A stretch of 63,102 nucleotides of DNA, the filler included, from Kipferlia bialata (lineage: Eukaryota), in assembly GCA_003568945.1 (NCBI GenBank). It is 6 parts of 6 records of this genome, joined end to end, with 100 filler letters (N's around TTAATTAATTAA, not from the genome) between each part and the next. Parts side by side here need not be neighbours in the genome. Positions count along the whole stretch, not along the records: positions 11,548 to 22,989 come from BDIP01001237.1; positions 23,090 to 34,523 come from BDIP01001238.1; positions 34,624 to 46,049 come from BDIP01001239.1; positions 46,150 to 57,564 come from BDIP01001240.1; 2 more parts are not named here. One strand, written 5' to 3'. Below are positions 1 to 63,102 of this stretch, one piece after another (position 1 is the stretch's first letter; the number at the start of each line of letters is the position of its first letter). Below the pieces are notes generated by a model that made no database searches, had not been told where the DNA came from, and saw nothing but the letters and a program-made list of their open reading frames with translations. A program made the translations under genes and the position numbers.

Positions 1-148
1 CCCTTATTTTCAAATAGCCAAGGCGGCCGCCCCCTCGTAATAAAAAACTGAGAATCAAAGAAGCTCTCTCTCTATATTGCCTTAACCATAGAGTGAGGGA
101 AGCGAGTACCGCTGAGGAGGACACGAGTAGTAGTGTGTAGTAGTGTGT

Positions 149-3100
149 ATGGACTACGGCCTGTCTCTGAGTGACGATGAGGGGTATGGGTCGGAGTCAG
201 AGGAGGCTGAGGCTGTAACCTCACATCGCCTGGAGGACCTACTGATGCACATAGACTCCAATCGACTGGAGGTGAGTGACACTGATTGTGTGTATAATAG
301 TGTGATCACTAGTACGTGCTGACAGAGTGCATGATGCCTCTCTGCCTTAGAAGTGTGACATTAGTATGACAGTCTCTTTGAGTGGTAACACCGGTGAAGC
401 CTCACCACCTCCTCTCACACTCACCCCAGGACTTAAAGGCCCAGTTTGAAGACGGTAATATGACCCCAAGCCGGTTTGTCAGGTACACATTGACATATAG
501 CTCTATGACGGTGTCTCTGCCAGGCTTGTATCGATATGATATACGCACACACACATATATATATATGCACTGATACCAGGATACTGATGAGTTCCTACCT
601 ACCCGCGCACCTCTATGCCACCCCTGAGTCCAAGAATGCACTGATTGCGTCACTTTTAGATTTGTTCCAGGTATGCCTATGTATAGTAGTGTGTTGCATT
701 GGTATATAGAGTTCACTGACCATGCAGGAACTGGACACACACTCCGACGGGGTCCTGGCCTGGTCTGAGTTCACATCTCTCCTGTTGGAGCAGGGGCTGG
801 CCAGGTTAGTCATGGAATTTATATTTGATACTTGTATGTGTCTCTCTCCCCACTAGTGTATGAGTCTCTTCCCATATAACACTGTAATGATACTGACACT
901 GTAGGTTCAGACTGGCTGACGAGAGCGAGGTGTCTACCTATGCCCTTGACTCACAGGCCATCAAGGGTCTAGAGACCAACATCTCGGACTGCGTCATGCA
1001 TGTGAGTGGCAGTATCAGTATCATGAGTGGCAGTGCAGGGGGGGGGAGGCGGCAGTATGCAATGGCCGGCAACAGCATACTGGAGCTGGGAACCTCACCC
1101 CTCAAGGTGGTGTATAGGCACAAGACGCTGATCGACAGGTGGGTCTACCCTGTATATCGTGGCATTTATCCTGTCTTGTCACAGTTGGCATACCCCCTAT
1201 CCCACCGCTTATGCCACCGCTTATCCCACCCCTGACCCCAGGTTGCTATCCCTGTCCCCCTTGCCCCTGCTGCTAGTCTACACCAAGGACCACAGCCTTA
1301 TCCTGCTCAGCACCGATGCGTGCCGGCCTGTCTACCAGGCCCAGCTCCTGATAGGACTCAGGGCACTCAGCTGGGACCCAGACCAGAGCCTCGTCTACAT
1401 AGGCAATGCATCCTGTGTGGGGGAGGTGCGTCACCCTTGCATGGCGTGGATATATATATATATATATATATATATGGATATCCTGTGCAGCAGAATTGTA
1501 TGTCTTGACTCATGTATTATTCTAAATATCCCCCCCCCCACTCTAGGTTCTGCGCATGCGTGTGACCCACCGCACAGGGTCCGAGGGTGTGTTTGTGACT
1601 GCCGCTGAATATGAGGCGCAGGCCAACGACCACCTGGGGTGGGAGGCCACCCCCACCCGCACAGCTGCTGCCCTCTATGAGGCCATGCCCCAGAAGGCGC
1701 CTGACCTCACTGTGCCCCAGCCAGTCAGGGACAGGCAGCGCCAGAGAGAGGCAGAGGTACTGCCATCCTTATGGGGACATGTCTCTATCAGTATATACTA
1801 TGCCGTCACCATACACACTGTATTGTGAGTATGAGCCTCATGTATACTCATGTCCAGGTCAAGTCCCGGGCCCCTGCCGCTCTGAGACATGATGCCATGG
1901 CAGCGGTCATGAACACAGCAATAGCGGGTGGGTACATATATACATGTGTATATGTATAGATGCCAGTGTATATTGAGTCACACTCCCCCTGACCCCAGGC
2001 AGCAAGGAGGGCCGGACCCTGACCGACAGAGAGAAGGAGGCCTTGTTCAAGGGAGACCAGGCCACCCTGAGGCTGGTCTCACTCCCTAGTGGCAGGAGGC
2101 AGGGGGACAGCGACAAGTACTCGCCATTCCTAGAGGTATGGGTGTATGTGTATATATATGTGTGTTGGTATGAGTATCCAGATGGATAGACCCCATTCAA
2201 CGAATATCTCTATCCTTGTCTCGTTTGAATCGTCTCACCATCCAGCACAATCTGCGAGATAAGGCCGAGCAGGAGGTCAAGGCTGGTGCCGGCAAGGGGA
2301 GTGACTCGTCTGTCTATTCCTGCTACCACGCCGATGTGTTGAAGAGAAAGAGTACCCGGCAGGGAGGTGCCCTGGAGGCATACATCAACGATGCCAAGGA
2401 GAGGGTGGACCTCGGGACCCCCCGACACAGACACCACCCCCCACACGGTATGTTCAACACGAACAAGGGGGGGCAGAGGACACCTGCCTGTCACAGCAAT
2501 GGGCACAGGACGAGGGAGGCGTCGACTGTGTCTCTGTCTGGGAGGGGAGGGGTGGCTGCGATGAGGCGGAGGGAGAGACAGAGAGACTCCAAGATAGCTG
2601 GCAGTGCCGAGAGGTCCAACATGCTCAGAGAGGTGGAGGACGGGTTGGTGCTCAGACCCATCCCCATCAAGGGAAAGGTGGGGGGTATAGGGGTGTTGGT
2701 ATGGTATATGTGTTGTCCACTGACGCCAGGTGACTGCAGACATCACTCTGTTCGACAGACACTTTGTGGTGTACACCGATGTGAGGGACATCGTGTGCTG
2801 TAGACTGAAGCTCAGTGACATCCTGGGTATAGCCAACAGACCCGAGGTGGTGGCACTGTGTGTGGTGTGCGACATTGAGGGGAACGCAGTGCTGCTAGGT
2901 AGGAGTTTTGTATGTGTTACCTTTTGCAAAGTGAATGGGTACTATTCATGACACTCTGACCCCCCCCCCCACCTCCAGACCCTCTGAACATGCACGAGAT
3001 AGCCAGGCACCGTCTGCTGGGGAGGGGAGGCATAGTGACTGCCTTATCCGTTGGTAGCTCACTGGTGTTTGTGATGAAGCATGGGAGACCATACACCATC

Positions 3101-6100
3101 AACGTGAAGGACCTGGTTGCCCCCCCCACCCTGCTGCCACCCCCCGGACACGCTAGGTATGCACCATCACTCTCTGTATGCAACCACACACAGAGGTATC
3201 TCTGGTATATATACCCCCCCACCCTCACGCCAGGGACGTCCTAGCAGCCCAGAGGCTGTCTGACACGTCCTTTGTGTCTGTGGCACTGGATGGGGAGATG
3301 AGGGTGTGGGAGGTCACGGGGAGGCGCTCTGCCTGCACCGCTGCCTTCAACCTACCTGGTCAGCTAGTAGGACACACGCCGTGCCTCAGAGGTGGGGAGG
3401 GTGTATGTATATGCACCGTTCTTTTTTGTTTGCGTAAGGGAGAGTTGGGCGAGGTTTTTGTGATATGATTGTGTGGCACGGTTGTATATACTGTTGTGTA
3501 TCCCCCCCATCTCACCCCAGGTGCCCGACCCTTCGACCACCGTCTGTCCTTTGTGTCTGCCACCAGCCTCCTGTCTGTGTACAGGTCCAGCACCGAGGGT
3601 GAGTTCCGCCAGCCTGTCTCGGACTGTCTGTGGGCACAACAGATGGGGCAGCTGATAGTGCTGACAGGCCACCGCCTCCACTTCTTTGACGCATACACGG
3701 GGGAGCACCTGCGTCTGCTGGAGGTGGGCCATCCCCAGGGCGCGGAGGAGGAGGCCGACCCCACGCCTATGGTCATCACAGCGGCCCAGCTCGACATCCG
3801 CAACAGGTCGGTGTACCTAGGTGACAGTCTAGGTGGTGTGAGGGTGGTGTCCCTGACCACGGGTATAGTCCAGTCATCGCTAGGCAGCCACCAGGCAGCT
3901 GTAGCCGACCTGCTCACCTATGGGAAGACTGTCCTGTCAGCTGGCAAGGGGGGGCTGCTGAGGGTGCATGGGGAGGTGTCAGCCGGTGACCTCTCGCTGA
4001 GGTTTGTCAAGCCGGATGTGAATGTGGTGCTGAGGATGGACCTACCTCTGCAGGAGAGTGACAGACGCACACTGGTGCAGAGAGTGAAGGCCCTGACCCC
4101 TGCCTCTGTGGCAGACACCTACCTCCCAGGCCTGGGTGTGTTTGGACTCAGTCAGTTCAAGCAGCATATGGAGCAGCTCACACAGACCACACCGCCCGTG
4201 GCAGCTGAGATCACCTGTCTGGCATATGGGGATAGCCAGCGCCTCGTGGCATTTGGCTCATCAGAGGGCCTCATCCGCTGCTATGACAGCATGTACTTCG
4301 ACAACCACCACTGTGCATCGATGCACCCCATAGGTGGGGGCTGGGTGTCATACAAGTTCTGACGAGTATCTGTATCATTGTGTGGTGTATACCCTCACCG
4401 TATAACCCCAGGCATGTGCACTGCCGCCCCTGAGGTCACTGCCGTTGCCTTCCTGGGGGACCTACCCCTGCTAGTGTCAGCTGACAGCCTCGGGTACATC
4501 TACCTGTGGACCACACGCCCTGCCTGCGTCCAGATGCAGCTGGTGTGTGCCTGGAAGCACGAGAGCAGGCCCGTCGTGCACTACCCCCTCAACATCGACC
4601 CCCTGCAGAGGTACACCGCTCTGCTGCAGAGTGGTCTGTGGCTCATGTCCAAGAGAGACGATGCAGACGGGGCCACGAGGAGGAGGGCACTGGAGAAGGA
4701 GGTGGACGCAGCCAGAGAGGGGGGGGCACCGGCCACACCCGCTGGCTCCGGTGTCAATACCAGTGTCAGTCATGCCAATACCAATGGAGACACTGCTAGA
4801 CGCAAGGGTAGGCACTCACCCGCGGCGGAGAGAGGGAGAGAGAGAGAGCATGTCAAGGGGGCGCAGAGGTTCCGGTCCGTGGTCTATGCAATTGTGGCCT
4901 CTGCGGCTGCCTCCTCCATGAGACGCTCCCTGGTGAGGGGGGGTGCCTCTGCCGCAGTGTCTGTGCTGAGCTATGACCCCCAGGCAGAGGTGCTGTCTGT
5001 GGGTGATGACCTGGGGTATGTCGTGCAGTACAGCATGTCGCACCTCCTCAGACGCATCAACGCCCTGCCCGTCCAGATAGATGCATCCACCCCAGGGGCC
5101 AAGCACGTAGTGGCCGACCTGAAGCTGGACATCGCCCCACCCGAGCTCAGGACGTGGCAACCAGCGGCAGGGACCTGCGAGGGTGTGAGGGTCGTGAGAT
5201 CCTTTAGGGCAGCTGAGGGGTGTATCTCTGGTATCACCCCCGTTGCACAGCCCCCGTCCCTAGTAGTGTCCAGCTGTGACGTGGGTGCTCCCTCTGTGTG
5301 TGTGTTCTCAGTCGAGGGTGCCTACCTAGGCAGACTGAGTGAGGCGCCCAAGACACAGGGCGAGGCCGAGGGGGAGGGAGAGGGCCTGTTTGGCCCCCTT
5401 CCCGATGTGTTTGATATGCCAGATGCCTGGGCAGCCAGGGAGAGAGACCTCGCCCACACAGGGGAGGGCCAGGCTGACGGTGCCCCTAGCCCAGACGACG
5501 GGGCCTTCCTCACCAATGTGGACATCGAGACCAAGGTGCCAACTGGGTCCAACCGGTGGAGGGGTCCTGACTACCCGTATCACAACAACCCCCCTCCACC
5601 TGTGCGTGTTGCCCTGCCTAGGCCTGCCTCTGCAGAGGGCATGACCTGGAGGCTGAGGCCCTCCAGCAAGATACGCAGGAGGGTGCTGGAGAGGGGGAGG
5701 AGGGCGGCGCTGTCCCTGCTGCGTGAGAGAGACCTTGCCACCCCCACCCCAGACGACTTGGAGGGGGACGAGGCGGACCTGCTCTACAGGTGTGTGTATG
5801 TATATGTATAATTATAGGTATATTTGTATAGGTATGGTGGTATTCAGGTAGTGTCACTTTAAGTACAAGTATTCCACTGTTTCGTATATCTTTCTTACCC
5901 CAGGTATGCGGGCATCGTCTCTGTCCCAGACGAGGTTAGGAAGAGAGAGCGCTCTGCCTCTCGCCTAGACATCTCCAACATAGGCACATCCAGTGAAGGG
6001 ACCTCGCATATGCGTCGCCGCCACACTGTGAGTGCACCAGAGACAGTGGTGCCAAGGCTGGGTCTACCCCCCAGACCGACCCCTCCCAGTGTCAGTGGCA

Positions 6101-6339
6101 CTACCTCAGACACCGAGGGAGCCCCCAGGGCCAGTGGCTCCTGGACCACCAGAGCACAGGCTGGGAGGGCACTCGCGAGGAGGGGGGGTGATGTCGACAG
6201 CAGCTACCTGTGTGTGGCTGGTCTGACAGCCAGAGAGGCCAGCCTGACTGTGCTGGATAGGCTGCACCAACAGGCCACGCACAGGGCAGGGCAGGCCAAG
6301 GCGACGGGGAGGGACAGCGTCAACTCAGAGTTCACCTAG
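149..6339 (+). CDS. Multi-exon EF-hand plus WD40-repeat protein (WDR49/WDR64/EFCAB8-like architecture)
   Basis: ATG at 149 (MDYGLSLSDDEG). Spliced exons give an EF-hand-like LLDLFQ|ELDTHSDGVLAWSEFTSLL, then WD40-like segments (FVSVALDGEMRVWEV, SHQAAVADLL..VLSAGKGGLLRVH, EVTAVAFLGDLPLLVSADSLGYIYLW). GT-AG introns throughout; stop TAG at 6337-6339. Confidence 0.75.
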
Positions 6340-6828
6340 ATGTGTATCACATAGCCGCATGACTCGTGTACACCAACATGTTATAATGTTCACTCCCAGT
6401 GTTACTGGTGTGTGTGTGTGCAGAGTCTTTCGTTACAGTACACCCCTTCTATTCCCCAGTTCCCTGTAGACAGATAGGGTGTATGGATAGGGCTATGGGT
6501 ATATTGCTGAGCGCCAAGACAGCAAGTGTATGATTAACTAAATTATTGGAGATTGGCCACTGGTGTTCATTTGCAGCCCTCCTATACAGTTACTTGTACT
6601 GTGTTCTGTTCGTGTCTATTCAACTTCCAAGCCACCACTGGTTACGTGTCTCATTTTGCTGTTACAATGACCAGAAGCCAAGTATGAAGGTATATCTATC
6701 TAATCAACACTATCAACACTAGTCTCTCTCTACAGATGCACATCTATCTCCAGGGTATAGTAATGATATATACCCCTCTCCGGGCAGTGTGTGGTGCCGT
6801 TCCTCTCCCATCATTGCATCACCCTCAT

Positions 6829-9800
6829 TTACTGCATGACCCTCAGACTATTGAGCAGGTCTGAGATCTCGCCATCCTTCCCCGTCTGCTTCCACACCAC
6901 AGACACATCCTCACTGTCATCCCCCTGTCTGTCAAGTGCCCCATATCCTGTGCCCTCAACGGGTAGACCACCCCCGTCTAACAGTGTGGCCAGAGAGTAG
7001 CCCTCGGTGGGCTGGGATCAGACTAGGCAGAAAAGGCAGTTGATCACGCACACTAACACCACCCTTAGACAGTCCAACAGGAGGAGCAGAGAGACTAATG
7101 CGTTGTGAATAATAATTATACAACCCATATCATGTCCATTTACGTATAACCCCCTCCTGCCCCACCTGGTTGACCTGAAAGAGCGGGTGCTCAATCACAT
7201 TGGATATCTGCTCGTTCAGCAGTATTGTGGGCTGCACCGACAGTATCTGACCCGCCGCTCTATCCTCCCCCTCATGCCCCTTCCTATGTCCCGGGTCCCT
7301 ATACCGGTCATACCCCCCATACCCCTCTGTCTGCCCGTGCCCTGCACTGAGCCTCCTGGCTGCATCAAGGGCCGAGTGGGAGAGAGCGGCTGCAGTGCCC
7401 AGGTTGCCTATCAGTCAGGGTAGGTATCAGTTGTATATCAGTGTTCAGACTGGTGTCCAATCCTGCCACAATACAACGATATAAGACTGTCGTGATACAT
7501 AAAGAGTGTGAGAGAGTATGTGCACCGGCCCTTAACCCCTCCACCCACCCCTATACACTCCAACCCACACGCACCTCCCCTAATGGCGGCCCATGCCAGG
7601 TTGTGCAGACTGACCACCTCCAGCTCCTGTGGAGACATGTCGTCTGTCAGACCGATGATCTCAGACAGGGACACGGGATCGTTCTTGCCCTGGGGGTGAA
7701 GGAGGGTAGCACCTACGGTGTGGTAGTTCAACACGATTGATAGTGTCACCCAGACCCACCTTGACTGGGTATGGCCCCAGTGCCCTGGTCAGAAAGTCGG
7801 GGCCCAGCAGAGAGGCAAAGGCCTGAGGGTGAGGGATGGTGCCGGGACCAGTCCTCAGTTAATACTACTACTATGAACTACTCACACATATACGCCTCCC
7901 CCACCTCCGTTGCCAGTATGCGTGTCCCGAACTGGTGGTTCAGGCCCTCTAGCCTGGCTGCCAGGTTGACTGTGTCCCCAACAAGGGTGTAGGAGAAACG
8001 GGATGCAGACCCAATGTCTGGGGTCAGACAGGGACAGTATTATCAGTCACACTTGGGTATGTTTCATGTCACAACTGTGTTTCATCCAGTGTGAGACAAT
8101 AATAGCCAGAAGAGTTGGATATACCTCTTCCTTAGACAATTACAATGCAAATATGCAGATATGCTGTGTATACACGCACTCACATCCGATAAGCACGGGT
8201 CCGGCATTGATCCCAATCTTGCACGATATCTTGTGGCGGAACCCCTGCCTCTCTATGTCCCTAGAGACATCTGCCACGCTGGTCTGGATGGCTATGGCAG
8301 CGCGGCACACCTACCAGGTCAGACATGGGGTATGAGATACCAGTGGCAGCATCAGTATCTGATCAGATACTGATATACAACACACCATTGGATACTCGAT
8401 ACGCACATCCGCCCCCACCTTCTCAGCCGATGCTGACAGTTCGAAGACCTGCTCAGTTGGCCAGACTGCCATTATACAGTCGCCAATGAACTAGGGGTGA
8501 GGGGGGGTCTCCACAGTATGATGCACTAATAATCGGCATATGCTAATACTGCCAATAGAAACGCGACAGGTAGATCTAGGAATGTGTCGATAGTTTGAAA
8601 TAGATATATACACTGTGATGTATAGACCGTGCCACACCTTGTCGATATATCCCCCGTATCTCGATATGATTGTGCTACAGGCCTCAAAGAATATCTCCAT
8701 GAAACTGGAAATCACACCTGTGGTGAGTTCCCCAACATACATAGACAAATGAGTGTGTATATATACGTGTATGTGTATGTTTCTACACCTGGGGGTTCTG
8801 TCTCACACAGACTGGTGAACCCATCCACATCCACAAACAACAGACACGCATTGGTCCTGGGGGTGGGACATCAACAACACTGTAGAACACTTACGCACAG
8901 TGACTCATGCTAATACACTGCATGTCAATGAACCAAACTCAGTACCACCCACCTCCCCATCTTTCGCACCACCTGCTCACCCCTGGCAATGTCGGTCTGG
9001 ACTGGGGGTCAGTGTCAGTGTCACATCTAGGTGTCACATCTAGGGTAGTGGCAGAGACACACAGACAGGGTATACAAGTATCAATGCATATGGAGGGAGG
9101 ATACCAGTCACCATCGACTGCGTGTATCCACATACTCCCTGCATCACGTACCGCTCTCTGGCACAAACAGACTGAAGAAGGTGTTGGTTCTGTTGAGTCT
9201 CTCTGCGGCACTGAGGACCAGACCATACTCAGACAAATCGATGAGGGGGGGAGGCGGCACAGAGTGGGTGCGACTCGCCCTGGCACTCTTAGTACCAGTG
9301 TCACCACTGGTAGATGTGTCCTCCCCCTGCCCCTGTCTGTCCCTAGGTGACACAGACACAGGCATGGAGAGGGGGTCGGCCAGGGAGCCTATGCTGTGCT
9401 GGAGGGGGGCGATGACCCTGGCGCCAAACTGGAGGACTGGGTGAGGGTGGATAGTACTGAGTAGATATGTGCTATATTGTAGTAGGTTCACACAGACTGT
9501 ACATACCGAGCAGCATCCCACATGCGTATGAGAGGGATAGGGTGATGGGAACGTAGAGCTTCAGGGCTCGGTGGGTATACTGTGGTGAGGGGCTATTCAA
9601 TGAAACTCATCACTGCTGTCTGCCTGAGGTGCAGTACAATGTGTATACCAATACCACCAGCAACACCTGCGAGTACACCATCTGGAGTGTCAGAGACAGT
9701 GCCCCATTCCCTAGGGATGTCACAGTAGAGAGGGAGAGAGAGCTGTCAGACGCGGCATAGGCCGTGCCCCCAGTCCCACCCATGCTTGTGTCGGCATTGT

Positions 9801-10962
9801 TACCCATATCACTATCCACATACACTGTGGAGACATCGGCACTGAGCAGCGATGCCCAGTTGTGCAGAGGGCAAGGCATGCCCACCCCCACCCTAGCCAG
9901 TGCCGCCTGACCCGTGGGGCAGGAGGCTAGGGCAGAGGACACACCCTGTAGCGCAGAGGCCACCCTGAGTCTCCTGACCACAGTGACTGGGGGGCAGGTG
10001 GCAGGGGCCCTGTCCCAGCCCATCAGGGGGAGGGGGAGGCCCGCATCGGACACACCCCAGTTGTCCGGTGGGAAGGGGACTGACAGCACCAGGATGTCTG
10101 ATGGGGTGTCAGTGACACTGCCGTACATGGATAGGGGGGAGAGGGGGGAGAGGGGTAGGGGGGCCTGGCCTGCAGGGAGTGCTACCGAGTGGTGCACAAG
10201 GAGACCAGACAAGACAGGGTGGGAGAGAGGGCCTCCGTCCAGGTCTGTATACATGTCTGTCCCTGCACTATACGACTGACACAGCACCTTGTGAAGCCAG
10301 GCCTCCTCTTCCAGCTTAAGGTACTTAGTACTAGTATCATCCGACTCATATGCATACCCGTCCCCATCCAGCCACAGATACCCAGTGGCCTGGTGCGGAG
10401 ACCGATGCTGGGTCTTGTCACAGGAGCCACTAGAGATAGGGTGGGCACCAATCGGGTGGATGTCCGAGTGTGCATATGAATGTATGAAGGGGTCTGTGAA
10501 GGGGTCCTGTCGGGACAGAGAGGACACAAGGCGTTCACCCAGTATACCTACGGCACTGGCGGCTATATGTGAGTGAGGGGTATGATTGATGTATAGACGG
10601 AGGGCTACGTTGGGTTGAAAAGAAAAGCACGGAAAGACTCTGACACAGGTCAAGAAGAGAGGGGGGAGAGAGAGGGAGAGAGAGAGAGAAAGGGAGGGAG
10701 GGCTGTGGGGATATGGACCATATATTTGTGCAGGGAGACATCCATGATACACTGATACATTTCACTATACTCTACACTATACATACATGTACACAGTGCC
10801 TGTACCTGCCACCGCTGCCGTGTTTCTGATGTCGTCTCTGACCAGGTCACTGACTATGGAGACTATGAGGGAGGATGATATGAGCAGGAGCACCAGGATG
10901 GTGACACTGAAACAGAGCTCAAAGGCGGACCGGAGGGACACGGCATAGAGACGCCTGATCAT
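6829..10962 (-). CDS. Multi-exon membrane-anchored class III adenylate cyclase (TM - external domain - TM - HAMP-like - cyclase)
   Basis: Spliced motifs LLFVDVDGFT (~8810-8845), GGYIDK|FIGDCIMAVW, CKIGINAGPVLIG, YTLVGDTVNLAARLEGLN (~7935-7992). Hydrophobic segments at ~10860-10925 and ~9630-9705. Stop TAA at 6829-6831. Start codon is a best guess. Confidence 0.88.
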
Positions 10963-11397
10963 GGCACAAGACACTGGCCCTGAGACACAGGGCTATGGCA
11001 CACTAGAGAATGGCAGGCAATAGGTACAGGGCGTATCTTGACACGGGTGCGGACCGCAGGGTTGGTATTAGATGCCAGGTCACAATGCAATGGTGGAATG
11101 AGGGAGGGACACCTATGCGGCATATCTACAGTCACCCTGCTCAGACCCCAGTCTCAAATGCAAGAGATACCCTCCCCTCTGAGAGAACATGCAAGCACAT
11201 TGAGTCTCTCTTCTATAGAGAAGGGGGTCCACAGGAGCATCCGAACCAAACAATTTCCGAAGGGAATATTCTGTGACATACTCTGTCTGACAGTCTGAGT
11301 CTGACAGTATCATCCGTCTGGTGATGTCTGAGTCTTCAGACACAGTGTGGTGCGTGTACTATTCTCAAGCAAGCTGTTGGTCACGATGATCGTCCAT

Positions 11398-11398
<1 letters not shown>

Positions 11399-11447
<49 letters not shown>
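11399..11447. repeat. Poly-C tract at contig end
   Basis: About 49 consecutive C immediately before the spacer. Confidence 0.95.
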
Positions 11448-11547
11448 NNNNNNNNNNNNNNNNNNNNNNNNNNNNNNNNNNNNNNNNNNNNTTAATTAAT
11501 TAANNNNNNNNNNNNNNNNNNNNNNNNNNNNNNNNNNNNNNNNNNNN
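11448..11547. other. Artificial contig spacer
   Basis: 44 N + TTAATTAATTAA (stops in all six frames) + 44 N. Confidence 0.98.
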
Positions 11548-11997
11548 GCCAGTGAACCTACTGCTGGAGACACCCGCTAAGAGAGAGGCAGTGGAGTGAG
11601 GGTGTCCAGTACACATAGAGTAGTTTACCAGTCCAAAGTACCCCTCCAGTGACAACGTACGATGCTGCGTCTACATTCTTTGCAATACGCAGAGCTCTCA
11701 GTGTTACTGACAACAGTAGACCATCAGAGATAATATATACTATATCGTGTGTCTTCAGCAACTTGGGAACACTTTCTCCTCCCGTGGCTCCATTCTGTGA
11801 TATACATCTCACCAACGATCATGGAAAACGAAAGGACGAACACCCTCCTTCACTGGGGTCTATACGGTTGGGTTAGAAGGTGAAGATACTCTTTCATAGA
11901 TGAATCACCAATGATTGAAAAATTTATCCCTTGATGATCTCCCTATGAAGCCATGGTCAATTAGAGCCTACTTACAATCAACTAATGATCTATCCAT

Positions 11998-12625
11998 TCA
12001 CTCTGCTGTGTCTATGGGGTTGGGTGCCCCTAGCCACACTCCCATCCCTGAGACTAGGGTCACGTCCTCCTCAAGTCTATCGGCTGATGGTTAGAAGAAG
12101 AGAACAGTGTCATATATATATATAGATGAATATGTGCACAATGGAGAGAGAGAGAGAGGCAAGGGTGACGTCCTCCTCAAATCTATCAGCTGATGGTGAG
12201 ATATATGTGTTTGAATACATAAGTATATGCGCACACAAAAAGAGATTGGAGAGAGAGATCCAAGACATACACATATATATAGTACCTAATAGCTGTGGCA
12301 ATAGCAGTCTGCACATCTGTGGGATATCTATCTCTATATATATGTGTGTATAGATACACAGTATCAGTATCAGTATCAGCTTAGCTGTGGCAATAGCTGT
12401 CTGCACATCTGGGATTTATGGGTTATATACATATACATATATATACATACAAATAGTATACCTAGCAGTTTGGCTGTGGCTATAGCTGTCTGCACATCTG
12501 TTGATGCCGGTGTCTCAGTCTGGTCGGTATATCCAGAGGCTAGGCCGGATATGTCTGTGCCGGTGGAGGAGACCCAGGAGAGATACCTACAGTGAGATAT
12601 ATACATATATATATAGAGAGAGAAA

Positions 12626-12671
<46 letters not shown>

Positions 12672-15577
12672 GGATATGTCTGTGCCGGTGGAAGATACCC
12701 AGGACAAGTATCTGAAGGGTAAATTCAATATCATAACACTTCATAGAAAGAAAGAGACCATCAAAATGTATATTGCCCACCTCCCATATAGAGCTGCATC
12801 TGCTGAGTTTAGTCCCTGTATCTGCCTCTGGTCCCTCTCCCTGAGCCTGAGTGCTGCTCTCTCCCTATCTTCCTCAGTGGCAGAGGGAGGAGGGGCATCA
12901 CTTTCTAGAGTGTAAGTCTAGTTAGATATATACATATATATAGAGAGAGAGGGGGGAGGGAGAGAGAGAGAGAGAACTCTCCCTGTCGTCCTCAGTGAGA
13001 GAAGGGGAGGTAAATCACCCTCTAGAGGTTCAATGGTGGTACAGGAGGACATCAGTATCCTGAGAAGGTGTGGATTATTAGTCAATACCAGACATCTGCT
13101 CAACATATATATGAAAGTACTTGTATATAGACACACACAGAGAGAGAGAAACATCTCCATACCCTGCTGGATCTGTGCACAGAGGTAAGAGCCAAGGACA
13201 CACAATCTGGGGGTAAGGGTGAGGGGAGAGGGAGAGAGGTAAAGACAGAGAGATTCAGAGCACACACAGCCTGGGGTGAGGGAGAGGATTGGAAGTAGCA
13301 GTCTGTGTGACTAGTCTGTGACAAGTGACAAGTCAACTACAATACCTCATGTGGGTGTGCCTCAGTGTAGCTGAGTAAGGCACCTCAGAGAGTCTCTGCT
13401 GGACAACGGACAGGGCCTGGGGTAAGACAATAAGAGGGATAGGGAGAGACATACACACATATACAGACTATACATAAAGGCCCATAAGTACACACATACT
13501 ATATATACCTGTCTGACTGTGCCCATCCTGGCTGATGCCTTACCAGAAGTGGCAGACATATATATATATAAATATATAAATATATATATACACTCTACTA
13601 CATATATACTATACTAATACAAATGCATATGCATACCTGTCTGACCGTCCCCATCCTGACCGATGCCTTGCCAGAAGTGGCAGACCTATATATATACACT
13701 CAATGTACAAACCATATACACACTACACAATACTATATTGATTATATATATATATACTATATATATATATATACACCTGTCTGACTGTGCCCATCCTGAC
13801 CGATGCCTTGGCAGATGTGGCAGAGGTGTCATCCCCAGTGTCACCAAGGGCGGCAGACAATACGGTACCTGTAGATAAGGGCAGGACTCTATACATAAAG
13901 ATAGTTGGTGGAAGAATACACTAACCTGCGGCTGCGTATATGGTCCCCCTGCTGGGTTGGGGTATACTCATACATTGGAAGATATCTATATATGTATATA
14001 CATATATGATATCACTAGTGTCACCCACCTGCGGCTGCGTATATGGTCCCCCCTGCTGGGTTGGAGACTGAGAAGGTGGGGAGAGAGGCACTGCCAATCC
14101 TGAAGGGTCAGAGAGAGAGAGAGAATGATCCAACACAAGTACTAACTGAACGAGTATGTAGATCTCAGGGGTAGAGAGAATGCATGTCTGAGTGAAATGT
14201 ATGGATGCATGCCTGAGCGAGAATGTCCTCAGCAGCTGTGCCTCCCCTGCCCTCAGAGTCCTGCCCCTCTCTCTCCCTCCCCCTCCAGTCCTCATGGCAT
14301 TGGGGACAGCGTCAAGGGCTAGCAGCACCACCTGGAAAGTAAGAGAATAGGAAGATGAGAGGTACTATACTGCTACAGTCTCTAAGAATCGATAGGCTAT
14401 AGTCTTACGACCTGAAGGTTAAGAACGATGAGGTACACAGTGGTGCAACAAATATACTAGGCCTAGTATGCCCTTTCCCCCTACCTCCGGTGGGCATGAG
14501 TCTGAGTGCATAGTACATAAATACAATAGAACATATCACTACCATATATACATAGATATGCATAAGGATATTACCTCAGGTGGGCATGGTGACAGTAGGG
14601 TGTGCATCAGCCTCAGTGTCTGCACCGAGTCGAGTCTGTCTCTGCCTCTACCCTTATCACTAAGGCTGTATATGTGGCAGACTGCACCGACAAGGAGACC
14701 AGAGGCAGAAGGGATGGCCTAGGGTATGACTTATATGAATATATAGACACACACATATATATATAGAGAGAGAGAGAGACTGTATATGTGACAGACTGCA
14801 CCAGCTAAGAGGGAAGGGCCTAGAATTAGAAAGAGAGAGAGAAAGAGAGAGCGAAACAGGTGAGAGATATACAGATACCCACCCTGTGAGCATGCATGCA
14901 GTACACCACATACTGTATCAGACTGAGCAGTCCCAGTAGCTCTGACTGTGTGTTGTAGTGGCAGACACTCAGCAGAGAGAGAACAAGGGAGGAGAGGGAT
15001 CGGGTCAGGGGGAGGGAGAGAAGGCGGGGCATCTTGGCCGCACCCTCCCTGTCTCTCTCTCTCTCTCTCTCCCCTCCCAGCATGAGGCTGGATGTGGTGG
15101 AGAGAGGGGGGACAAGGCCAAGACCACAGCGCAGGGCCTGGGGTGAGGTATATGGAATATTGTATGTGTAATGTGTATACTCTTAGAATAGACAGCGGAG
15201 GGCCCCTTGAAATGAGGGTTAAGCAAGTACATGCTCTTAAGAACAGAATACTCTTTGAGCCGTGATCAATTACTCAAACTTAGACATATATATACACTAC
15301 CTGAGTGTCTACATCCGGCATGTGGCTAGACAGTGACAATGGCATGGCCACTGCTCTGACAGCCAGGGTCAGGGCAAGGAGGTCAGAGGCTGGCACACGG
15401 CCTGCGTCTCTCTCTCTCACCATCTCCCCAGCAGAGGAGAGGGCGTCATGCAGGGACTCAACAGAGGCATATCTGAAGTGTGAGGGTGTGTGTGAGTAGT
15501 AGAGAGAATGAGAGACTTAGAAGGTGGTAAGAGAAGACAAGGCGTCATGCAGGGACTCAACAGAGGCATATCTAGTG

Positions 15578-15615
<38 letters not shown>

Positions 15616-18544
15616 GGGGGGACTCAACAGAGGCTTATCTAGCAAGTAAGTATGTGTGTGTGTGGTATGTGAAACAACACACACAGACACGTGCTCATAC
15701 ATACATGGTGTAATTAAATGTCTAAGATTGATACTCCTACCCCTCAGAAGGATGGGTGTGAACAGGAGCTTCTGTATATATATGTGCGTATGTGTATAAA
15801 TGAACCATACCTCTCACACACAGGACATGGTGTGTCCCTGTCACTGATGCCGCACATGGGGGTAGATAGGAGCTCCTTGCCAGACACAGTGCGGTCTAGG
15901 CTGATTGTTAGGAATTCATATATTCCATACAATATGCATACACATACCGTCCCAGCAGTGCCATGAGTACGTGTCTGGCAGTGGCAAATGGAACACTGTA
16001 CAATAGTATATGCACATATATATACACTCGATATATCTAAACACAGTCAATAGCATAAATATACGTACCGTCCTAGCAGTGCCATGAGTATGTGTCTGGC
16101 AGTGGCAAAGGGAACACTGTATATATATATATACTCTTAATATATACATACATATGTTACTACAGTATAGACAGTATACATACCGTCCCAATAGTGCCAT
16201 GAGTATGTGTCTGGCAGTGGCAAAGGGACCCTGGGCAGATGTATCAGCAGAGGCACTAGTAGCACTGCTACTCCCCTGTGCCAGTAGAGCAGATGCCAAC
16301 ACCACCCCTGCCCCAATGTCGCAGTGCTCAATGCACGACAGGAAGGCACCTGATATTAGTGAATATAGTGAATATTTCATACATATATATACGAACTAGT
16401 AAATAATGTAACAATGTCACAGTGCTCAATGCACGACAGGAAGGCACCTAGTGTCAGTATTAGAGTCTAAGAGTATATATATCATATATATATATATATA
16501 TGTGACACCAGCACCAATGTCACAGTGCTCAATGCACGACAGGAAGGCACCTAAGGTCTGTATGAACGATTCAACACAGATATTCATATATATACATGGA
16601 GTACAATTAGGATTTCTGCATATATTATGCTCCCTGTGGTAGTAGCATACTTACCCTTGAGTGCCTTCTCCGGGTCCTTGGCTGCTATGTGTATATCACA
16701 ATAGTACATTCTGCTATACACATATTACTAAATAGAGTCTAAATACATAAACCCCTTACCCTTGAGTGCCTTCTCCGTGTCCTTGGCTGCCTTTTCAATC
16801 TGCTTCTGCTTCTCTAAGTAGGCCTAGATGGTAAGGATATAGATAACATGAGAAATAGTGTACACTTGCAGTACTGTAGATATGCCACTACATATCCAAA
16901 CGCACCTTGTCATATCTGGACCCTCTTCCAGACATCAGTGTGTGTGTGGTATTCGGTATACATAGAGTCCATATTTACTACCTACACATAACACCATCCC
17001 CGGCTGTCTCCATACTCTGTCTCAGTCTCTGATTCATTGTTAGTATCCTACAATATAGAAATTCTGTACATATACATACCTTGACATCCCCGTCTGCCTC
17101 CTCTTCCTTTGTCTGTGTCTGTGTGTATCTAAGACAGGACACAGCATGGGACACCCAGATCTAGGGGTTAGTACACATAGAGTAGCTTTGAAGTGAAGTT
17201 ATAGTACATGTAGTGTATACTGTACAATTGCATATATACACTACGGTATGGAAGATTATATATTTCTCTTCACATATACCTCGTGTGAGTTGTTATTGTT
17301 TGTCCTTCCCCCCTTTCTCAACATATGTATATTTCAGTACTAACTATTATTACATTAATCTAAGACCTGCGAGTTGTCCTCTCTAGCTCCTGCCTCAGTA
17401 TATGTACAACTACATATATGTATGTTACTACATAAAATGATATACAATATATATGATTTATATACATATATACACATACCTGCGAGTTGTTCTTTGTTGT
17501 CCTGCCTAGCCCCTTCCTCAACAGGGCCATGGGTGTCACATCCAGTCTCTCCTGCAGGGCAGGGGTACGACTGCTGAATACACCTGTTGTTAGGACACTG
17601 TAGTACTATACATATATATATATAGAGAGAGAGAGACATAGTCATGGGTGTTACATCCAGTCTCTCCTGGAGGGCAGGGGTCCTGCTGCTAAAGACACCT
17701 GTGTTAAGTTATGAAGCGAGGCTCTAATGCAGAGTGACAAAATGTATGAGGCGTAAGTGCTCCATCTGTCTAGTAATGTTGTACATCTTATAGTATGAAT
17801 GTATGTATACCTTAGGCGGTGCGTGTCTTCTTGACAGGCACTACCACAGCTACAGGGGTACTATCACACAATATACAATAAGTAAAATATGTATAGATAC
17901 TACATATAGTAGTATACCTAGCGCTGTGCGTGTCTTCTTGGCAGGTGCCGCAGCAGCCACAGGGTTAGGGTCCACATGCTCTAGGTAGTGACTGAGAGAC
18001 AGTACAGTGGGGTCAACACAGAGAGAGGGGGAGAGAGAGAGGGTCTCCCCAGTCACCACACCAAGTAGCTGTCTCAGCACTCTGATGTGTATCTCTCTCT
18101 CCTTCTCTCCCTCTGCACCCTTACTCTCTCTCCTCTTCCCCTCTAGACCCAGCGCTGACCAGGGGTTGCTGGAGGACACAACACCGTGTCCATTACTCTC
18201 ACCCTCCTGAGAGAGAGAGAGAGGGCCTTCTGTCTCACTTGTGCATCCATAGTGGATGGGGCCTAGCGTGAGAGAGAGAGAGAGAGAGGGAGAGAGAGAG
18301 AGAGACTCTTCCATAGTGGACGGGGGAAAACATTAGGGAGGAGAGAGTGTACAGTGGGACAGGAAAAGCAAAAGATATACTGAGCATCATATACTAATAC
18401 ACAGTACCATAGGTACCTGTGAGGTACGGTACTGTAAGTAGTACCAGCTCTCTGACTGTGTCTGAGTCGGTGTACAGGGAATGTCCGGAGAGGACCTGGG
18501 TGTGAGAGAGAGATTCAGGTATATATCTATGACACAAGAAAATG

Positions 18545-18578
<34 letters not shown>

Positions 18579-21500
18579 CCCACCTTAGCAAATGCGGCAC
18601 ACACTTCCAGGTAGTCATCGGGCAGGACATCCTCCTCTCTCTCTCTCTCTCCCGCTGCACCCTTATTCTCTCTCTCCCCCTCCAGTCCTTCCAGTCTCTC
18701 CATGTATGCTATGGACTTGTCTAGCACCGTGACACCCTTCTGCTTCTCCTTCTCAGCCTCTCTCTCTCTCTCTCTCTCCCTCTCCCTCCTGCTCCCACCC
18801 TTACTGCCTCTGGTAATAGGTACAGACACATCGGAGACAGTCCAGGCACGCTGGATGCGTCTCACACGCCTAAAGATTAGAGAGAGAGAGAGAGAGACAT
18901 CGGAGACAGTCCAGGCACGTTGTATGCGTTCAACTCGCCATATATGTCAGGATACACATTCAGAGGGGGAGAGAGGGAGAGAGAGAGACGGTTCAGACAT
19001 ACAAATATAGATACACATGCCTTAGTAGGGGCATCTCAGCCGGGGGTGCCTTGATGGGTGGCATCTGGATACTACTCATATATAGTATACATATACATAC
19101 TATACTCTAAGTATATATATACATGTATAAATGCATATACATGCCTAGGCAGTGGTATCTCTGCAGGTGGTGCCTTGATGGGTGGCATCTAGATAAGAGT
19201 ATATTTATATACTCTTATATATATAGTATGACCACATCATAGTATACATAAATTGTAAACCTGCATACATATACATATATAGCATACAATATGAAGAGAG
19301 TACCTAGGCAGTGGTATCTCTGCAGGTGGTGCCTTGATGGGTGGCATCTGGTTGAGGGTGTCCAGCACACACTTGGCAGTCGTGCCCTTACGGTCAGTAC
19401 TCTCTACTACTATTGATATCCATACACATATATATACATGTACTACAGTGTGGTTGAGGGTATCTAGTACACACTTGGGGGGGGGGTGCCCTAGAGGTAA
19501 ATGGTTGCCACAATATTATAGTACATATATATGAATACTATGTATATATGCAGTATGGTAAGGTAAGGATAATGTGTCTAGTGCACACTTGGGGATGCCC
19601 TCGAGGTAAGGTCCCCCGCTCTCTCTCTTTACACACTCATATATATGTCTATGTCTGCCAGCTCACTCACTCTCTCTCTCCCCCCTCCTCTCTGCAGGTA
19701 ACAATACGTATGGTTACTGTATATATATGTATGTACAAGTATTAGACTCCTCACCTCAATGTCTGCCAGCCCACTCACTATCTCCCTCTTCCTCTCCTCC
19801 TCTGTCTTGGGCACAGGGTGTAGGGGGGGGACTAGGAGCCAGGCCCGCCTCTCGATCTGGAATGAGAGAGAGTGTGAAGAGAGAGAGAGAGAGAGAGTAA
19901 GGGTGCAGCGAGCCAGACACACCTCTCGACTCTAGAATCAGAAGGATGTACAAATATATTCCATATGTAATCATGCATATGTATCAAAAGTATACCTGCT
20001 TCCACATAGTTTTGGACAGTAGCTATGTACTCTTGGTAATATAATATTTTGGTATATACATATATATATATACATACTCATATACTTATATATAGTACAT
20101 ATAGTACATATATTAATATATATATATATAGAGATATTAATATATATATAGAGAGATATTAATATATATATATATAGAGAGAGAGAGAGATAGAGTATAC
20201 CTGCTCCCACACTGTGTTCGACACTGCCCTAAAGATGTATGGACTGGCACCCCGCATACATATAATTATACATATATACATATACTTATATATATATGTG
20301 GCATTTAGTACATGGATAAAAATATATACACTTGCATGTATACATTATACCTGCTTCCAGACTGTGTTACTCACTGCCTCGAATATGTATGGACTGGCAC
20401 CCCTCATGCCCTGCCTCGAGGCCTGACGCTGGGCAGTCTGGATACTATGGTAAGACAGGAGAGAGAGAGAGAGAGAGAGAGAAGAAGAAGAAGAAGAGAG
20501 AGAGAGAGTAAGAGAGACATGCCCTCCCTGGAGGCCTGTCTCTGGGCAGTCTGAATACTAGGATAAGACGAGTAGATATATATATATATATATATATAGA
20601 ACACTGGACAGTCTGGAGGTTAGGGAGAAGATATGTAAATGTGTAGAGAGAGAGCCAAAACACACAATAGTACTACTCATACCTAGCTATAAACCACTCC
20701 AGCACTGTGAGTGCCGTGTATCTGGCTATGGGCACACGGCCAGCGGTGCAGCAGATCTAGAGTCAGAGAGGGAGAGAGAGAGAGAGAAATAGAATAGCGA
20801 TTGCAGAGACACAGAGAGATTGAAGAGTGTATACTATGATATGATATGTAATGTGATTGCCAGTACCAAATTTACACCCATATATGAACTTAGAACATAT
20901 AGGACATACATATTTTTCAATATATATATATATATACAGTATCAGAGACTCATATACCTGTATGAATGTCTTGATGGCAGCTAGTGCTACACTGTGCATC
21001 AGGGCATGGCTGTCGGTGGTGTCTGAGGTTATATAAGGGTGTAGAGAGAGAGAGGGAGAGAGAGAGATAGTAAGGGAGAGAGAGAGACTGTGCATCAGGG
21101 CATGGCTGTCAGGGGTAACTACAGACAATAGAATATGAATATACAAACATAGAAGAATGCATGAAGCGGTAGTATATATATACATACACAAATGAACACT
21201 GATATATAATACTGCATAGAACTAGACACACCTGACACCAGCTCATCTGCTATGGTCATGTACCCATAGTCTATATATACTCTCTCTCTGTGTATATAGA
21301 TCCACATTCACTCCCATATATCCTATATATACTATACCTGATACCAGCTCCTCTGCTATGGTCATACATCTGACGGCGGCTGTGGAGGCAACATCGATGG
21401 TGGACTGGCCAAGGCCTTGTGGTAAGTAGTCATATATATATGTGTATAGTATAGTCGTATTATTATAGTATAGTATTATTGGGTTTGAGTGTTTAGTGTC

Positions 21501-22858
21501 CATTTGATTGTTGTAGTGAATGTAATACTGATGGTATTAAATAATACGTACTGAGTATGCACTGTGCATGCATGTAACTGGTGACCAGGGTGGCAGCAGA
21601 GGCAAAGGGGTCAACGGGGGTGTCAACAGTAGTGGTGTGACCTATAATGAGAGAGAGAGAGAGAAAGAGAGTGGCAAAGGGGTCAACGGGGGGTATCCAA
21701 TGTGGTGGTATGGCCTATGGTGAGGAACAGAGAGAGATAAAGAGACTTACTCTCTATATAGAGCATATGTCCCACCTGTATGGTAGTCTGTGGTTGGCAC
21801 TGCATACTGGGGTCCGGCCTGTACCACTGCGGACAGGGCATGGGCCAGGGCCTTGTCTCTAAGGTTAGAGAGAGAGAGAGAGAGAGAGAGACTGCCTGTA
21901 CCACTGCAGACAGGGCATGGGTCAGGGCCTTGTCTCTAAGGTAAGATATATATATATATGTATGGAGAGAGAGAGAGAGAGACAGAGAGACAGTAGACAG
22001 GGCATGGGCCAGGGCCTTGTCTCTTGGGGTTAGAGAGAGAGGGGGGGAGAGAGGGGGAGAGAGAGAGAGAGTCGACATAGCTTGGGCCAGTGCCATATCT
22101 TATGGGTAAAGACTATTGAAATATATAATATAGGGATGCACAGAAGTGGTATTCTCACCATAATGCTTTATGAGTTATAATGGCTGCCTATTGGGGTGAG
22201 GTGTCCAATGACAGTATCACTACCAGATTAATAGATGAGGTATACTTAAAACACTATACGAAAACTCGAAATACATACACTACCTACTGATAGAGGTATT
22301 CTATCACTACAATGATCAGTACTGATATAACTATATTACCTACTGATTGACGGGACGTGTCTCATGGCCGCGGCCCAGAGGGTGGGAGAGGCAGTGTGCC
22401 TGGAGTCAGAGAGAGATAGAGGGAGTAGGAGAGATAGCCGAGTGTGATGGAGGCAGTGTACCAATCAAAGAGATAGACACATGGCAGGAACCCTATATGT
22501 GTAGCTAGTATAAGCACATCGCTCACATCTGTATACCAGGAGTGTTGATCGCTGGCAGGACCTGACACATATACACTCCTCTCATACTCCACAATAAATA
22601 CACTACATATACATACTATACACTATATCATTACAATATACCTCTGTATCCCATCCACGAGTGTCTTTGACCTATGCACTGGCAGGGCCTGGCACACACA
22701 CTTTGCTTACCCTTCACCATATACACTTTATAGTATACACTATAGTATATACACTAACCTCTGTATCCCATCCACCAGTGTCTTTGACCTATGCACTGGC
22801 AGGGCCTGGCACAGGGACAGAGCCACAATGGCCTCGGCAGAAGGAGTGTGGTTGACTC
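11998..22858 (-). CDS. Large multi-exon hypothetical protein, 5' partial, probably alpha-helical
   Basis: More than 25 GC-rich exons bounded by GT/AG among microsatellite introns, e.g. VNHTPSAEAIVALSLCQALPVHRSKTLVDGIQR, GLGQSTIDVASTAAVRCMTIAEELVS, GAFLSCIEHCDIGAGVVLASALL. Last exon ends LGAPNPIDTAE-TGA at 11998-12000. No family recognised. Confidence 0.7.
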
Positions 22859-22989
22859 TGAAGGTCAGGGAGAGAGAGACGGAGAGAGACGGTACTAAAA
22901 AACGGAGTGATGAGAGTGGAAACTGAGATGCAGATGGATACGAGGGAAGGGGGGGGGGGCAGTAGTGGTAGAGAAAGAAAGAGACGGAA

Positions 22990-23089
22990 NNNNNNNNNNN
23001 NNNNNNNNNNNNNNNNNNNNNNNNNNNNNNNNNTTAATTAATTAANNNNNNNNNNNNNNNNNNNNNNNNNNNNNNNNNNNNNNNNNNNN
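22990..23089. other. Artificial contig spacer
   Basis: N44-TTAATTAATTAA-N44. Confidence 0.98.

Positions 23090-23138
<49 letters not shown>
23090..23138. repeat. Poly-G tract at contig start
   Basis: About 49 consecutive G right after the spacer. Confidence 0.95.
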
Positions 23139-23140
<2 letters not shown>

Positions 23141-23189
23141 TTATGGGCGTATCCATCCATTACACTAGCCTTGCTTCAGTAACTGTGCA

Positions 23190-23519
23190 CTATACTAGTA
23201 CGAGTGTACAGCAACTGAAAGATATGCATTCTCCGTTTCCACTGTCACTCACATTCTCTGGTATGTCCGCTGCATTGGTCATCACCATCCTCCTTCCTAG
23301 CATGAAGGGCCCAGGGTTCCCACCCGGCATGGGGTTGATGTGGGGGCCTGGGGGTGCCTGGGGCACAGTGGGCCTGGGGGTCAGAATATACATACATATG
23401 TATAAGGGAGTGAGAGAGAACACGCACTTGCCGCCAATCTTGCCGCTTGTCTTCTTGCTGGCCAGGTAGGCTGCCCTTCTCTTGGCCTGCTTGGCCTTCT
23501 TCTTGTTGGTGGACACCAT
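23190..23519 (-). CDS. 5' part of a hypothetical protein (basic N-terminus, Pro/Gly-rich second exon)
   Basis: MVSTNKKKAKQAKRRAAYLASKKTSGKIGGK, a GT..ctgacccccag intron, then a Pro/Gly-rich exon. The gene probably continues off the contig. Confidence 0.5.
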   Translation of the reverse strand: MVSTNKKKAKQAKRRAAYLASKKTSGKIGGKCVFSLTPLYICMYILTPRPTVPQAPPGPHINPMPGGNPGPFMLGRRMVMTNAADIPENVSDSGNGECISFSCCTLVLV

Positions 23520-24137
23520 GCCAATGAATGCAAGAAGAAAGTGCACTGTGCATGCGATACTCGTAAGTATGCTACACCCTTTCCCTTGTGACAAGAAGGT
23601 TGAGTGTGTAGTACACACTGTGTACTGCTTTGATTTCTGGTGATATCGGAGATAGAACACTTCCTAGCTAATACTCCACAGAGCCATTTAGCAATGTCAT
23701 AACCATATACTGTGTGTAGCAGAACCATAGTATGTACATGGCTGTTCTACTGGACCCTGATGCCAAAAACACGATCGCTCTGTCTCACTGAGTGGGAGAC
23801 TCAACCATCGATTCTCAAACTAAGTTACTGGGGGGGGGGGGGTATAGAGATATAGGTGACCATACCTTGTCCAAATGTTACACATATGGTATATATGATA
23901 TGGACCATGTGTCGACTCGACACCTCATGGGTCAACCTAGTGCCCATCTCCTAGATGCCATGGTAGCACCCATCTGAGTCCCAGTCATCCCACTAATAGG
24001 CGTATCCTCTGTCATACTCGTCGTCACTGCACTCTTGGACAACCACTCTCTGCGATCAAGACCTTTCATATATTATCCCATTACGTCACGTAATTTTACG
24101 TGTAGTCTAAATACTGAAGAATCATCAGTGAAGATGG

Positions 24138-25366
24138 TCAATCACTCACTTCTGGCAACTCAGGTGCCCCGTGTACCCTTGTTGTGTGGCCTTCCGACTC
24201 CGGGTACATAACTGTGAAGCAGAGTGGATTGCCAACGAAGCAGTCACCACTGTAGGTACGGGCACTCACCAAATACTCATCCGGTCCAATGGGGCTGGAT
24301 CTAGCATTGGAGATGAATGGGGCGTTTCCCCAGTTGTCTAGTCCCCCTATGCACTGGTGGCCCCACCAGGACCATAGGCCGGATACACTGTCCCAGGCGT
24401 TGTATTGCCCGTACACACCGATGGCCACCAAATACCTACCACACACCTGGAGTGGTTACAGAAAATGGTGTCACATATATTTGGTTGCCGGACAGTCTAC
24501 ACAGTGGGAGACACTATTACAATAGTTTCAATCACACAGGGGTGTGGTACCTGGAGGATTACACAGTCAGTGCCTTTGGGGAGGGCGTTGTCTTCGAGCC
24601 AGCCGTGCGCAAGAGAGAAAGTGATGTGCCTTCCATCCCTGTGAAACACATGGGCAGTATCGTGGAGCACGGCCACACGAGAAGAACAGAACATATCTTG
24701 GATATCAAACGAATATGGCAGATAGTCAGGTGGCACGTCCTCAAGCCTCTGCCAGAAGTGCGGGTCTACGTGGAAGGCCCAGGTTTCGATTGCACCTCCC
24801 TGGGAGCCAGAACCAAGAGTGAGAATGATTGTGTTACTGTTGAGTGCAAATGCCTCCAACACCATCACGTTATGAGGAATGTGCTTCAGTGGATCACGCA
24901 CCTTAACCAGAGAGAAAGACGCAGAAGAGGGGTCACATTCTTCCGAGTCTGTTGATACGTGGCTGAACCACTGGCTCCATACCAGTGTCGCTAGGTCCAG
25001 TACATGTACCTCTACAGGACCGACACGGCCCCCATTCTTGATGGCGAAGGCGTAAAGACACCCACTTGCTACTGCCATTGGGGATGGTGCCTCATGATGC
25101 TGGGGTTTGTAATCATCCCCATATCCCAATGACACTGGCATTGGGACGCGACACTGCCATAGCTGGAAGTCTGCGTCTTGGCAGGTTCTTGTCGAGATGA
25201 AGGTAGTCGTAAGGCTTGGCACAATGCCGAGCACTGTGTTGGTGTCTATACATACCAGGCCGGTTGGGTAATTCCCTCTTCCATAGTGGAATCCATCATA
25301 CAGGCCCTCCCAGTTTTCCTTTCGCCACGTGAAGAGCTCCTCCCCACTGTTGCTGAGCATTGACAT
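24138..25366 (-). CDS. Kelch-like beta-propeller protein, two exons
   Basis: Kelch-like motifs (VASGCLYAFA, VHVLDLATLVW, TWAFHVDPHFW, VCGRYLVAIG, AWDSVSGLW). An intron at ~24447-24551 joins ORF 24497-25429 to ORF 24138-24446. Confidence 0.7.
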
Positions 25367-26094
25367 TGCTAGGAGACAGAACGGTTCTGACAACTGTCTG
25401 AGAGTAAGACTGTAGACTAGGTGGGACACCGGTACACTAGATACTATTCCTTTGTACTAGCACAATGAATAGTGTTAGGTATCATAGAATTCAGAGTGTT
25501 GTCTCACCACCGGTGAGTCACCGGCTGCAGCGTGCAGTGAGGTAAATACAATACAAATTCTAAGAATACTGACCCTATTTGCCTAGAATACCCAATACCT
25601 CTTCAATTGCAAGTCAAGCGACCACTGTCAGACTGACAGTGTCAGTAGCTCTATATTGGACAGAGGTATGCTCTCAGTGGATGTTGGTCGTCCCTAGAGT
25701 ATGATTAGAGAGAGTCGCCGAGCAGTCCTCTGTCAAAAGAGGCCATCAATAACTGACTGTTTCTGTAACTGACTGTTCACTGATGGCTTCAACGGGGAGT
25801 ACATTGAATGTCCACTCTGCCAGTGAAACCCTGCCCTCAATGCTGTTTCCCGCTAGTGGATGTCACTGTATTGTTAACTCTGTTACAGAGTCTCTTTACA
25901 CCCCACGTGAGAACTGGTCTAGTATGGCTATCCAATATCGCGTAATTGAGCTTCCGTGCTTGCAAAAATAATAGGGGTCTTCAGTGTGGCTGGACGTAAA
26001 GATACACAGTCTATCTCGCTGACCAACTCTGAACGTGCGGTAACCCACGTTGTGATCTGCTAAGCCATCAGATGCCTATCTCTCTTTGCATTCC

Positions 26095-29000
26095 ATGATC
26101 CCAGAGCCCTCCTGCACCAGCAATGCTCTTCCCGCCATAACCACCCGGCAGTACCTGCTGCTGGGGTCGTGCATCCTGGTGGTGGCAGGTGCTTACATGT
26201 ACTTATACATATACACATATACGCATATGTATACGCATCATTTTTCCTGTTATAGAGTGGGGTAGATTCTTGTCGTAGTTCAGAAGGCCTGGCTACTTGT
26301 CTGTCCTATCCTTCTTGCGAATCCGTGACCCAATACAACCCCCCCCCCCCCAATCAACTTACCCTTACTTCCAGGCTCATTCTTCCTGTTTGAACTTCCG
26401 TCCAGTGCCGCCATCTTCATCAAAGACCACTTCAGGTACACTGAATATATAGTATCTTCCAATGAATGTGAGACTCTTTGGATTCCGGGTATGTGTGACA
26501 TGTACTTGCCTCTGTCGCCCCCCCCCCCCTCCAGTTGTATATCTGCTCTGACCTTCAGTCTCAACTCTGCCCAGTATGCCCTCATGCACACGGTGCTAGC
26601 TGTCATGGGGTCATTCGGCCCCTCAGTGCTAGGTGGGTACATCCACCTCTACCCACTGTGCCATATATGCTCACATACCCTCTCCCCCCCTCACTCTCAG
26701 GTCTGATGTCTGTCAAGTATGGCCTGGGTACAGTGTTTATGGGCAGTGCCATTGCATGTGCACTCTCACAGGTGTCATGAGTGTATATACACTGTTCCAT
26801 TCGATAGTGGAAGGATCATTTAACTCCGCTTCTCCTCTCTCTACTTCCATGCTCTCTGCCCTCACCCCAAGGTCCTCCTCTATGTCTCAGCAGCCATCCC
26901 TTCCCCCTCTTATGCCCTCTTTCTAGTGGGCAGAGGCCTATTCGGGGCAGGTACCCAATTCTTGTCATTGATCACACGAATAGTTCATGTCACATACTAC
27001 ATATGAGTATCCCACCTCTCTCATTATCTCTCTGTCTTTCGCTCTCTGTCCCTCACATACCAGTGGTTGACGTCCTCTTCTCCTTCTCCGAGGCCACCAT
27101 CCTCACATCATTCAGCGGGGGCAGACAGGTAGTATATATCCCTATACAATCTGTTAATATGGCTCTGTCATTGTCTCATTTGTCACTCTCTCTCTATATA
27201 TATGACCGTGTGTTCACTCCCACCCTAAACTACTATGTTTAGTCTTTCTGTTCCCATATCCAGGCCGCCGCATACAGCTGCAGTGTCTTTGTCTCCCGCA
27301 TGGCCTCATGTGCCAGTTACACACTCATACCGGGGGTGGCCGCAGGTATTCACTGTGTCTATCATCTCCGAGCTTCATGCATATAGTCTTGTCCTTTAGC
27401 AAGTATATAGATAATGGGGGTGGCCGCAGGTAGTCATGGCGTTTCATCTTAGTTGTCTCTTCTAGCCCCCCCCCCCTCACCCCCAGATATAGGCCTGCTA
27501 GCTGCAAGTATACCTTATATACACCGCATGTACTTGTCGCTTATATACTCCTCCTCGCCTCACACCCAGACATGGGACTGCTTGGCACCCTCCTAGTCAC
27601 TATGGTGGTGTCAGGTGGTGTCCTCCTCTTCACAGCCACAACTGTCAAGTTACGCCAGGACCCAGCACCCCATACCCCGAACAAGGCCGCTGACCCTCAC
27701 TCCCACGACTTCCATGAGACTGTGGTGCAGAGACTGAAAGGTACTAACCGCGTAGTTTCTGACAGACTGACACAGATGGAGGAGGGCGATGGCTGTCTCT
27801 GTCTGTCTGGGCCTGTGTCCCTAGTGGTTAGCAGGGAGTGCTCTGATGATATGGGGCTGGACCACCTGATCAAGACAGGGTATGTGACATACTTATGTGC
27901 ATACTATATATGGTATACACTATGATATACAATGACACTACTATTGCTAGCTTGACTCCATACTTACCCCTAGATGCAATGTGAGTCAAGAGGCCTCTCT
28001 ACACGACGAGCCAACTGAGACAGCTGATGACATGCCTTCAACGGTAAGGGGTAGTGCTCTAGTCTTCCGTGAGCTCTTTGCTTCTTTCTAGTTCTCTGTA
28101 CTTGTTTCAATCTATCTCACCCAACAGGATAACCCCGTCGTCCAGGACCTACCCATTGCCGATACCCTCTCTGCCCCCTCTGCCTCTGCACCAGAGTCTG
28201 ACCAGTCTCTCCTCGCCACCCTCCTCGACACCGGTCTGTATGACTGGCTCACCATCCTTGTTGCTGGCTCCACCTACTGCTCCCTCTTCCTCTTCACATA
28301 CTTCTTCCCCCTCCAGATAGCCAACTTGAAGGGATACGACGCAGAGGAGGTGGGTTGCATGTGTATACTAGTTACTTGTCACCCAGTGTTTGGTAGACTT
28401 GGCGTCATGTCACAATTACCCTCACCCCCAGGCCTCCTTCTCCATGTACGTCATCTTCCTGGTCAACGCGGTGGTTTCGCCGGCAGTGCTCAACTACATC
28501 AGGTGGGGTATATATTGTATATGTTCTCTCTGTTGATGCTGTGTCTAACCTCCAGCCTGAGACTCTCCCGTGGCCCCCCCTGGAAGATACTGGCAGTGGC
28601 CATGGGGTTCTTTGTGGTCACATTTGCACCAGGTAACTCCAGGCCGATATACGACATAGTAGACTACTAAGTAGAGTACTTGCATTTAGATCTCACTCTC
28701 CAGACATGGCCATGATGTGGCTCGACACCTGCTCCCACTCCACAGTCACACTCCTGCTAGCCCTCAAGGGTGTCAGCTACACGGCACCCACAGCATGCCT
28801 GGTGTACATGCAGACAATGACGTCGGGGTGGGTGGAGTAGTATTATAGTGCTATACTTTCAGATACTGTATAACCTGGTGCTCTCCAACTCCTTCTCAAT
28901 ACACACTCCCTCTCCCTAACTCACCCCAGCCCCCGCCTAGCCTTCCAGATCTCCACATCCTACTCCCTCCTCAACCTGATAGTGGTGGTGGTCGGATCAG

Positions 29001-29316
29001 TATTGGGAGGGTATGTGTCCAGTGAATAGTTTTGTGTGTTATGTTCTATACACACTACTGTAGGTACCTGTCGCCACACTGTGTTCTCACCCCAGGCGCA
29101 TTGACTCCTCTCCCTATGTGTTCTCGGCTGCCCTTCTCCTGACTGACATTGCGGCAGTGGCTAGTGCAGTGCCCCTTCTAGTCAGGTGTGTCCATACTCA
29201 CTGTAGTGCCGTGTCTCTAGTTCACATGTAGTTCATGTAAAGGAAATCCTCACCCAAGGGACATTAGACTGACCAAGATGATTGCAAGCAGGCCTGACCA
29301 CAAGGATATAGCATAG
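26095..29316 (+). CDS. Multi-exon major facilitator superfamily transporter (MFSD1-like)
   Basis: Hydrophobic exons: YLLLGSCILVVA|GSFFLFELPSSAAIFIKDHF|SLNSAQYALMHTVLAVMGSFGPSVL|GLMSVKYGLG.., YALFLVGRGLFGA. A central hydrophilic loop precedes a second TM bundle. Stop TAG at 29314-29316. Confidence 0.8.
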
Positions 29317-29643
29317 CTGACGTGTTACTAGGCCTAGTTGTATAGTCTAGCAACAGCATGTTGTGTATTGACAAGAAACATGGCTCAATAGACTAATATA
29401 GTGTGTTTCATTGACAACGCTCTCTCACATATAGAACCTTCAAGTAGAAGAGAAAGAATGTTAATCTATTACCTCGGGCAGTCACGGGTATAGGCTAACA
29501 ATCACTTGAAACAACACACGAATACAAACACAACAAGGGACTTGAATACATAACGCAAAATCAGGTATACAACGTGGCAATAACAATACGAACCAAGGGC
29601 AGTATGACAATCACACTACATGTAGTAGCTGTGTACAGTGGTC

Positions 29644-32600
29644 CTACCACAGAAGAGAGGGATCCCCAAACAGGGGGTAGACTCTCTTGGGAAGGGTGAA
29701 CGAGGGGCGGTTGCGCGAAGAGCGGGAGGGAGTGGCAGTGTGAGGTACATTGGGACTCTGTGTGGTCCCAAACCTCTCTCCCTCTGCCACTCTCTCTCCA
29801 TCCACACCCTTGCCGATGTGTCCATCGGACTCAGAGGTGTGTACACTCTCATCCCCATCCAGAGACCCCCCTCCCTCTCCTCCCCTCTCCAGACCGACAC
29901 ACTCGGCACCCTCTGGTTCCTCGTACACACACTCCCCTCCCTCCATACCCTCTCCATCCCTCTCTTCATCTACCCTGCGAACCATAACAGGCTGCGGTGA
30001 TGGAGAGGGAGAGGGGGAGGGAGAGGGAGAGTGGAAGCTGGAGTCCTCGCTACTCTCACTACCACTCTCGTATGTGGACTGGCCCATCCCTAGACTGGTG
30101 GCACTGGAGCTGGGGGCTAGGTCACCACTCTTCTCACCAAAGGATGTGGTGGAGGAGTACCTGGTGTGAGAGAGCAGGAAACAGAACACCAGACAATAGA
30201 GAGCAGAGACAAAGTGAGAGCATATCATGCACGATACCTCGAGAGAGATGTGCGTGACATCTGATCCCCATAGACATCCCCCCCTGTCCTGACCCCCCCC
30301 CTGAAGGACACTCCCTCAGCCGGAGATGCACTCCATACAACAGCCAGGGAGAGAGAGGAAGCAACGGAAGAAGAGACACCCTCACTCTCAGAATCCATCC
30401 TAGGTTCGTTAGAGGCAGAGAGGGATATGCCGTGGAGCCTCCCTGTTGCACTAAGGCCCAGAAGCATGGCACTCTCTCTCTCTCCCTCTCCCTCTCCCTG
30501 TGCGTGTGTGAGTGTGACTATTGGTTCTGTGGGTAGTGACTCTGTGGCGTCACACTCCGAGAGCCTGGTACATGCATACCCGTCAGTCTCCATCACAAAC
30601 ACCCTCCCATCAGCCAGAGACACCCCGACAACAGACACACCCTCTACGGCACTCTCCTCCTCTCCCTCACTGCATGGTATGGGTACATGTACAGGTAGGA
30701 GAGACATGACGTGGGAGGGGACAGGCACCACAACAGAGAGAGAGGGAGAGAGGGCCGCTGCCTCCATGGACACACCGACTATGGCACACACCTCTGTCTG
30801 GGCTACATCAGACACACCCTCTCTCTCCCTATGGGTGTGTGTGCACATGGATACACTGACGGCAGCATATAGGGTATCAGTGCCGGATCGAGAGCACTGG
30901 TCGATACTAGTATGCGCCTCACCCTTCTCCCTCTCAGTAACTCCCACTATCTGAGAGAGGGAGAGAGAGAGAGAGTCAGTATCAGGCAAGGATAGGGCAC
31001 TACCCAGGTCGGAGGTTGGTATGTGACACGTGACTGGGTCTCTGTCTCTGTTGCACAGAGACACAGTGGTGATCAAGATACCACCCTGTCCCTCCCTAAC
31101 GTCATGCGTGACCCCTGCCAGGTATAGTGTGTCACCCACTACACACATGGTATGGAGAGAGGGAGAGACAGAGACACTGTCTGACACCGTGGCGAGGGAG
31201 CATAGTACAAGGACACCCTCACCAAGAACGGCAAACATGCGTCTCCCATCCTCTCCCTGGTATGGACATACACCCTTCACTGCCCCTACCCCCAGTCGTC
31301 TAGAGAGGCCTGCCACAACACCCACCCTCACACCGTCACTCATTGAGTATATGGCACTCTCCACCTCTCTCTCCCTCTGTCCGTTGCCGAGCATCAGCCA
31401 GAGGTCCTGCCTCTGGGGGAGACCCATGGACATGGGCATAGGCATAGAGGACATGACCTCAGGAGAGTGGTGCGCTGAGGGAGACATAGAAGAGGGGGAG
31501 AGTAGGGGGTACACTCTGGATGGGTGGATGGGGTTGGAGACGGAGTAGGCGTACCCCCTCTCCCGCCCCCCTCTGTCCTGTGTGTGTATGGGGTGCATGA
31601 CCACACCCACACTATCTAGGCCAGGTGTCAGTATGGCAGCACACCCTGCAGAGTATGTGACAGAGGGGGTGTGGAGAGAGAGACCAGAGAGGGGTGGGTG
31701 GGGGGGAGAGACACCAAGGCCAACCAGTTCGGTCACGGACCTAGGGGGTAAGAAGGGGTAGAACATCCTGAATAGGAGACCCTACTCACTATGGTATACT
31801 GTAAATACCTGGCAAAGTAGAGTCCCCCTCCTGTGCCTAGGACCACCATGCCCCTAGGAGTATGGCAGATGGCAGAGACACCGCTGCTGTAGATGGTCTA
31901 GAGTGAGTGGGTGTGAGAGAGAGAGTAGGTTATGTCCTGTGTATGTACCTCCCACTGCCTGCTGAGGCTCATGAGCACAGAGACACCGCCTCCAGCACAC
32001 ACGACAGGGACAGCGGACTCTCCCCCTCTACCAGGTGCACTATTCAAGAAAACTACACTAGGTGAGGTATGTGTGACCCTGTCACTCTGTGCACACTCTG
32101 TCCCACAGGGCACAGGGGTATCAGAGCGGTGCCTCTCCCCTCTCACCCTCACCACCCCTCTGCCATCCAAGGCCATGCACTGCGACACAGGACGGCCTGA
32201 CCCGCCTCGCATAGAAATAGCTGGGGGGTAAGGGGGAAAGAGATGTATAAAGTGGAGACATAGTTGACTAGGGAGAGACAAATGTCGGTACCTGCTATCT
32301 GTAGCTCCTCGGCAGAGTATAGGGAGAGAGAGGCCGAGAGGGAGTCTGAGACAAAGGGTCTCCAGAGCGCAGTGGTGCCTGAGGTGAGAAAGGTACATAG
32401 TATGGTAGGGGCACGCATCAACAGGGAGGGAGAGAGTAGCGGCTCACCCTTGAATGGCGTTGTCGATGCCTGCTGAGGCTCCTTAGACCCCTTCTGCACA
32501 GTGTCCTTGGGTAGGAGGGGAGGTCTCCCTGGAAGGGGTGGTCTACCCTTAGACACTGCACCACTAGCCACTGTTGCACATACAGGGGGGCAGGAGAGGG

Positions 32601-33190
32601 GCGAGTATGAGTGGACAGAGCCATCTCTCAGGGCCAATATAATGTCAGTGCCCCTCACCCCCTCTCTCTCCTCCCCCCGTGCTATCATACACACTGAGGA
32701 GGGGTGCTGGCAGATGGACACGGCACCGATACTGGGAGAGGCCGAGAGGGAGAGAGAGAGAGAGAGCTTGGGGATGACCAAGTGTGTGATGCAGCCTCCC
32801 GTGACTGCAGACACACAGAGAGAGAGAGAGAGAGACTGGCTGGGGGTGCCCTCGACATCGACATCCCTGGATGCATAGACAACAAGGGAGGTGGGGGGCT
32901 GGGGAGTCAGGAAGGGGGTATCAGATATCAGAAGAGCATAGATATTGAACCGAGAATTCTGGGCACATATAGGGTGACTGTGGGAGCACAGTAAGCCAAA
33001 TAAAGGTGGGGGGGGGGGGGGGAAGGGGGGAAGGGGGGGGGGTGGGGGGGGGGGGGGGGGGGGGGGGGGGTATATACAACAATCTGGTCACCTGTGGGCA
33101 GTAGAAGCCTCTGTGTCTGACGGCAAGCCTGAAGTGAGATAAAAGACCCCCCACACTCGGTATATCTACAATCTACATATTAGGGGATCA
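29644..33190 (-). CDS. Multi-exon hypothetical protein, beta-strand rich (possible degenerate propeller)
   Basis: Long ORFs 32149-32814, 31898-32398, 30225-31766 and 29644-30228 can be joined through GT..ccccag-type introns. Start not defined. Confidence 0.6.
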
Positions 33191-34523
33191 ATGTGTTGCC
33201 GTTACCACTTCCTACACTCGACGAACCTTCAGGAACTGAACCGTGCCGTCTGAGAGAGTCGGGTGTCGTACTGGTGTCAGTGATTGCTACCTCAGAGATG
33301 TGTTAGAGCGATCAGATGAAGTGGGTGGATATACTGTAACATGCGTCATAACCAGTAGTGGACGCCTCTGTCCGAACCCGCAGCTCCCTCCAGCCACCAA
33401 TTCTGCGAGACGATTTCGAAGTATTCATATTGTCGTGATGGAGGTACCTGAAAGCCTTCAGGTACCCGAACACTAAGGTGAAGGAGATGATAGGAGAGAT
33501 CTGGCGAGTTTTTTTGTTCCACATAAGGGTTAGGACACTGATTGGTAGATATATTAGATCCTAGATCTATTGATTGGGCCTCGTGCTGAGACCGACGTAC
33601 GTATGTGTGGACCTGGTATGCCAGTAGAAGCGCTCATGGTGGCTTGTGCATCTGCGAAGAATATGTTCGACGTTCGACAAAATCTATGCTTGATTTGGGA
33701 TTAATAGTACGCAGTCCAGGGACATCAGGCGCTGTCGGAGACTGGCGGCCAGCTCCTCTTCTCACTAGCTGAGAGGGAGCACTAGACGTATACTTCTTAT
33801 TGGTTTCTGCTTGGGTGCTTGGGCTTTTTGCCTTCGGTTCGCTCTAGCCCATCTCTAACTCACTAGATATATATATACGGTGTAGACCCAAAGTTAAATA
33901 TGACCTGTTCTAATTTAGCATAATTTAGCAAGTTGTAAGTCGATTCAACAGAGGTCTTCTCAGACAAGCTGACTCCGGTGTCGGAGTCTCCTTTGAATGC
34001 CAGGTATACGTCCACACCTGGCTGTCGACACTGGGGTTCGGGTTCGGGGTGATCCAGGCCTGTCATGATGTGATTATGAATCGAGACGACCTCTTTGTGT
34101 GTTAAGTCAAAAGGTAAACATGGCAGCAACACAAGGTTTCCTGTATACCATGGATGAAGCGAACTAGGGAACTGCCTCCTTGCTCGCTGATGTAGTTACC
34201 GAGTGTTACCTTTCACAATTCATCCAACCTCTCTATATACACTGTTGCTCCTGACACAGGTCTCGGTCGCACCATGGGTCTGTGGTTCTCTGGTTCGTGG
34301 GAGAGCAGGTACTGCGATGATGCATATGTTCATCGCATTCTCCTTCATACGATTCACGATTTACCACTCATTCTCCGGGCGCCTCCTCTCGGTTAGTTTA
34401 GTTTAGTAATGTGTATGCACTAATACAGGGCACCCCCTGCACATACAGTGAGTGGATAAGTCAGTATCAGTATCAGTATAGATAGTGTAAATACTGACAT
34501 TGATACTGATACTGACACCAGGG

Positions 34524-34623
34524 NNNNNNNNNNNNNNNNNNNNNNNNNNNNNNNNNNNNNNNNNNNNTTAATTAATTAANNNNNNNNNNNNNNNNNNNNN
34601 NNNNNNNNNNNNNNNNNNNNNNN
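34524..34623. other. Artificial contig spacer
   Basis: N44-TTAATTAATTAA-N44. Confidence 0.98.
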
Positions 34624-34694
34624 ATCAAACACGTAATCCTCCGACGGAAAAGTTATTATTATTTATATATGTAAGGATATATATATATACATGT

Positions 34695-35740
34695 CAGTGG
34701 AAGCCAAGGGGGGCAGAGAGGAAGACCAAGAAGGAGAAGGGTGCGTGTTTGTATAGAGTACACATATATATGTATAGTATACTAGATATATATATATATA
34801 TATATCATATACATATACATGTCAGTGGAAGCAAAGGGACGCAGAGAGGAAGACAAGGAAGGAGAAGGGTGCGTCTTTGTAGAGAGTACACATATATATG
34901 TATAGTATTCTAGGTATATATATATATATATATACATGTCAGTGGAAGCCGAGGGAGGCAGAAGGGTATGTGTGTATATATATCTACAGGGTTATTCTCT
35001 CTCATTCTGTATACATGTATTTGTATGTATTTCTTACCCCAGATGAAGACATCGCCCTCGCCCTCTTGAGACAACTCCTTCTGTCTCTGTCTCTCTCTCT
35101 GTCTCTATCTCTATCTCTTTATTTATATATGTATATGTATATTGCTGTTACTATACATATCTGATGTCAGACGCCGACATTGCCCACCTCGCCATGTTGA
35201 GAGAGCACCTGCAGATTGGAGCTGATACCACACGGGAAGTGGCCGGTATCCTGAGCAAGATAGGTATAGTACAAGTCATTTAGTGTGTTTGTGTACATTT
35301 CTCTATGCTCTCTCTCTGTAGCCCCTTATTCCAGACAGTGGCATTCTCTTTGTCTCTCTCTCTCTCTAGCCCCTTATTCCAGACAGTGGCATTCTCTTTG
35401 TCTCTCTCCCTCTAGCCCCTTATTCCAGACAGTGGCATGTTCGCAGATGAGGAGGTGACAGAGTCCACGGAGGAGGAGGATAGGTACAGTGGCATATACA
35501 TATGTATGTACACTATGTACTTACACTATTATATATGTATATGTTTATATACTATGGATATATCATTTGTGTTAGGAGGTGACTGACTCCACAGAGGAGG
35601 AGGATTGGTATGGTACAGTACCATAGTAGTTGTTGGTAAAATAGATGAATGCTCACATCTAGGTTTGGCCATGGCAGGAGAGGCAGCCAGAGGGACACAC
35701 CCCATGAGGCAGACACGCCAAGGCCAGAGGTATACACATA

Positions 35741-35782
<42 letters not shown>

Positions 35783-37077
35783 AGACCCTTTTACTAACAC
35801 GAGGCAGATACACCAAGGCCAGAGGTATATTATACTCTCTCTCTCTCTCTGTCTGTCTAAACCCTTTAACAATCAGGAGATCCTCTGTGTGCAGATGCTC
35901 TCCCATGCCTTTCTCTCTCTCTCTCTCTCTCTCTACACCCTTTCACCATTAGGAGATCCTCTGTGTCCAGATGCTGTCCCATGCCAGTGCGTCACTCTGC
36001 ATGCTTCTCTCTGAGTGGGTACGGATATATATATAACAGTCAGTGTATAATACTATACTGTGTATAGATATTGTTGTCAGTGCGTCACTCTGCATGCTGC
36101 TGTCGGAGCGGGTATATATCATTGTCATTGTGGTACTATTTGTATTTCTCTATGTATGATTGTATATATGCATGCTGCTGTCGGAGAGGTGGGTGCGATG
36201 TATACCTATCTCTTTTGATATATTGCTGCTCTTGGAGCAGATGTTGTATATATATATATGCGTATGTATATATCTTGTATCTTGCATAACCCCAGGTGAG
36301 GCTGGGCATCAGCACCTTGTTCCCTGTGGCTGATACAGACACGGGCATGGCCACGTCACCCACTAAGGTATACTATATATATATATACACGTCACCCACT
36401 AAGGTATAGTATGTATATATATATCGGATGATACTCAGAGAGATGTATTATATATGTAGTATATATGTNNNNNNNNNNNNNNNNNNNNNNNNNNNNNNNN
36501 NNNNNNNNNNNNNNNNNNNNNGTGGTATATATGGAGTTGTGTCTGACACCGACACGGGCATGGCAACGTCACCCACGAAGGTATTCCATATATGTACTCC
36601 ATATATTTATATGTGTAAATATTTATGCATCTGTATGTATGTAGTGTAGTTATATATCCACAATATATACCCTGACCCCAGGGTCCCAACCGTGCCCAGA
36701 CTGTGTCTCCTGACACACAGAAGGGACAGGTACATGCTTTGTACATAGCGGTAGTTATGAATTGTATGTGTATTAAGACACCACACATATACGAGTGCGC
36801 GAATATATACCTCACCGCAGGGCGCCACCTCCCCCACCCTCTCTCTCTCCATACATATGTATGTATCCATTACATGTATATACTATATAGTGGCTACTCT
36901 CTTATATCAGGGCGCCACCTCCCCCACCCGTGGCCCTGTTGTTGCCCAGTCACCAGCCAGGGGGGCTGCTGAGGTACTGTTTATATATATATTAATATAT
37001 ATGTATATATATAGGTGTTGCTGAGGTACTCTCTCTTGCACAGTCACCAGCCAGGGGTGCCGCTGAGGTACATTGTT

Positions 37078-37109
<32 letters not shown>

Positions 37110-38159
37110 CATATATAGGTGCTGCTGAGGTTTTCTCTCCTCTCTCTCAATTCGTCTCTCTCTCCCCCCCTCCCTCTCTCTCTCTGGCCCTTTAACCACA
37201 GGATGGCACTGTGCCCATTGTGCAGAGGCCAGTGGTGGACAGGTGAGATATACACATATACACATATATATATATACATATAATGATAGATATATGAAAT
37301 GCATGTAGACCAGTGGTGGACAGGTGAGAGATAGTGTGTGTATACAGAGTGTATGTATATATATGTTTCATACACATAATAATATATATGTGTGAGGTGC
37401 ATAAGGCCAGTGGTGGACAGGTGAGAGACCGTTTGTGTTTCCATGTACCACTATTATGATATATACATAAAACTGGTTTTGCTAGGCCCACTTTCATATC
37501 GTCGCTGCTGTTCTATACAATTATATACTGTGTGTGTAAATGTATTAGTGTCTGCCTTACTCTGACTCTAGGTCTACCTTCCTCGCCTGTCTCGAGTCCA
37601 CCCCTTGTATAGTGAATATATCTATTGGATATGTTTTTTATATACAAGATTTATCCCTACTCTGACCACTAGATCCACCTTCCTGGCCAACTGCCTCAAG
37701 TCGATGACATATGCAGCAGACACCGTGATGGATGTCAGAAAGGTACATACGTTGGTATATATATGGGTATTGGTATATATGCGTGACACACCTGTTGACG
37801 AGACCGTCAGGTCTTTTGTCGACTCTGTAAGTATATACACATCTAATACAAGCTGAGTATCGACAAGCGCATCAGATCCTCCGACCTGGACCTAGACCTG
37901 GATGAGAGGACAAGCACATACGGGAACCTGCAGCCACCCCTGCCTGACCAGTGGGTACGGATATATATATATATCTGTCTATCTCTCTACGCCCCTTACA
38001 CACACACATACACACACACACATATATATATATATATACACTGAACCTGCAGCCACCCCTGCCTGACCAGTGGGTGCGTCCATATCTCTCTCTCTGTCTC
38101 TCTAGCTCCCTACACCCGTACTACATCACACCTAGGTCGATGTGTGCCCTGGCACTGTT

Positions 38160-38194
<35 letters not shown>

Positions 38195-39486
38195 CTCCCT
38201 ACACCTCTTATGCATAGGTCGATGCTTGTCCAGGCACTGTTGGAGCCTCTGTCCTGCTGGCCCTTGTTAGATACGTCCACTCCTGTGCTGCCTTTGACAT
38301 GCACCAGTCCACCATAGACACGGGATACACTCAGGTATATATATGTGTATATACATGTAGATACATATACTATACTATACTATACTACTATACTACTATG
38401 GGTATATATATATGTATACTGGGCTGCCTTTGACATGCACCAGTCCACCATAGACACTGGTTATACTCAGGTATATATATAGATACATATATACATACAT
38501 ATAGAGAGGGTGTAGAAGATAGATGTGGATATACTCTAGATATAAATAGTAGAGTATGTGCTGCCTTTGACATGCACCAGTCCACCATAGACACGGGATA
38601 ATAGTAGAGTATGTGCTGCCTTTGACATGCACCAGTCCACCATAGACACGGGATATACACAGGTATGTAGGAGTATTCCCAGACTCTCTCTCTCTTTCTC
38701 TCTGTGTGTGCATGTGGATACCCATACTAACCATTAGGTCCACGTGTCCCTGACCCAGTACATTGACACCTCTCTCTCTCTCTCTATATATATATGTATA
38801 TTCATACTATATACATACACACACATATATATATGCATGTATGTTCTAACCCTTTAGGTCCACGTGTCCCTGACCCAGTACATAGACATTGAGGATGACA
38901 AGGAGACCAAGAGGCACATCATGTTCCTGAGGTATGTATCATATTATATATATCTGTATACAGTGAATGTAGGAAACAGTCATCAGAATGGCACGTGTCA
39001 ATATGGATATACACGTATAATCAATATTGTTAATTATACTATACTTGGTACGACAAGGAGACCAAGAGGCACATCATGTTCCTGAGGTACCATGGACAAA
39101 TGCTATATATGTATATATATATAAGTATACATATATATCTGTGTATGGACATTGTGGATGACAGTATCAGTATCAGTGTCAGGTTGGATTATGTTCCTGA
39201 GGTGTCACTTTGCATATTTCACATTCATTCCAATTAATTATCCATCTAGTGAAGACATAACTATTATGACATTTGTACATATATCACCTTCAGGAAGGGT
39301 CTTGAGCTGTATACAGTGAATATCTAATAGTATGCATATTGTATACGTTAATTGTATGTATTGAATTGTATGTATTTGTATGTATATTTGTGTCTCACCC
39401 TCAGGAAGGGTCTTGAGCGTGAGCACCACAACAGGCAGAAGGAGAGAGAGAGACGGCTAGAGGGGGAGGAGGAGGAGGCCCAGTGA
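34695..39486 (+). CDS. Multi-exon hypothetical protein, 5' partial
   Basis: Exons such as PLIPDSGMFADEEVTESTEEED, STFLANCLKSMTYAADTVMDVRK, VRYVHSCAAFDMHQSTIDTGYTQ|VHVSLTQYIDIEDDKETKRHIMFL|RKGLEREHHNRQKERERRLEGEEEEAQ, ending TGA at 39484-39486. Confidence 0.65.
36469..36521. other. Intra-scaffold assembly gap
   Basis: 53 N without the spacer motif. Confidence 0.95.
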
Positions 39487-40129
39487 GGTCGCTGAACTGG
39501 TTTGGTGTCTTTATGTGTGGGCATAAGCCTTAATAGATGTACAAGATATTCTTTAGATTTACAAACAAATGTCAATGACAATGTCTGACATGTTAGTGTA
39601 TTAGTTCTGGAATCTATTCACAACTAACATCACTTGCCTGGATAACAGTCTACAGTGTAGACTCTACATAAAATGTGATATTTCGTGACTCACGACGTGA
39701 GTATGTCTCATTCAGCATAAGCCGTGCAACACAAATTCCATGCCTCCGTTGAATCTAGCACATATCGGATAGACACTCTGTGCCACAGACTGTGGTTGAC
39801 ATATATAGACTGTTAGAGGACTCTCCGAGCCCTCTCTGGTAGAGTAACTCTACGAGCCGTCAGCTTCCGCCTACTGTATGTGATGGCGTCAGTGGTGTGT
39901 CAGAAGTAAGACCGGTTATAGGGGCTAGGGAGAGAAAGCGATATGGCACCACCAATGGTGTGTCAGAAGGCATCAAGTCTCCCCACTACAGAATTGGCCA
40001 CTGTATACGTACAGTTCACCCGCACATTTGGGACATAGATGCCTTCTGGTCAGGGCCTGGCCGTAACGGCCCCAGCATCCTATCTTCAGCCCTACTCTTC
40101 TATCGACTGTCTGCACAACCTCGCAGTAC

Positions 40130-40800
40130 GTCGGGTGACACTGATACCCCACTACCTCTGAATGTACAGTTCCTCCTGAGTGACGGCCATAGTACCTTCG
40201 TGTGTATAGGACACAATGAGCTGTTGTGGGTACCATCATCATATATGCAACAGACCCTGGCAGTTCTGAATGTACAGTAGATATCGAGAATGCAGGAATG
40301 ACAAGAGAGCTATTGTAGTCTCCACTTCACATACCCGGAGAGCGTCCATCTCTCACCAGGATAGGAGGAGAGGTACTTATGTGACGAGGGGTTATAGCAT
40401 ACCCAAGAAAATGCTCCCTATGTAAAGCTCAGAGATGTGTGGATGAGGAAATGGCTGACCTGCACATCTTCGAGTCGAAGACTTCGATGTCCTTTGGCAT
40501 CAAGAGTCACCTCATTAGAGTATGAAGAACAGAAAAAGACACAAATGTGGCCATAGGTGTTTATGATGCAGTATCTGGAGAAAGGAATATGACAGGGTGG
40601 GTCCGGGTGGAGGCTCGACTCTATGATAGAGTCTCTATCCAATCTGGACCAGATGCCAAGATTTGTACCATCTGTCCGGTCTGGACTCCGGAGTCCGGAG
40701 TCCGGACTGCATACTTCCATCCACGTAATACACATAGATACTCTTCTTGAGGAGACGGGAGAAGTTGCCTGGTGCGAGGTGTACACTATTGTCACTGACA
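40130..40800 (+). pseudogene. Degraded Kelch-like family copy
   Basis: Fragments FVCIGHNELL (compare VAIGHNEALL in the 47080 gene) and IGVYDAVSGE (compare LYDIVSGD), separated by stops and frameshifts. Confidence 0.5.
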
Positions 40801-41578
40801 GCTTGTCACACTATTATCTGAGAGTTCTCGTGAATAGAATCAAGTTGATGATTCAATCAACAAATGTCCTGATACTGGCCCAGTATTACTGGGTCTTAGC
40901 TAGTATAAGACTGAAACTCTTAGTGAGTCAGTTACCTAGCCACGGAGTGAGGTTGTTACTTTGGGTTTCTTGTAGTTTGAGGCTCAATCTTTGAGCATGA
41001 GTTACTGGACAATGAATCAGTTACTAGTACAGAGTTAACAGTCGACGGTCGGCTGCCGACCATTGACAATCATAATCACTCTCGCTCAAGTCATTAAAGT
41101 ATACGTAGTAATATCAATAATACAACCACGGTAATTCGATTCATTTAGTGAGTTGGGTCCAAAATAACGAATAACAAGCAATGATAGAAAACTGACTGGA
41201 CACAAACATCAACTATACGAAACACCACTTGAGCAACTCACTAAACTCCGTCCGAACCTTCACTGAGCCAACTACTTGAAACATACTATTTCCCATTCCC
41301 CTTCTTCTGTTGAGTGACAGGAAGAGGCAGGGGGAGAGAGAGAGAGACTGGTGCCTCGAGGGCTAGGAAGGGATCTGACTCAGAGGCGGCAGCGCCACTG
41401 AGCTGCTCGACAGGGGCTCTAGCTGTACTAGCAGCACCCTTAGCCCTAGTGGCTCTCTGAGTACGAGTACCTCTAGATGGTACCCGTCCACGGCTAGCAG
41501 GAAGAGAGGAAGAGGTAGCCTTAGCTCCCTTAGCACCACTCGCAGCTCCCTTTGCAGGCCTCTCTCTCTCTCCCCTGG

Positions 41579-44500
41579 TTACCCCAGTTCCTCTCTGCAC
41601 ACCAGTCTGGGCCTTTGACCTAGTGTTGATCGCTGCCGACCCCCTTTGACCTTTGCAGACCCTCTTTGACTATTGTTGACTCTCTTGTCGTCCTGGGACT
41701 GTGGGGTGGATGGGATAGAAGGGGTTCTCAGACGGAGAGTGCCGCCTCTGAGCCACTCAGAAACCCTGGACATTAGGGGTGCAAAGGGAGGAGAATTCAA
41801 TTACAACATAAATATATACAACATAGAATAGAATACAACCAATGTACAATATACATAGAGTACAACCTTCTTTACAACATAAATATATACAACATAGAAT
41901 ACAACAAATATACAATATACAGTGTCCATACCTACTCTTCTTCTGCTTGGACTCTAGCTGGGGCAGGGTGAGAGCTGGGGGTGAGGTATAGACAGTTAGT
42001 ACCCACATAGAGAGAGAAAGAAATGATATCTTGTGGTAATGAATATTACTAATACTATTATTACTAATAATCCAGTAGCAATACAACTAACCCTTAAGTA
42101 TCCTCTCCCCTGCGTCAAAGACTCTGCCTCTGGACACGGCATCGGAGATGACACCTGTGAGTGAGATGCTATATGACGTATACAACTATATATGTATATA
42201 CATGCTATATATATGCTATATAGTATATGTACTCTGCCTCTGGACACGGCATCGGAGATGACATCTGGGGGTGAGTTATAGTCAGACATGATGTATAGCA
42301 ATTATATTTGTGGTCATATACAAGATGTGTAGCGATAGTACTCTGCCTCTTACACAGCATCTGCGGTTACTAACCGCCGGTTAGGCGAATTTGTATATAT
42401 ATACGAATATTCAAACATACTAGTTGTTGCTAGAATGTAGCACATATATATATTGGGGTCACAGCACAGTGAGATACCCACCGAATAAACGAATATCATC
42501 AGTACTGCTAATATATATATATATATTTATATAGTTATATAGTGTCTGTATATACGCACTCTGCCAGGTGGGGTCACAGCAGAGTGTGGTCACACTGCCT
42601 ACCACGATCAGTCTGTCCTTGGCCCTAGTCAGTGCAACATTCCTAGGGTGAGATGAGGTCATATATATATATGCATATATATAAAGAGAGAGAGATATAG
42701 AGAGTGAGATGTCCTTGGCCCTGGTAAGGGCAACATTTCTATGAGTAAGGGAGATACATAACATGAGGGAGAGAGAGACACATATGGATAGAGAGAGAAA
42801 GACAGTTGTGTACGTACATTCTTCTAGGATCTCTTGTGAACCCCAGGCTACCTCTGCTGTTGGACCTCACAGTGGTGTAGATGACAATGTCGGCCTCAGT
42901 GCCCTGAGATAAGAGAAGGTATATAGTACTCTAGTATAGTATTGATAGTTATATAGTATATTGCATATATATAGTATGCCAGTGGTGTAGATGACAATGT
43001 CAGCCTCAGTGCCCTGGGGATAAGTAAGAGGTATAGGTATATAGTCCAATATACAAGAGCATTGTATCTAGTATTGTGTTATATAGTATATAGTACAATA
43101 TATTTATATGAAATATTACAAAATACAAGTGGTATGGAAGTGTAGATGATAATGTCTGCCTCTGTACCCTGATGATAAATGTGGAAGACAGTATATACTA
43201 CTCATAATATATACTCCTACTATACAAGACGCCATCTCCCCATATCTATCTTGAAGACTCATATGTATGTACCTGTGACCCATCTATTGTGGACACTGTC
43301 ACTCTGGACAGGGTCCCACTCACATACTATAACACCTTACACTCATATATATACAATACATTTATGTCTATAGTGTACCTGTGACCCATCGATAGTGGAC
43401 ACCGACACTCGAGATAGGGTGTCAGTCCAGTGGGGCTCCTGGGGGATAAGAACACAATAACCTACAGTAGAGGGATCTGTGGCATACAGAAGTGCACACC
43501 TATATCTGTATATAACAATGAATACCTTGTTCAACAGATGGGAGATGAGCCTAGTCTGTGCCGGATAGGGGCATAGTACCAGCGTCCCCATATATATATA
43601 AATATATATATAAGTCTACACCTATATTTGCATATATCAATAAATACCTTGTTCAAAAGATGGGAGATGAGCCTAGTCTGTGCCTGATAGGGACACAGAA
43701 CCAGCATCCCCATATATGTACATATATATATAACTCATACCTTGTTCAACAAGTGCGATATGAGCCTTGTCTGCGCCTGATAGGGACATAGTACCAGCAC
43801 CTTCTTCAGGAGAGAGGGAGAGAGACAGTCCAGCAGAGATAGGAGACCCAGGACACAGTTGGCCTGGTGCCAGTTGAAGATGGACGTGCCGTTCTTATCC
43901 TACAGTGAGTATATGAAGATAGAGTAAAGAACACACACATATATTCATATATATACTATTAATACGGTACCTTCTCCTCCCTGCCATCAATGTCCAGCAC
44001 TGAATAGTACAGAAGAGTACCGTGAATGAACACTGTATATATCTACATATAGATATGGATATCTACATATGTAGTGTATACTCTTCTAACCCTACCTTCT
44101 CCTCCCTGCCGTCAATGTCCAGCACAGTGTAGTGTTGTAATTCATACAAATGACCACTGTATCTATATACACACATATAAGTCATATCGCTAACAACTCT
44201 ACCTTCTCCTCCCTGCCGTCAATGTCCAGCACAGTGTAGTGCCCCAGTCTGGCGCAGGATATGGGCTGTATGCCCTGGTGCAGAAGTGCCCTGTCAACGG
44301 CATCTGTCACACCCTCTCTCTCTCTCTCTTCTTTAGTACTCTTGGTACCCTTGGAGTCCTTGGGACTGGTAGAGATACCAGCGTCCACCCCGTTCTTAAT
44401 CTTCCCCCCGTAGAAGAGTAGGTTGGGCGTCCTCAGGATATCTGGGTGCATACGGTACTGGGTGTCGAGGAGAAGGACCTATCGTTAATACATAGTAAGT

Positions 44501-46049
44501 AATCATATCTGTTACTAAGTTACAATATATACATATACTATATATGTACTATATGGGTGCATACGGTACTGGGTGTCCAGGAGGAGGACCAGGAGGTGAA
44601 CTATACATATATAATCTAGTGTATACATTCATACTGTATGGATATAATAGAATCATACGTATACTGCATGGATATCACGCTCCACATGTGTGAGAGTCTA
44701 GAGACAGATGATACTACGCGCCAAACCACAATTCATGATATACGCACCTCTCCCTCTCTCTTGACCATCCTCTCCATGAGTGACACTCTAAATGCAGAGG
44801 ACACGTCGGACACAAGGGTGGGTGGTAGCTGGTTGTGGTCGCCAAACAGACAGACAAAGGGAGCAGCGAGGCCAAGGAGGGTCTCCCCCTGGATGTTAGA
44901 ACGAGAGAGAGAGAGAGGAAGAGAGAGAGAGAGGGGTGTATCCTGAGAGTCGCATGAGAGTCTATATTCGAGGTGAGTGTTAGACATATCCTCTACATAG
45001 TCACACAGAGTCATACCTCCGAGGTCTGTCCTGCCTCATCCACGTACACGGCATCAAACGAGTGGGCCAGCTGTGACAAGAGAGACGCCAACGATACCGA
45101 GTGGAGAGACGTGAATGTGCTAAAAACCACATCACTTCTGTAGAGGGCATCGAACTTATCGTCGCCCTTAGGAACATAGCCCGGTCTGCTAGCACCAGAG
45201 ACCCCTCTCTCAATGGCACAGTCCTAAGGTCAGTGTATGTATAATAGTACATCATCAGTAGTATCCATAGTACCAGTATCACTTCCCAAGTATCAGTATG
45301 TAGGGTTTCTGGGGTACATATCAGTGGCAGTATCATAGTGAAACACAGCATATAGTCTAACCTTGGCAACTGTATATATATATATATATAAAATATACAT
45401 AAATATATGAATATATATGACTAACCTTGGCAACTGTGCTGAGGTGGAAGGGACGCAGCCGGGGTCTTACAGACTCAAACACACCCACACGCAGAAGACG
45501 CACGGGTTTAGCTGGGATGAGACCGATTGAGAGATACAGTAGTAGCAGATAACAGAGGGTAATACAGATATAATTAATATACTGTATAGCGTATTAAGTG
45601 AACATATATAATACTATACTACGCGATATATACCTGGTTGCATGGCGTCTGCCCACTCCTTACAGGCTATGAGGCAGTTATCAACGGCCTTGTTACTCGA
45701 ACACACAACCAGTACCCTAGGCCGATCACGCGGTGTCTGCTCCTGTCTCTTCCTCACACGGTCTGGAGTCATTAGAGACTACTCAATGGAATCGCGTAAT
45801 ATTACTGTGATATATGGTGAAGTATACCTGTCTGGGAGTACCGCCTCCCCCCCTTGTTCAGCACTAGGGAGAGAATGCTGGCTGCCAGGGTGTGGGTCTT
45901 GCCAGTGCCAGGGGGGCCATGCACCATCTGGAGTACGGGCTGGGGTTAGTATTATTAGTTAGTTGAGCATTAGACATAGTATCCACAACACAGCACCTGT
46001 CTCTCCGTGACTGTGTCGAACAGGGAGTATATCCTGGATACGGCACTAT
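41579..46049 (-). CDS. Multi-exon Upf1/DNA2/senataxin-like superfamily 1 helicase, 5' partial
   Basis: Motifs in order: HGPPGTGKT (~45897-45923), VCSSNKAVDN, VYVDEAGQ, FGDHNQLPP, LDTQYRMHP, LCPYQAQ, STIDGSQ|GTEAD, RRM|NVALTRAK. The C-terminal end is uncertain (41579 or 41286). Confidence 0.92.
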
Positions 46050-46149
46050 NNNNNNNNNNNNNNNNNNNNNNNNNNNNNNNNNNNNNNNNNNNNTTAATTA
46101 ATTAANNNNNNNNNNNNNNNNNNNNNNNNNNNNNNNNNNNNNNNNNNNN
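46050..46149. other. Artificial contig spacer
   Basis: N44-TTAATTAATTAA-N44. Confidence 0.98.
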
Positions 46150-46421
46150 AGGAGGGTGCTGGCCAGGGAGATTGCCGCAGAGGGATTCATGCACTCAGGT
46201 ACACCCTTCTCCCTCTCTCTCTTTCTCTCTTTCTTTCTCAATCTCTTGGCATATATATAGGACAGTCTTTTGTTTACTATTCTAACCCCTCAGGCCTTGA
46301 CGTTCTGGTGGCCCCTGAGGCCAGTGTGCTACTATTTGCGGCACTCACTGTTAGGCCCCCGTCCAAGGGCAGCAAGGTCCAGAGGGGGGAGGGAAGGACA
46401 CTCCCAGGACTCGTAGAGTGA
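46150..46421 (+). CDS. Last two exons of a truncated hypothetical gene
   Basis: RVLAREIAAEGFMHS, intron gtacac..ctaacccctcag, then GLDVLVAPEASVLLFAALTV..LVE-TGA. Confidence 0.55.
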
Positions 46422-47079
46422 GGGTCGCTGCTCCTTAGTACCTTCATTGAAGAGTACTATAGGTAGACTCTGCTCTCTTACATACAATATGAATACATGG
46501 TGTGATTCTTCACCTGGACCTCATCTCTCTGCAATTGGAGAGTGAGAAATTTCAAGAATACAATAGAATCTAATATCGACACCACTCATTGGGCCAGACC
46601 AAGAAATGTTTGAGTTGACATCCACGTCGGGCAACTACAGGTGACGTCCCCTGGTTGGAGGCAAGTACTGAAGTTCACGCAAATGTGTGAGTGTCTGTGT
46701 GGCGTTCCTCTGTATGTAAATCACTGGTGGGGGGCAGAAAGAGACTGTATCTATGATCATTGTGACTAGCAAACGTTTATAGTACATGATATACTACAAT
46801 ATATATACATACTAATAGTATGATACTATATACTATATACTGCAGCCTACACTCCGCATTACACCATACAAGTTGTAAAGTTTAGAACTCTGTTTTCCTG
46901 TGTTTTGATGGCGTCAGAAGTCCTCTACTAATTGGGACTGTAGAGAGAGAGAAAACTGCCACTGTAGTGAGATGGTAATCCTAGGGTCACCGTAGCCTGT
47001 GGCAGAGGTTTGAAGTCTTTGTCTCTCTTCCAAAACCTCACTCGTTTACGAATACACTGCACCCAGTGTATATACCCAC

Positions 47080-48033
47080 ATGCCTCTGAAAGAGTGGTAT
47101 GACCGATGTGTTGTGGCAGTGCCTGAGATCACGTACCCATATCAGCTACGATATTTCCCTCAAGTGGTCGCTATAGGACACAATGAGGCTCTGTTGACTT
47201 ACTATGTATACGGAACGGGACACATCTGGAGACTACTGACCATCCACGACGACCATACTGTTACACAGACAGCACATAGAGTACCGGCATATGTGTCCGA
47301 CATGGAGTACCCTTCGATAGTCAAAGTGCAGGAAAGTATAGTTGCCTGTGGATTCAAGCGCACACGTGGACGTAGAGACAAGTTTGTTATGGCCAGATTC
47401 GACTGTATTCACAAGAAGTGGGAGAGTCTACACAATCTGTCGGGAAGCAAACCTTTTCCGAGGGAGTTTCCCAGCTTGTGCACAATCGGGGACTCTTGAT
47501 TTCTTCTTGGTGGTGGAAACAACGTTTACGGTGACGATTCAACCGATGTGTGGGTATGGGATGCTGACACGTGCACTTGGACCAAGGGTAGAGACCTACC
47601 CAGAGTGATCTCCACACTTGATGCAACAATCTCTATCAATGAGGATTGCATATTTCCAGGCCGGGAGGGATTCAGTTTGTCACTGCGCAACGGGTCTCTG
47701 AGACAAGAGAGAGAGCAGTGGACCTTCCTGTCCACGTGTGAACCTGAGCCAACGATTGCATTTGCTTGTCTAGGATCCGCCTATCAGCGCCTTCTCTTGG
47801 CCTGCCCAGGTAGAGGGGCAAGAGATGATGATATGGACACATGTGTATGTTTGTATGACATAGTATCTGGCGACTTGACGCCTTGTGAGTCTCTCCCTGT
47901 GAGGTGCAGAAGACGGAGAAGTATATCTGCTACTATGATCAACCCCTCTACTGCTATTGTGGTCGGTTACAAGGACATGGTTGTGGTGGATGTGCTGCCA
48001 GAGGTGCTGGGTAGTAACTTCTACAGCGAGTAA
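47080..48033 (+). pseudogene. Intronless Kelch-like gene interrupted by one in-frame TGA
   Basis: ORFs 47080-47499 and 47548-48033 share a frame. Reading through TGA 47497-47499 gives CTIGDS*FLLGGGNNVYGDDSTDVWVWDADTCTW, an intact Kelch repeat. Confidence 0.75.
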
Positions 48034-48621
48034 TGAACGGCATTGTCACAATGGTTGCAGACTCTATGTACGTCACTAATAGATTTCTACCAGTATCAAG
48101 ACAAGTGGGGACTTGGCTGTACTTTACTGTCATTGAATAGCTAGAATATTAACAATACTGAGAGGTGATGTTTGAAAATTATGGTTACACTACGGCGGGA
48201 AGAGTTAGCAGTAGCGCGTAGACGCATAATACAGGGCGTCTACTATCATAATGGTAGGAATCAATTGATTGTGCAGCGATTCACCTCTATTGGTGTTCAT
48301 ACAAATGAGTTCCATTCTCGCAAGAGACATTCTCTCTTCTCAAGCATTGAGCCACTTCTCTCACCACTGCAAATGTCAGTGTGTGAAGCTCTATTTTCAC
48401 TCCTCCACCTTCAGCAACACTGGACATTGAACTTACACTACTGATATGCTCTCCCTCCCATAATCTACTCTATTCGTTTTCACAAATGTGTCACATATTA
48501 CAGAGAGAAGTAACTCACATATAGTAAGTGTATCACGACTATAGCTATTAGTCCGATATGCTCTTTCTCACATCCTCCACACTCACTGTGAGTAACATAG
48601 CGACTATTACGACTATCAATG

Positions 48622-51145
48622 TTAGTCTGATATGCTTTGTCTCACGTCCTCTACCGACACTGTGAGCAGCATAGTGAGGGGTGTCTCTGGGAAGTCGGGG
48701 TGGAGGGAACCCAAAACCAGCACTGTGTCTGTGGTGAGAGGAAACTGCAAGATAGCCATGTGAACACGCACTCATTCCAAAATAACCTCAAGGGTCAATA
48801 ATGTATATGTTGAGAACAATGAACACAAACCTAGGAGAGTATTGAGGGTAAAGAAGGCCCTCCTCGCTAAACATATATCATATACATACTCCTACGATAG
48901 GACCTATCACCTTCTCCGAGTGTGCATGAGGTGGTACAGGAATGTATATATATGTATACATGACAATATGTATATATAGAGAGAGATACAGATACCCACC
49001 CTCTCCGAGTGTGCATGAGGCGTAGTGGTATACGTATATATATACTTATATATATACTAATATCATCTTAAAGATACTGTTAACGATATACAACTATATG
49101 TATAGCAATAGAGATACCCACCCTCTCCCAGAGTGCATGAGGTGTAGTGGTACAGGTACTCCTCTCCCTCGTAGGGTATGGCTGCCAGCTGCTTGCCCCA
49201 CATGTGCCTAAGGTCAGAGAAGAGGATATGGAGAATATCAACTATCAAAGGAGAGGAAACAGAGACTGTGCTATGATTCTGCCGCTGAAGACACAGAGTG
49301 AGTTAGGAGAAATACAATTTGAGAGAAATAGACTACCTGTCACCATGATATTCATAAACAGCCGCCTCGCAAATAATACTCAGTGTACTCATACACTATT
49401 GTGTACACATTACCTCTCAGTGTCGTATCCATAGACTCAACAACAACCGAAACAAGTAGTATAGTATACATGTATAATGTGTTGTATATTTACCTCGCAG
49501 TGTCGTATCCATAGACTGCCTCCTCAGTGAAGCCAAGGGCAAGGTTACCAGGTAGGGCCTGCTAATGAGACTACTATCGATACTGTATATAAATTATGTA
49601 CTTCTGAGGATGTTGATAAATGAATATGGTATAGTAGAAAGTATTATGGTGAACCCAAGAGCAAGGTGACCAGGTAGGGTATGTTACTAGTAGTGAGAGT
49701 ACTTCAGACACATATAGATTATGTACTTGAGTTTGTTGATATATACTTTATCACGCGAACTAATACCCAGAGCAAGGTTACCAGGTAGGGCCTGTTAGCA
49801 TGAGAAGAATATAGGAGATACTGAAAGAGAGTGAAGCCAATTGAAAGGTTTCCAGGAAGGGCCTATTTGTGAGGTAACATGTGTATGTTGGACACACTAA
49901 GAATATGAACAACTAGAACCCGTTCTGAACATGTATGGGTACGTGTGTATGTATTGGTATTGTGCAGGTGGCAGATTCAACACAACGACACGGCGATCCT
50001 AGAGGGTAACTGAAAACAACAGCACTTCAGCCTTCAATATGTGTGGATTATTTGCATATAGTGTACATACTAACCTGGAACCCATTTGGTCCCCCTTTGG
50101 GACCACCGAGGGTAGTCCAGACACATGGGTGTTAGAAGATGTATCAGTATCAGTATCAGTGATACTGATGTAAATATACACTCCAAAAGATACAACCAGG
50201 GTGTAGTCCAGACACCTGGGTGTTAGAAGGTCATATGTAGACATGTGTATATAAATATATATTAATACAATAGTATATGTAGAAATGAGACTGCAGAGAT
50301 CAGTAGCCAAGGAAGAAACGGAGGCAGCCCAGACACTTGGGTGAAAGGGTAGGATGCATAGGAAGTCGGAATAGTTACCCATAACTAGTGAGGAGTAAGA
50401 AGCAAACGACATACCTTCAGGTGATCTGCAGAGGGCAGAGCATACTCTATATGCAAACGCACATATACATAATCAGTATATAAGTATACTATACACAGAG
50501 TATATATCTACATCTTATACCTGCAGGTGCATCAGCAGTGGACAGGGCATACTCTGCGTGGTTACCATGAATATAGTATACATATATACTATATATACTA
50601 TACACAGTATAGGAAAATCATATTACCCTCAGGTGCATCTGCAGTGGGCAGGGCATACTCTGCATACTATATACATTCACATATATATACTATATACAGT
50701 GTATATGCCATATGTATACTATACACTGTATATGGATCTCTATATAGTATATACCTCCTGGTGCATCTGCACTAGGCAGGGCATACTCTGCGTGGTAGTC
50801 ACCATATATACAATACACATATGTATCATCCTATATATACTATACATTATATATACTATACACTATAATACACATACCTGCAGGTGCGTCAGCAGTTGGC
50901 AGGGCATACTCTGCATGGTAGTCACCAAAGGCATCATAGGCATGGCCCACAAGATGAACACGGCTTGGGTTAGAGACTATAAGAGAGAGAGAGAGAGAGA
51001 GAGTCACCAAAGGCATCATAGGCATGGCCCACAAGGTGGACACAGCTGATAGTGAGAGACGAGAATATGAGAGAGAGAGAGAAAGAGAGAAGTAACACTG
51101 GCATGGCCCACAAGGTGGACACGGCTAGAAGGGTAAGAAGAGACT

Positions 51146-51187
<42 letters not shown>

Positions 51188-54100
51188 CCGAAGGCATCAT
51201 AGGCATGGCCCACAAGGTGTACGTGACTTGGGTTAGAAGAGACTAGAAGAGAGAGGGAGCGAAAGAGAGAAAGAGAGACTTAAGACGTAGACATGGTCAC
51301 AATGTGCAGACAGCTGCTAGGTGAGGGCAGTCAGAGTTGGTAAATGACAGTGAAGTATGCATGTCAGTCCAGCACACAAAAAGGCATGTCACCCAGGAGA
51401 TAGTGAGAGAAAGAGTATTTTACCTGTTCGAATAGCCTACTCCGAACATGGTCCTCTTGAACTGTCCATCTGTGACCGGCTCGTCATCCTCAGCAATATA
51501 GAATATGTGTATATCATAGACTATCTATACTACTAGATACCTGTTCGAATACCCGATTCCGAACATTGTTCTCTTGAACTGACCATCTGTGACAGGCTCA
51601 TCATCCTCAGAGAGAGGTGGTGGGTTGGCACAGCGCTTGTGTTAAGAAGCTAATCATCATATGATATGTATTTGTATAATGCTGTAAATAGCTCTATTTC
51701 TCTGTGATACATCAGATACACACCTTATTGTCATGTCCCTTGTGTTGCATATCATACATACTCTATAACACGCCATACGTCACTAACAATATAAATAGGT
51801 GCAATATCACAAATATATGTGTAACTATGAATATACCTTCCAGGACATGTCCCTTGTGTTGCATATCCATGCCTGGAGGCACTTGTCCTGGGTCAGGTTG
51901 TACTTGCCAAGGATGACAAGGAACTAGGGTCAGCCAAACATCATCTGTATTTCTTATATATATATTGGTATTTCTTATATATACTAGTAACTAATATGTA
52001 TGAATGTTTAGTGAGATTAGATATATACCTCTGTATCTGATATGACCCCCGCCTTTCTAGGGCATAAACCATAAATATTCAAGTATATTCCATATTCTAT
52101 ATATATTTCTATATTCTTAGTATTTACATTCATATATACATATGTAGTCACATACTTCCGTGTCTGATATGGCCACTGCCCCTCTAGGGCATACATGCAT
52201 ATATATACCAGAATATTCCATTCTATATATAATTCTATATATGAAGTATTTACATTCATATATACGTGTATAGTCAATATATGTCACATACCTCTGTGTC
52301 TGATATGGCCACTGCCCCTCTGAGGCATAATGCATTCACACATATATATACTGTACTATATTGATATATATGTATAATATATATATAAATATCTGCATAT
52401 GTAGTATATATATATATATGTACCTCTGTGTCTGATATGGCCACTGCCCCTCTGGGGTATCTGACAGTGGGGCCCTGGGAGTGAGGGTATATAAATATCA
52501 ATTGCTATGTTGTATATAGAATATAGTATATTAGATAATAAACCCACCCCACATGGTATGCTCACTGCGCTGCCTCTATCTCTAAAAGTATACGTGAGCT
52601 AATATATATACTATATAGACACAGTGTATGACTCTGTCTCTCTGTTTGTCTCTCTCTCTATACATTTAGTGTACATAAATATATACTATGTAAACAACAT
52701 CTCACCTCAGCTCCACAGGGTACAGCCTCTATCCACTCCTCTGTCTCCAGTGAGTACACATGCACACATGGGGCAGACACACATATATAAATATATACCT
52801 ATATATATTACTAGGCCGAGTATGTATATATTGATACCTCACTGCCACATGGAATGGCCTCTACCCACTCCTCTGTCTCCAGTGAGTACACGTACACAGA
52901 TGGGGCAGAGATACCACCCTCTCCCTCTCCCTCACCATCTTCTTCGGGCTCAGTGTCCTCAGCTGTGGATAGCTGAGAATGAATATTAGTATTACAGATA
53001 AAGTATCATAATAAACAGTATATTACTGATATTAGTTACAAGGGACATTCAGTGTTCGGTTAAGTTCAATACTTCCCATACCTCATCCTCCTGTGTCTTG
53101 ATATATCAATATCTGAGAATATAATGAGTATATATGTGAAAAGCATACACCATTCAGTATCCGGTATATATATCACTATATATCACTATATATCACTATA
53201 TGTCACTATATATCACTATATATCACTACATATCACCTCATCGTCCTGTGTCTTGATGACCCTGCCCCCGTCAAAGACATAGACCTGATCGATTAAGAGT
53301 GAGTAATAGTATATATATCGCATAAGTATGATACATAGACCTGGTCGAGTAAGAAGGTGGGAGAATCAAGATATCGCGAAAGTATGAGACTTGTATGACC
53401 TGATTGCGTTAGAGTAACTCTGACTCAGACACACGATAAGAGAGGGTGAATAAATAGCTGCACACACACCTTGTCTACCACACACACTCCAGAGGTATGT
53501 ATATATATACTTCCATATATACTTACATATATGTGTATTGTAATACATCTACGTCACTACTTAATAGTAGCACTGCATCTACATACACACCTTGTCCCCC
53601 AGACACACTCCAGATGCCACGCCACTGAAGGGTGCAGAGATGGCCTTGGTTTCCAGCTAGGGAGTGAGATAACTGGAGAGATATGTATATATGTATAGCA
53701 TTAACACAGTATCTTCCTTCTTGTCCCATAAGAGTGTGCCAATGTACATATATATGTATAATACTACCCACATATATATAGTATATATATAGTATAGTCC
53801 CACTGAACTACTTGTTACCTCTCTGTCCTCTGTGAGTGTGGCTGTGTACACTGTGTTGGGGGTGCCTTTGGTAGGGTACTCCTCGTTCCAGCCTTGTGGG
53901 TAAGTATGTATATACACACAAATACTTATAGGTCTGGAGAGAGAGTGAACTGGTAGAAGTAGTGGAAGGGTACTCCTCGTTCCAGCCTAGATGAGAGAGG
54001 AACGAAAAGAGAGATAATCACACGTATCAGACAAAAAGACGGAATGGGTAAAGTATGTATATACATATACATAGTTAAGATGATATGGGACAGAAGCCCA

Positions 54101-54224
54101 AAAGCGAAGTATGGGTCTAGAGAGAAAGAGAGAGAATAGTGTTACTACATACCTAGCAGCATGGCCGAGTTGTAGTGCATATACATAAACATATATACAC
54201 ACACACAGACATTAACATACATAA

Positions 54225-54260
<36 letters not shown>

Positions 54261-54472
54261 TATCATGTTCCTGCATACCTAGCAGCATGGCGGGTTTGGA
54301 GTGCATATACATAAACATATACACATATATATATATTTACATATATATATATAGAGAGAGAGAGAGTATGATGATCCTGCATACCTAGCAGCATGGCCGA
54401 GTTGGGACCGGTCTTGATGCAGCTGGGGAGTGAGACATATGTATCGATATGTATATATAGTAATATATACAC

Positions 54473-54506
<34 letters not shown>

Positions 54507-57490
54507 TCCTGATGCAGCTGGGGGTGAGGCATATGGGTACATTTATACACTCATATATATATATATATATGTATGTATGTACAGAGAGAGAGAGAGGGAG
54601 AGAGAGACAGTCTTGATGCAGTTGGATAGTTAGATGAGAGGGATACCTAAACATATACTCTGGATCCTGATAGTTTTACAATTGCCCAGTCAAGGAAAAC
54701 TAAGAATGACGCAAAAGTCTTTGGGCGTGATTGACACACATAGGAGTAACATGCAATTAGTAACTGTGTACTACAATCAGGGTGAAATGATACTTGTCAC
54801 AAAACGTGTAACGTACTCGTGGCAGAACTCGGGCCTCTCCACAGACAGTAACCGGCACTCACAGATCTCACCACTATCTCCCTCACCCTTTGACTCTGTC
54901 CCAGTCTGTGCCTTGGCTGGTGGTTAGCACACTGTAAAACGTATATATATGTTGCTCTATATACTATTTGGTGTAAAATTACTTACTCTCCACTAACTAA
55001 AAAATTGGACATAGACAGTGAAGTTAGACAAGGATTAGTGGAGGACAGGTTGAAACTTCCAGAATGTATTTCTTTAGTGTAGATAGATATAGATAGATAT
55101 AGAGAGATATAGAGAGATATCGGTACACAGACGTATATTTCCAAAGTTACCTGTCTTTGTACTGGTAGGGAAACTACTACTACTAGGATCGATAGGATAT
55201 ATAGAGTATGGTATATATAATGTATATACATATATAATGTATGTGTATACCTGTCTTTGTCTGGTGGGGACACTTGTAGGGTCTGACCCCGAACTGTCTG
55301 TGTAAGGAATATGTATAAAGAGGTATATATATATATATATACAATGTAGTAGCAATTAGCAATACATGTGATGTATATAGAGGTATATATACATGCACTT
55401 GCCTGTGTATCTCAGTGCAGGCATCGCAGTTGAGAACGATATTCTTCTCGGCCTGAGACATTAGTATATTCAATATCAGTGTTCTATATACACTCTATTA
55501 GATATACTCCGATTATCCAAGTAATTACTAATGAGTGAATTGTATTATGTTTGGATTACAACCGTGCGTCTCACCAAATATGTATATATATCTATATCTA
55601 TATTCACCTCTGATACGTGTGGGTACAGACTGCCATAGAACACTCTTTATAAATATATATGAATGCATATATTGTACCAAATATTGTCTTATAAGTATGC
55701 ATGTACGTGTGTTCACCTCTGACACGGGTGGGTACAGACGCTCTGCCATGGAACAAGGGCGCGTGCATGTGGTGAGTAAAACGAGGACACACACACATAT
55801 ACATACACATATATATAAACATATGAATATATATGTGATATGTATATATATGTATGTATTAGTGTATATAGATAATAGAGAGAGAGGGTGTGTAGCACTT
55901 GTGGTGAGTAGTAACAGGATGACACATATGTATATAGATATAAGTATGTATAGAATAATAATATCAGAGAGGGTGTGTAGGATAAAATAATATTAATTAA
56001 TACACACAGATACATAGATTACAGAGAAAGGGGGCGGGAAGCACGCGTAGAGTCACGAGGATGAAAAGAGTATCTAACACCAATAATCCCCTGTACACCC
56101 AGTAAATATGTCTCACTACTTCCATACCTACGGATATGAGGCCACATCTGCCAGCTGCCTGCTGTCTATCGGCCTGAAGTCAGAGTAATGCACTAATAAT
56201 ATAGTATGTATTAGTCAATATAGTGAAGGTGAGACTATTAAATGTCCAGAGTATAGTATTTGTATGTACACATCTCTGCTCCGCAAGTGTGTACATGTGT
56301 GTAGTGTGTAGGTGATAGTATATAGTATATGAACAGTGATGACTGTATCCTCTCCGCAAGTGGCTAATGGTTGGGGACTCTGCCACAAAGACACATGTAT
56401 ATATTCATATATCATTATTAGCTTGCTATTACTATTGTTATAATTGTAATTCTGTTATTACTACAGTATTATATTACTATTATAGTGATAATTGAATTAT
56501 TGCCTCCTCTTCACTGGCCAATGGCTGGGGACTCTGCCACTGTGATACACATACAATACACTATTAGATTACCTATTAATGCTATTTACTGTACTAATAC
56601 CACTATTACTACTCTTACCTCCTCCTCACTGGCTATTGGTTGGGGACTCTGCCACTTGACTGGAGGCCTAGGCTGCTCCTTCTTCTTAGGTCTCAGACTC
56701 ACATCTATGGAGAAAAGGCCTAACGGTGAGACGCTGAGACGCTGAAACGCTGAGATACCTTTACTATAGGGTACACGTAGGGTATACCTGTGACAGGAGG
56801 AGCTCCCCACACTGTCTAGGAAACAGGCAGCCCCTATCCCACACTATATATATGAGTAACGCCCATCTCTATACATATGTGTACATTATTCTAAGAACAT
56901 GTAGTTTGTTCTATAATATGATAGAGTGTATACCTGTGACAGGAGGAGCTCCCCCCGGATTGTCCAGGAATGAGTATCCCCCTGGGATAGGGACGGGTGG
57001 GAATGGCAGGCCTGCTGGCCAGTTGTCGGGGCGGGGGGGCCTAAAGGTAAGATCAAGTAAGGGGAATATATACAATAGTATATATATGTATGAATGTATA
57101 TATATAGTAGTAGTGTACATATATATACACATGTGTGTGTATATGTCTATATCTGAGGAGAGAGAGAGTGAAAGAGAGAGCGAGAGGAAGGAGATAACTC
57201 TGCCATCTTCTGGGGACATTGCAAACTAACATGCAGAATTATTGTTAACATATACATATATATGATAGAGAGAGGAGCCAAAATATGTATATATATACTG
57301 CTTTAGAACTCACCCAGCTCTGGGAACATTGCAGGGGGCATTGACGGCTTGGGATCCAAAGGTGATGGAAGGGACAGGGGGGGCTTGGGTGAGTATAGAT
57401 ATTACTATGATTACATATATATATATGTGTGTATAGTGTGTGAGAGAGAGAGAGAGAGAGTGGGACCCAAAGGTGATGGAAGGGACAGGG
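48622..57490 (-). CDS. Multi-exon Kelch-like protein with Pro-rich and Cys/His-rich N-terminal part, 5' partial (could be two genes)
   Basis: Exons VYVFDGG, VYVYSLETEEW, RGAVAISDTE|FLVILG..AWICNTRDMSWK, VYGYDTAR|HMWG. Last exon FPLTTDTVLVLG..VRQSISD-TAA at 48622-48624. Upstream exons include RPPRPDNWPAGLPFPPVP, LNCDACTEIH and RPYKCPH. Confidence 0.7.
53167..53236. repeat. 10-bp minisatellite (TATATCACTA) x ~7
   Basis: Direct tandem array inside an intron, with 1-2 substitutions. Confidence 0.9.
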
Positions 57491-57511
57491 TGGGCTTGGG
57501 TGAGTATTGAG

Positions 57512-57564
<53 letters not shown>

Positions 57565-57664
57565 NNNNNNNNNNNNNNNNNNNNNNNNNNNNNNNNNNNN
57601 NNNNNNNNTTAATTAATTAANNNNNNNNNNNNNNNNNNNNNNNNNNNNNNNNNNNNNNNNNNNN
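57565..57664. other. Artificial contig spacer
   Basis: N44-TTAATTAATTAA-N44. Confidence 0.98.
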
Positions 57665-57677
57665 GTGGGGGGGGGGT

Positions 57678-57711
<34 letters not shown>

Positions 57712-57978
57712 TATGCAACCCGAAATAAGAATAGACTACTATCCACACATACTGCATGACCCAATACAGATAGATAGCTTGGAGGGAGTGTATGCCACAT
57801 CCCAATATCGGTGTCAAATCTCACTTCTAATCATTTGACTGAGGCACACCCTGCCACCTATATACACTCCACAAGTACATATACGTATAGAACGTCCGTT
57901 ACTACCCACCTGTCCAGTGGGTTCTCCTTTGGTTATTGAACAGGAGGCAATGGTTGGTTAAGAAGACTGGCTGAGCGG

Positions 57979-58317
57979 TCAAGACGTTCTTGATTTAGGG
58001 CACTTGATTTTTGAATCTAAATCAAGTTGTTTATGCAATATGGTTGTTCTTCTTAGGTCACCTAACTTTGGTGATCCACCAGTTGTATTGGTCTCTGTCC
58101 CATCCCGCGAGACCGGTTGATGAGAAAGACAGTTCCTAACATATTTCTGTACGTGTGAGAGGGTAATTATGTGCCCTCTAGAATCAAGATAGGAGGCTAC
58201 GAACTGGATCTGCTCCCAGTGAATGTATTCTACCGCACTCCTTGTTCCCAAAAGGAGCGCCACGGGTTCAAACCCTAGACAAACCGAGAACAAGCTCAAG
58301 GATACAAACGGGAACAC
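57979..58317 (-). mobile_element. Possible decayed pogo/Tc5-type transposase DNA-binding fragment
   Basis: YLDSRGHIITLSHVQKYVRNCL..GGSPKLGDLRR..HKQLDL loosely recalls a CENP-B/Tc5 HTH. No DDE domain or terminal inverted repeats seen. Confidence 0.2.
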
Positions 58318-59509
58318 TTCCCAGGTTTACCATGCCTGATCGGTGCCGACGGATATGGATACCCCGTCCTCAGCAAATGACTTAAGCCTGGTCAATTATG
58401 ATCATTGACCCTGATCTCACTTCTTTTTCTATCTATCTCTCTCTCTCTCTCTCTCTAGGCCCATATCCGGTATATCATATACCTGGGTATATGATATACC
58501 CAGTAGGGCTTTCCCACACTATAACCCTCTTGCAGCGTGGTTTTCGCTGTGTCAGTAGCATCTCTATATACCCACCAATTTCTTCTTTCACAAGTCATGA
58601 CAACTATTTCACCTAGGGCATTGACTGTCAAGGCCGCCTTGACAAGATATAATACAGCGGTATTGCTCGAGACGTGTCTCTAGAGTAGTGGATATACGTC
58701 GCTAACAATATGTGTGTCTTGCTCCTGACATATATCACAAGGTACTCTTATACAGTGTCACAAAGGACAGCGTGTATTCAGGTTGTCCTCTACCTCCTCT
58801 TCATGGTATATATGTTTGTATCTCACCCTTTGTCGGGCAATGAGTGTGGCCCGCCGACCTACGGCACAGTCTCATACACCATCACCCTTACACTCGCTCA
58901 ACTATCCCCTGCAGACAACCATCAAACTCCACAAATGCTGTACCTCCAATAGAACTCCACAAGAAGGGCAGTATAGACAAATATATTGCGATGGACTCCA
59001 CAGGCTGTGGAGTCTCCACAACTACTTTAGATCCTTATACGTACCATTGTGTATATTGTTAGAATTCTAGATCTATATACTGTCATAATGATAGTATCAT
59101 TGGACCATACCAATGAGACCAGTCTCCAGTTTTGACGTTACTCAAATGGCCTTTACAGACTTTATGTAGTCCAATAATACATTCCGTATTCATTTATCGT
59201 CATTAGTTAGATCATATTGTATTGCAAGTAGGTTCGCTGTGAATATCTCCACCTTGAATGGATTGGGTTTTGAAGTGTGTCCCATTGCCAAACCCAATGC
59301 AATATATACATATAAGATGTATTACATATAAGATCTAGATATCCTGTACATATGAAAGCCTTATGATCTACATCGGCGCATCCCAACTTCAACAACTCAC
59401 CTTGGTATGATATCAATGGTATCCAGTATACACCGACCTATACTCAGGCCCACACTACAAATGTAGCGCTCAGCTAATACAGATGACTCTTCTATTCACT
59501 TCAGATCAA

Positions 59510-62500
59510 TTAGGCTAGTCGCAGGAGCCATGCTAAAAATGCCTCAGAGTGCATCAGATCCGCCACAGTACTCGCTGCTCCACTAGCTGACACAAGGTCC
59601 CCTGCATCACCACCAGTCTCTACGAAGCCCATAAAACTACCAGAATCAATGGGACTCCACGTGTCACCAGAATATAGACGCATACCCATCTTGCCGTCAG
59701 ACCCAGTGGATGACAAGATGGATGTCTCGTAGAAACTGGAATAGAACACCCCGACGCGATCCTGGTCAGAGTCTGCAAAGAGTACACTCTCGCCAAGAGT
59801 CATTGTGTTGTCACTGGCCACAGTGACTTCTCGAACCATGCCCCCCTGGTTAACGTCGGAATAGCGAGATACTACCAAGAACGCAGCACGAGAAGGGTCA
59901 TATGATATACCAATCACAGCTCCCGACTGGGAGGACATCAAAAGCCTACTACTAAACGAAATTGTGGTGCCCGATACAGTACCAATACGAATATACGTAT
60001 AGATACTGCCGCCAGAGTAGACAACCATCATCTTCCCGCTGCTTGGGTCAAAGGATGCTGCCAAGGATGTTGCGTATGCGCCGTCAATCTCAGTATTGAT
60101 AGTGCCAAGGGAGATTGTGCTACCAGTGACAGAGACAGTGCGAGAACGCCCATTGTAGTTCAGAATGGCGGTGTCCGACACAGAGTCATATGCCAACCAC
60201 GGTTGTTGGTAAGAACCAGTATGGAACAGAACCGGAGTCCCAAAGAGTACCGTGTCGTCTGCTTGCACTGTGGCAGTCCGGATATACTGATACATATATG
60301 TAACATCTACATTGTACGCGATCAATGCATTTCCCGATGAAGCATGATACACGCTATGGTGGATGTACATGTTTGGCGTTGGTCTGACATCCCCATAACT
60401 ACTCGGGACACCGAAGACGAGCGACGTTCCAACTACCCTCATAACTACAGCGTATCCCGTTCCAGTTGAGCCGGACTTGACCGAATAGACAATCACAAAA
60501 CAGTCGTTACCTTCGTCATATGTGACGTATGGAGATATGACCTGCGATTAGATGAGGAGCAAATGACTTACTCAGTTGTCAATGAGTTCAATGTATTTCA
60601 GCACAAACATGGCGATGCAGAAGGCAAGAGAGCATGCCTACCTGATCAGTGATTGGTGCAAACTCGTACTCAGGATGGTATAGCACAGTCGCCCCGATTG
60701 GATCAGCGACTCGTGCATACGACCCATAACCTGTGGAGTCTGTATACACCACCACAATACTACCGTGGCAATCCTCGGCCATCGACACATGATCATTGCC
60801 AACAGCTCTCCTAACGGTAGAGTCAGAACCAAAGCCCTCTTGTCTTGACTTCAACAGGTTTAATGACCCTAAGGGTGAGCATAGTAGTAATGGCAGCATC
60901 ATTTCACAAAGATCACACATTAACACATACCTAATCGGTTGAGGACCACTGCATCTCCAGTGGCGAGAGACTCGGCTGCTGGAGCTGTTATGGGAACATT
61001 GACGTCTGCAAAGACCCGGCCACTGGGAAGATTGGCTACCACTAGCTCTGTAGTGCTTAGGGCAGTTCCCACAAACTGTGACGGCGACGTTGCCATGGAT
61101 AGAGAGAGGGATCCGTTCTGTAGAACATAGTAGTCCTTTCCAACTATCAGCCCAGACTGGTTCCCAACCACGGTACCACTTGTCCCGATGTGCACATCCT
61201 GTCTATCACTTGCCGATGCAGTGGCGAGACCAATCAGACTGCCACTGGTCAGGTTGGACCATACGTCGGTGTGATATGTAAGGGCGTATCCCTGGTGTGT
61301 CGAGTAGATATTGTGGGACACCACCATGCACTGCGAGGCATGGTTGTACACAGCGGTAGGGGCATCGTCGCAGTCACTGGTTTCAAACACAGTGGTGGTA
61401 CCATATGTGAGGGTGTTCCCAGATACTACTGCGGATACTGAGCTTCCATAGTAGCTATTTGCATTGTCTGCGAACACAATCAGCATCTGAGCGGTCTGGG
61501 GATCGTACACCACTGCTGGCTTGCCAATATTGCCTGTGGAGAACTGGTATGCGGCCCCAAAGGATATGACCCCGCCAGATATGGTGGCCACTCTGGCTTG
61601 TCCGGTGGTGCTTCCACCGACCTCCTTGTACACCACCACCATACTCAGTGTCACAGGGTCAATGGCAAGGTCGGTCTCCTTCGTCATGACCGAGTTGAAT
61701 ACAGTATCTGACCCTAGGAAGACACTAGTGCCACTGACGCTGCAGAGGCGGGCGGTGCCATAGTCACTGACGTAAGAGGGTGAGGGGAAGAAGTATAAGT
61801 AGTAGTGAGTACACATTACTAGGTTACCTGTTGCCATTGTCTCTGTACAGTAGCACACTCATGTTGTGTGCAGCGTGGTAGTGAATGCCTACGTTGTACT
61901 CAACCGAATCAGGCACAAGAGTAGGGGTCCCAAAGGTGATAGTAGAGCCTGATACAGTGCCGGTAAGCACATATGCAGTGTTTACCCTCGTAACATGGGC
62001 TATCACCACCTTCTCAGCGTGTGAGTCGTATGTGATCTGCGTCTCACGCCCAGGGACCGCACTGAACACCACAGGGGTCCCACAGGTGATGTCGCCAGCT
62101 GTAGATACTGTTGCAACCACGGCCGTCCCCTCGTCTCCACTGGATAACTCGTTGTTGTACACTATGACGAAAGAGTCATGGGCCTGATCGTACACAGCCT
62201 TGGGTCGCATTGGCTGAGGTGAGACAAGAATTGCTGCAGCAACAGTCTGCTTTATGATGTAAGGAATATATGTGCACACATAGCGACACATACCAGGTCA
62301 GTGGCTGGTGCAAACATGACCTCAGTCCCGTAGATGACAGACTCGCCATCGACCGTGATGAATCGAGCGTATCCCTGCTGTGTTGTGTTGTCCTGATACA
62401 CAGCCAGGACACCGTCACCATTAGCAGCCAGGGAGACACGAGAACCTCGGAAGGTGCGTCCAATATCGGTGGATACCCCATACCCAGAAGGATACTCTGA

Positions 62501-63102
62501 GACAGAGCTGACAGTGCCTTGGGTGAGAATATTGATATGTGAGTAACATCCTTTCGATGCGTGTTAAGGTGTATTTGTGTAACACGTGTCGAGGAACCTG
62601 TAACCACACAATGACTTGTCTTTGGAAACGAACTACGTACCATCTTGATTTAGAACCAGAGCGTCTCCAGCAGTCACTGCCCCACGAGCTGTCAGAGAGA
62701 GACCACCGGCAGTAGGGACATCTGCCCAGTCTGCACTGCCGGCACCGTCAGTCAGAAGGACCTGGTATCAGTAAATACACCCATACATTAGTATTAATCA
62801 GTATATGTATTGACAGCGTTTTAGAGATAGTACCTGTCCGGCTGTTCCGTCCAGAGATGGCAGAGAGTATGTCCCGACAGTGAGGTCAGAGAAGGCCCCG
62901 GCTGCTGGAGTGGTGCCTCCAATAGCTGTCCCGTCAATGTGTCCCCCTACTATGGCAACCTCACCCAGGGCACTCTGTGCAGAGGCAGGTGCCACCTGCA
63001 GCTCTGTCTCACTCACTGCCAATCCAGCCAGCACAGGTGTGACAGAGGTGGTGACAGTGCCATCCTCCTCGACATAGTATGTGGACCCAGGTACAAGGCC
63101 GC
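59510..63102 (-). CDS. Intron-containing protein made of tandem phage virion/tail-fibre-like beta-rich modules, 5' partial (~1030 aa visible)
   Basis: Exons 62834-63102, 62641-62761, 62294-62517, 61828-62213 (alternative in-frame acceptor at 62246), 60931-61766, 60642-60868, 59510-60541. All six introns are GT-AG and phase-consistent. Repeats of the type YD....vvv.Y.....G.vSGttitFGt. Confidence 0.85.

Follow-up and report, generated by a model that had tools for sequence, protein, structure and literature searches.

Partial copies of exon ends, here termed echoes, lie beside most exons of four intron-rich genes of Kipferlia bialata, and they differ from the adjacent live exons mainly at synonymous positions. 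The window analyzed is a 63,102-nucleotide stretch of this genome (assembly GCA_003568945.1) composed of six contigs. The four genes reside on three of these contigs, and all echo counts given here are four-gene rather than genome-wide figures. The echoes are genuine: each repeats, head to tail, part of an exon that includes one end and the splice site there. We consider it probable, with modest confidence, that most of them are fragments of other, once-functional alleles that were left by unequal recombination through birth, refilling, and decay. An allelic source in general, including one acquired in a single capture event, appears likely. K. bialata is described in the covered part of its genome report as a free-living, intron-rich fornicate, the one such organism, with a published draft assembled from short reads (PMC5874029).

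In total, 76 live exons were modeled. The gene at 11998..22857 (minus strand; g2, KIPB_005335), whose public record is partial and lists no Pfam family, has 29 live exons and 36 echoes, and its model agrees with the public protein at 1105 of 1114 residues. An unnamed plus-strand gene at 35040..39486 (g4a; modeled from 35171 to 39486) has 13 live exons and 21 echoes, where the exon model is a prediction from an open frame and splice signals only. A superfamily-1 helicase (AAA_11/AAA_12) is encoded on the minus strand at 41580..45939 (g4b, KIPB_005340) by 13 live exons accompanied by 12 echoes, and our exon model contains the public helicase protein exactly. The fourth gene (g5, KIPB_005342, 48548..57500, minus strand), which carries Kelch-type repeats, has 21 modeled live exons and 33 echoes. 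Its model agrees with the public protein except for three added exons, one exon that is longer by 30 nt, and a different start. Note that one odd acceptor is present in the g5 model.

Each exon was aligned to its two flanks, and any match with a score of at least 30 was counted as an echo. This cutoff yielded 105 echoes (132 matches at a score of at least 24), and none of 871 control alignments between exons and nonadjacent introns reached it. At least one echo was found for 58 of the 76 exons, as expected from the original prediction that partial exon copies occur in four genes on three contigs. The predicted polarity was likewise borne out: judged by midpoint, 104 of 105 echoes conform, with exon-start copies located upstream and exon-end copies downstream. 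The expected exon end alone is reached by 94 of the 105 alignments, and a single alignment touches both ends as a whole-exon copy would. After three internal matches were dropped, 102 echoes in 72 families were retained for later counts. Each family holds one to four copies per side, as had been proposed (49, 17, 5, and 1 families with one, two, three, and four copies, respectively). Echo lengths, which had been put at 20 to 70 nt, mostly range from 12 to 72 nt, and the median echo covers 41% of its exon. The repeating unit, comprising an echo and its spacer, has a median length of 106.5 nt (quartiles 91–122; 100 of 102 echoes), and a test of unit-length versus spacer-length constancy gave a slope of −0.44. 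Control genes from five regions on the other three contigs, with models taken from a predictor, contain one echo in 70 exons. The median intron length of these control genes is 87 nt versus 271 nt in the echo genes, and they also have less TA repeat.

The arrangement is well represented by a g2 family at 15942..16552 (minus strand), in which the live exon (16349–16184) is preceded by two echoes carrying an acceptor and exon start (16505–16552 and 16412–16449) and followed by two echoes carrying an exon end and donor (16063–16113 and 15942–16014). Both downstream echoes share one inner breakpoint, and all of the echoes in this family are skipped by the RNA contig described below. The largest family, in g5 (50409..51232, minus strand), has three echoes upstream of exon 50963–50878 and four downstream of it, the downstream units being 106 to 128 nt long. 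Direct head-to-tail copies of this kind, in which one breakpoint lies in the exon and the other in the intron, are what boundary-crossing tandem duplication would produce.

Differences between echoes and live exons are concentrated at third codon positions (85 of 1126, 66 of 1127, and 246 of 1126 at positions 1, 2, and 3, respectively). Among the changed codons of the 105 echoes, 188 are synonymous, 108 are replacements, and 4 are stops, in agreement with the earlier impression that most changes are synonymous. The exon–echo comparison that had been proposed as a check, run here for the four genes, gave a dN/dS of 0.17 (dS about 0.35–0.37, dN 0.062). The value was again 0.17 when only the nearest echo of each of the 72 families was used (bootstrap 95% interval 0.13–0.23), and the silent bias is present in all four genes, with per-gene values of 0.05 (the helicase gene) to 0.19. 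The companion check on echo–echo pairs gave a dS of 0.32 and a dN/dS of 0.21. For a dead copy, the expected ratio is only about 0.5 because the live copy keeps drifting silently too. Differences at 138 of 2180 0-fold sites and 167 of 617 4-fold sites depart strongly from this ratio (p = 3e-11). Simulated dead copies subjected to a similar detection rule gave dN/dS values of 0.51 to 0.57, with a minimum of 0.33 in 100 runs, and simulations of an allele followed by decay gave 0.15 to 0.22 versus 0.23 observed.

The direction of change separates two components. Differences at 4-fold sites are symmetric between echo and live exon (55:44), and at 0-fold sites the echo more often has AT where the live exon has GC than the reverse (63:30, p = 0.0008). 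Echoes are close to homogeneous in their silent divergence (X2 112, df 98), as selected allelic variation would be, versus a dispersion of 1.5 to 1.75 under a dead-copy model. Thus, the echoes carry two layers of change, a symmetric selected divergence of about 0.25 to 0.3 together with a thin layer of directional decay (about 0.03 to 0.06). Mutation bias was ruled out as an explanation, given that decay runs toward AT at 0-fold sites and 4-fold differences are symmetric. The proposal that the live exon has been recoded away from frozen copies is not supported, given the same symmetry, and echo–echo differences are as synonymous as echo–exon differences.

Some further expectations about these substitutions required correction. 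Frameshifts had been thought absent, but 11 of 13 gaps are frameshifting, all at least six columns from an alignment end, and four stop codons are present. Some of these lie near breakpoints, where alignments over-extend. Replacements had been described as often conservative, and this is so, although the effect is mild (p = 0.037). Both of the reported serine switches between TCN and AGY codons were confirmed. The g5 last-exon family (48548..48728, minus strand) combines a serine TCG/AGT switch with a leucine CTG/TTA switch: the echo at 48548–48603, downstream of the exon at 48728–48622, is changed at 6 of 16 third positions and includes the stop codon without a donor. The claim that farther copies are more diverged is true of 12 of 23 multicopy families, but 8 show the reverse and 3 are tied. 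Private 4-fold changes in these families number 22 in far echoes, 8 in near echoes, and 11 in live exons (p = 0.02), and the copies are therefore not fully exchangeable. One case of rising divergence is the g2 family at 21776..22100 (minus strand), where three echoes (21894–21941, 21996–22024, and 22074–22100) lie upstream of live exon 21858–21776 and each runs into a (TC)n tract. Heavier decay toward the junction than toward the splice site, a gradient predicted under interallelic exchange, was not found between echo halves in a comparison of low power (0-fold 47 of 896 versus 54 of 881, p = 0.47; 4-fold p = 0.11).

A minority of echoes have a simpler history. Echoes with no third-position difference are more numerous than expected (23 of 99 versus 10), which indicates that some echoes are same-allele duplicates. 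A young same-allele case occurs in g4a (35316..35483, plus strand), where the two echoes upstream of exon 35416–35483 are identical and their flanks are closely related. Apart from this minority, the echoes lack the identical starting sequence, decay at all sites, and similar flanks of plain duplication.

The sequences that flank the echoes are highly diverged. Echo and live flanks are 0.59 to 0.63 identical, and unrelated introns are 0.54 identical. A simulated same-molecule duplicate aged like 0-fold sites retains a flank identity of at least 0.73, and a fit to the observed flanks requires approximately 0.2 indels per site on top of substitutions. Flank identity is uncorrelated with silent divergence (rho 0.01), and echo–echo flanks are no closer than echo–live flanks (0.62 versus 0.64). 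The splice dinucleotides are nevertheless largely kept, with GT in 50 of 63 downstream echoes and AG in 34 of 39 upstream echoes. Median acceptor scores are 6.4 bits for echoes, 7.9 bits for live exons, and −1.6 bits for other intronic AG dinucleotides. Conservation of the echo AG is similar to that of 0-fold sites, whereas neighboring bases are conserved at only 0.3 to 0.6. Together, the flanks and signals suggest two sequences that diverged while both worked as exon ends.

Evidence regarding the origin of the copies also comes from their junctions. A TC/GA tract lies at the end of 24 of 39 upstream echoes versus a background of 187 in 3061 (6%). In 10 of 23 multicopy families, the copies have an inner breakpoint in common (null 13%), and yet 19 silent and 5 replacement changes separate the pairs that share a breakpoint (dS 0.32, dN 0.02, dN/dS 0.07). 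Copies that have one junction in common but whose content has changed under selection point toward refilling from live sequence, and a junction that is kept while its content changes is the expected outcome of interallelic unequal exchange or gene conversion. For example, two downstream echoes (13635–13684 and 13503–13556) of live exon 13868–13777 in g2 (13503..13868, minus strand) have the same breakpoint and differ from each other mostly at synonymous positions. Similarly, the echoes at 43644–43706 and 43522–43583, downstream of live exon 43899–43741 in g4b (43522..43899, minus strand), have their breakpoint, flank, and several silent states in common against the live exon.

From these data, we infer an allelic source and three steps by which echoes might form. 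An echo would be born when the DNA breaks, or a replication fork stalls, at a (TC)n/(GA)n or TA-rich tract and synthesis restarts approximately 100 nt back, generating a boundary duplication of about 105 nt. With one breakpoint exonic and the other intronic, the polarity would be fixed and one whole exon would be left. Refilling would occur when two very diverged haplotypes meet, either in meiosis or through parasex. Because their introns would barely align, exon ends of 20 to 70 nt would be the sole homology, and the echo of one allele could pair with the live exon end of the other nearly as readily as the proper partner could. The old junction would then be kept in an unequal exchange or conversion that inserts the exon end, once-live splice site, and intron flank of the partner, and this exchange would add or remove a unit. 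During decay, AT-biased substitutions, indels, and stops would accumulate for as long as the unit is neither refilled nor lost, with selection eliminating any echoes capable of being spliced in.

This allelic model would require a silent diversity of approximately 0.25 to 0.3, or donors from sister lineages. The silent diversity of Schizophyllum commune is given as 0.20, below that level, in the covered part of one report (PMC4576712), and crossovers in hypervariable Schizophyllum fall in exons according to the covered part of another (PMC4209137). No second allele was seen in the DNA-run contigs, which bear on one window contig and drop rare variants. In the portion of a metamonad survey covered, Ku is absent, homologous recombination is the main form of break repair, and fornicates retain two Dmc1 proteins and not Rad51A. 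The relative Carpediemonas is predicted there to be haploid with meiotic genes, and neither sex nor parasex is reported as observed in Metamonada (PMC8516963). Mismatched joints are stabilized by Dmc1 (PMC6719624, in part). Of the sources previously suggested, captured pieces of diverged alleles fit best, whereas homeologues were not found. Searches with the exon-encoded proteins of g4b, g5, and g2 matched only their own public records, at 100% identity (1 of 318, 1 of 27, and 1 of 814 candidates, respectively), which is weak evidence on homeologues. No second isolate was found, and two metagenome scans confirmed no relative among 30 and 119 matches to the pattern, respectively, a result that carries no information on diversity.

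A bolder version of the model, which we consider rather unlikely, is that echoes belong to a genome-wide system for swapping exon ends. They would be selectively maintained donors, an archive of splice-site and exon-end modules from other alleles, and Dmc1-type recombination that tolerates mismatches would swap these modules into the live exon, with introns replaced wholesale. One haploid genome would then hold several alleles per exon, and the population behind them would be the most diverse known for any eukaryote.

The main rival to the allelic reading dispenses with other alleles and invokes second-order selection. In this scheme, deletion or conversion between repeats spaced 100 nt apart would often carry echo sequence into the live exon of the same lineage. 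Lineages with damaged echoes would then have fewer offspring and be purged, and the remaining echoes would stay in frame. The shared breakpoints described above do show exchange among copies, private changes in the nearest echoes still lean silent (11 of 421 0-fold versus 8 of 121 4-fold sites, p = 0.04), and the reliance of metamonads on homologous recombination is in accord with the idea. However, if exchange were rapid enough for selection to act on it, silent positions and flanks should have become uniform, whereas dS is 0.35 and the flanks are nearly unrelated. The frameshifting gaps and stops are also difficult to reconcile with purging, and a very large population size would probably be needed here too. 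We therefore regard this explanation as unlikely.

Capture in a single step, without refilling, has an even smaller chance of being correct. Repair of an intron break would begin with one-ended invasion of the other haplotype and finish by end joining, or a sister species would have supplied the sequence. Such capture shares its allelic source with the reading that we prefer and accounts for the polarity, the silent bias, the microsatellite junctions, and the foreign flanks with intact splice signals. Independent events should share breakpoints less often than in 10 of 23 families, unless the tracts fix them, and one donor lineage should produce two sequence types, yet echo–echo dS (0.32) is near echo–live dS (0.37). 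The absence of Ku-type end joining in metamonads also weighs against it.

Use of the echoes at the RNA level, whereby alternative or noncanonical splicing or template switching swaps exon halves and places echoes under coding selection, is improbable. The low dN/dS and the retained GT/AG and branch motifs would be consistent with it, as would the reduced K. bialata spliceosome, for which no snRNA candidates were found in the covered part of the relevant report (PMC6679479). Two runs from one sample contain the window; neither is recorded as RNA, but one is RNA-like. The eight listed pieces of a 2465-nt contig from this run sit exactly where the live-exon lengths predict, from position 18262 in g2 to the last exon, with no other letters. 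This contig skips introns holding 21 echoes and reveals no new intron spliced between copies in g2, although minor isoforms are invisible in contigs. Three g2 bins that consist mainly of echoes have no RNA contig cover, an absence that is given no weight here. New splice pairs in register occur at chance (6 of 88 breakpoints, null 6.6), and GTR is depleted after upstream echoes (7 of 39 versus 46%), as would follow if inclusion of an echo in the transcript were harmful. Branch motifs ahead of downstream echoes are depleted only to a nonsignificant degree (2 of 63, p = 0.10). Frameshifts, stops, and the g5 echo that copies a stop codon without a donor also argue against coding use. Thus, of the suggestion that echoes swap exon halves, the splicing component is unsupported, and DNA recombination survives as part of the preferred allelic reading, as a by-product and not a programme.

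Stacking of divergent haplotypes or strains by the assembler, also raised in the original prediction, is highly unlikely. Units near 105 nt resemble a short-read length, and many junctions touch simple repeats. Nevertheless, the DNA run contains 94% of sampled words, and among its contigs the best 8 of 801 records align over 562 to 1076 nt with zero or one mismatch at a depth of 424 to 493. Depth in these eight pieces, all from one window contig, is even over echo and exon and equal to that of an intergenic stretch, and for 11 of 36 g2 echo–live pairs a single piece spans both members. The listed pieces show no variant letters on live exons, although assembled contigs drop rare variants, and neither half depth nor missing junctions were seen in these short-read contigs. 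Nor would an intact haplotype contain a shortened exon fused to intron sequence. The assembly may itself have been built from this run, which is hence not an independent sample, and the support therefore tests the assembler and not the sample. Finally, plain dead tandem duplicates beside a live exon that alone drifts or is recoded would explain the layout, as originally noted, along with the AT-ward decay and the few identical echoes with related flanks, but are ruled out as the whole story by dN/dS values of 0.17 versus about 0.5 expected and, for echo–echo pairs, 0.21 versus 0.5 to 1, and by the lack of directional recoding.

A literature search at the level of listings and abstracts of openly available papers, in one case over 15 of 8,156 hits, found no description of the echo pattern. 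In the covered accounts of intron gain by boundary-crossing tandem duplication, one breakpoint is likewise exonic and the other intronic, and the acceptor and exon start are duplicated head to tail. There, however, a single event yields a new intron, whereas echoes create none, accompany 58 of 76 exons on either side and up to four deep, and differ as if both copies had been selected. Echoes behave like a combination of boundary-crossing tandem duplication and gene conversion, known processes acting at surprising scale and regularity. In S. commune, too, allelic divergence leaves exons as the main islands of homology (PMC4209137, PMC4576712, each in part), but the events measured in a cross were equal allelic crossovers, with one complex conversion tract only and no partial exon copies reported in the parts covered (PMC4209137). 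The exchange in Kipferlia would instead be unequal and would leave physical fragments.

Three other phenomena bear a resemblance. Mutually exclusive tandem exons are whole neighboring copies with both splice sites that are spliced in and show low dN/dS. Echoes share the proximity, the low dN/dS, and the intact splice signals, but have one splice site, cover less than half of the exon at the median, and are skipped in the g2 transcript tested. Silent cassettes, such as those of Borrelia vls, Neisseria pilS, and trypanosome VSG genes, are partial unexpressed copies beside expressed sequence that generate amino acid variation in surface genes by gene conversion. Echoes may similarly serve as recombination partners, but they vary silently, are decaying, and occur at most exons of genes as unrelated as a helicase and a Kelch-type gene. 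Haplotype stacking in assemblies gives adjacent copies that differ like alleles. Echoes, in contrast, have even depth, no listed variant letters, and read-derived contigs across their junctions.

If echoes are allele fragments, then one genome holds a population sample, and echoes would offer a record of, and direct handle on, sex and extreme diversity in fornicates. The implied silent divergence of about 0.3 would surpass the 0.20 given for Schizophyllum in the covered part of the source (PMC4576712), and the fragments would be physical evidence of interallele recombination in Metamonada, where sex or parasex has not been directly seen according to the portion of the survey covered (PMC8516963). 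Echoes would also provide a route to intron lengthening in the one intron-rich fornicate, and in one transcript a reduced spliceosome ignores a splice-site decoy approximately 100 nt from the real site. On a practical level, echoes flag exons that gene predictions have missed and can also mislead predictors, as many were taken as exons in the first predicted model.

Echo counts (an echo being a partial copy of an exon end with its splice site, located in the intron flanking the live exon) were based on alignment scores of at least 30. In the echo-rich gene g2, weak, older echoes at 22440-22569 (-), with scores of 24-28, lie past the clear ones, and therefore our echo counts represent minimums. 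Three related copies of an exon end, flanked by TA sequence, are present at the start of a contig (34690-34965, +) but were excluded from every echo count because the live exon and its frame could not be assigned. Among the control genes, which comprise 70 exons in five predicted gene regions on the other three contigs, the sole echo is a copy of an exon end plus donor in a predicted membrane-protein gene (27330-27425, +).

Within an echo of gene g4a, an exact 56-nt tandem duplication at 38545-38655 (+) indicates that same-molecule duplication continues today.

The model of g5 (KIPB_005342, with Kelch-type repeats) includes three exons, at 55251-55742 (-), that have no counterpart in the public protein. 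Because two of these own echoes (55603-55630 and 55148-55175, both -), echoes may mark exons missed by annotation. For an exon within 50075-50342 (-), CAT rather than CAG directly precedes the full-length form, and CAG is retained in the next upstream echo. In the public protein, an internal AG 30 nt downstream is taken as the acceptor, and 10 residues are absent.

Two modelled introns carry GC donors, at 14212 and 55402 (both -), the former agreeing with the exon lengths of the 2465-nt RNA contig that matches g2. Adjoining g5 is an intronless Kelch-type reading frame (47014-48033, +) that a single in-frame stop divides into two ORFs. A predicted gene at 6829-11333 (-) has no echoes, and its motifs make it a candidate class III nucleotide cyclase.

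Follow-up and report, generated by a model that had tools for sequence, protein, structure and literature searches.

Two similar coding ends in tandem, with the protein sequence conserved, are found where alternative terminal exons arise by tandem exon duplication. An integrating element can also replace the 3' end of a gene, as e14 does in icd of E. coli, and the displaced last codons, silently diverged, then lie downstream. The closest described parallel to the repeats discussed here is the amphioxus mirage, a short tandem duplication of an exon edge, on the donor or acceptor side and of tens to about 160 nt, as reported for Adh3, the globins BflGb6 and BflGb9, TnC and PGBD5 (PMC3087553, PMC3902484). 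Mirages often keep their GT or AG and leave normal splicing undisturbed, and their origin is called unclear in these accounts (PMC3087553, PMC3902484). The word 'synonymous' does not occur in the main text of PMC3087553, where we looked for any mention of silent-site bias. Internal gene duplication has been put forward as a route of intron gain (Rogers; Gao and Lynch 2009, as cited in PMC3087553).

Kipferlia bialata is reported to be diploid from k-mer peaks, and the main text of the genome paper has neither 'duplicat' nor 'alternative splicing' (PMC5874029), while the part of PMC6679479 that was available covers only the spliceosomal proteins of the species. In the main texts of openly available papers we found no report of such repeats, or of a silent bias in them, in Kipferlia or other protists, and in the literature searched there was no precedent for the density of copies, the silent bias or the stop-codon case described below.

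The window, meaning the whole 63,102 nt stretch of K. bialata DNA analysed, is a chain of contigs of about 11.4 kb with N-padded linkers, and the repeat that is our starting point sits in the contig at 46150-57564. The last 16 codons and stop codon of a gene (48622..48672, minus strand), which we call the live copy, are followed in the 3' UTR by a recoded version of themselves (48548..48598, minus strand). We refer to such copies of exon ends in adjacent non-coding DNA as echoes. The two differ at 10 of 51 nt in six codons, of which five are silent (live/echo CTG/TTA, TCG/AGT, GTA/GTG, GAC/GAT and TCA/TCG) and one is a replacement (CAA/AAG, Q to K), and 15 of 16 residues and the stop are kept in the echo. 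An earlier note on this DNA had described the pair, and its positions, strand and silent codon changes, including CTG/TTA and TCG/AGT, are all correct. It had taken the repeat to be the last 17 codons, which holds for the coding copy, but the actual unit is larger. It is a tandem duplication with a period of 74 nt (48531-48603 against 48605-48677, 78% over 73 nt by blastn) that includes about 21 nt of 3' UTR. The non-coding part of unit 1, at the start of the 3' UTR (48601..48621, minus strand), has two weak AGs, at 48612 and 48603, that would place the echo in frame, and differs from that of unit 2 (48527..48547, minus strand) at 8 of 21 nt.

The alignment of live copy and echo scores 62, a level reached by none of 5000 flank shuffles (maximum 28). 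Given 10 differences, the probability of at most one amino-acid change is 5e-6 for changes that all lie in a neutral echo, and 0.0006 when silent sites of the live copy are allowed to drift as well; the latter rises to about 0.05 on allowing for the choice of this pair among the most silent-diverged of 91 echoes (pS 0.53). Switches between TCN and AGY serine codons affect 2 of 90 serine codons across the echoes, and that in the stop-codon echo is thus rare but not unique. Stop-codon readthrough was considered and rejected, as there is a second stop one codon on and the period is not a multiple of 3.

A protein search with the frame of the last exon gave a single protein (P0001, 410 aa), labelled KIPB_005342 of K. 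bialata, which identifies the Kelch-like host gene; the Kelch matches of P0001 are weak and below Pfam cut-offs. The gene (48622..57383, minus strand) is modelled with 21 exons in one open frame, with 30 echoes at its exon edges, and its 5' end probably lies off the contig. The last five exons are backed by the joints and a loose end of an RNA contig, and the other exons are models only. Two runs of one sample cover the region, of which X1 is DNA and X2 is taken as cDNA because its pieces join at GT..AG. X2 comes from the same sample as the possible source of the window DNA, and does not represent an independent individual.

The X2 contig (1880 nt, placed on 46150-50500) is spliced at GT..AG over 50124-50074, 49557-49493, 49206-49122 and 48728-48457, with no differences from the window. 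The second-last exon (49122..49207, minus strand) has a phase-1 donor and two donor-side echoes, at 49036-49000 and 48933-48913, and is joined by the GT..AG joint 49122>48728 to the coding part of the last exon (48622..48728, minus strand), which ends in RQSISD-stop, as does P0001. This joint sets the first copy in frame, and the echo follows within the same exon, 90 nt short of the end of the RNA contig. The 3' UTR runs over 48457..48621 (minus strand) as far as the RNA contig (X2 record 10) extends, the end of a contig not being the end of a transcript. Three joints and the loose end bypass every echo in the introns concerned, minor forms being invisible in contigs. As far as contigs allow, then, both copies are on one molecule, since record 10 covers 48728-48457 with no other letters and no gaps, and it is the first copy that is joined to the upstream coding sequence, the echo being kept in the 3' UTR (rare isoforms are beyond contigs). 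The view of the earlier note that echoes do not depend on splice sites also finds support here, as the repeat lies across the stop codon, with the echo remaining in the 3' UTR of the spliced RNA contig.

Two other features of this region may be recorded. Introns 50125-50877 and 55767-56127 of the host gene (minus strand) appear to end in AT and not AG, with CAT preceding the first G of the exon. For the first of these the RNA contig gives support, as a piece begins at 50124 and the loose end fits the exon ending at 50878, and for the second the support is frame continuity only. AG is kept at the matching place in the upstream echo in the case of 50125-50877, and probably also for 55767-56127; the database protein P0001 takes other sites at both introns. 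Kelch-like ORFs at 47080-48033 (plus strand) converge on the host gene, and their 3' part has other copies in both runs.

To place the stop-codon repeat in context, 75 exons of four genes were curated by coordinates, the last exon of a helicase gene being dropped before counting as it has stops in the model. Gene models A, B and C were curated by hand without RNA, with two phase joins that failed to close, and an automatic exon chain took echoes for exons and served as a guide only. Exon ends were aligned to the adjacent non-coding DNA with a threshold of 32; in 3928 cross-gene controls the 99.9th percentile was 30 and the maximum 33. In all, 91 echoes were obtained, at 66 of the 150 exon boundaries, on the donor or 3' side in 41 of 75 exons and on the acceptor side in 25 of 75, and at one of the three stop codons examined. 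The period to the nearest echo ranges from 36 to 232 nt (median 109.5), and across 71 introns each echo goes with about 96 nt of additional length (rho 0.72). Among echoes that extend as far as the boundary, 39 of 41 on the donor side retain the GT and 21 of 23 on the acceptor side retain the AG.

In a self-comparison near-diagonal repeats were present in four regions of the window, with almost none in the remaining regions. The contigs at 1-11447, 23090-34523 and 57665-63102 have few or no echoes (one is at 27332-27436) and the introns read there are short, so echo load differs strongly between genes. Three stacked echoes at 34660-34965, at the start of a contig with their live exon off it, were excluded from the count. 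At 38545-38655 there is a 100%-identical 55-nt duplication within an echo array, which is a very young unit.

The silent bias seen at the stop codon extends to the echoes as a group. Pooled differences between live copy and echo number 78, 66 and 226 at first, second and third codon positions, over 1161, 1167 and 1163 sites, giving a divergence of 19% at third positions and 6% at first and second. The pooled dN/dS is about 0.17, as against 0.5 for a neutral echo beside a fully constrained exon. It stays at 0.13-0.23 across all trimming and kappa settings, is 0.18 for the 66 nearest echoes alone, and is low in each of the four genes (0.04-0.24). The silent share of differences is 0.66 where 0.42 is expected for a neutral echo (binomial p = 2e-13, with echoes of one array counted as independent). 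The silent bias is real, and beyond both chance and neutral decay. Individual examples are a donor-side echo in the same host gene (51424..51491, minus strand), with 6 silent and 1 replacement codon in 22, and two donor-side echoes in the AAA_12 helicase gene (43526..43706, minus strand), with 8 silent and 0 replacement and 7 silent and 1 replacement codons in 19. This superfamily-1 helicase gene (41287-46049, minus strand), named for its AAA_12 match, has the lowest echo dN/dS of the four (0.04).

Many echoes are identical or nearly so to the live exon, and 18 of the 73 with at least six silent sites have no silent difference (the per-echo lists omit the 18 of 91 with fewer than six). The 20 echoes with third-position divergence of at least 0.25 have a mean of only 0.05 at first and second positions. 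Third-position divergence is correlated with that at first and second positions across echoes (rho 0.35, n = 75), so age contributes to echo divergence too. Overall, divergence among echoes is similar in amount to divergence between echo and live copy, and the differences among echoes are also biased to third positions (29 of 189, against 15 of 388 at first and second). Some pairs share differences, the two helicase echoes at 43526-43706 having six silent differences from the live exon in common; concerted evolution among inner units is a trait of mirages. In arrays of at least three, the changes confined to a single echo number 6 silent and 6 replacement, which looks neutral, on small numbers.

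There is little in the sequences to suggest that the echoes are in use, and it appears that they are mostly unused. Internal gaps break the frame in 16 of 17 cases, and the periods fall evenly over the three frames (24, 22 and 20 for remainders 0, 1 and 2). A branch point and AG in front are absent in 52 of the 57 donor-side or 3' echoes. Reading through intron and echo as an in-frame insert was rejected as a general use, as only 11 of 65 nearest echoes are in frame and open. The earlier note saw in the stop-codon pair a sign of protein-level constraint on a non-coding copy. There is indeed a protein-level signature that goes beyond chance and neutral decay, but the data do not favour constraint acting now on that copy, as there is no frame protection and the acceptors available to it are poor. 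Constraint inherited from a time as coding sequence on another haplotype would fit better.

We think it probable that the repeat at the stop codon is a dead duplicate of the mirage type, which carries a silent bias inherited from coding life on a diverged allele. The events that we envisage start from the short tandem duplications, which sit at 66 of 150 boundaries with a median period of about 110 nt, each adding about 96 nt to an intron. Such duplications would survive only astride an edge between coding and non-coding DNA, be it donor, acceptor or stop, because the extra copy there falls outside the protein, and the splice site itself would not be the trigger. The differences between live copy and echo are three times as frequent at third as at first or second positions, and we suggest that each copy derives from a different haplotype, in a diploid species with very high polymorphism, and that both would therefore have been under purifying selection for most of their divergence. 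This could come about by out-of-register exchange or template switching between homologues, with pairing possible only in exons, or by later replacement of the live exon through allelic recombination with the echo left in place. Both the capture from an allele and the molecular route are inferred. Once captured an echo would decay neutrally for a brief period (about 0.02-0.04 changes per site on average), gain frameshifts and fade. Silent-biased differences among echoes would be expected from separate captures, made from different haplotypes or at different times.

The DNA run gives some information on a probable second haplotype. There are alternative paths at 46246-46508 and 46500-48011, of equal depth, with 6-13% substitutions and long unalignable stretches, which may be read as pointing to very high heterozygosity. 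One is an equal-depth bubble at 46301-46508, with 15 substitutions and 6 gap bases in 208 nt, and a 2980-nt X1 contig is collinear with the window from 46500 at a depth of 464 versus 485. In a neighbouring ORF a stretch at 47843..48011 (plus strand) can be compared with this contig (X1 record 6), probably from the second haplotype, and differs from it at 12 of 55 third positions (22%) and 7 of 110 first and second positions (6%). These rates are indistinguishable from those of the echoes (Fisher p 0.61 and 0.84), in a comparison that is one 169-nt piece of another gene, possibly a paralogue, with 19 of 22 differences listed and censored at 85% identity. From the pooled values, inherited coding divergence comes out at 0.16-0.20 and neutral age at 0.02-0.04. 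A toy simulation, with parameters of our own choice and meant only as a consistency check, gave dN/dS of 0.12-0.33 with allelic silent diversity of 0.10-0.25, and 0.36-0.74 without allelic input. The stop-codon echo has more than twice the mean divergence (pS 0.53; UTR 8 of 21), and for it the allele model needs a deep allele. An allele with the echo sequence as its live end was not seen in protein and metagenome searches. The X1 run gave no coverage at 48048-48923, and the other 1565 nt of its record 6 could not be aligned to the last exon, which carries no weight either way because a filter drops some records. In scans of metagenomes with P0001 none of 119 pattern matches was confirmed, and a scan with a helicase exon gave 79 distant loci, at 30-76% identity over short stretches, and no close relative.

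Other explanations of the silent bias have to be set against capture from an allele. A close cousin of it is that arrays expand and contract by unequal exchange, each copy being at times the live end with replacements purged while it is live, a model in which, unlike capture, the echoes would return to use. Mirages are unstable in length, even somatically (PMC3087553), the splice dinucleotides are kept in nearly all echoes that reach a boundary, and the two host-gene acceptors that read AT have upstream echoes that keep AG, as if roles had shifted. However frequent exchange between neighbours would also erase silent differences, and these persist: 29 of 189 third positions differ between near and far echoes, no fewer than the 26 of 189 between near echo and live copy. 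Frameshifts are also common in echoes, and we consider such swapping of roles unlikely. Plain slippage on one chromosome followed by neutral decay, with the stop-codon pair looking recoded only as the best of many, would account for the 18 of 73 echoes without silent difference, for the 6 silent and 6 replacement private changes, and for a single-pair P that goes from 0.0006 to about 0.05 over 91 echoes. It is rejected by the pooled data unless live exons mutate several-fold faster than adjacent introns, since the pooled dN/dS is far under the 0.5 floor of that model and the 20 echoes most diverged at third positions are so little changed at first and second, and we rate it as quite unlikely.

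It has also to be considered that the stop-codon echo is a working alternative C-terminus, selected today and reached through a minor 3' splice site or a frameshift. The residues and stop that it keeps would be in accord with this, and it is in frame with the phase-1 donor at 49122 through any of the AGs at 48612, 48603 or 48744, a one-in-three chance, with the shifted frame open through the last exon. An in-frame branch point and AG also lie ahead of it, which is so for just 2 of the 57 echoes, but the branch-like motif is simply the Asp and stop codons. The AGs at 48612 and 48603 (scores -2.8 and -5.8) are below all 73 real AG acceptors of the window, and that at 48744, which leads to the stop of the echo too, is weak at the 8th percentile, against the 89th percentile for the used acceptor of the last exon. 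The RNA contig has only the 48728 joint, though contigs drop rare forms, and the other 90 echoes share the bias without having such sites. We thus think a working C-terminus improbable, and the stop-codon echo is likely untranslated. A paralogous Kelch-like gene as source of the echo is suggested by the Kelch-like ORF that adjoins the host gene and has other copies in the DNA run. However three protein searches gave P0001 or nothing (they are word-based and weak) and so yielded no close paralogue as donor, and the same bias is present in the helicase gene and two unrelated genes, which makes this source very improbable. Finally, two haplotypes could have been joined head to tail by mistake, as the genome is heterozygous and has many simple repeats and its assembly is fragmented. 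The spliced RNA contig spans both copies without difference, and as their longest run of identical bases is no more than 9 nt the tandem cannot be put down to a misjoin through word overlap; we see hardly any chance that the repeat is an artefact.

Affected genes have about one echo per intron, and the case at a stop codon takes splicing out of the explanation for mirage-like repeats, which makes the origin of mirages testable. The finding draws its weight less from the single stop-codon copy than from how dense the echoes are and from a link to allelic diversity that can be tested. The echoes bear on intron growth and cryptic recombination in metamonads, they show the spliceosome choosing the outer site among stacked near-copies, and they show where gene annotation in the Kipferlia genome may err. 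They also caution against taking a low dN/dS between tandem copies as a sign that both must be in use. A more speculative possibility, which we put forward tentatively, is that a genome-wide process in Kipferlia places exon ends from one homologue next to their counterparts from the other, or moves them into and out of service, such that nearly half of the exon edges of long-intron genes would carry a stack of past alleles and echoes would be spare splice sites and gene ends. If true, the history of alleles could be read from introns and UTRs, and a free-living metamonad would provide direct evidence that recombination between homologues is heavy.

With regard to the known systems, the alternative terminal exons resemble our case in that the second copy is in frame with the upstream donor. 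However at the Kipferlia stop codon only part of an exon is copied, there is no credible acceptor ahead of the copy, and in the RNA contig both copies belong to a single exon. Unlike the situation with e14 and icd, there is no mobile element between the copies, and the spacer of about 21 nt is itself part of the repeat. As in internal gene duplication, partial copying within a gene leaves exon-derived sequence in non-coding DNA, but there is no new intron here; existing introns have grown by about 96 nt per echo, and the divergence between copies is allele-like. The likeness to amphioxus mirages is much closer. The 74 nt of the stop-codon unit and the nearest-echo periods of 36-232 nt can be compared with mirage units of about 10-160 nt, both ends of exons are affected, GT is retained in 39 of 41 donor echoes and AG in 21 of 23 acceptor echoes that reach the boundary, and splicing is undisturbed in that the joints of the RNA contig skip all echoes in the introns concerned. 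Mirages are described from a handful of lancelet genes, whereas here 66 of 150 boundaries are affected, in a fornicate protist. The defining feature of mirages, spanning of an exon-intron boundary, is present in the other 90 echoes, but the stop-codon unit spans the stop inside one exon; it acts as a mirage does without strictly belonging to the class.
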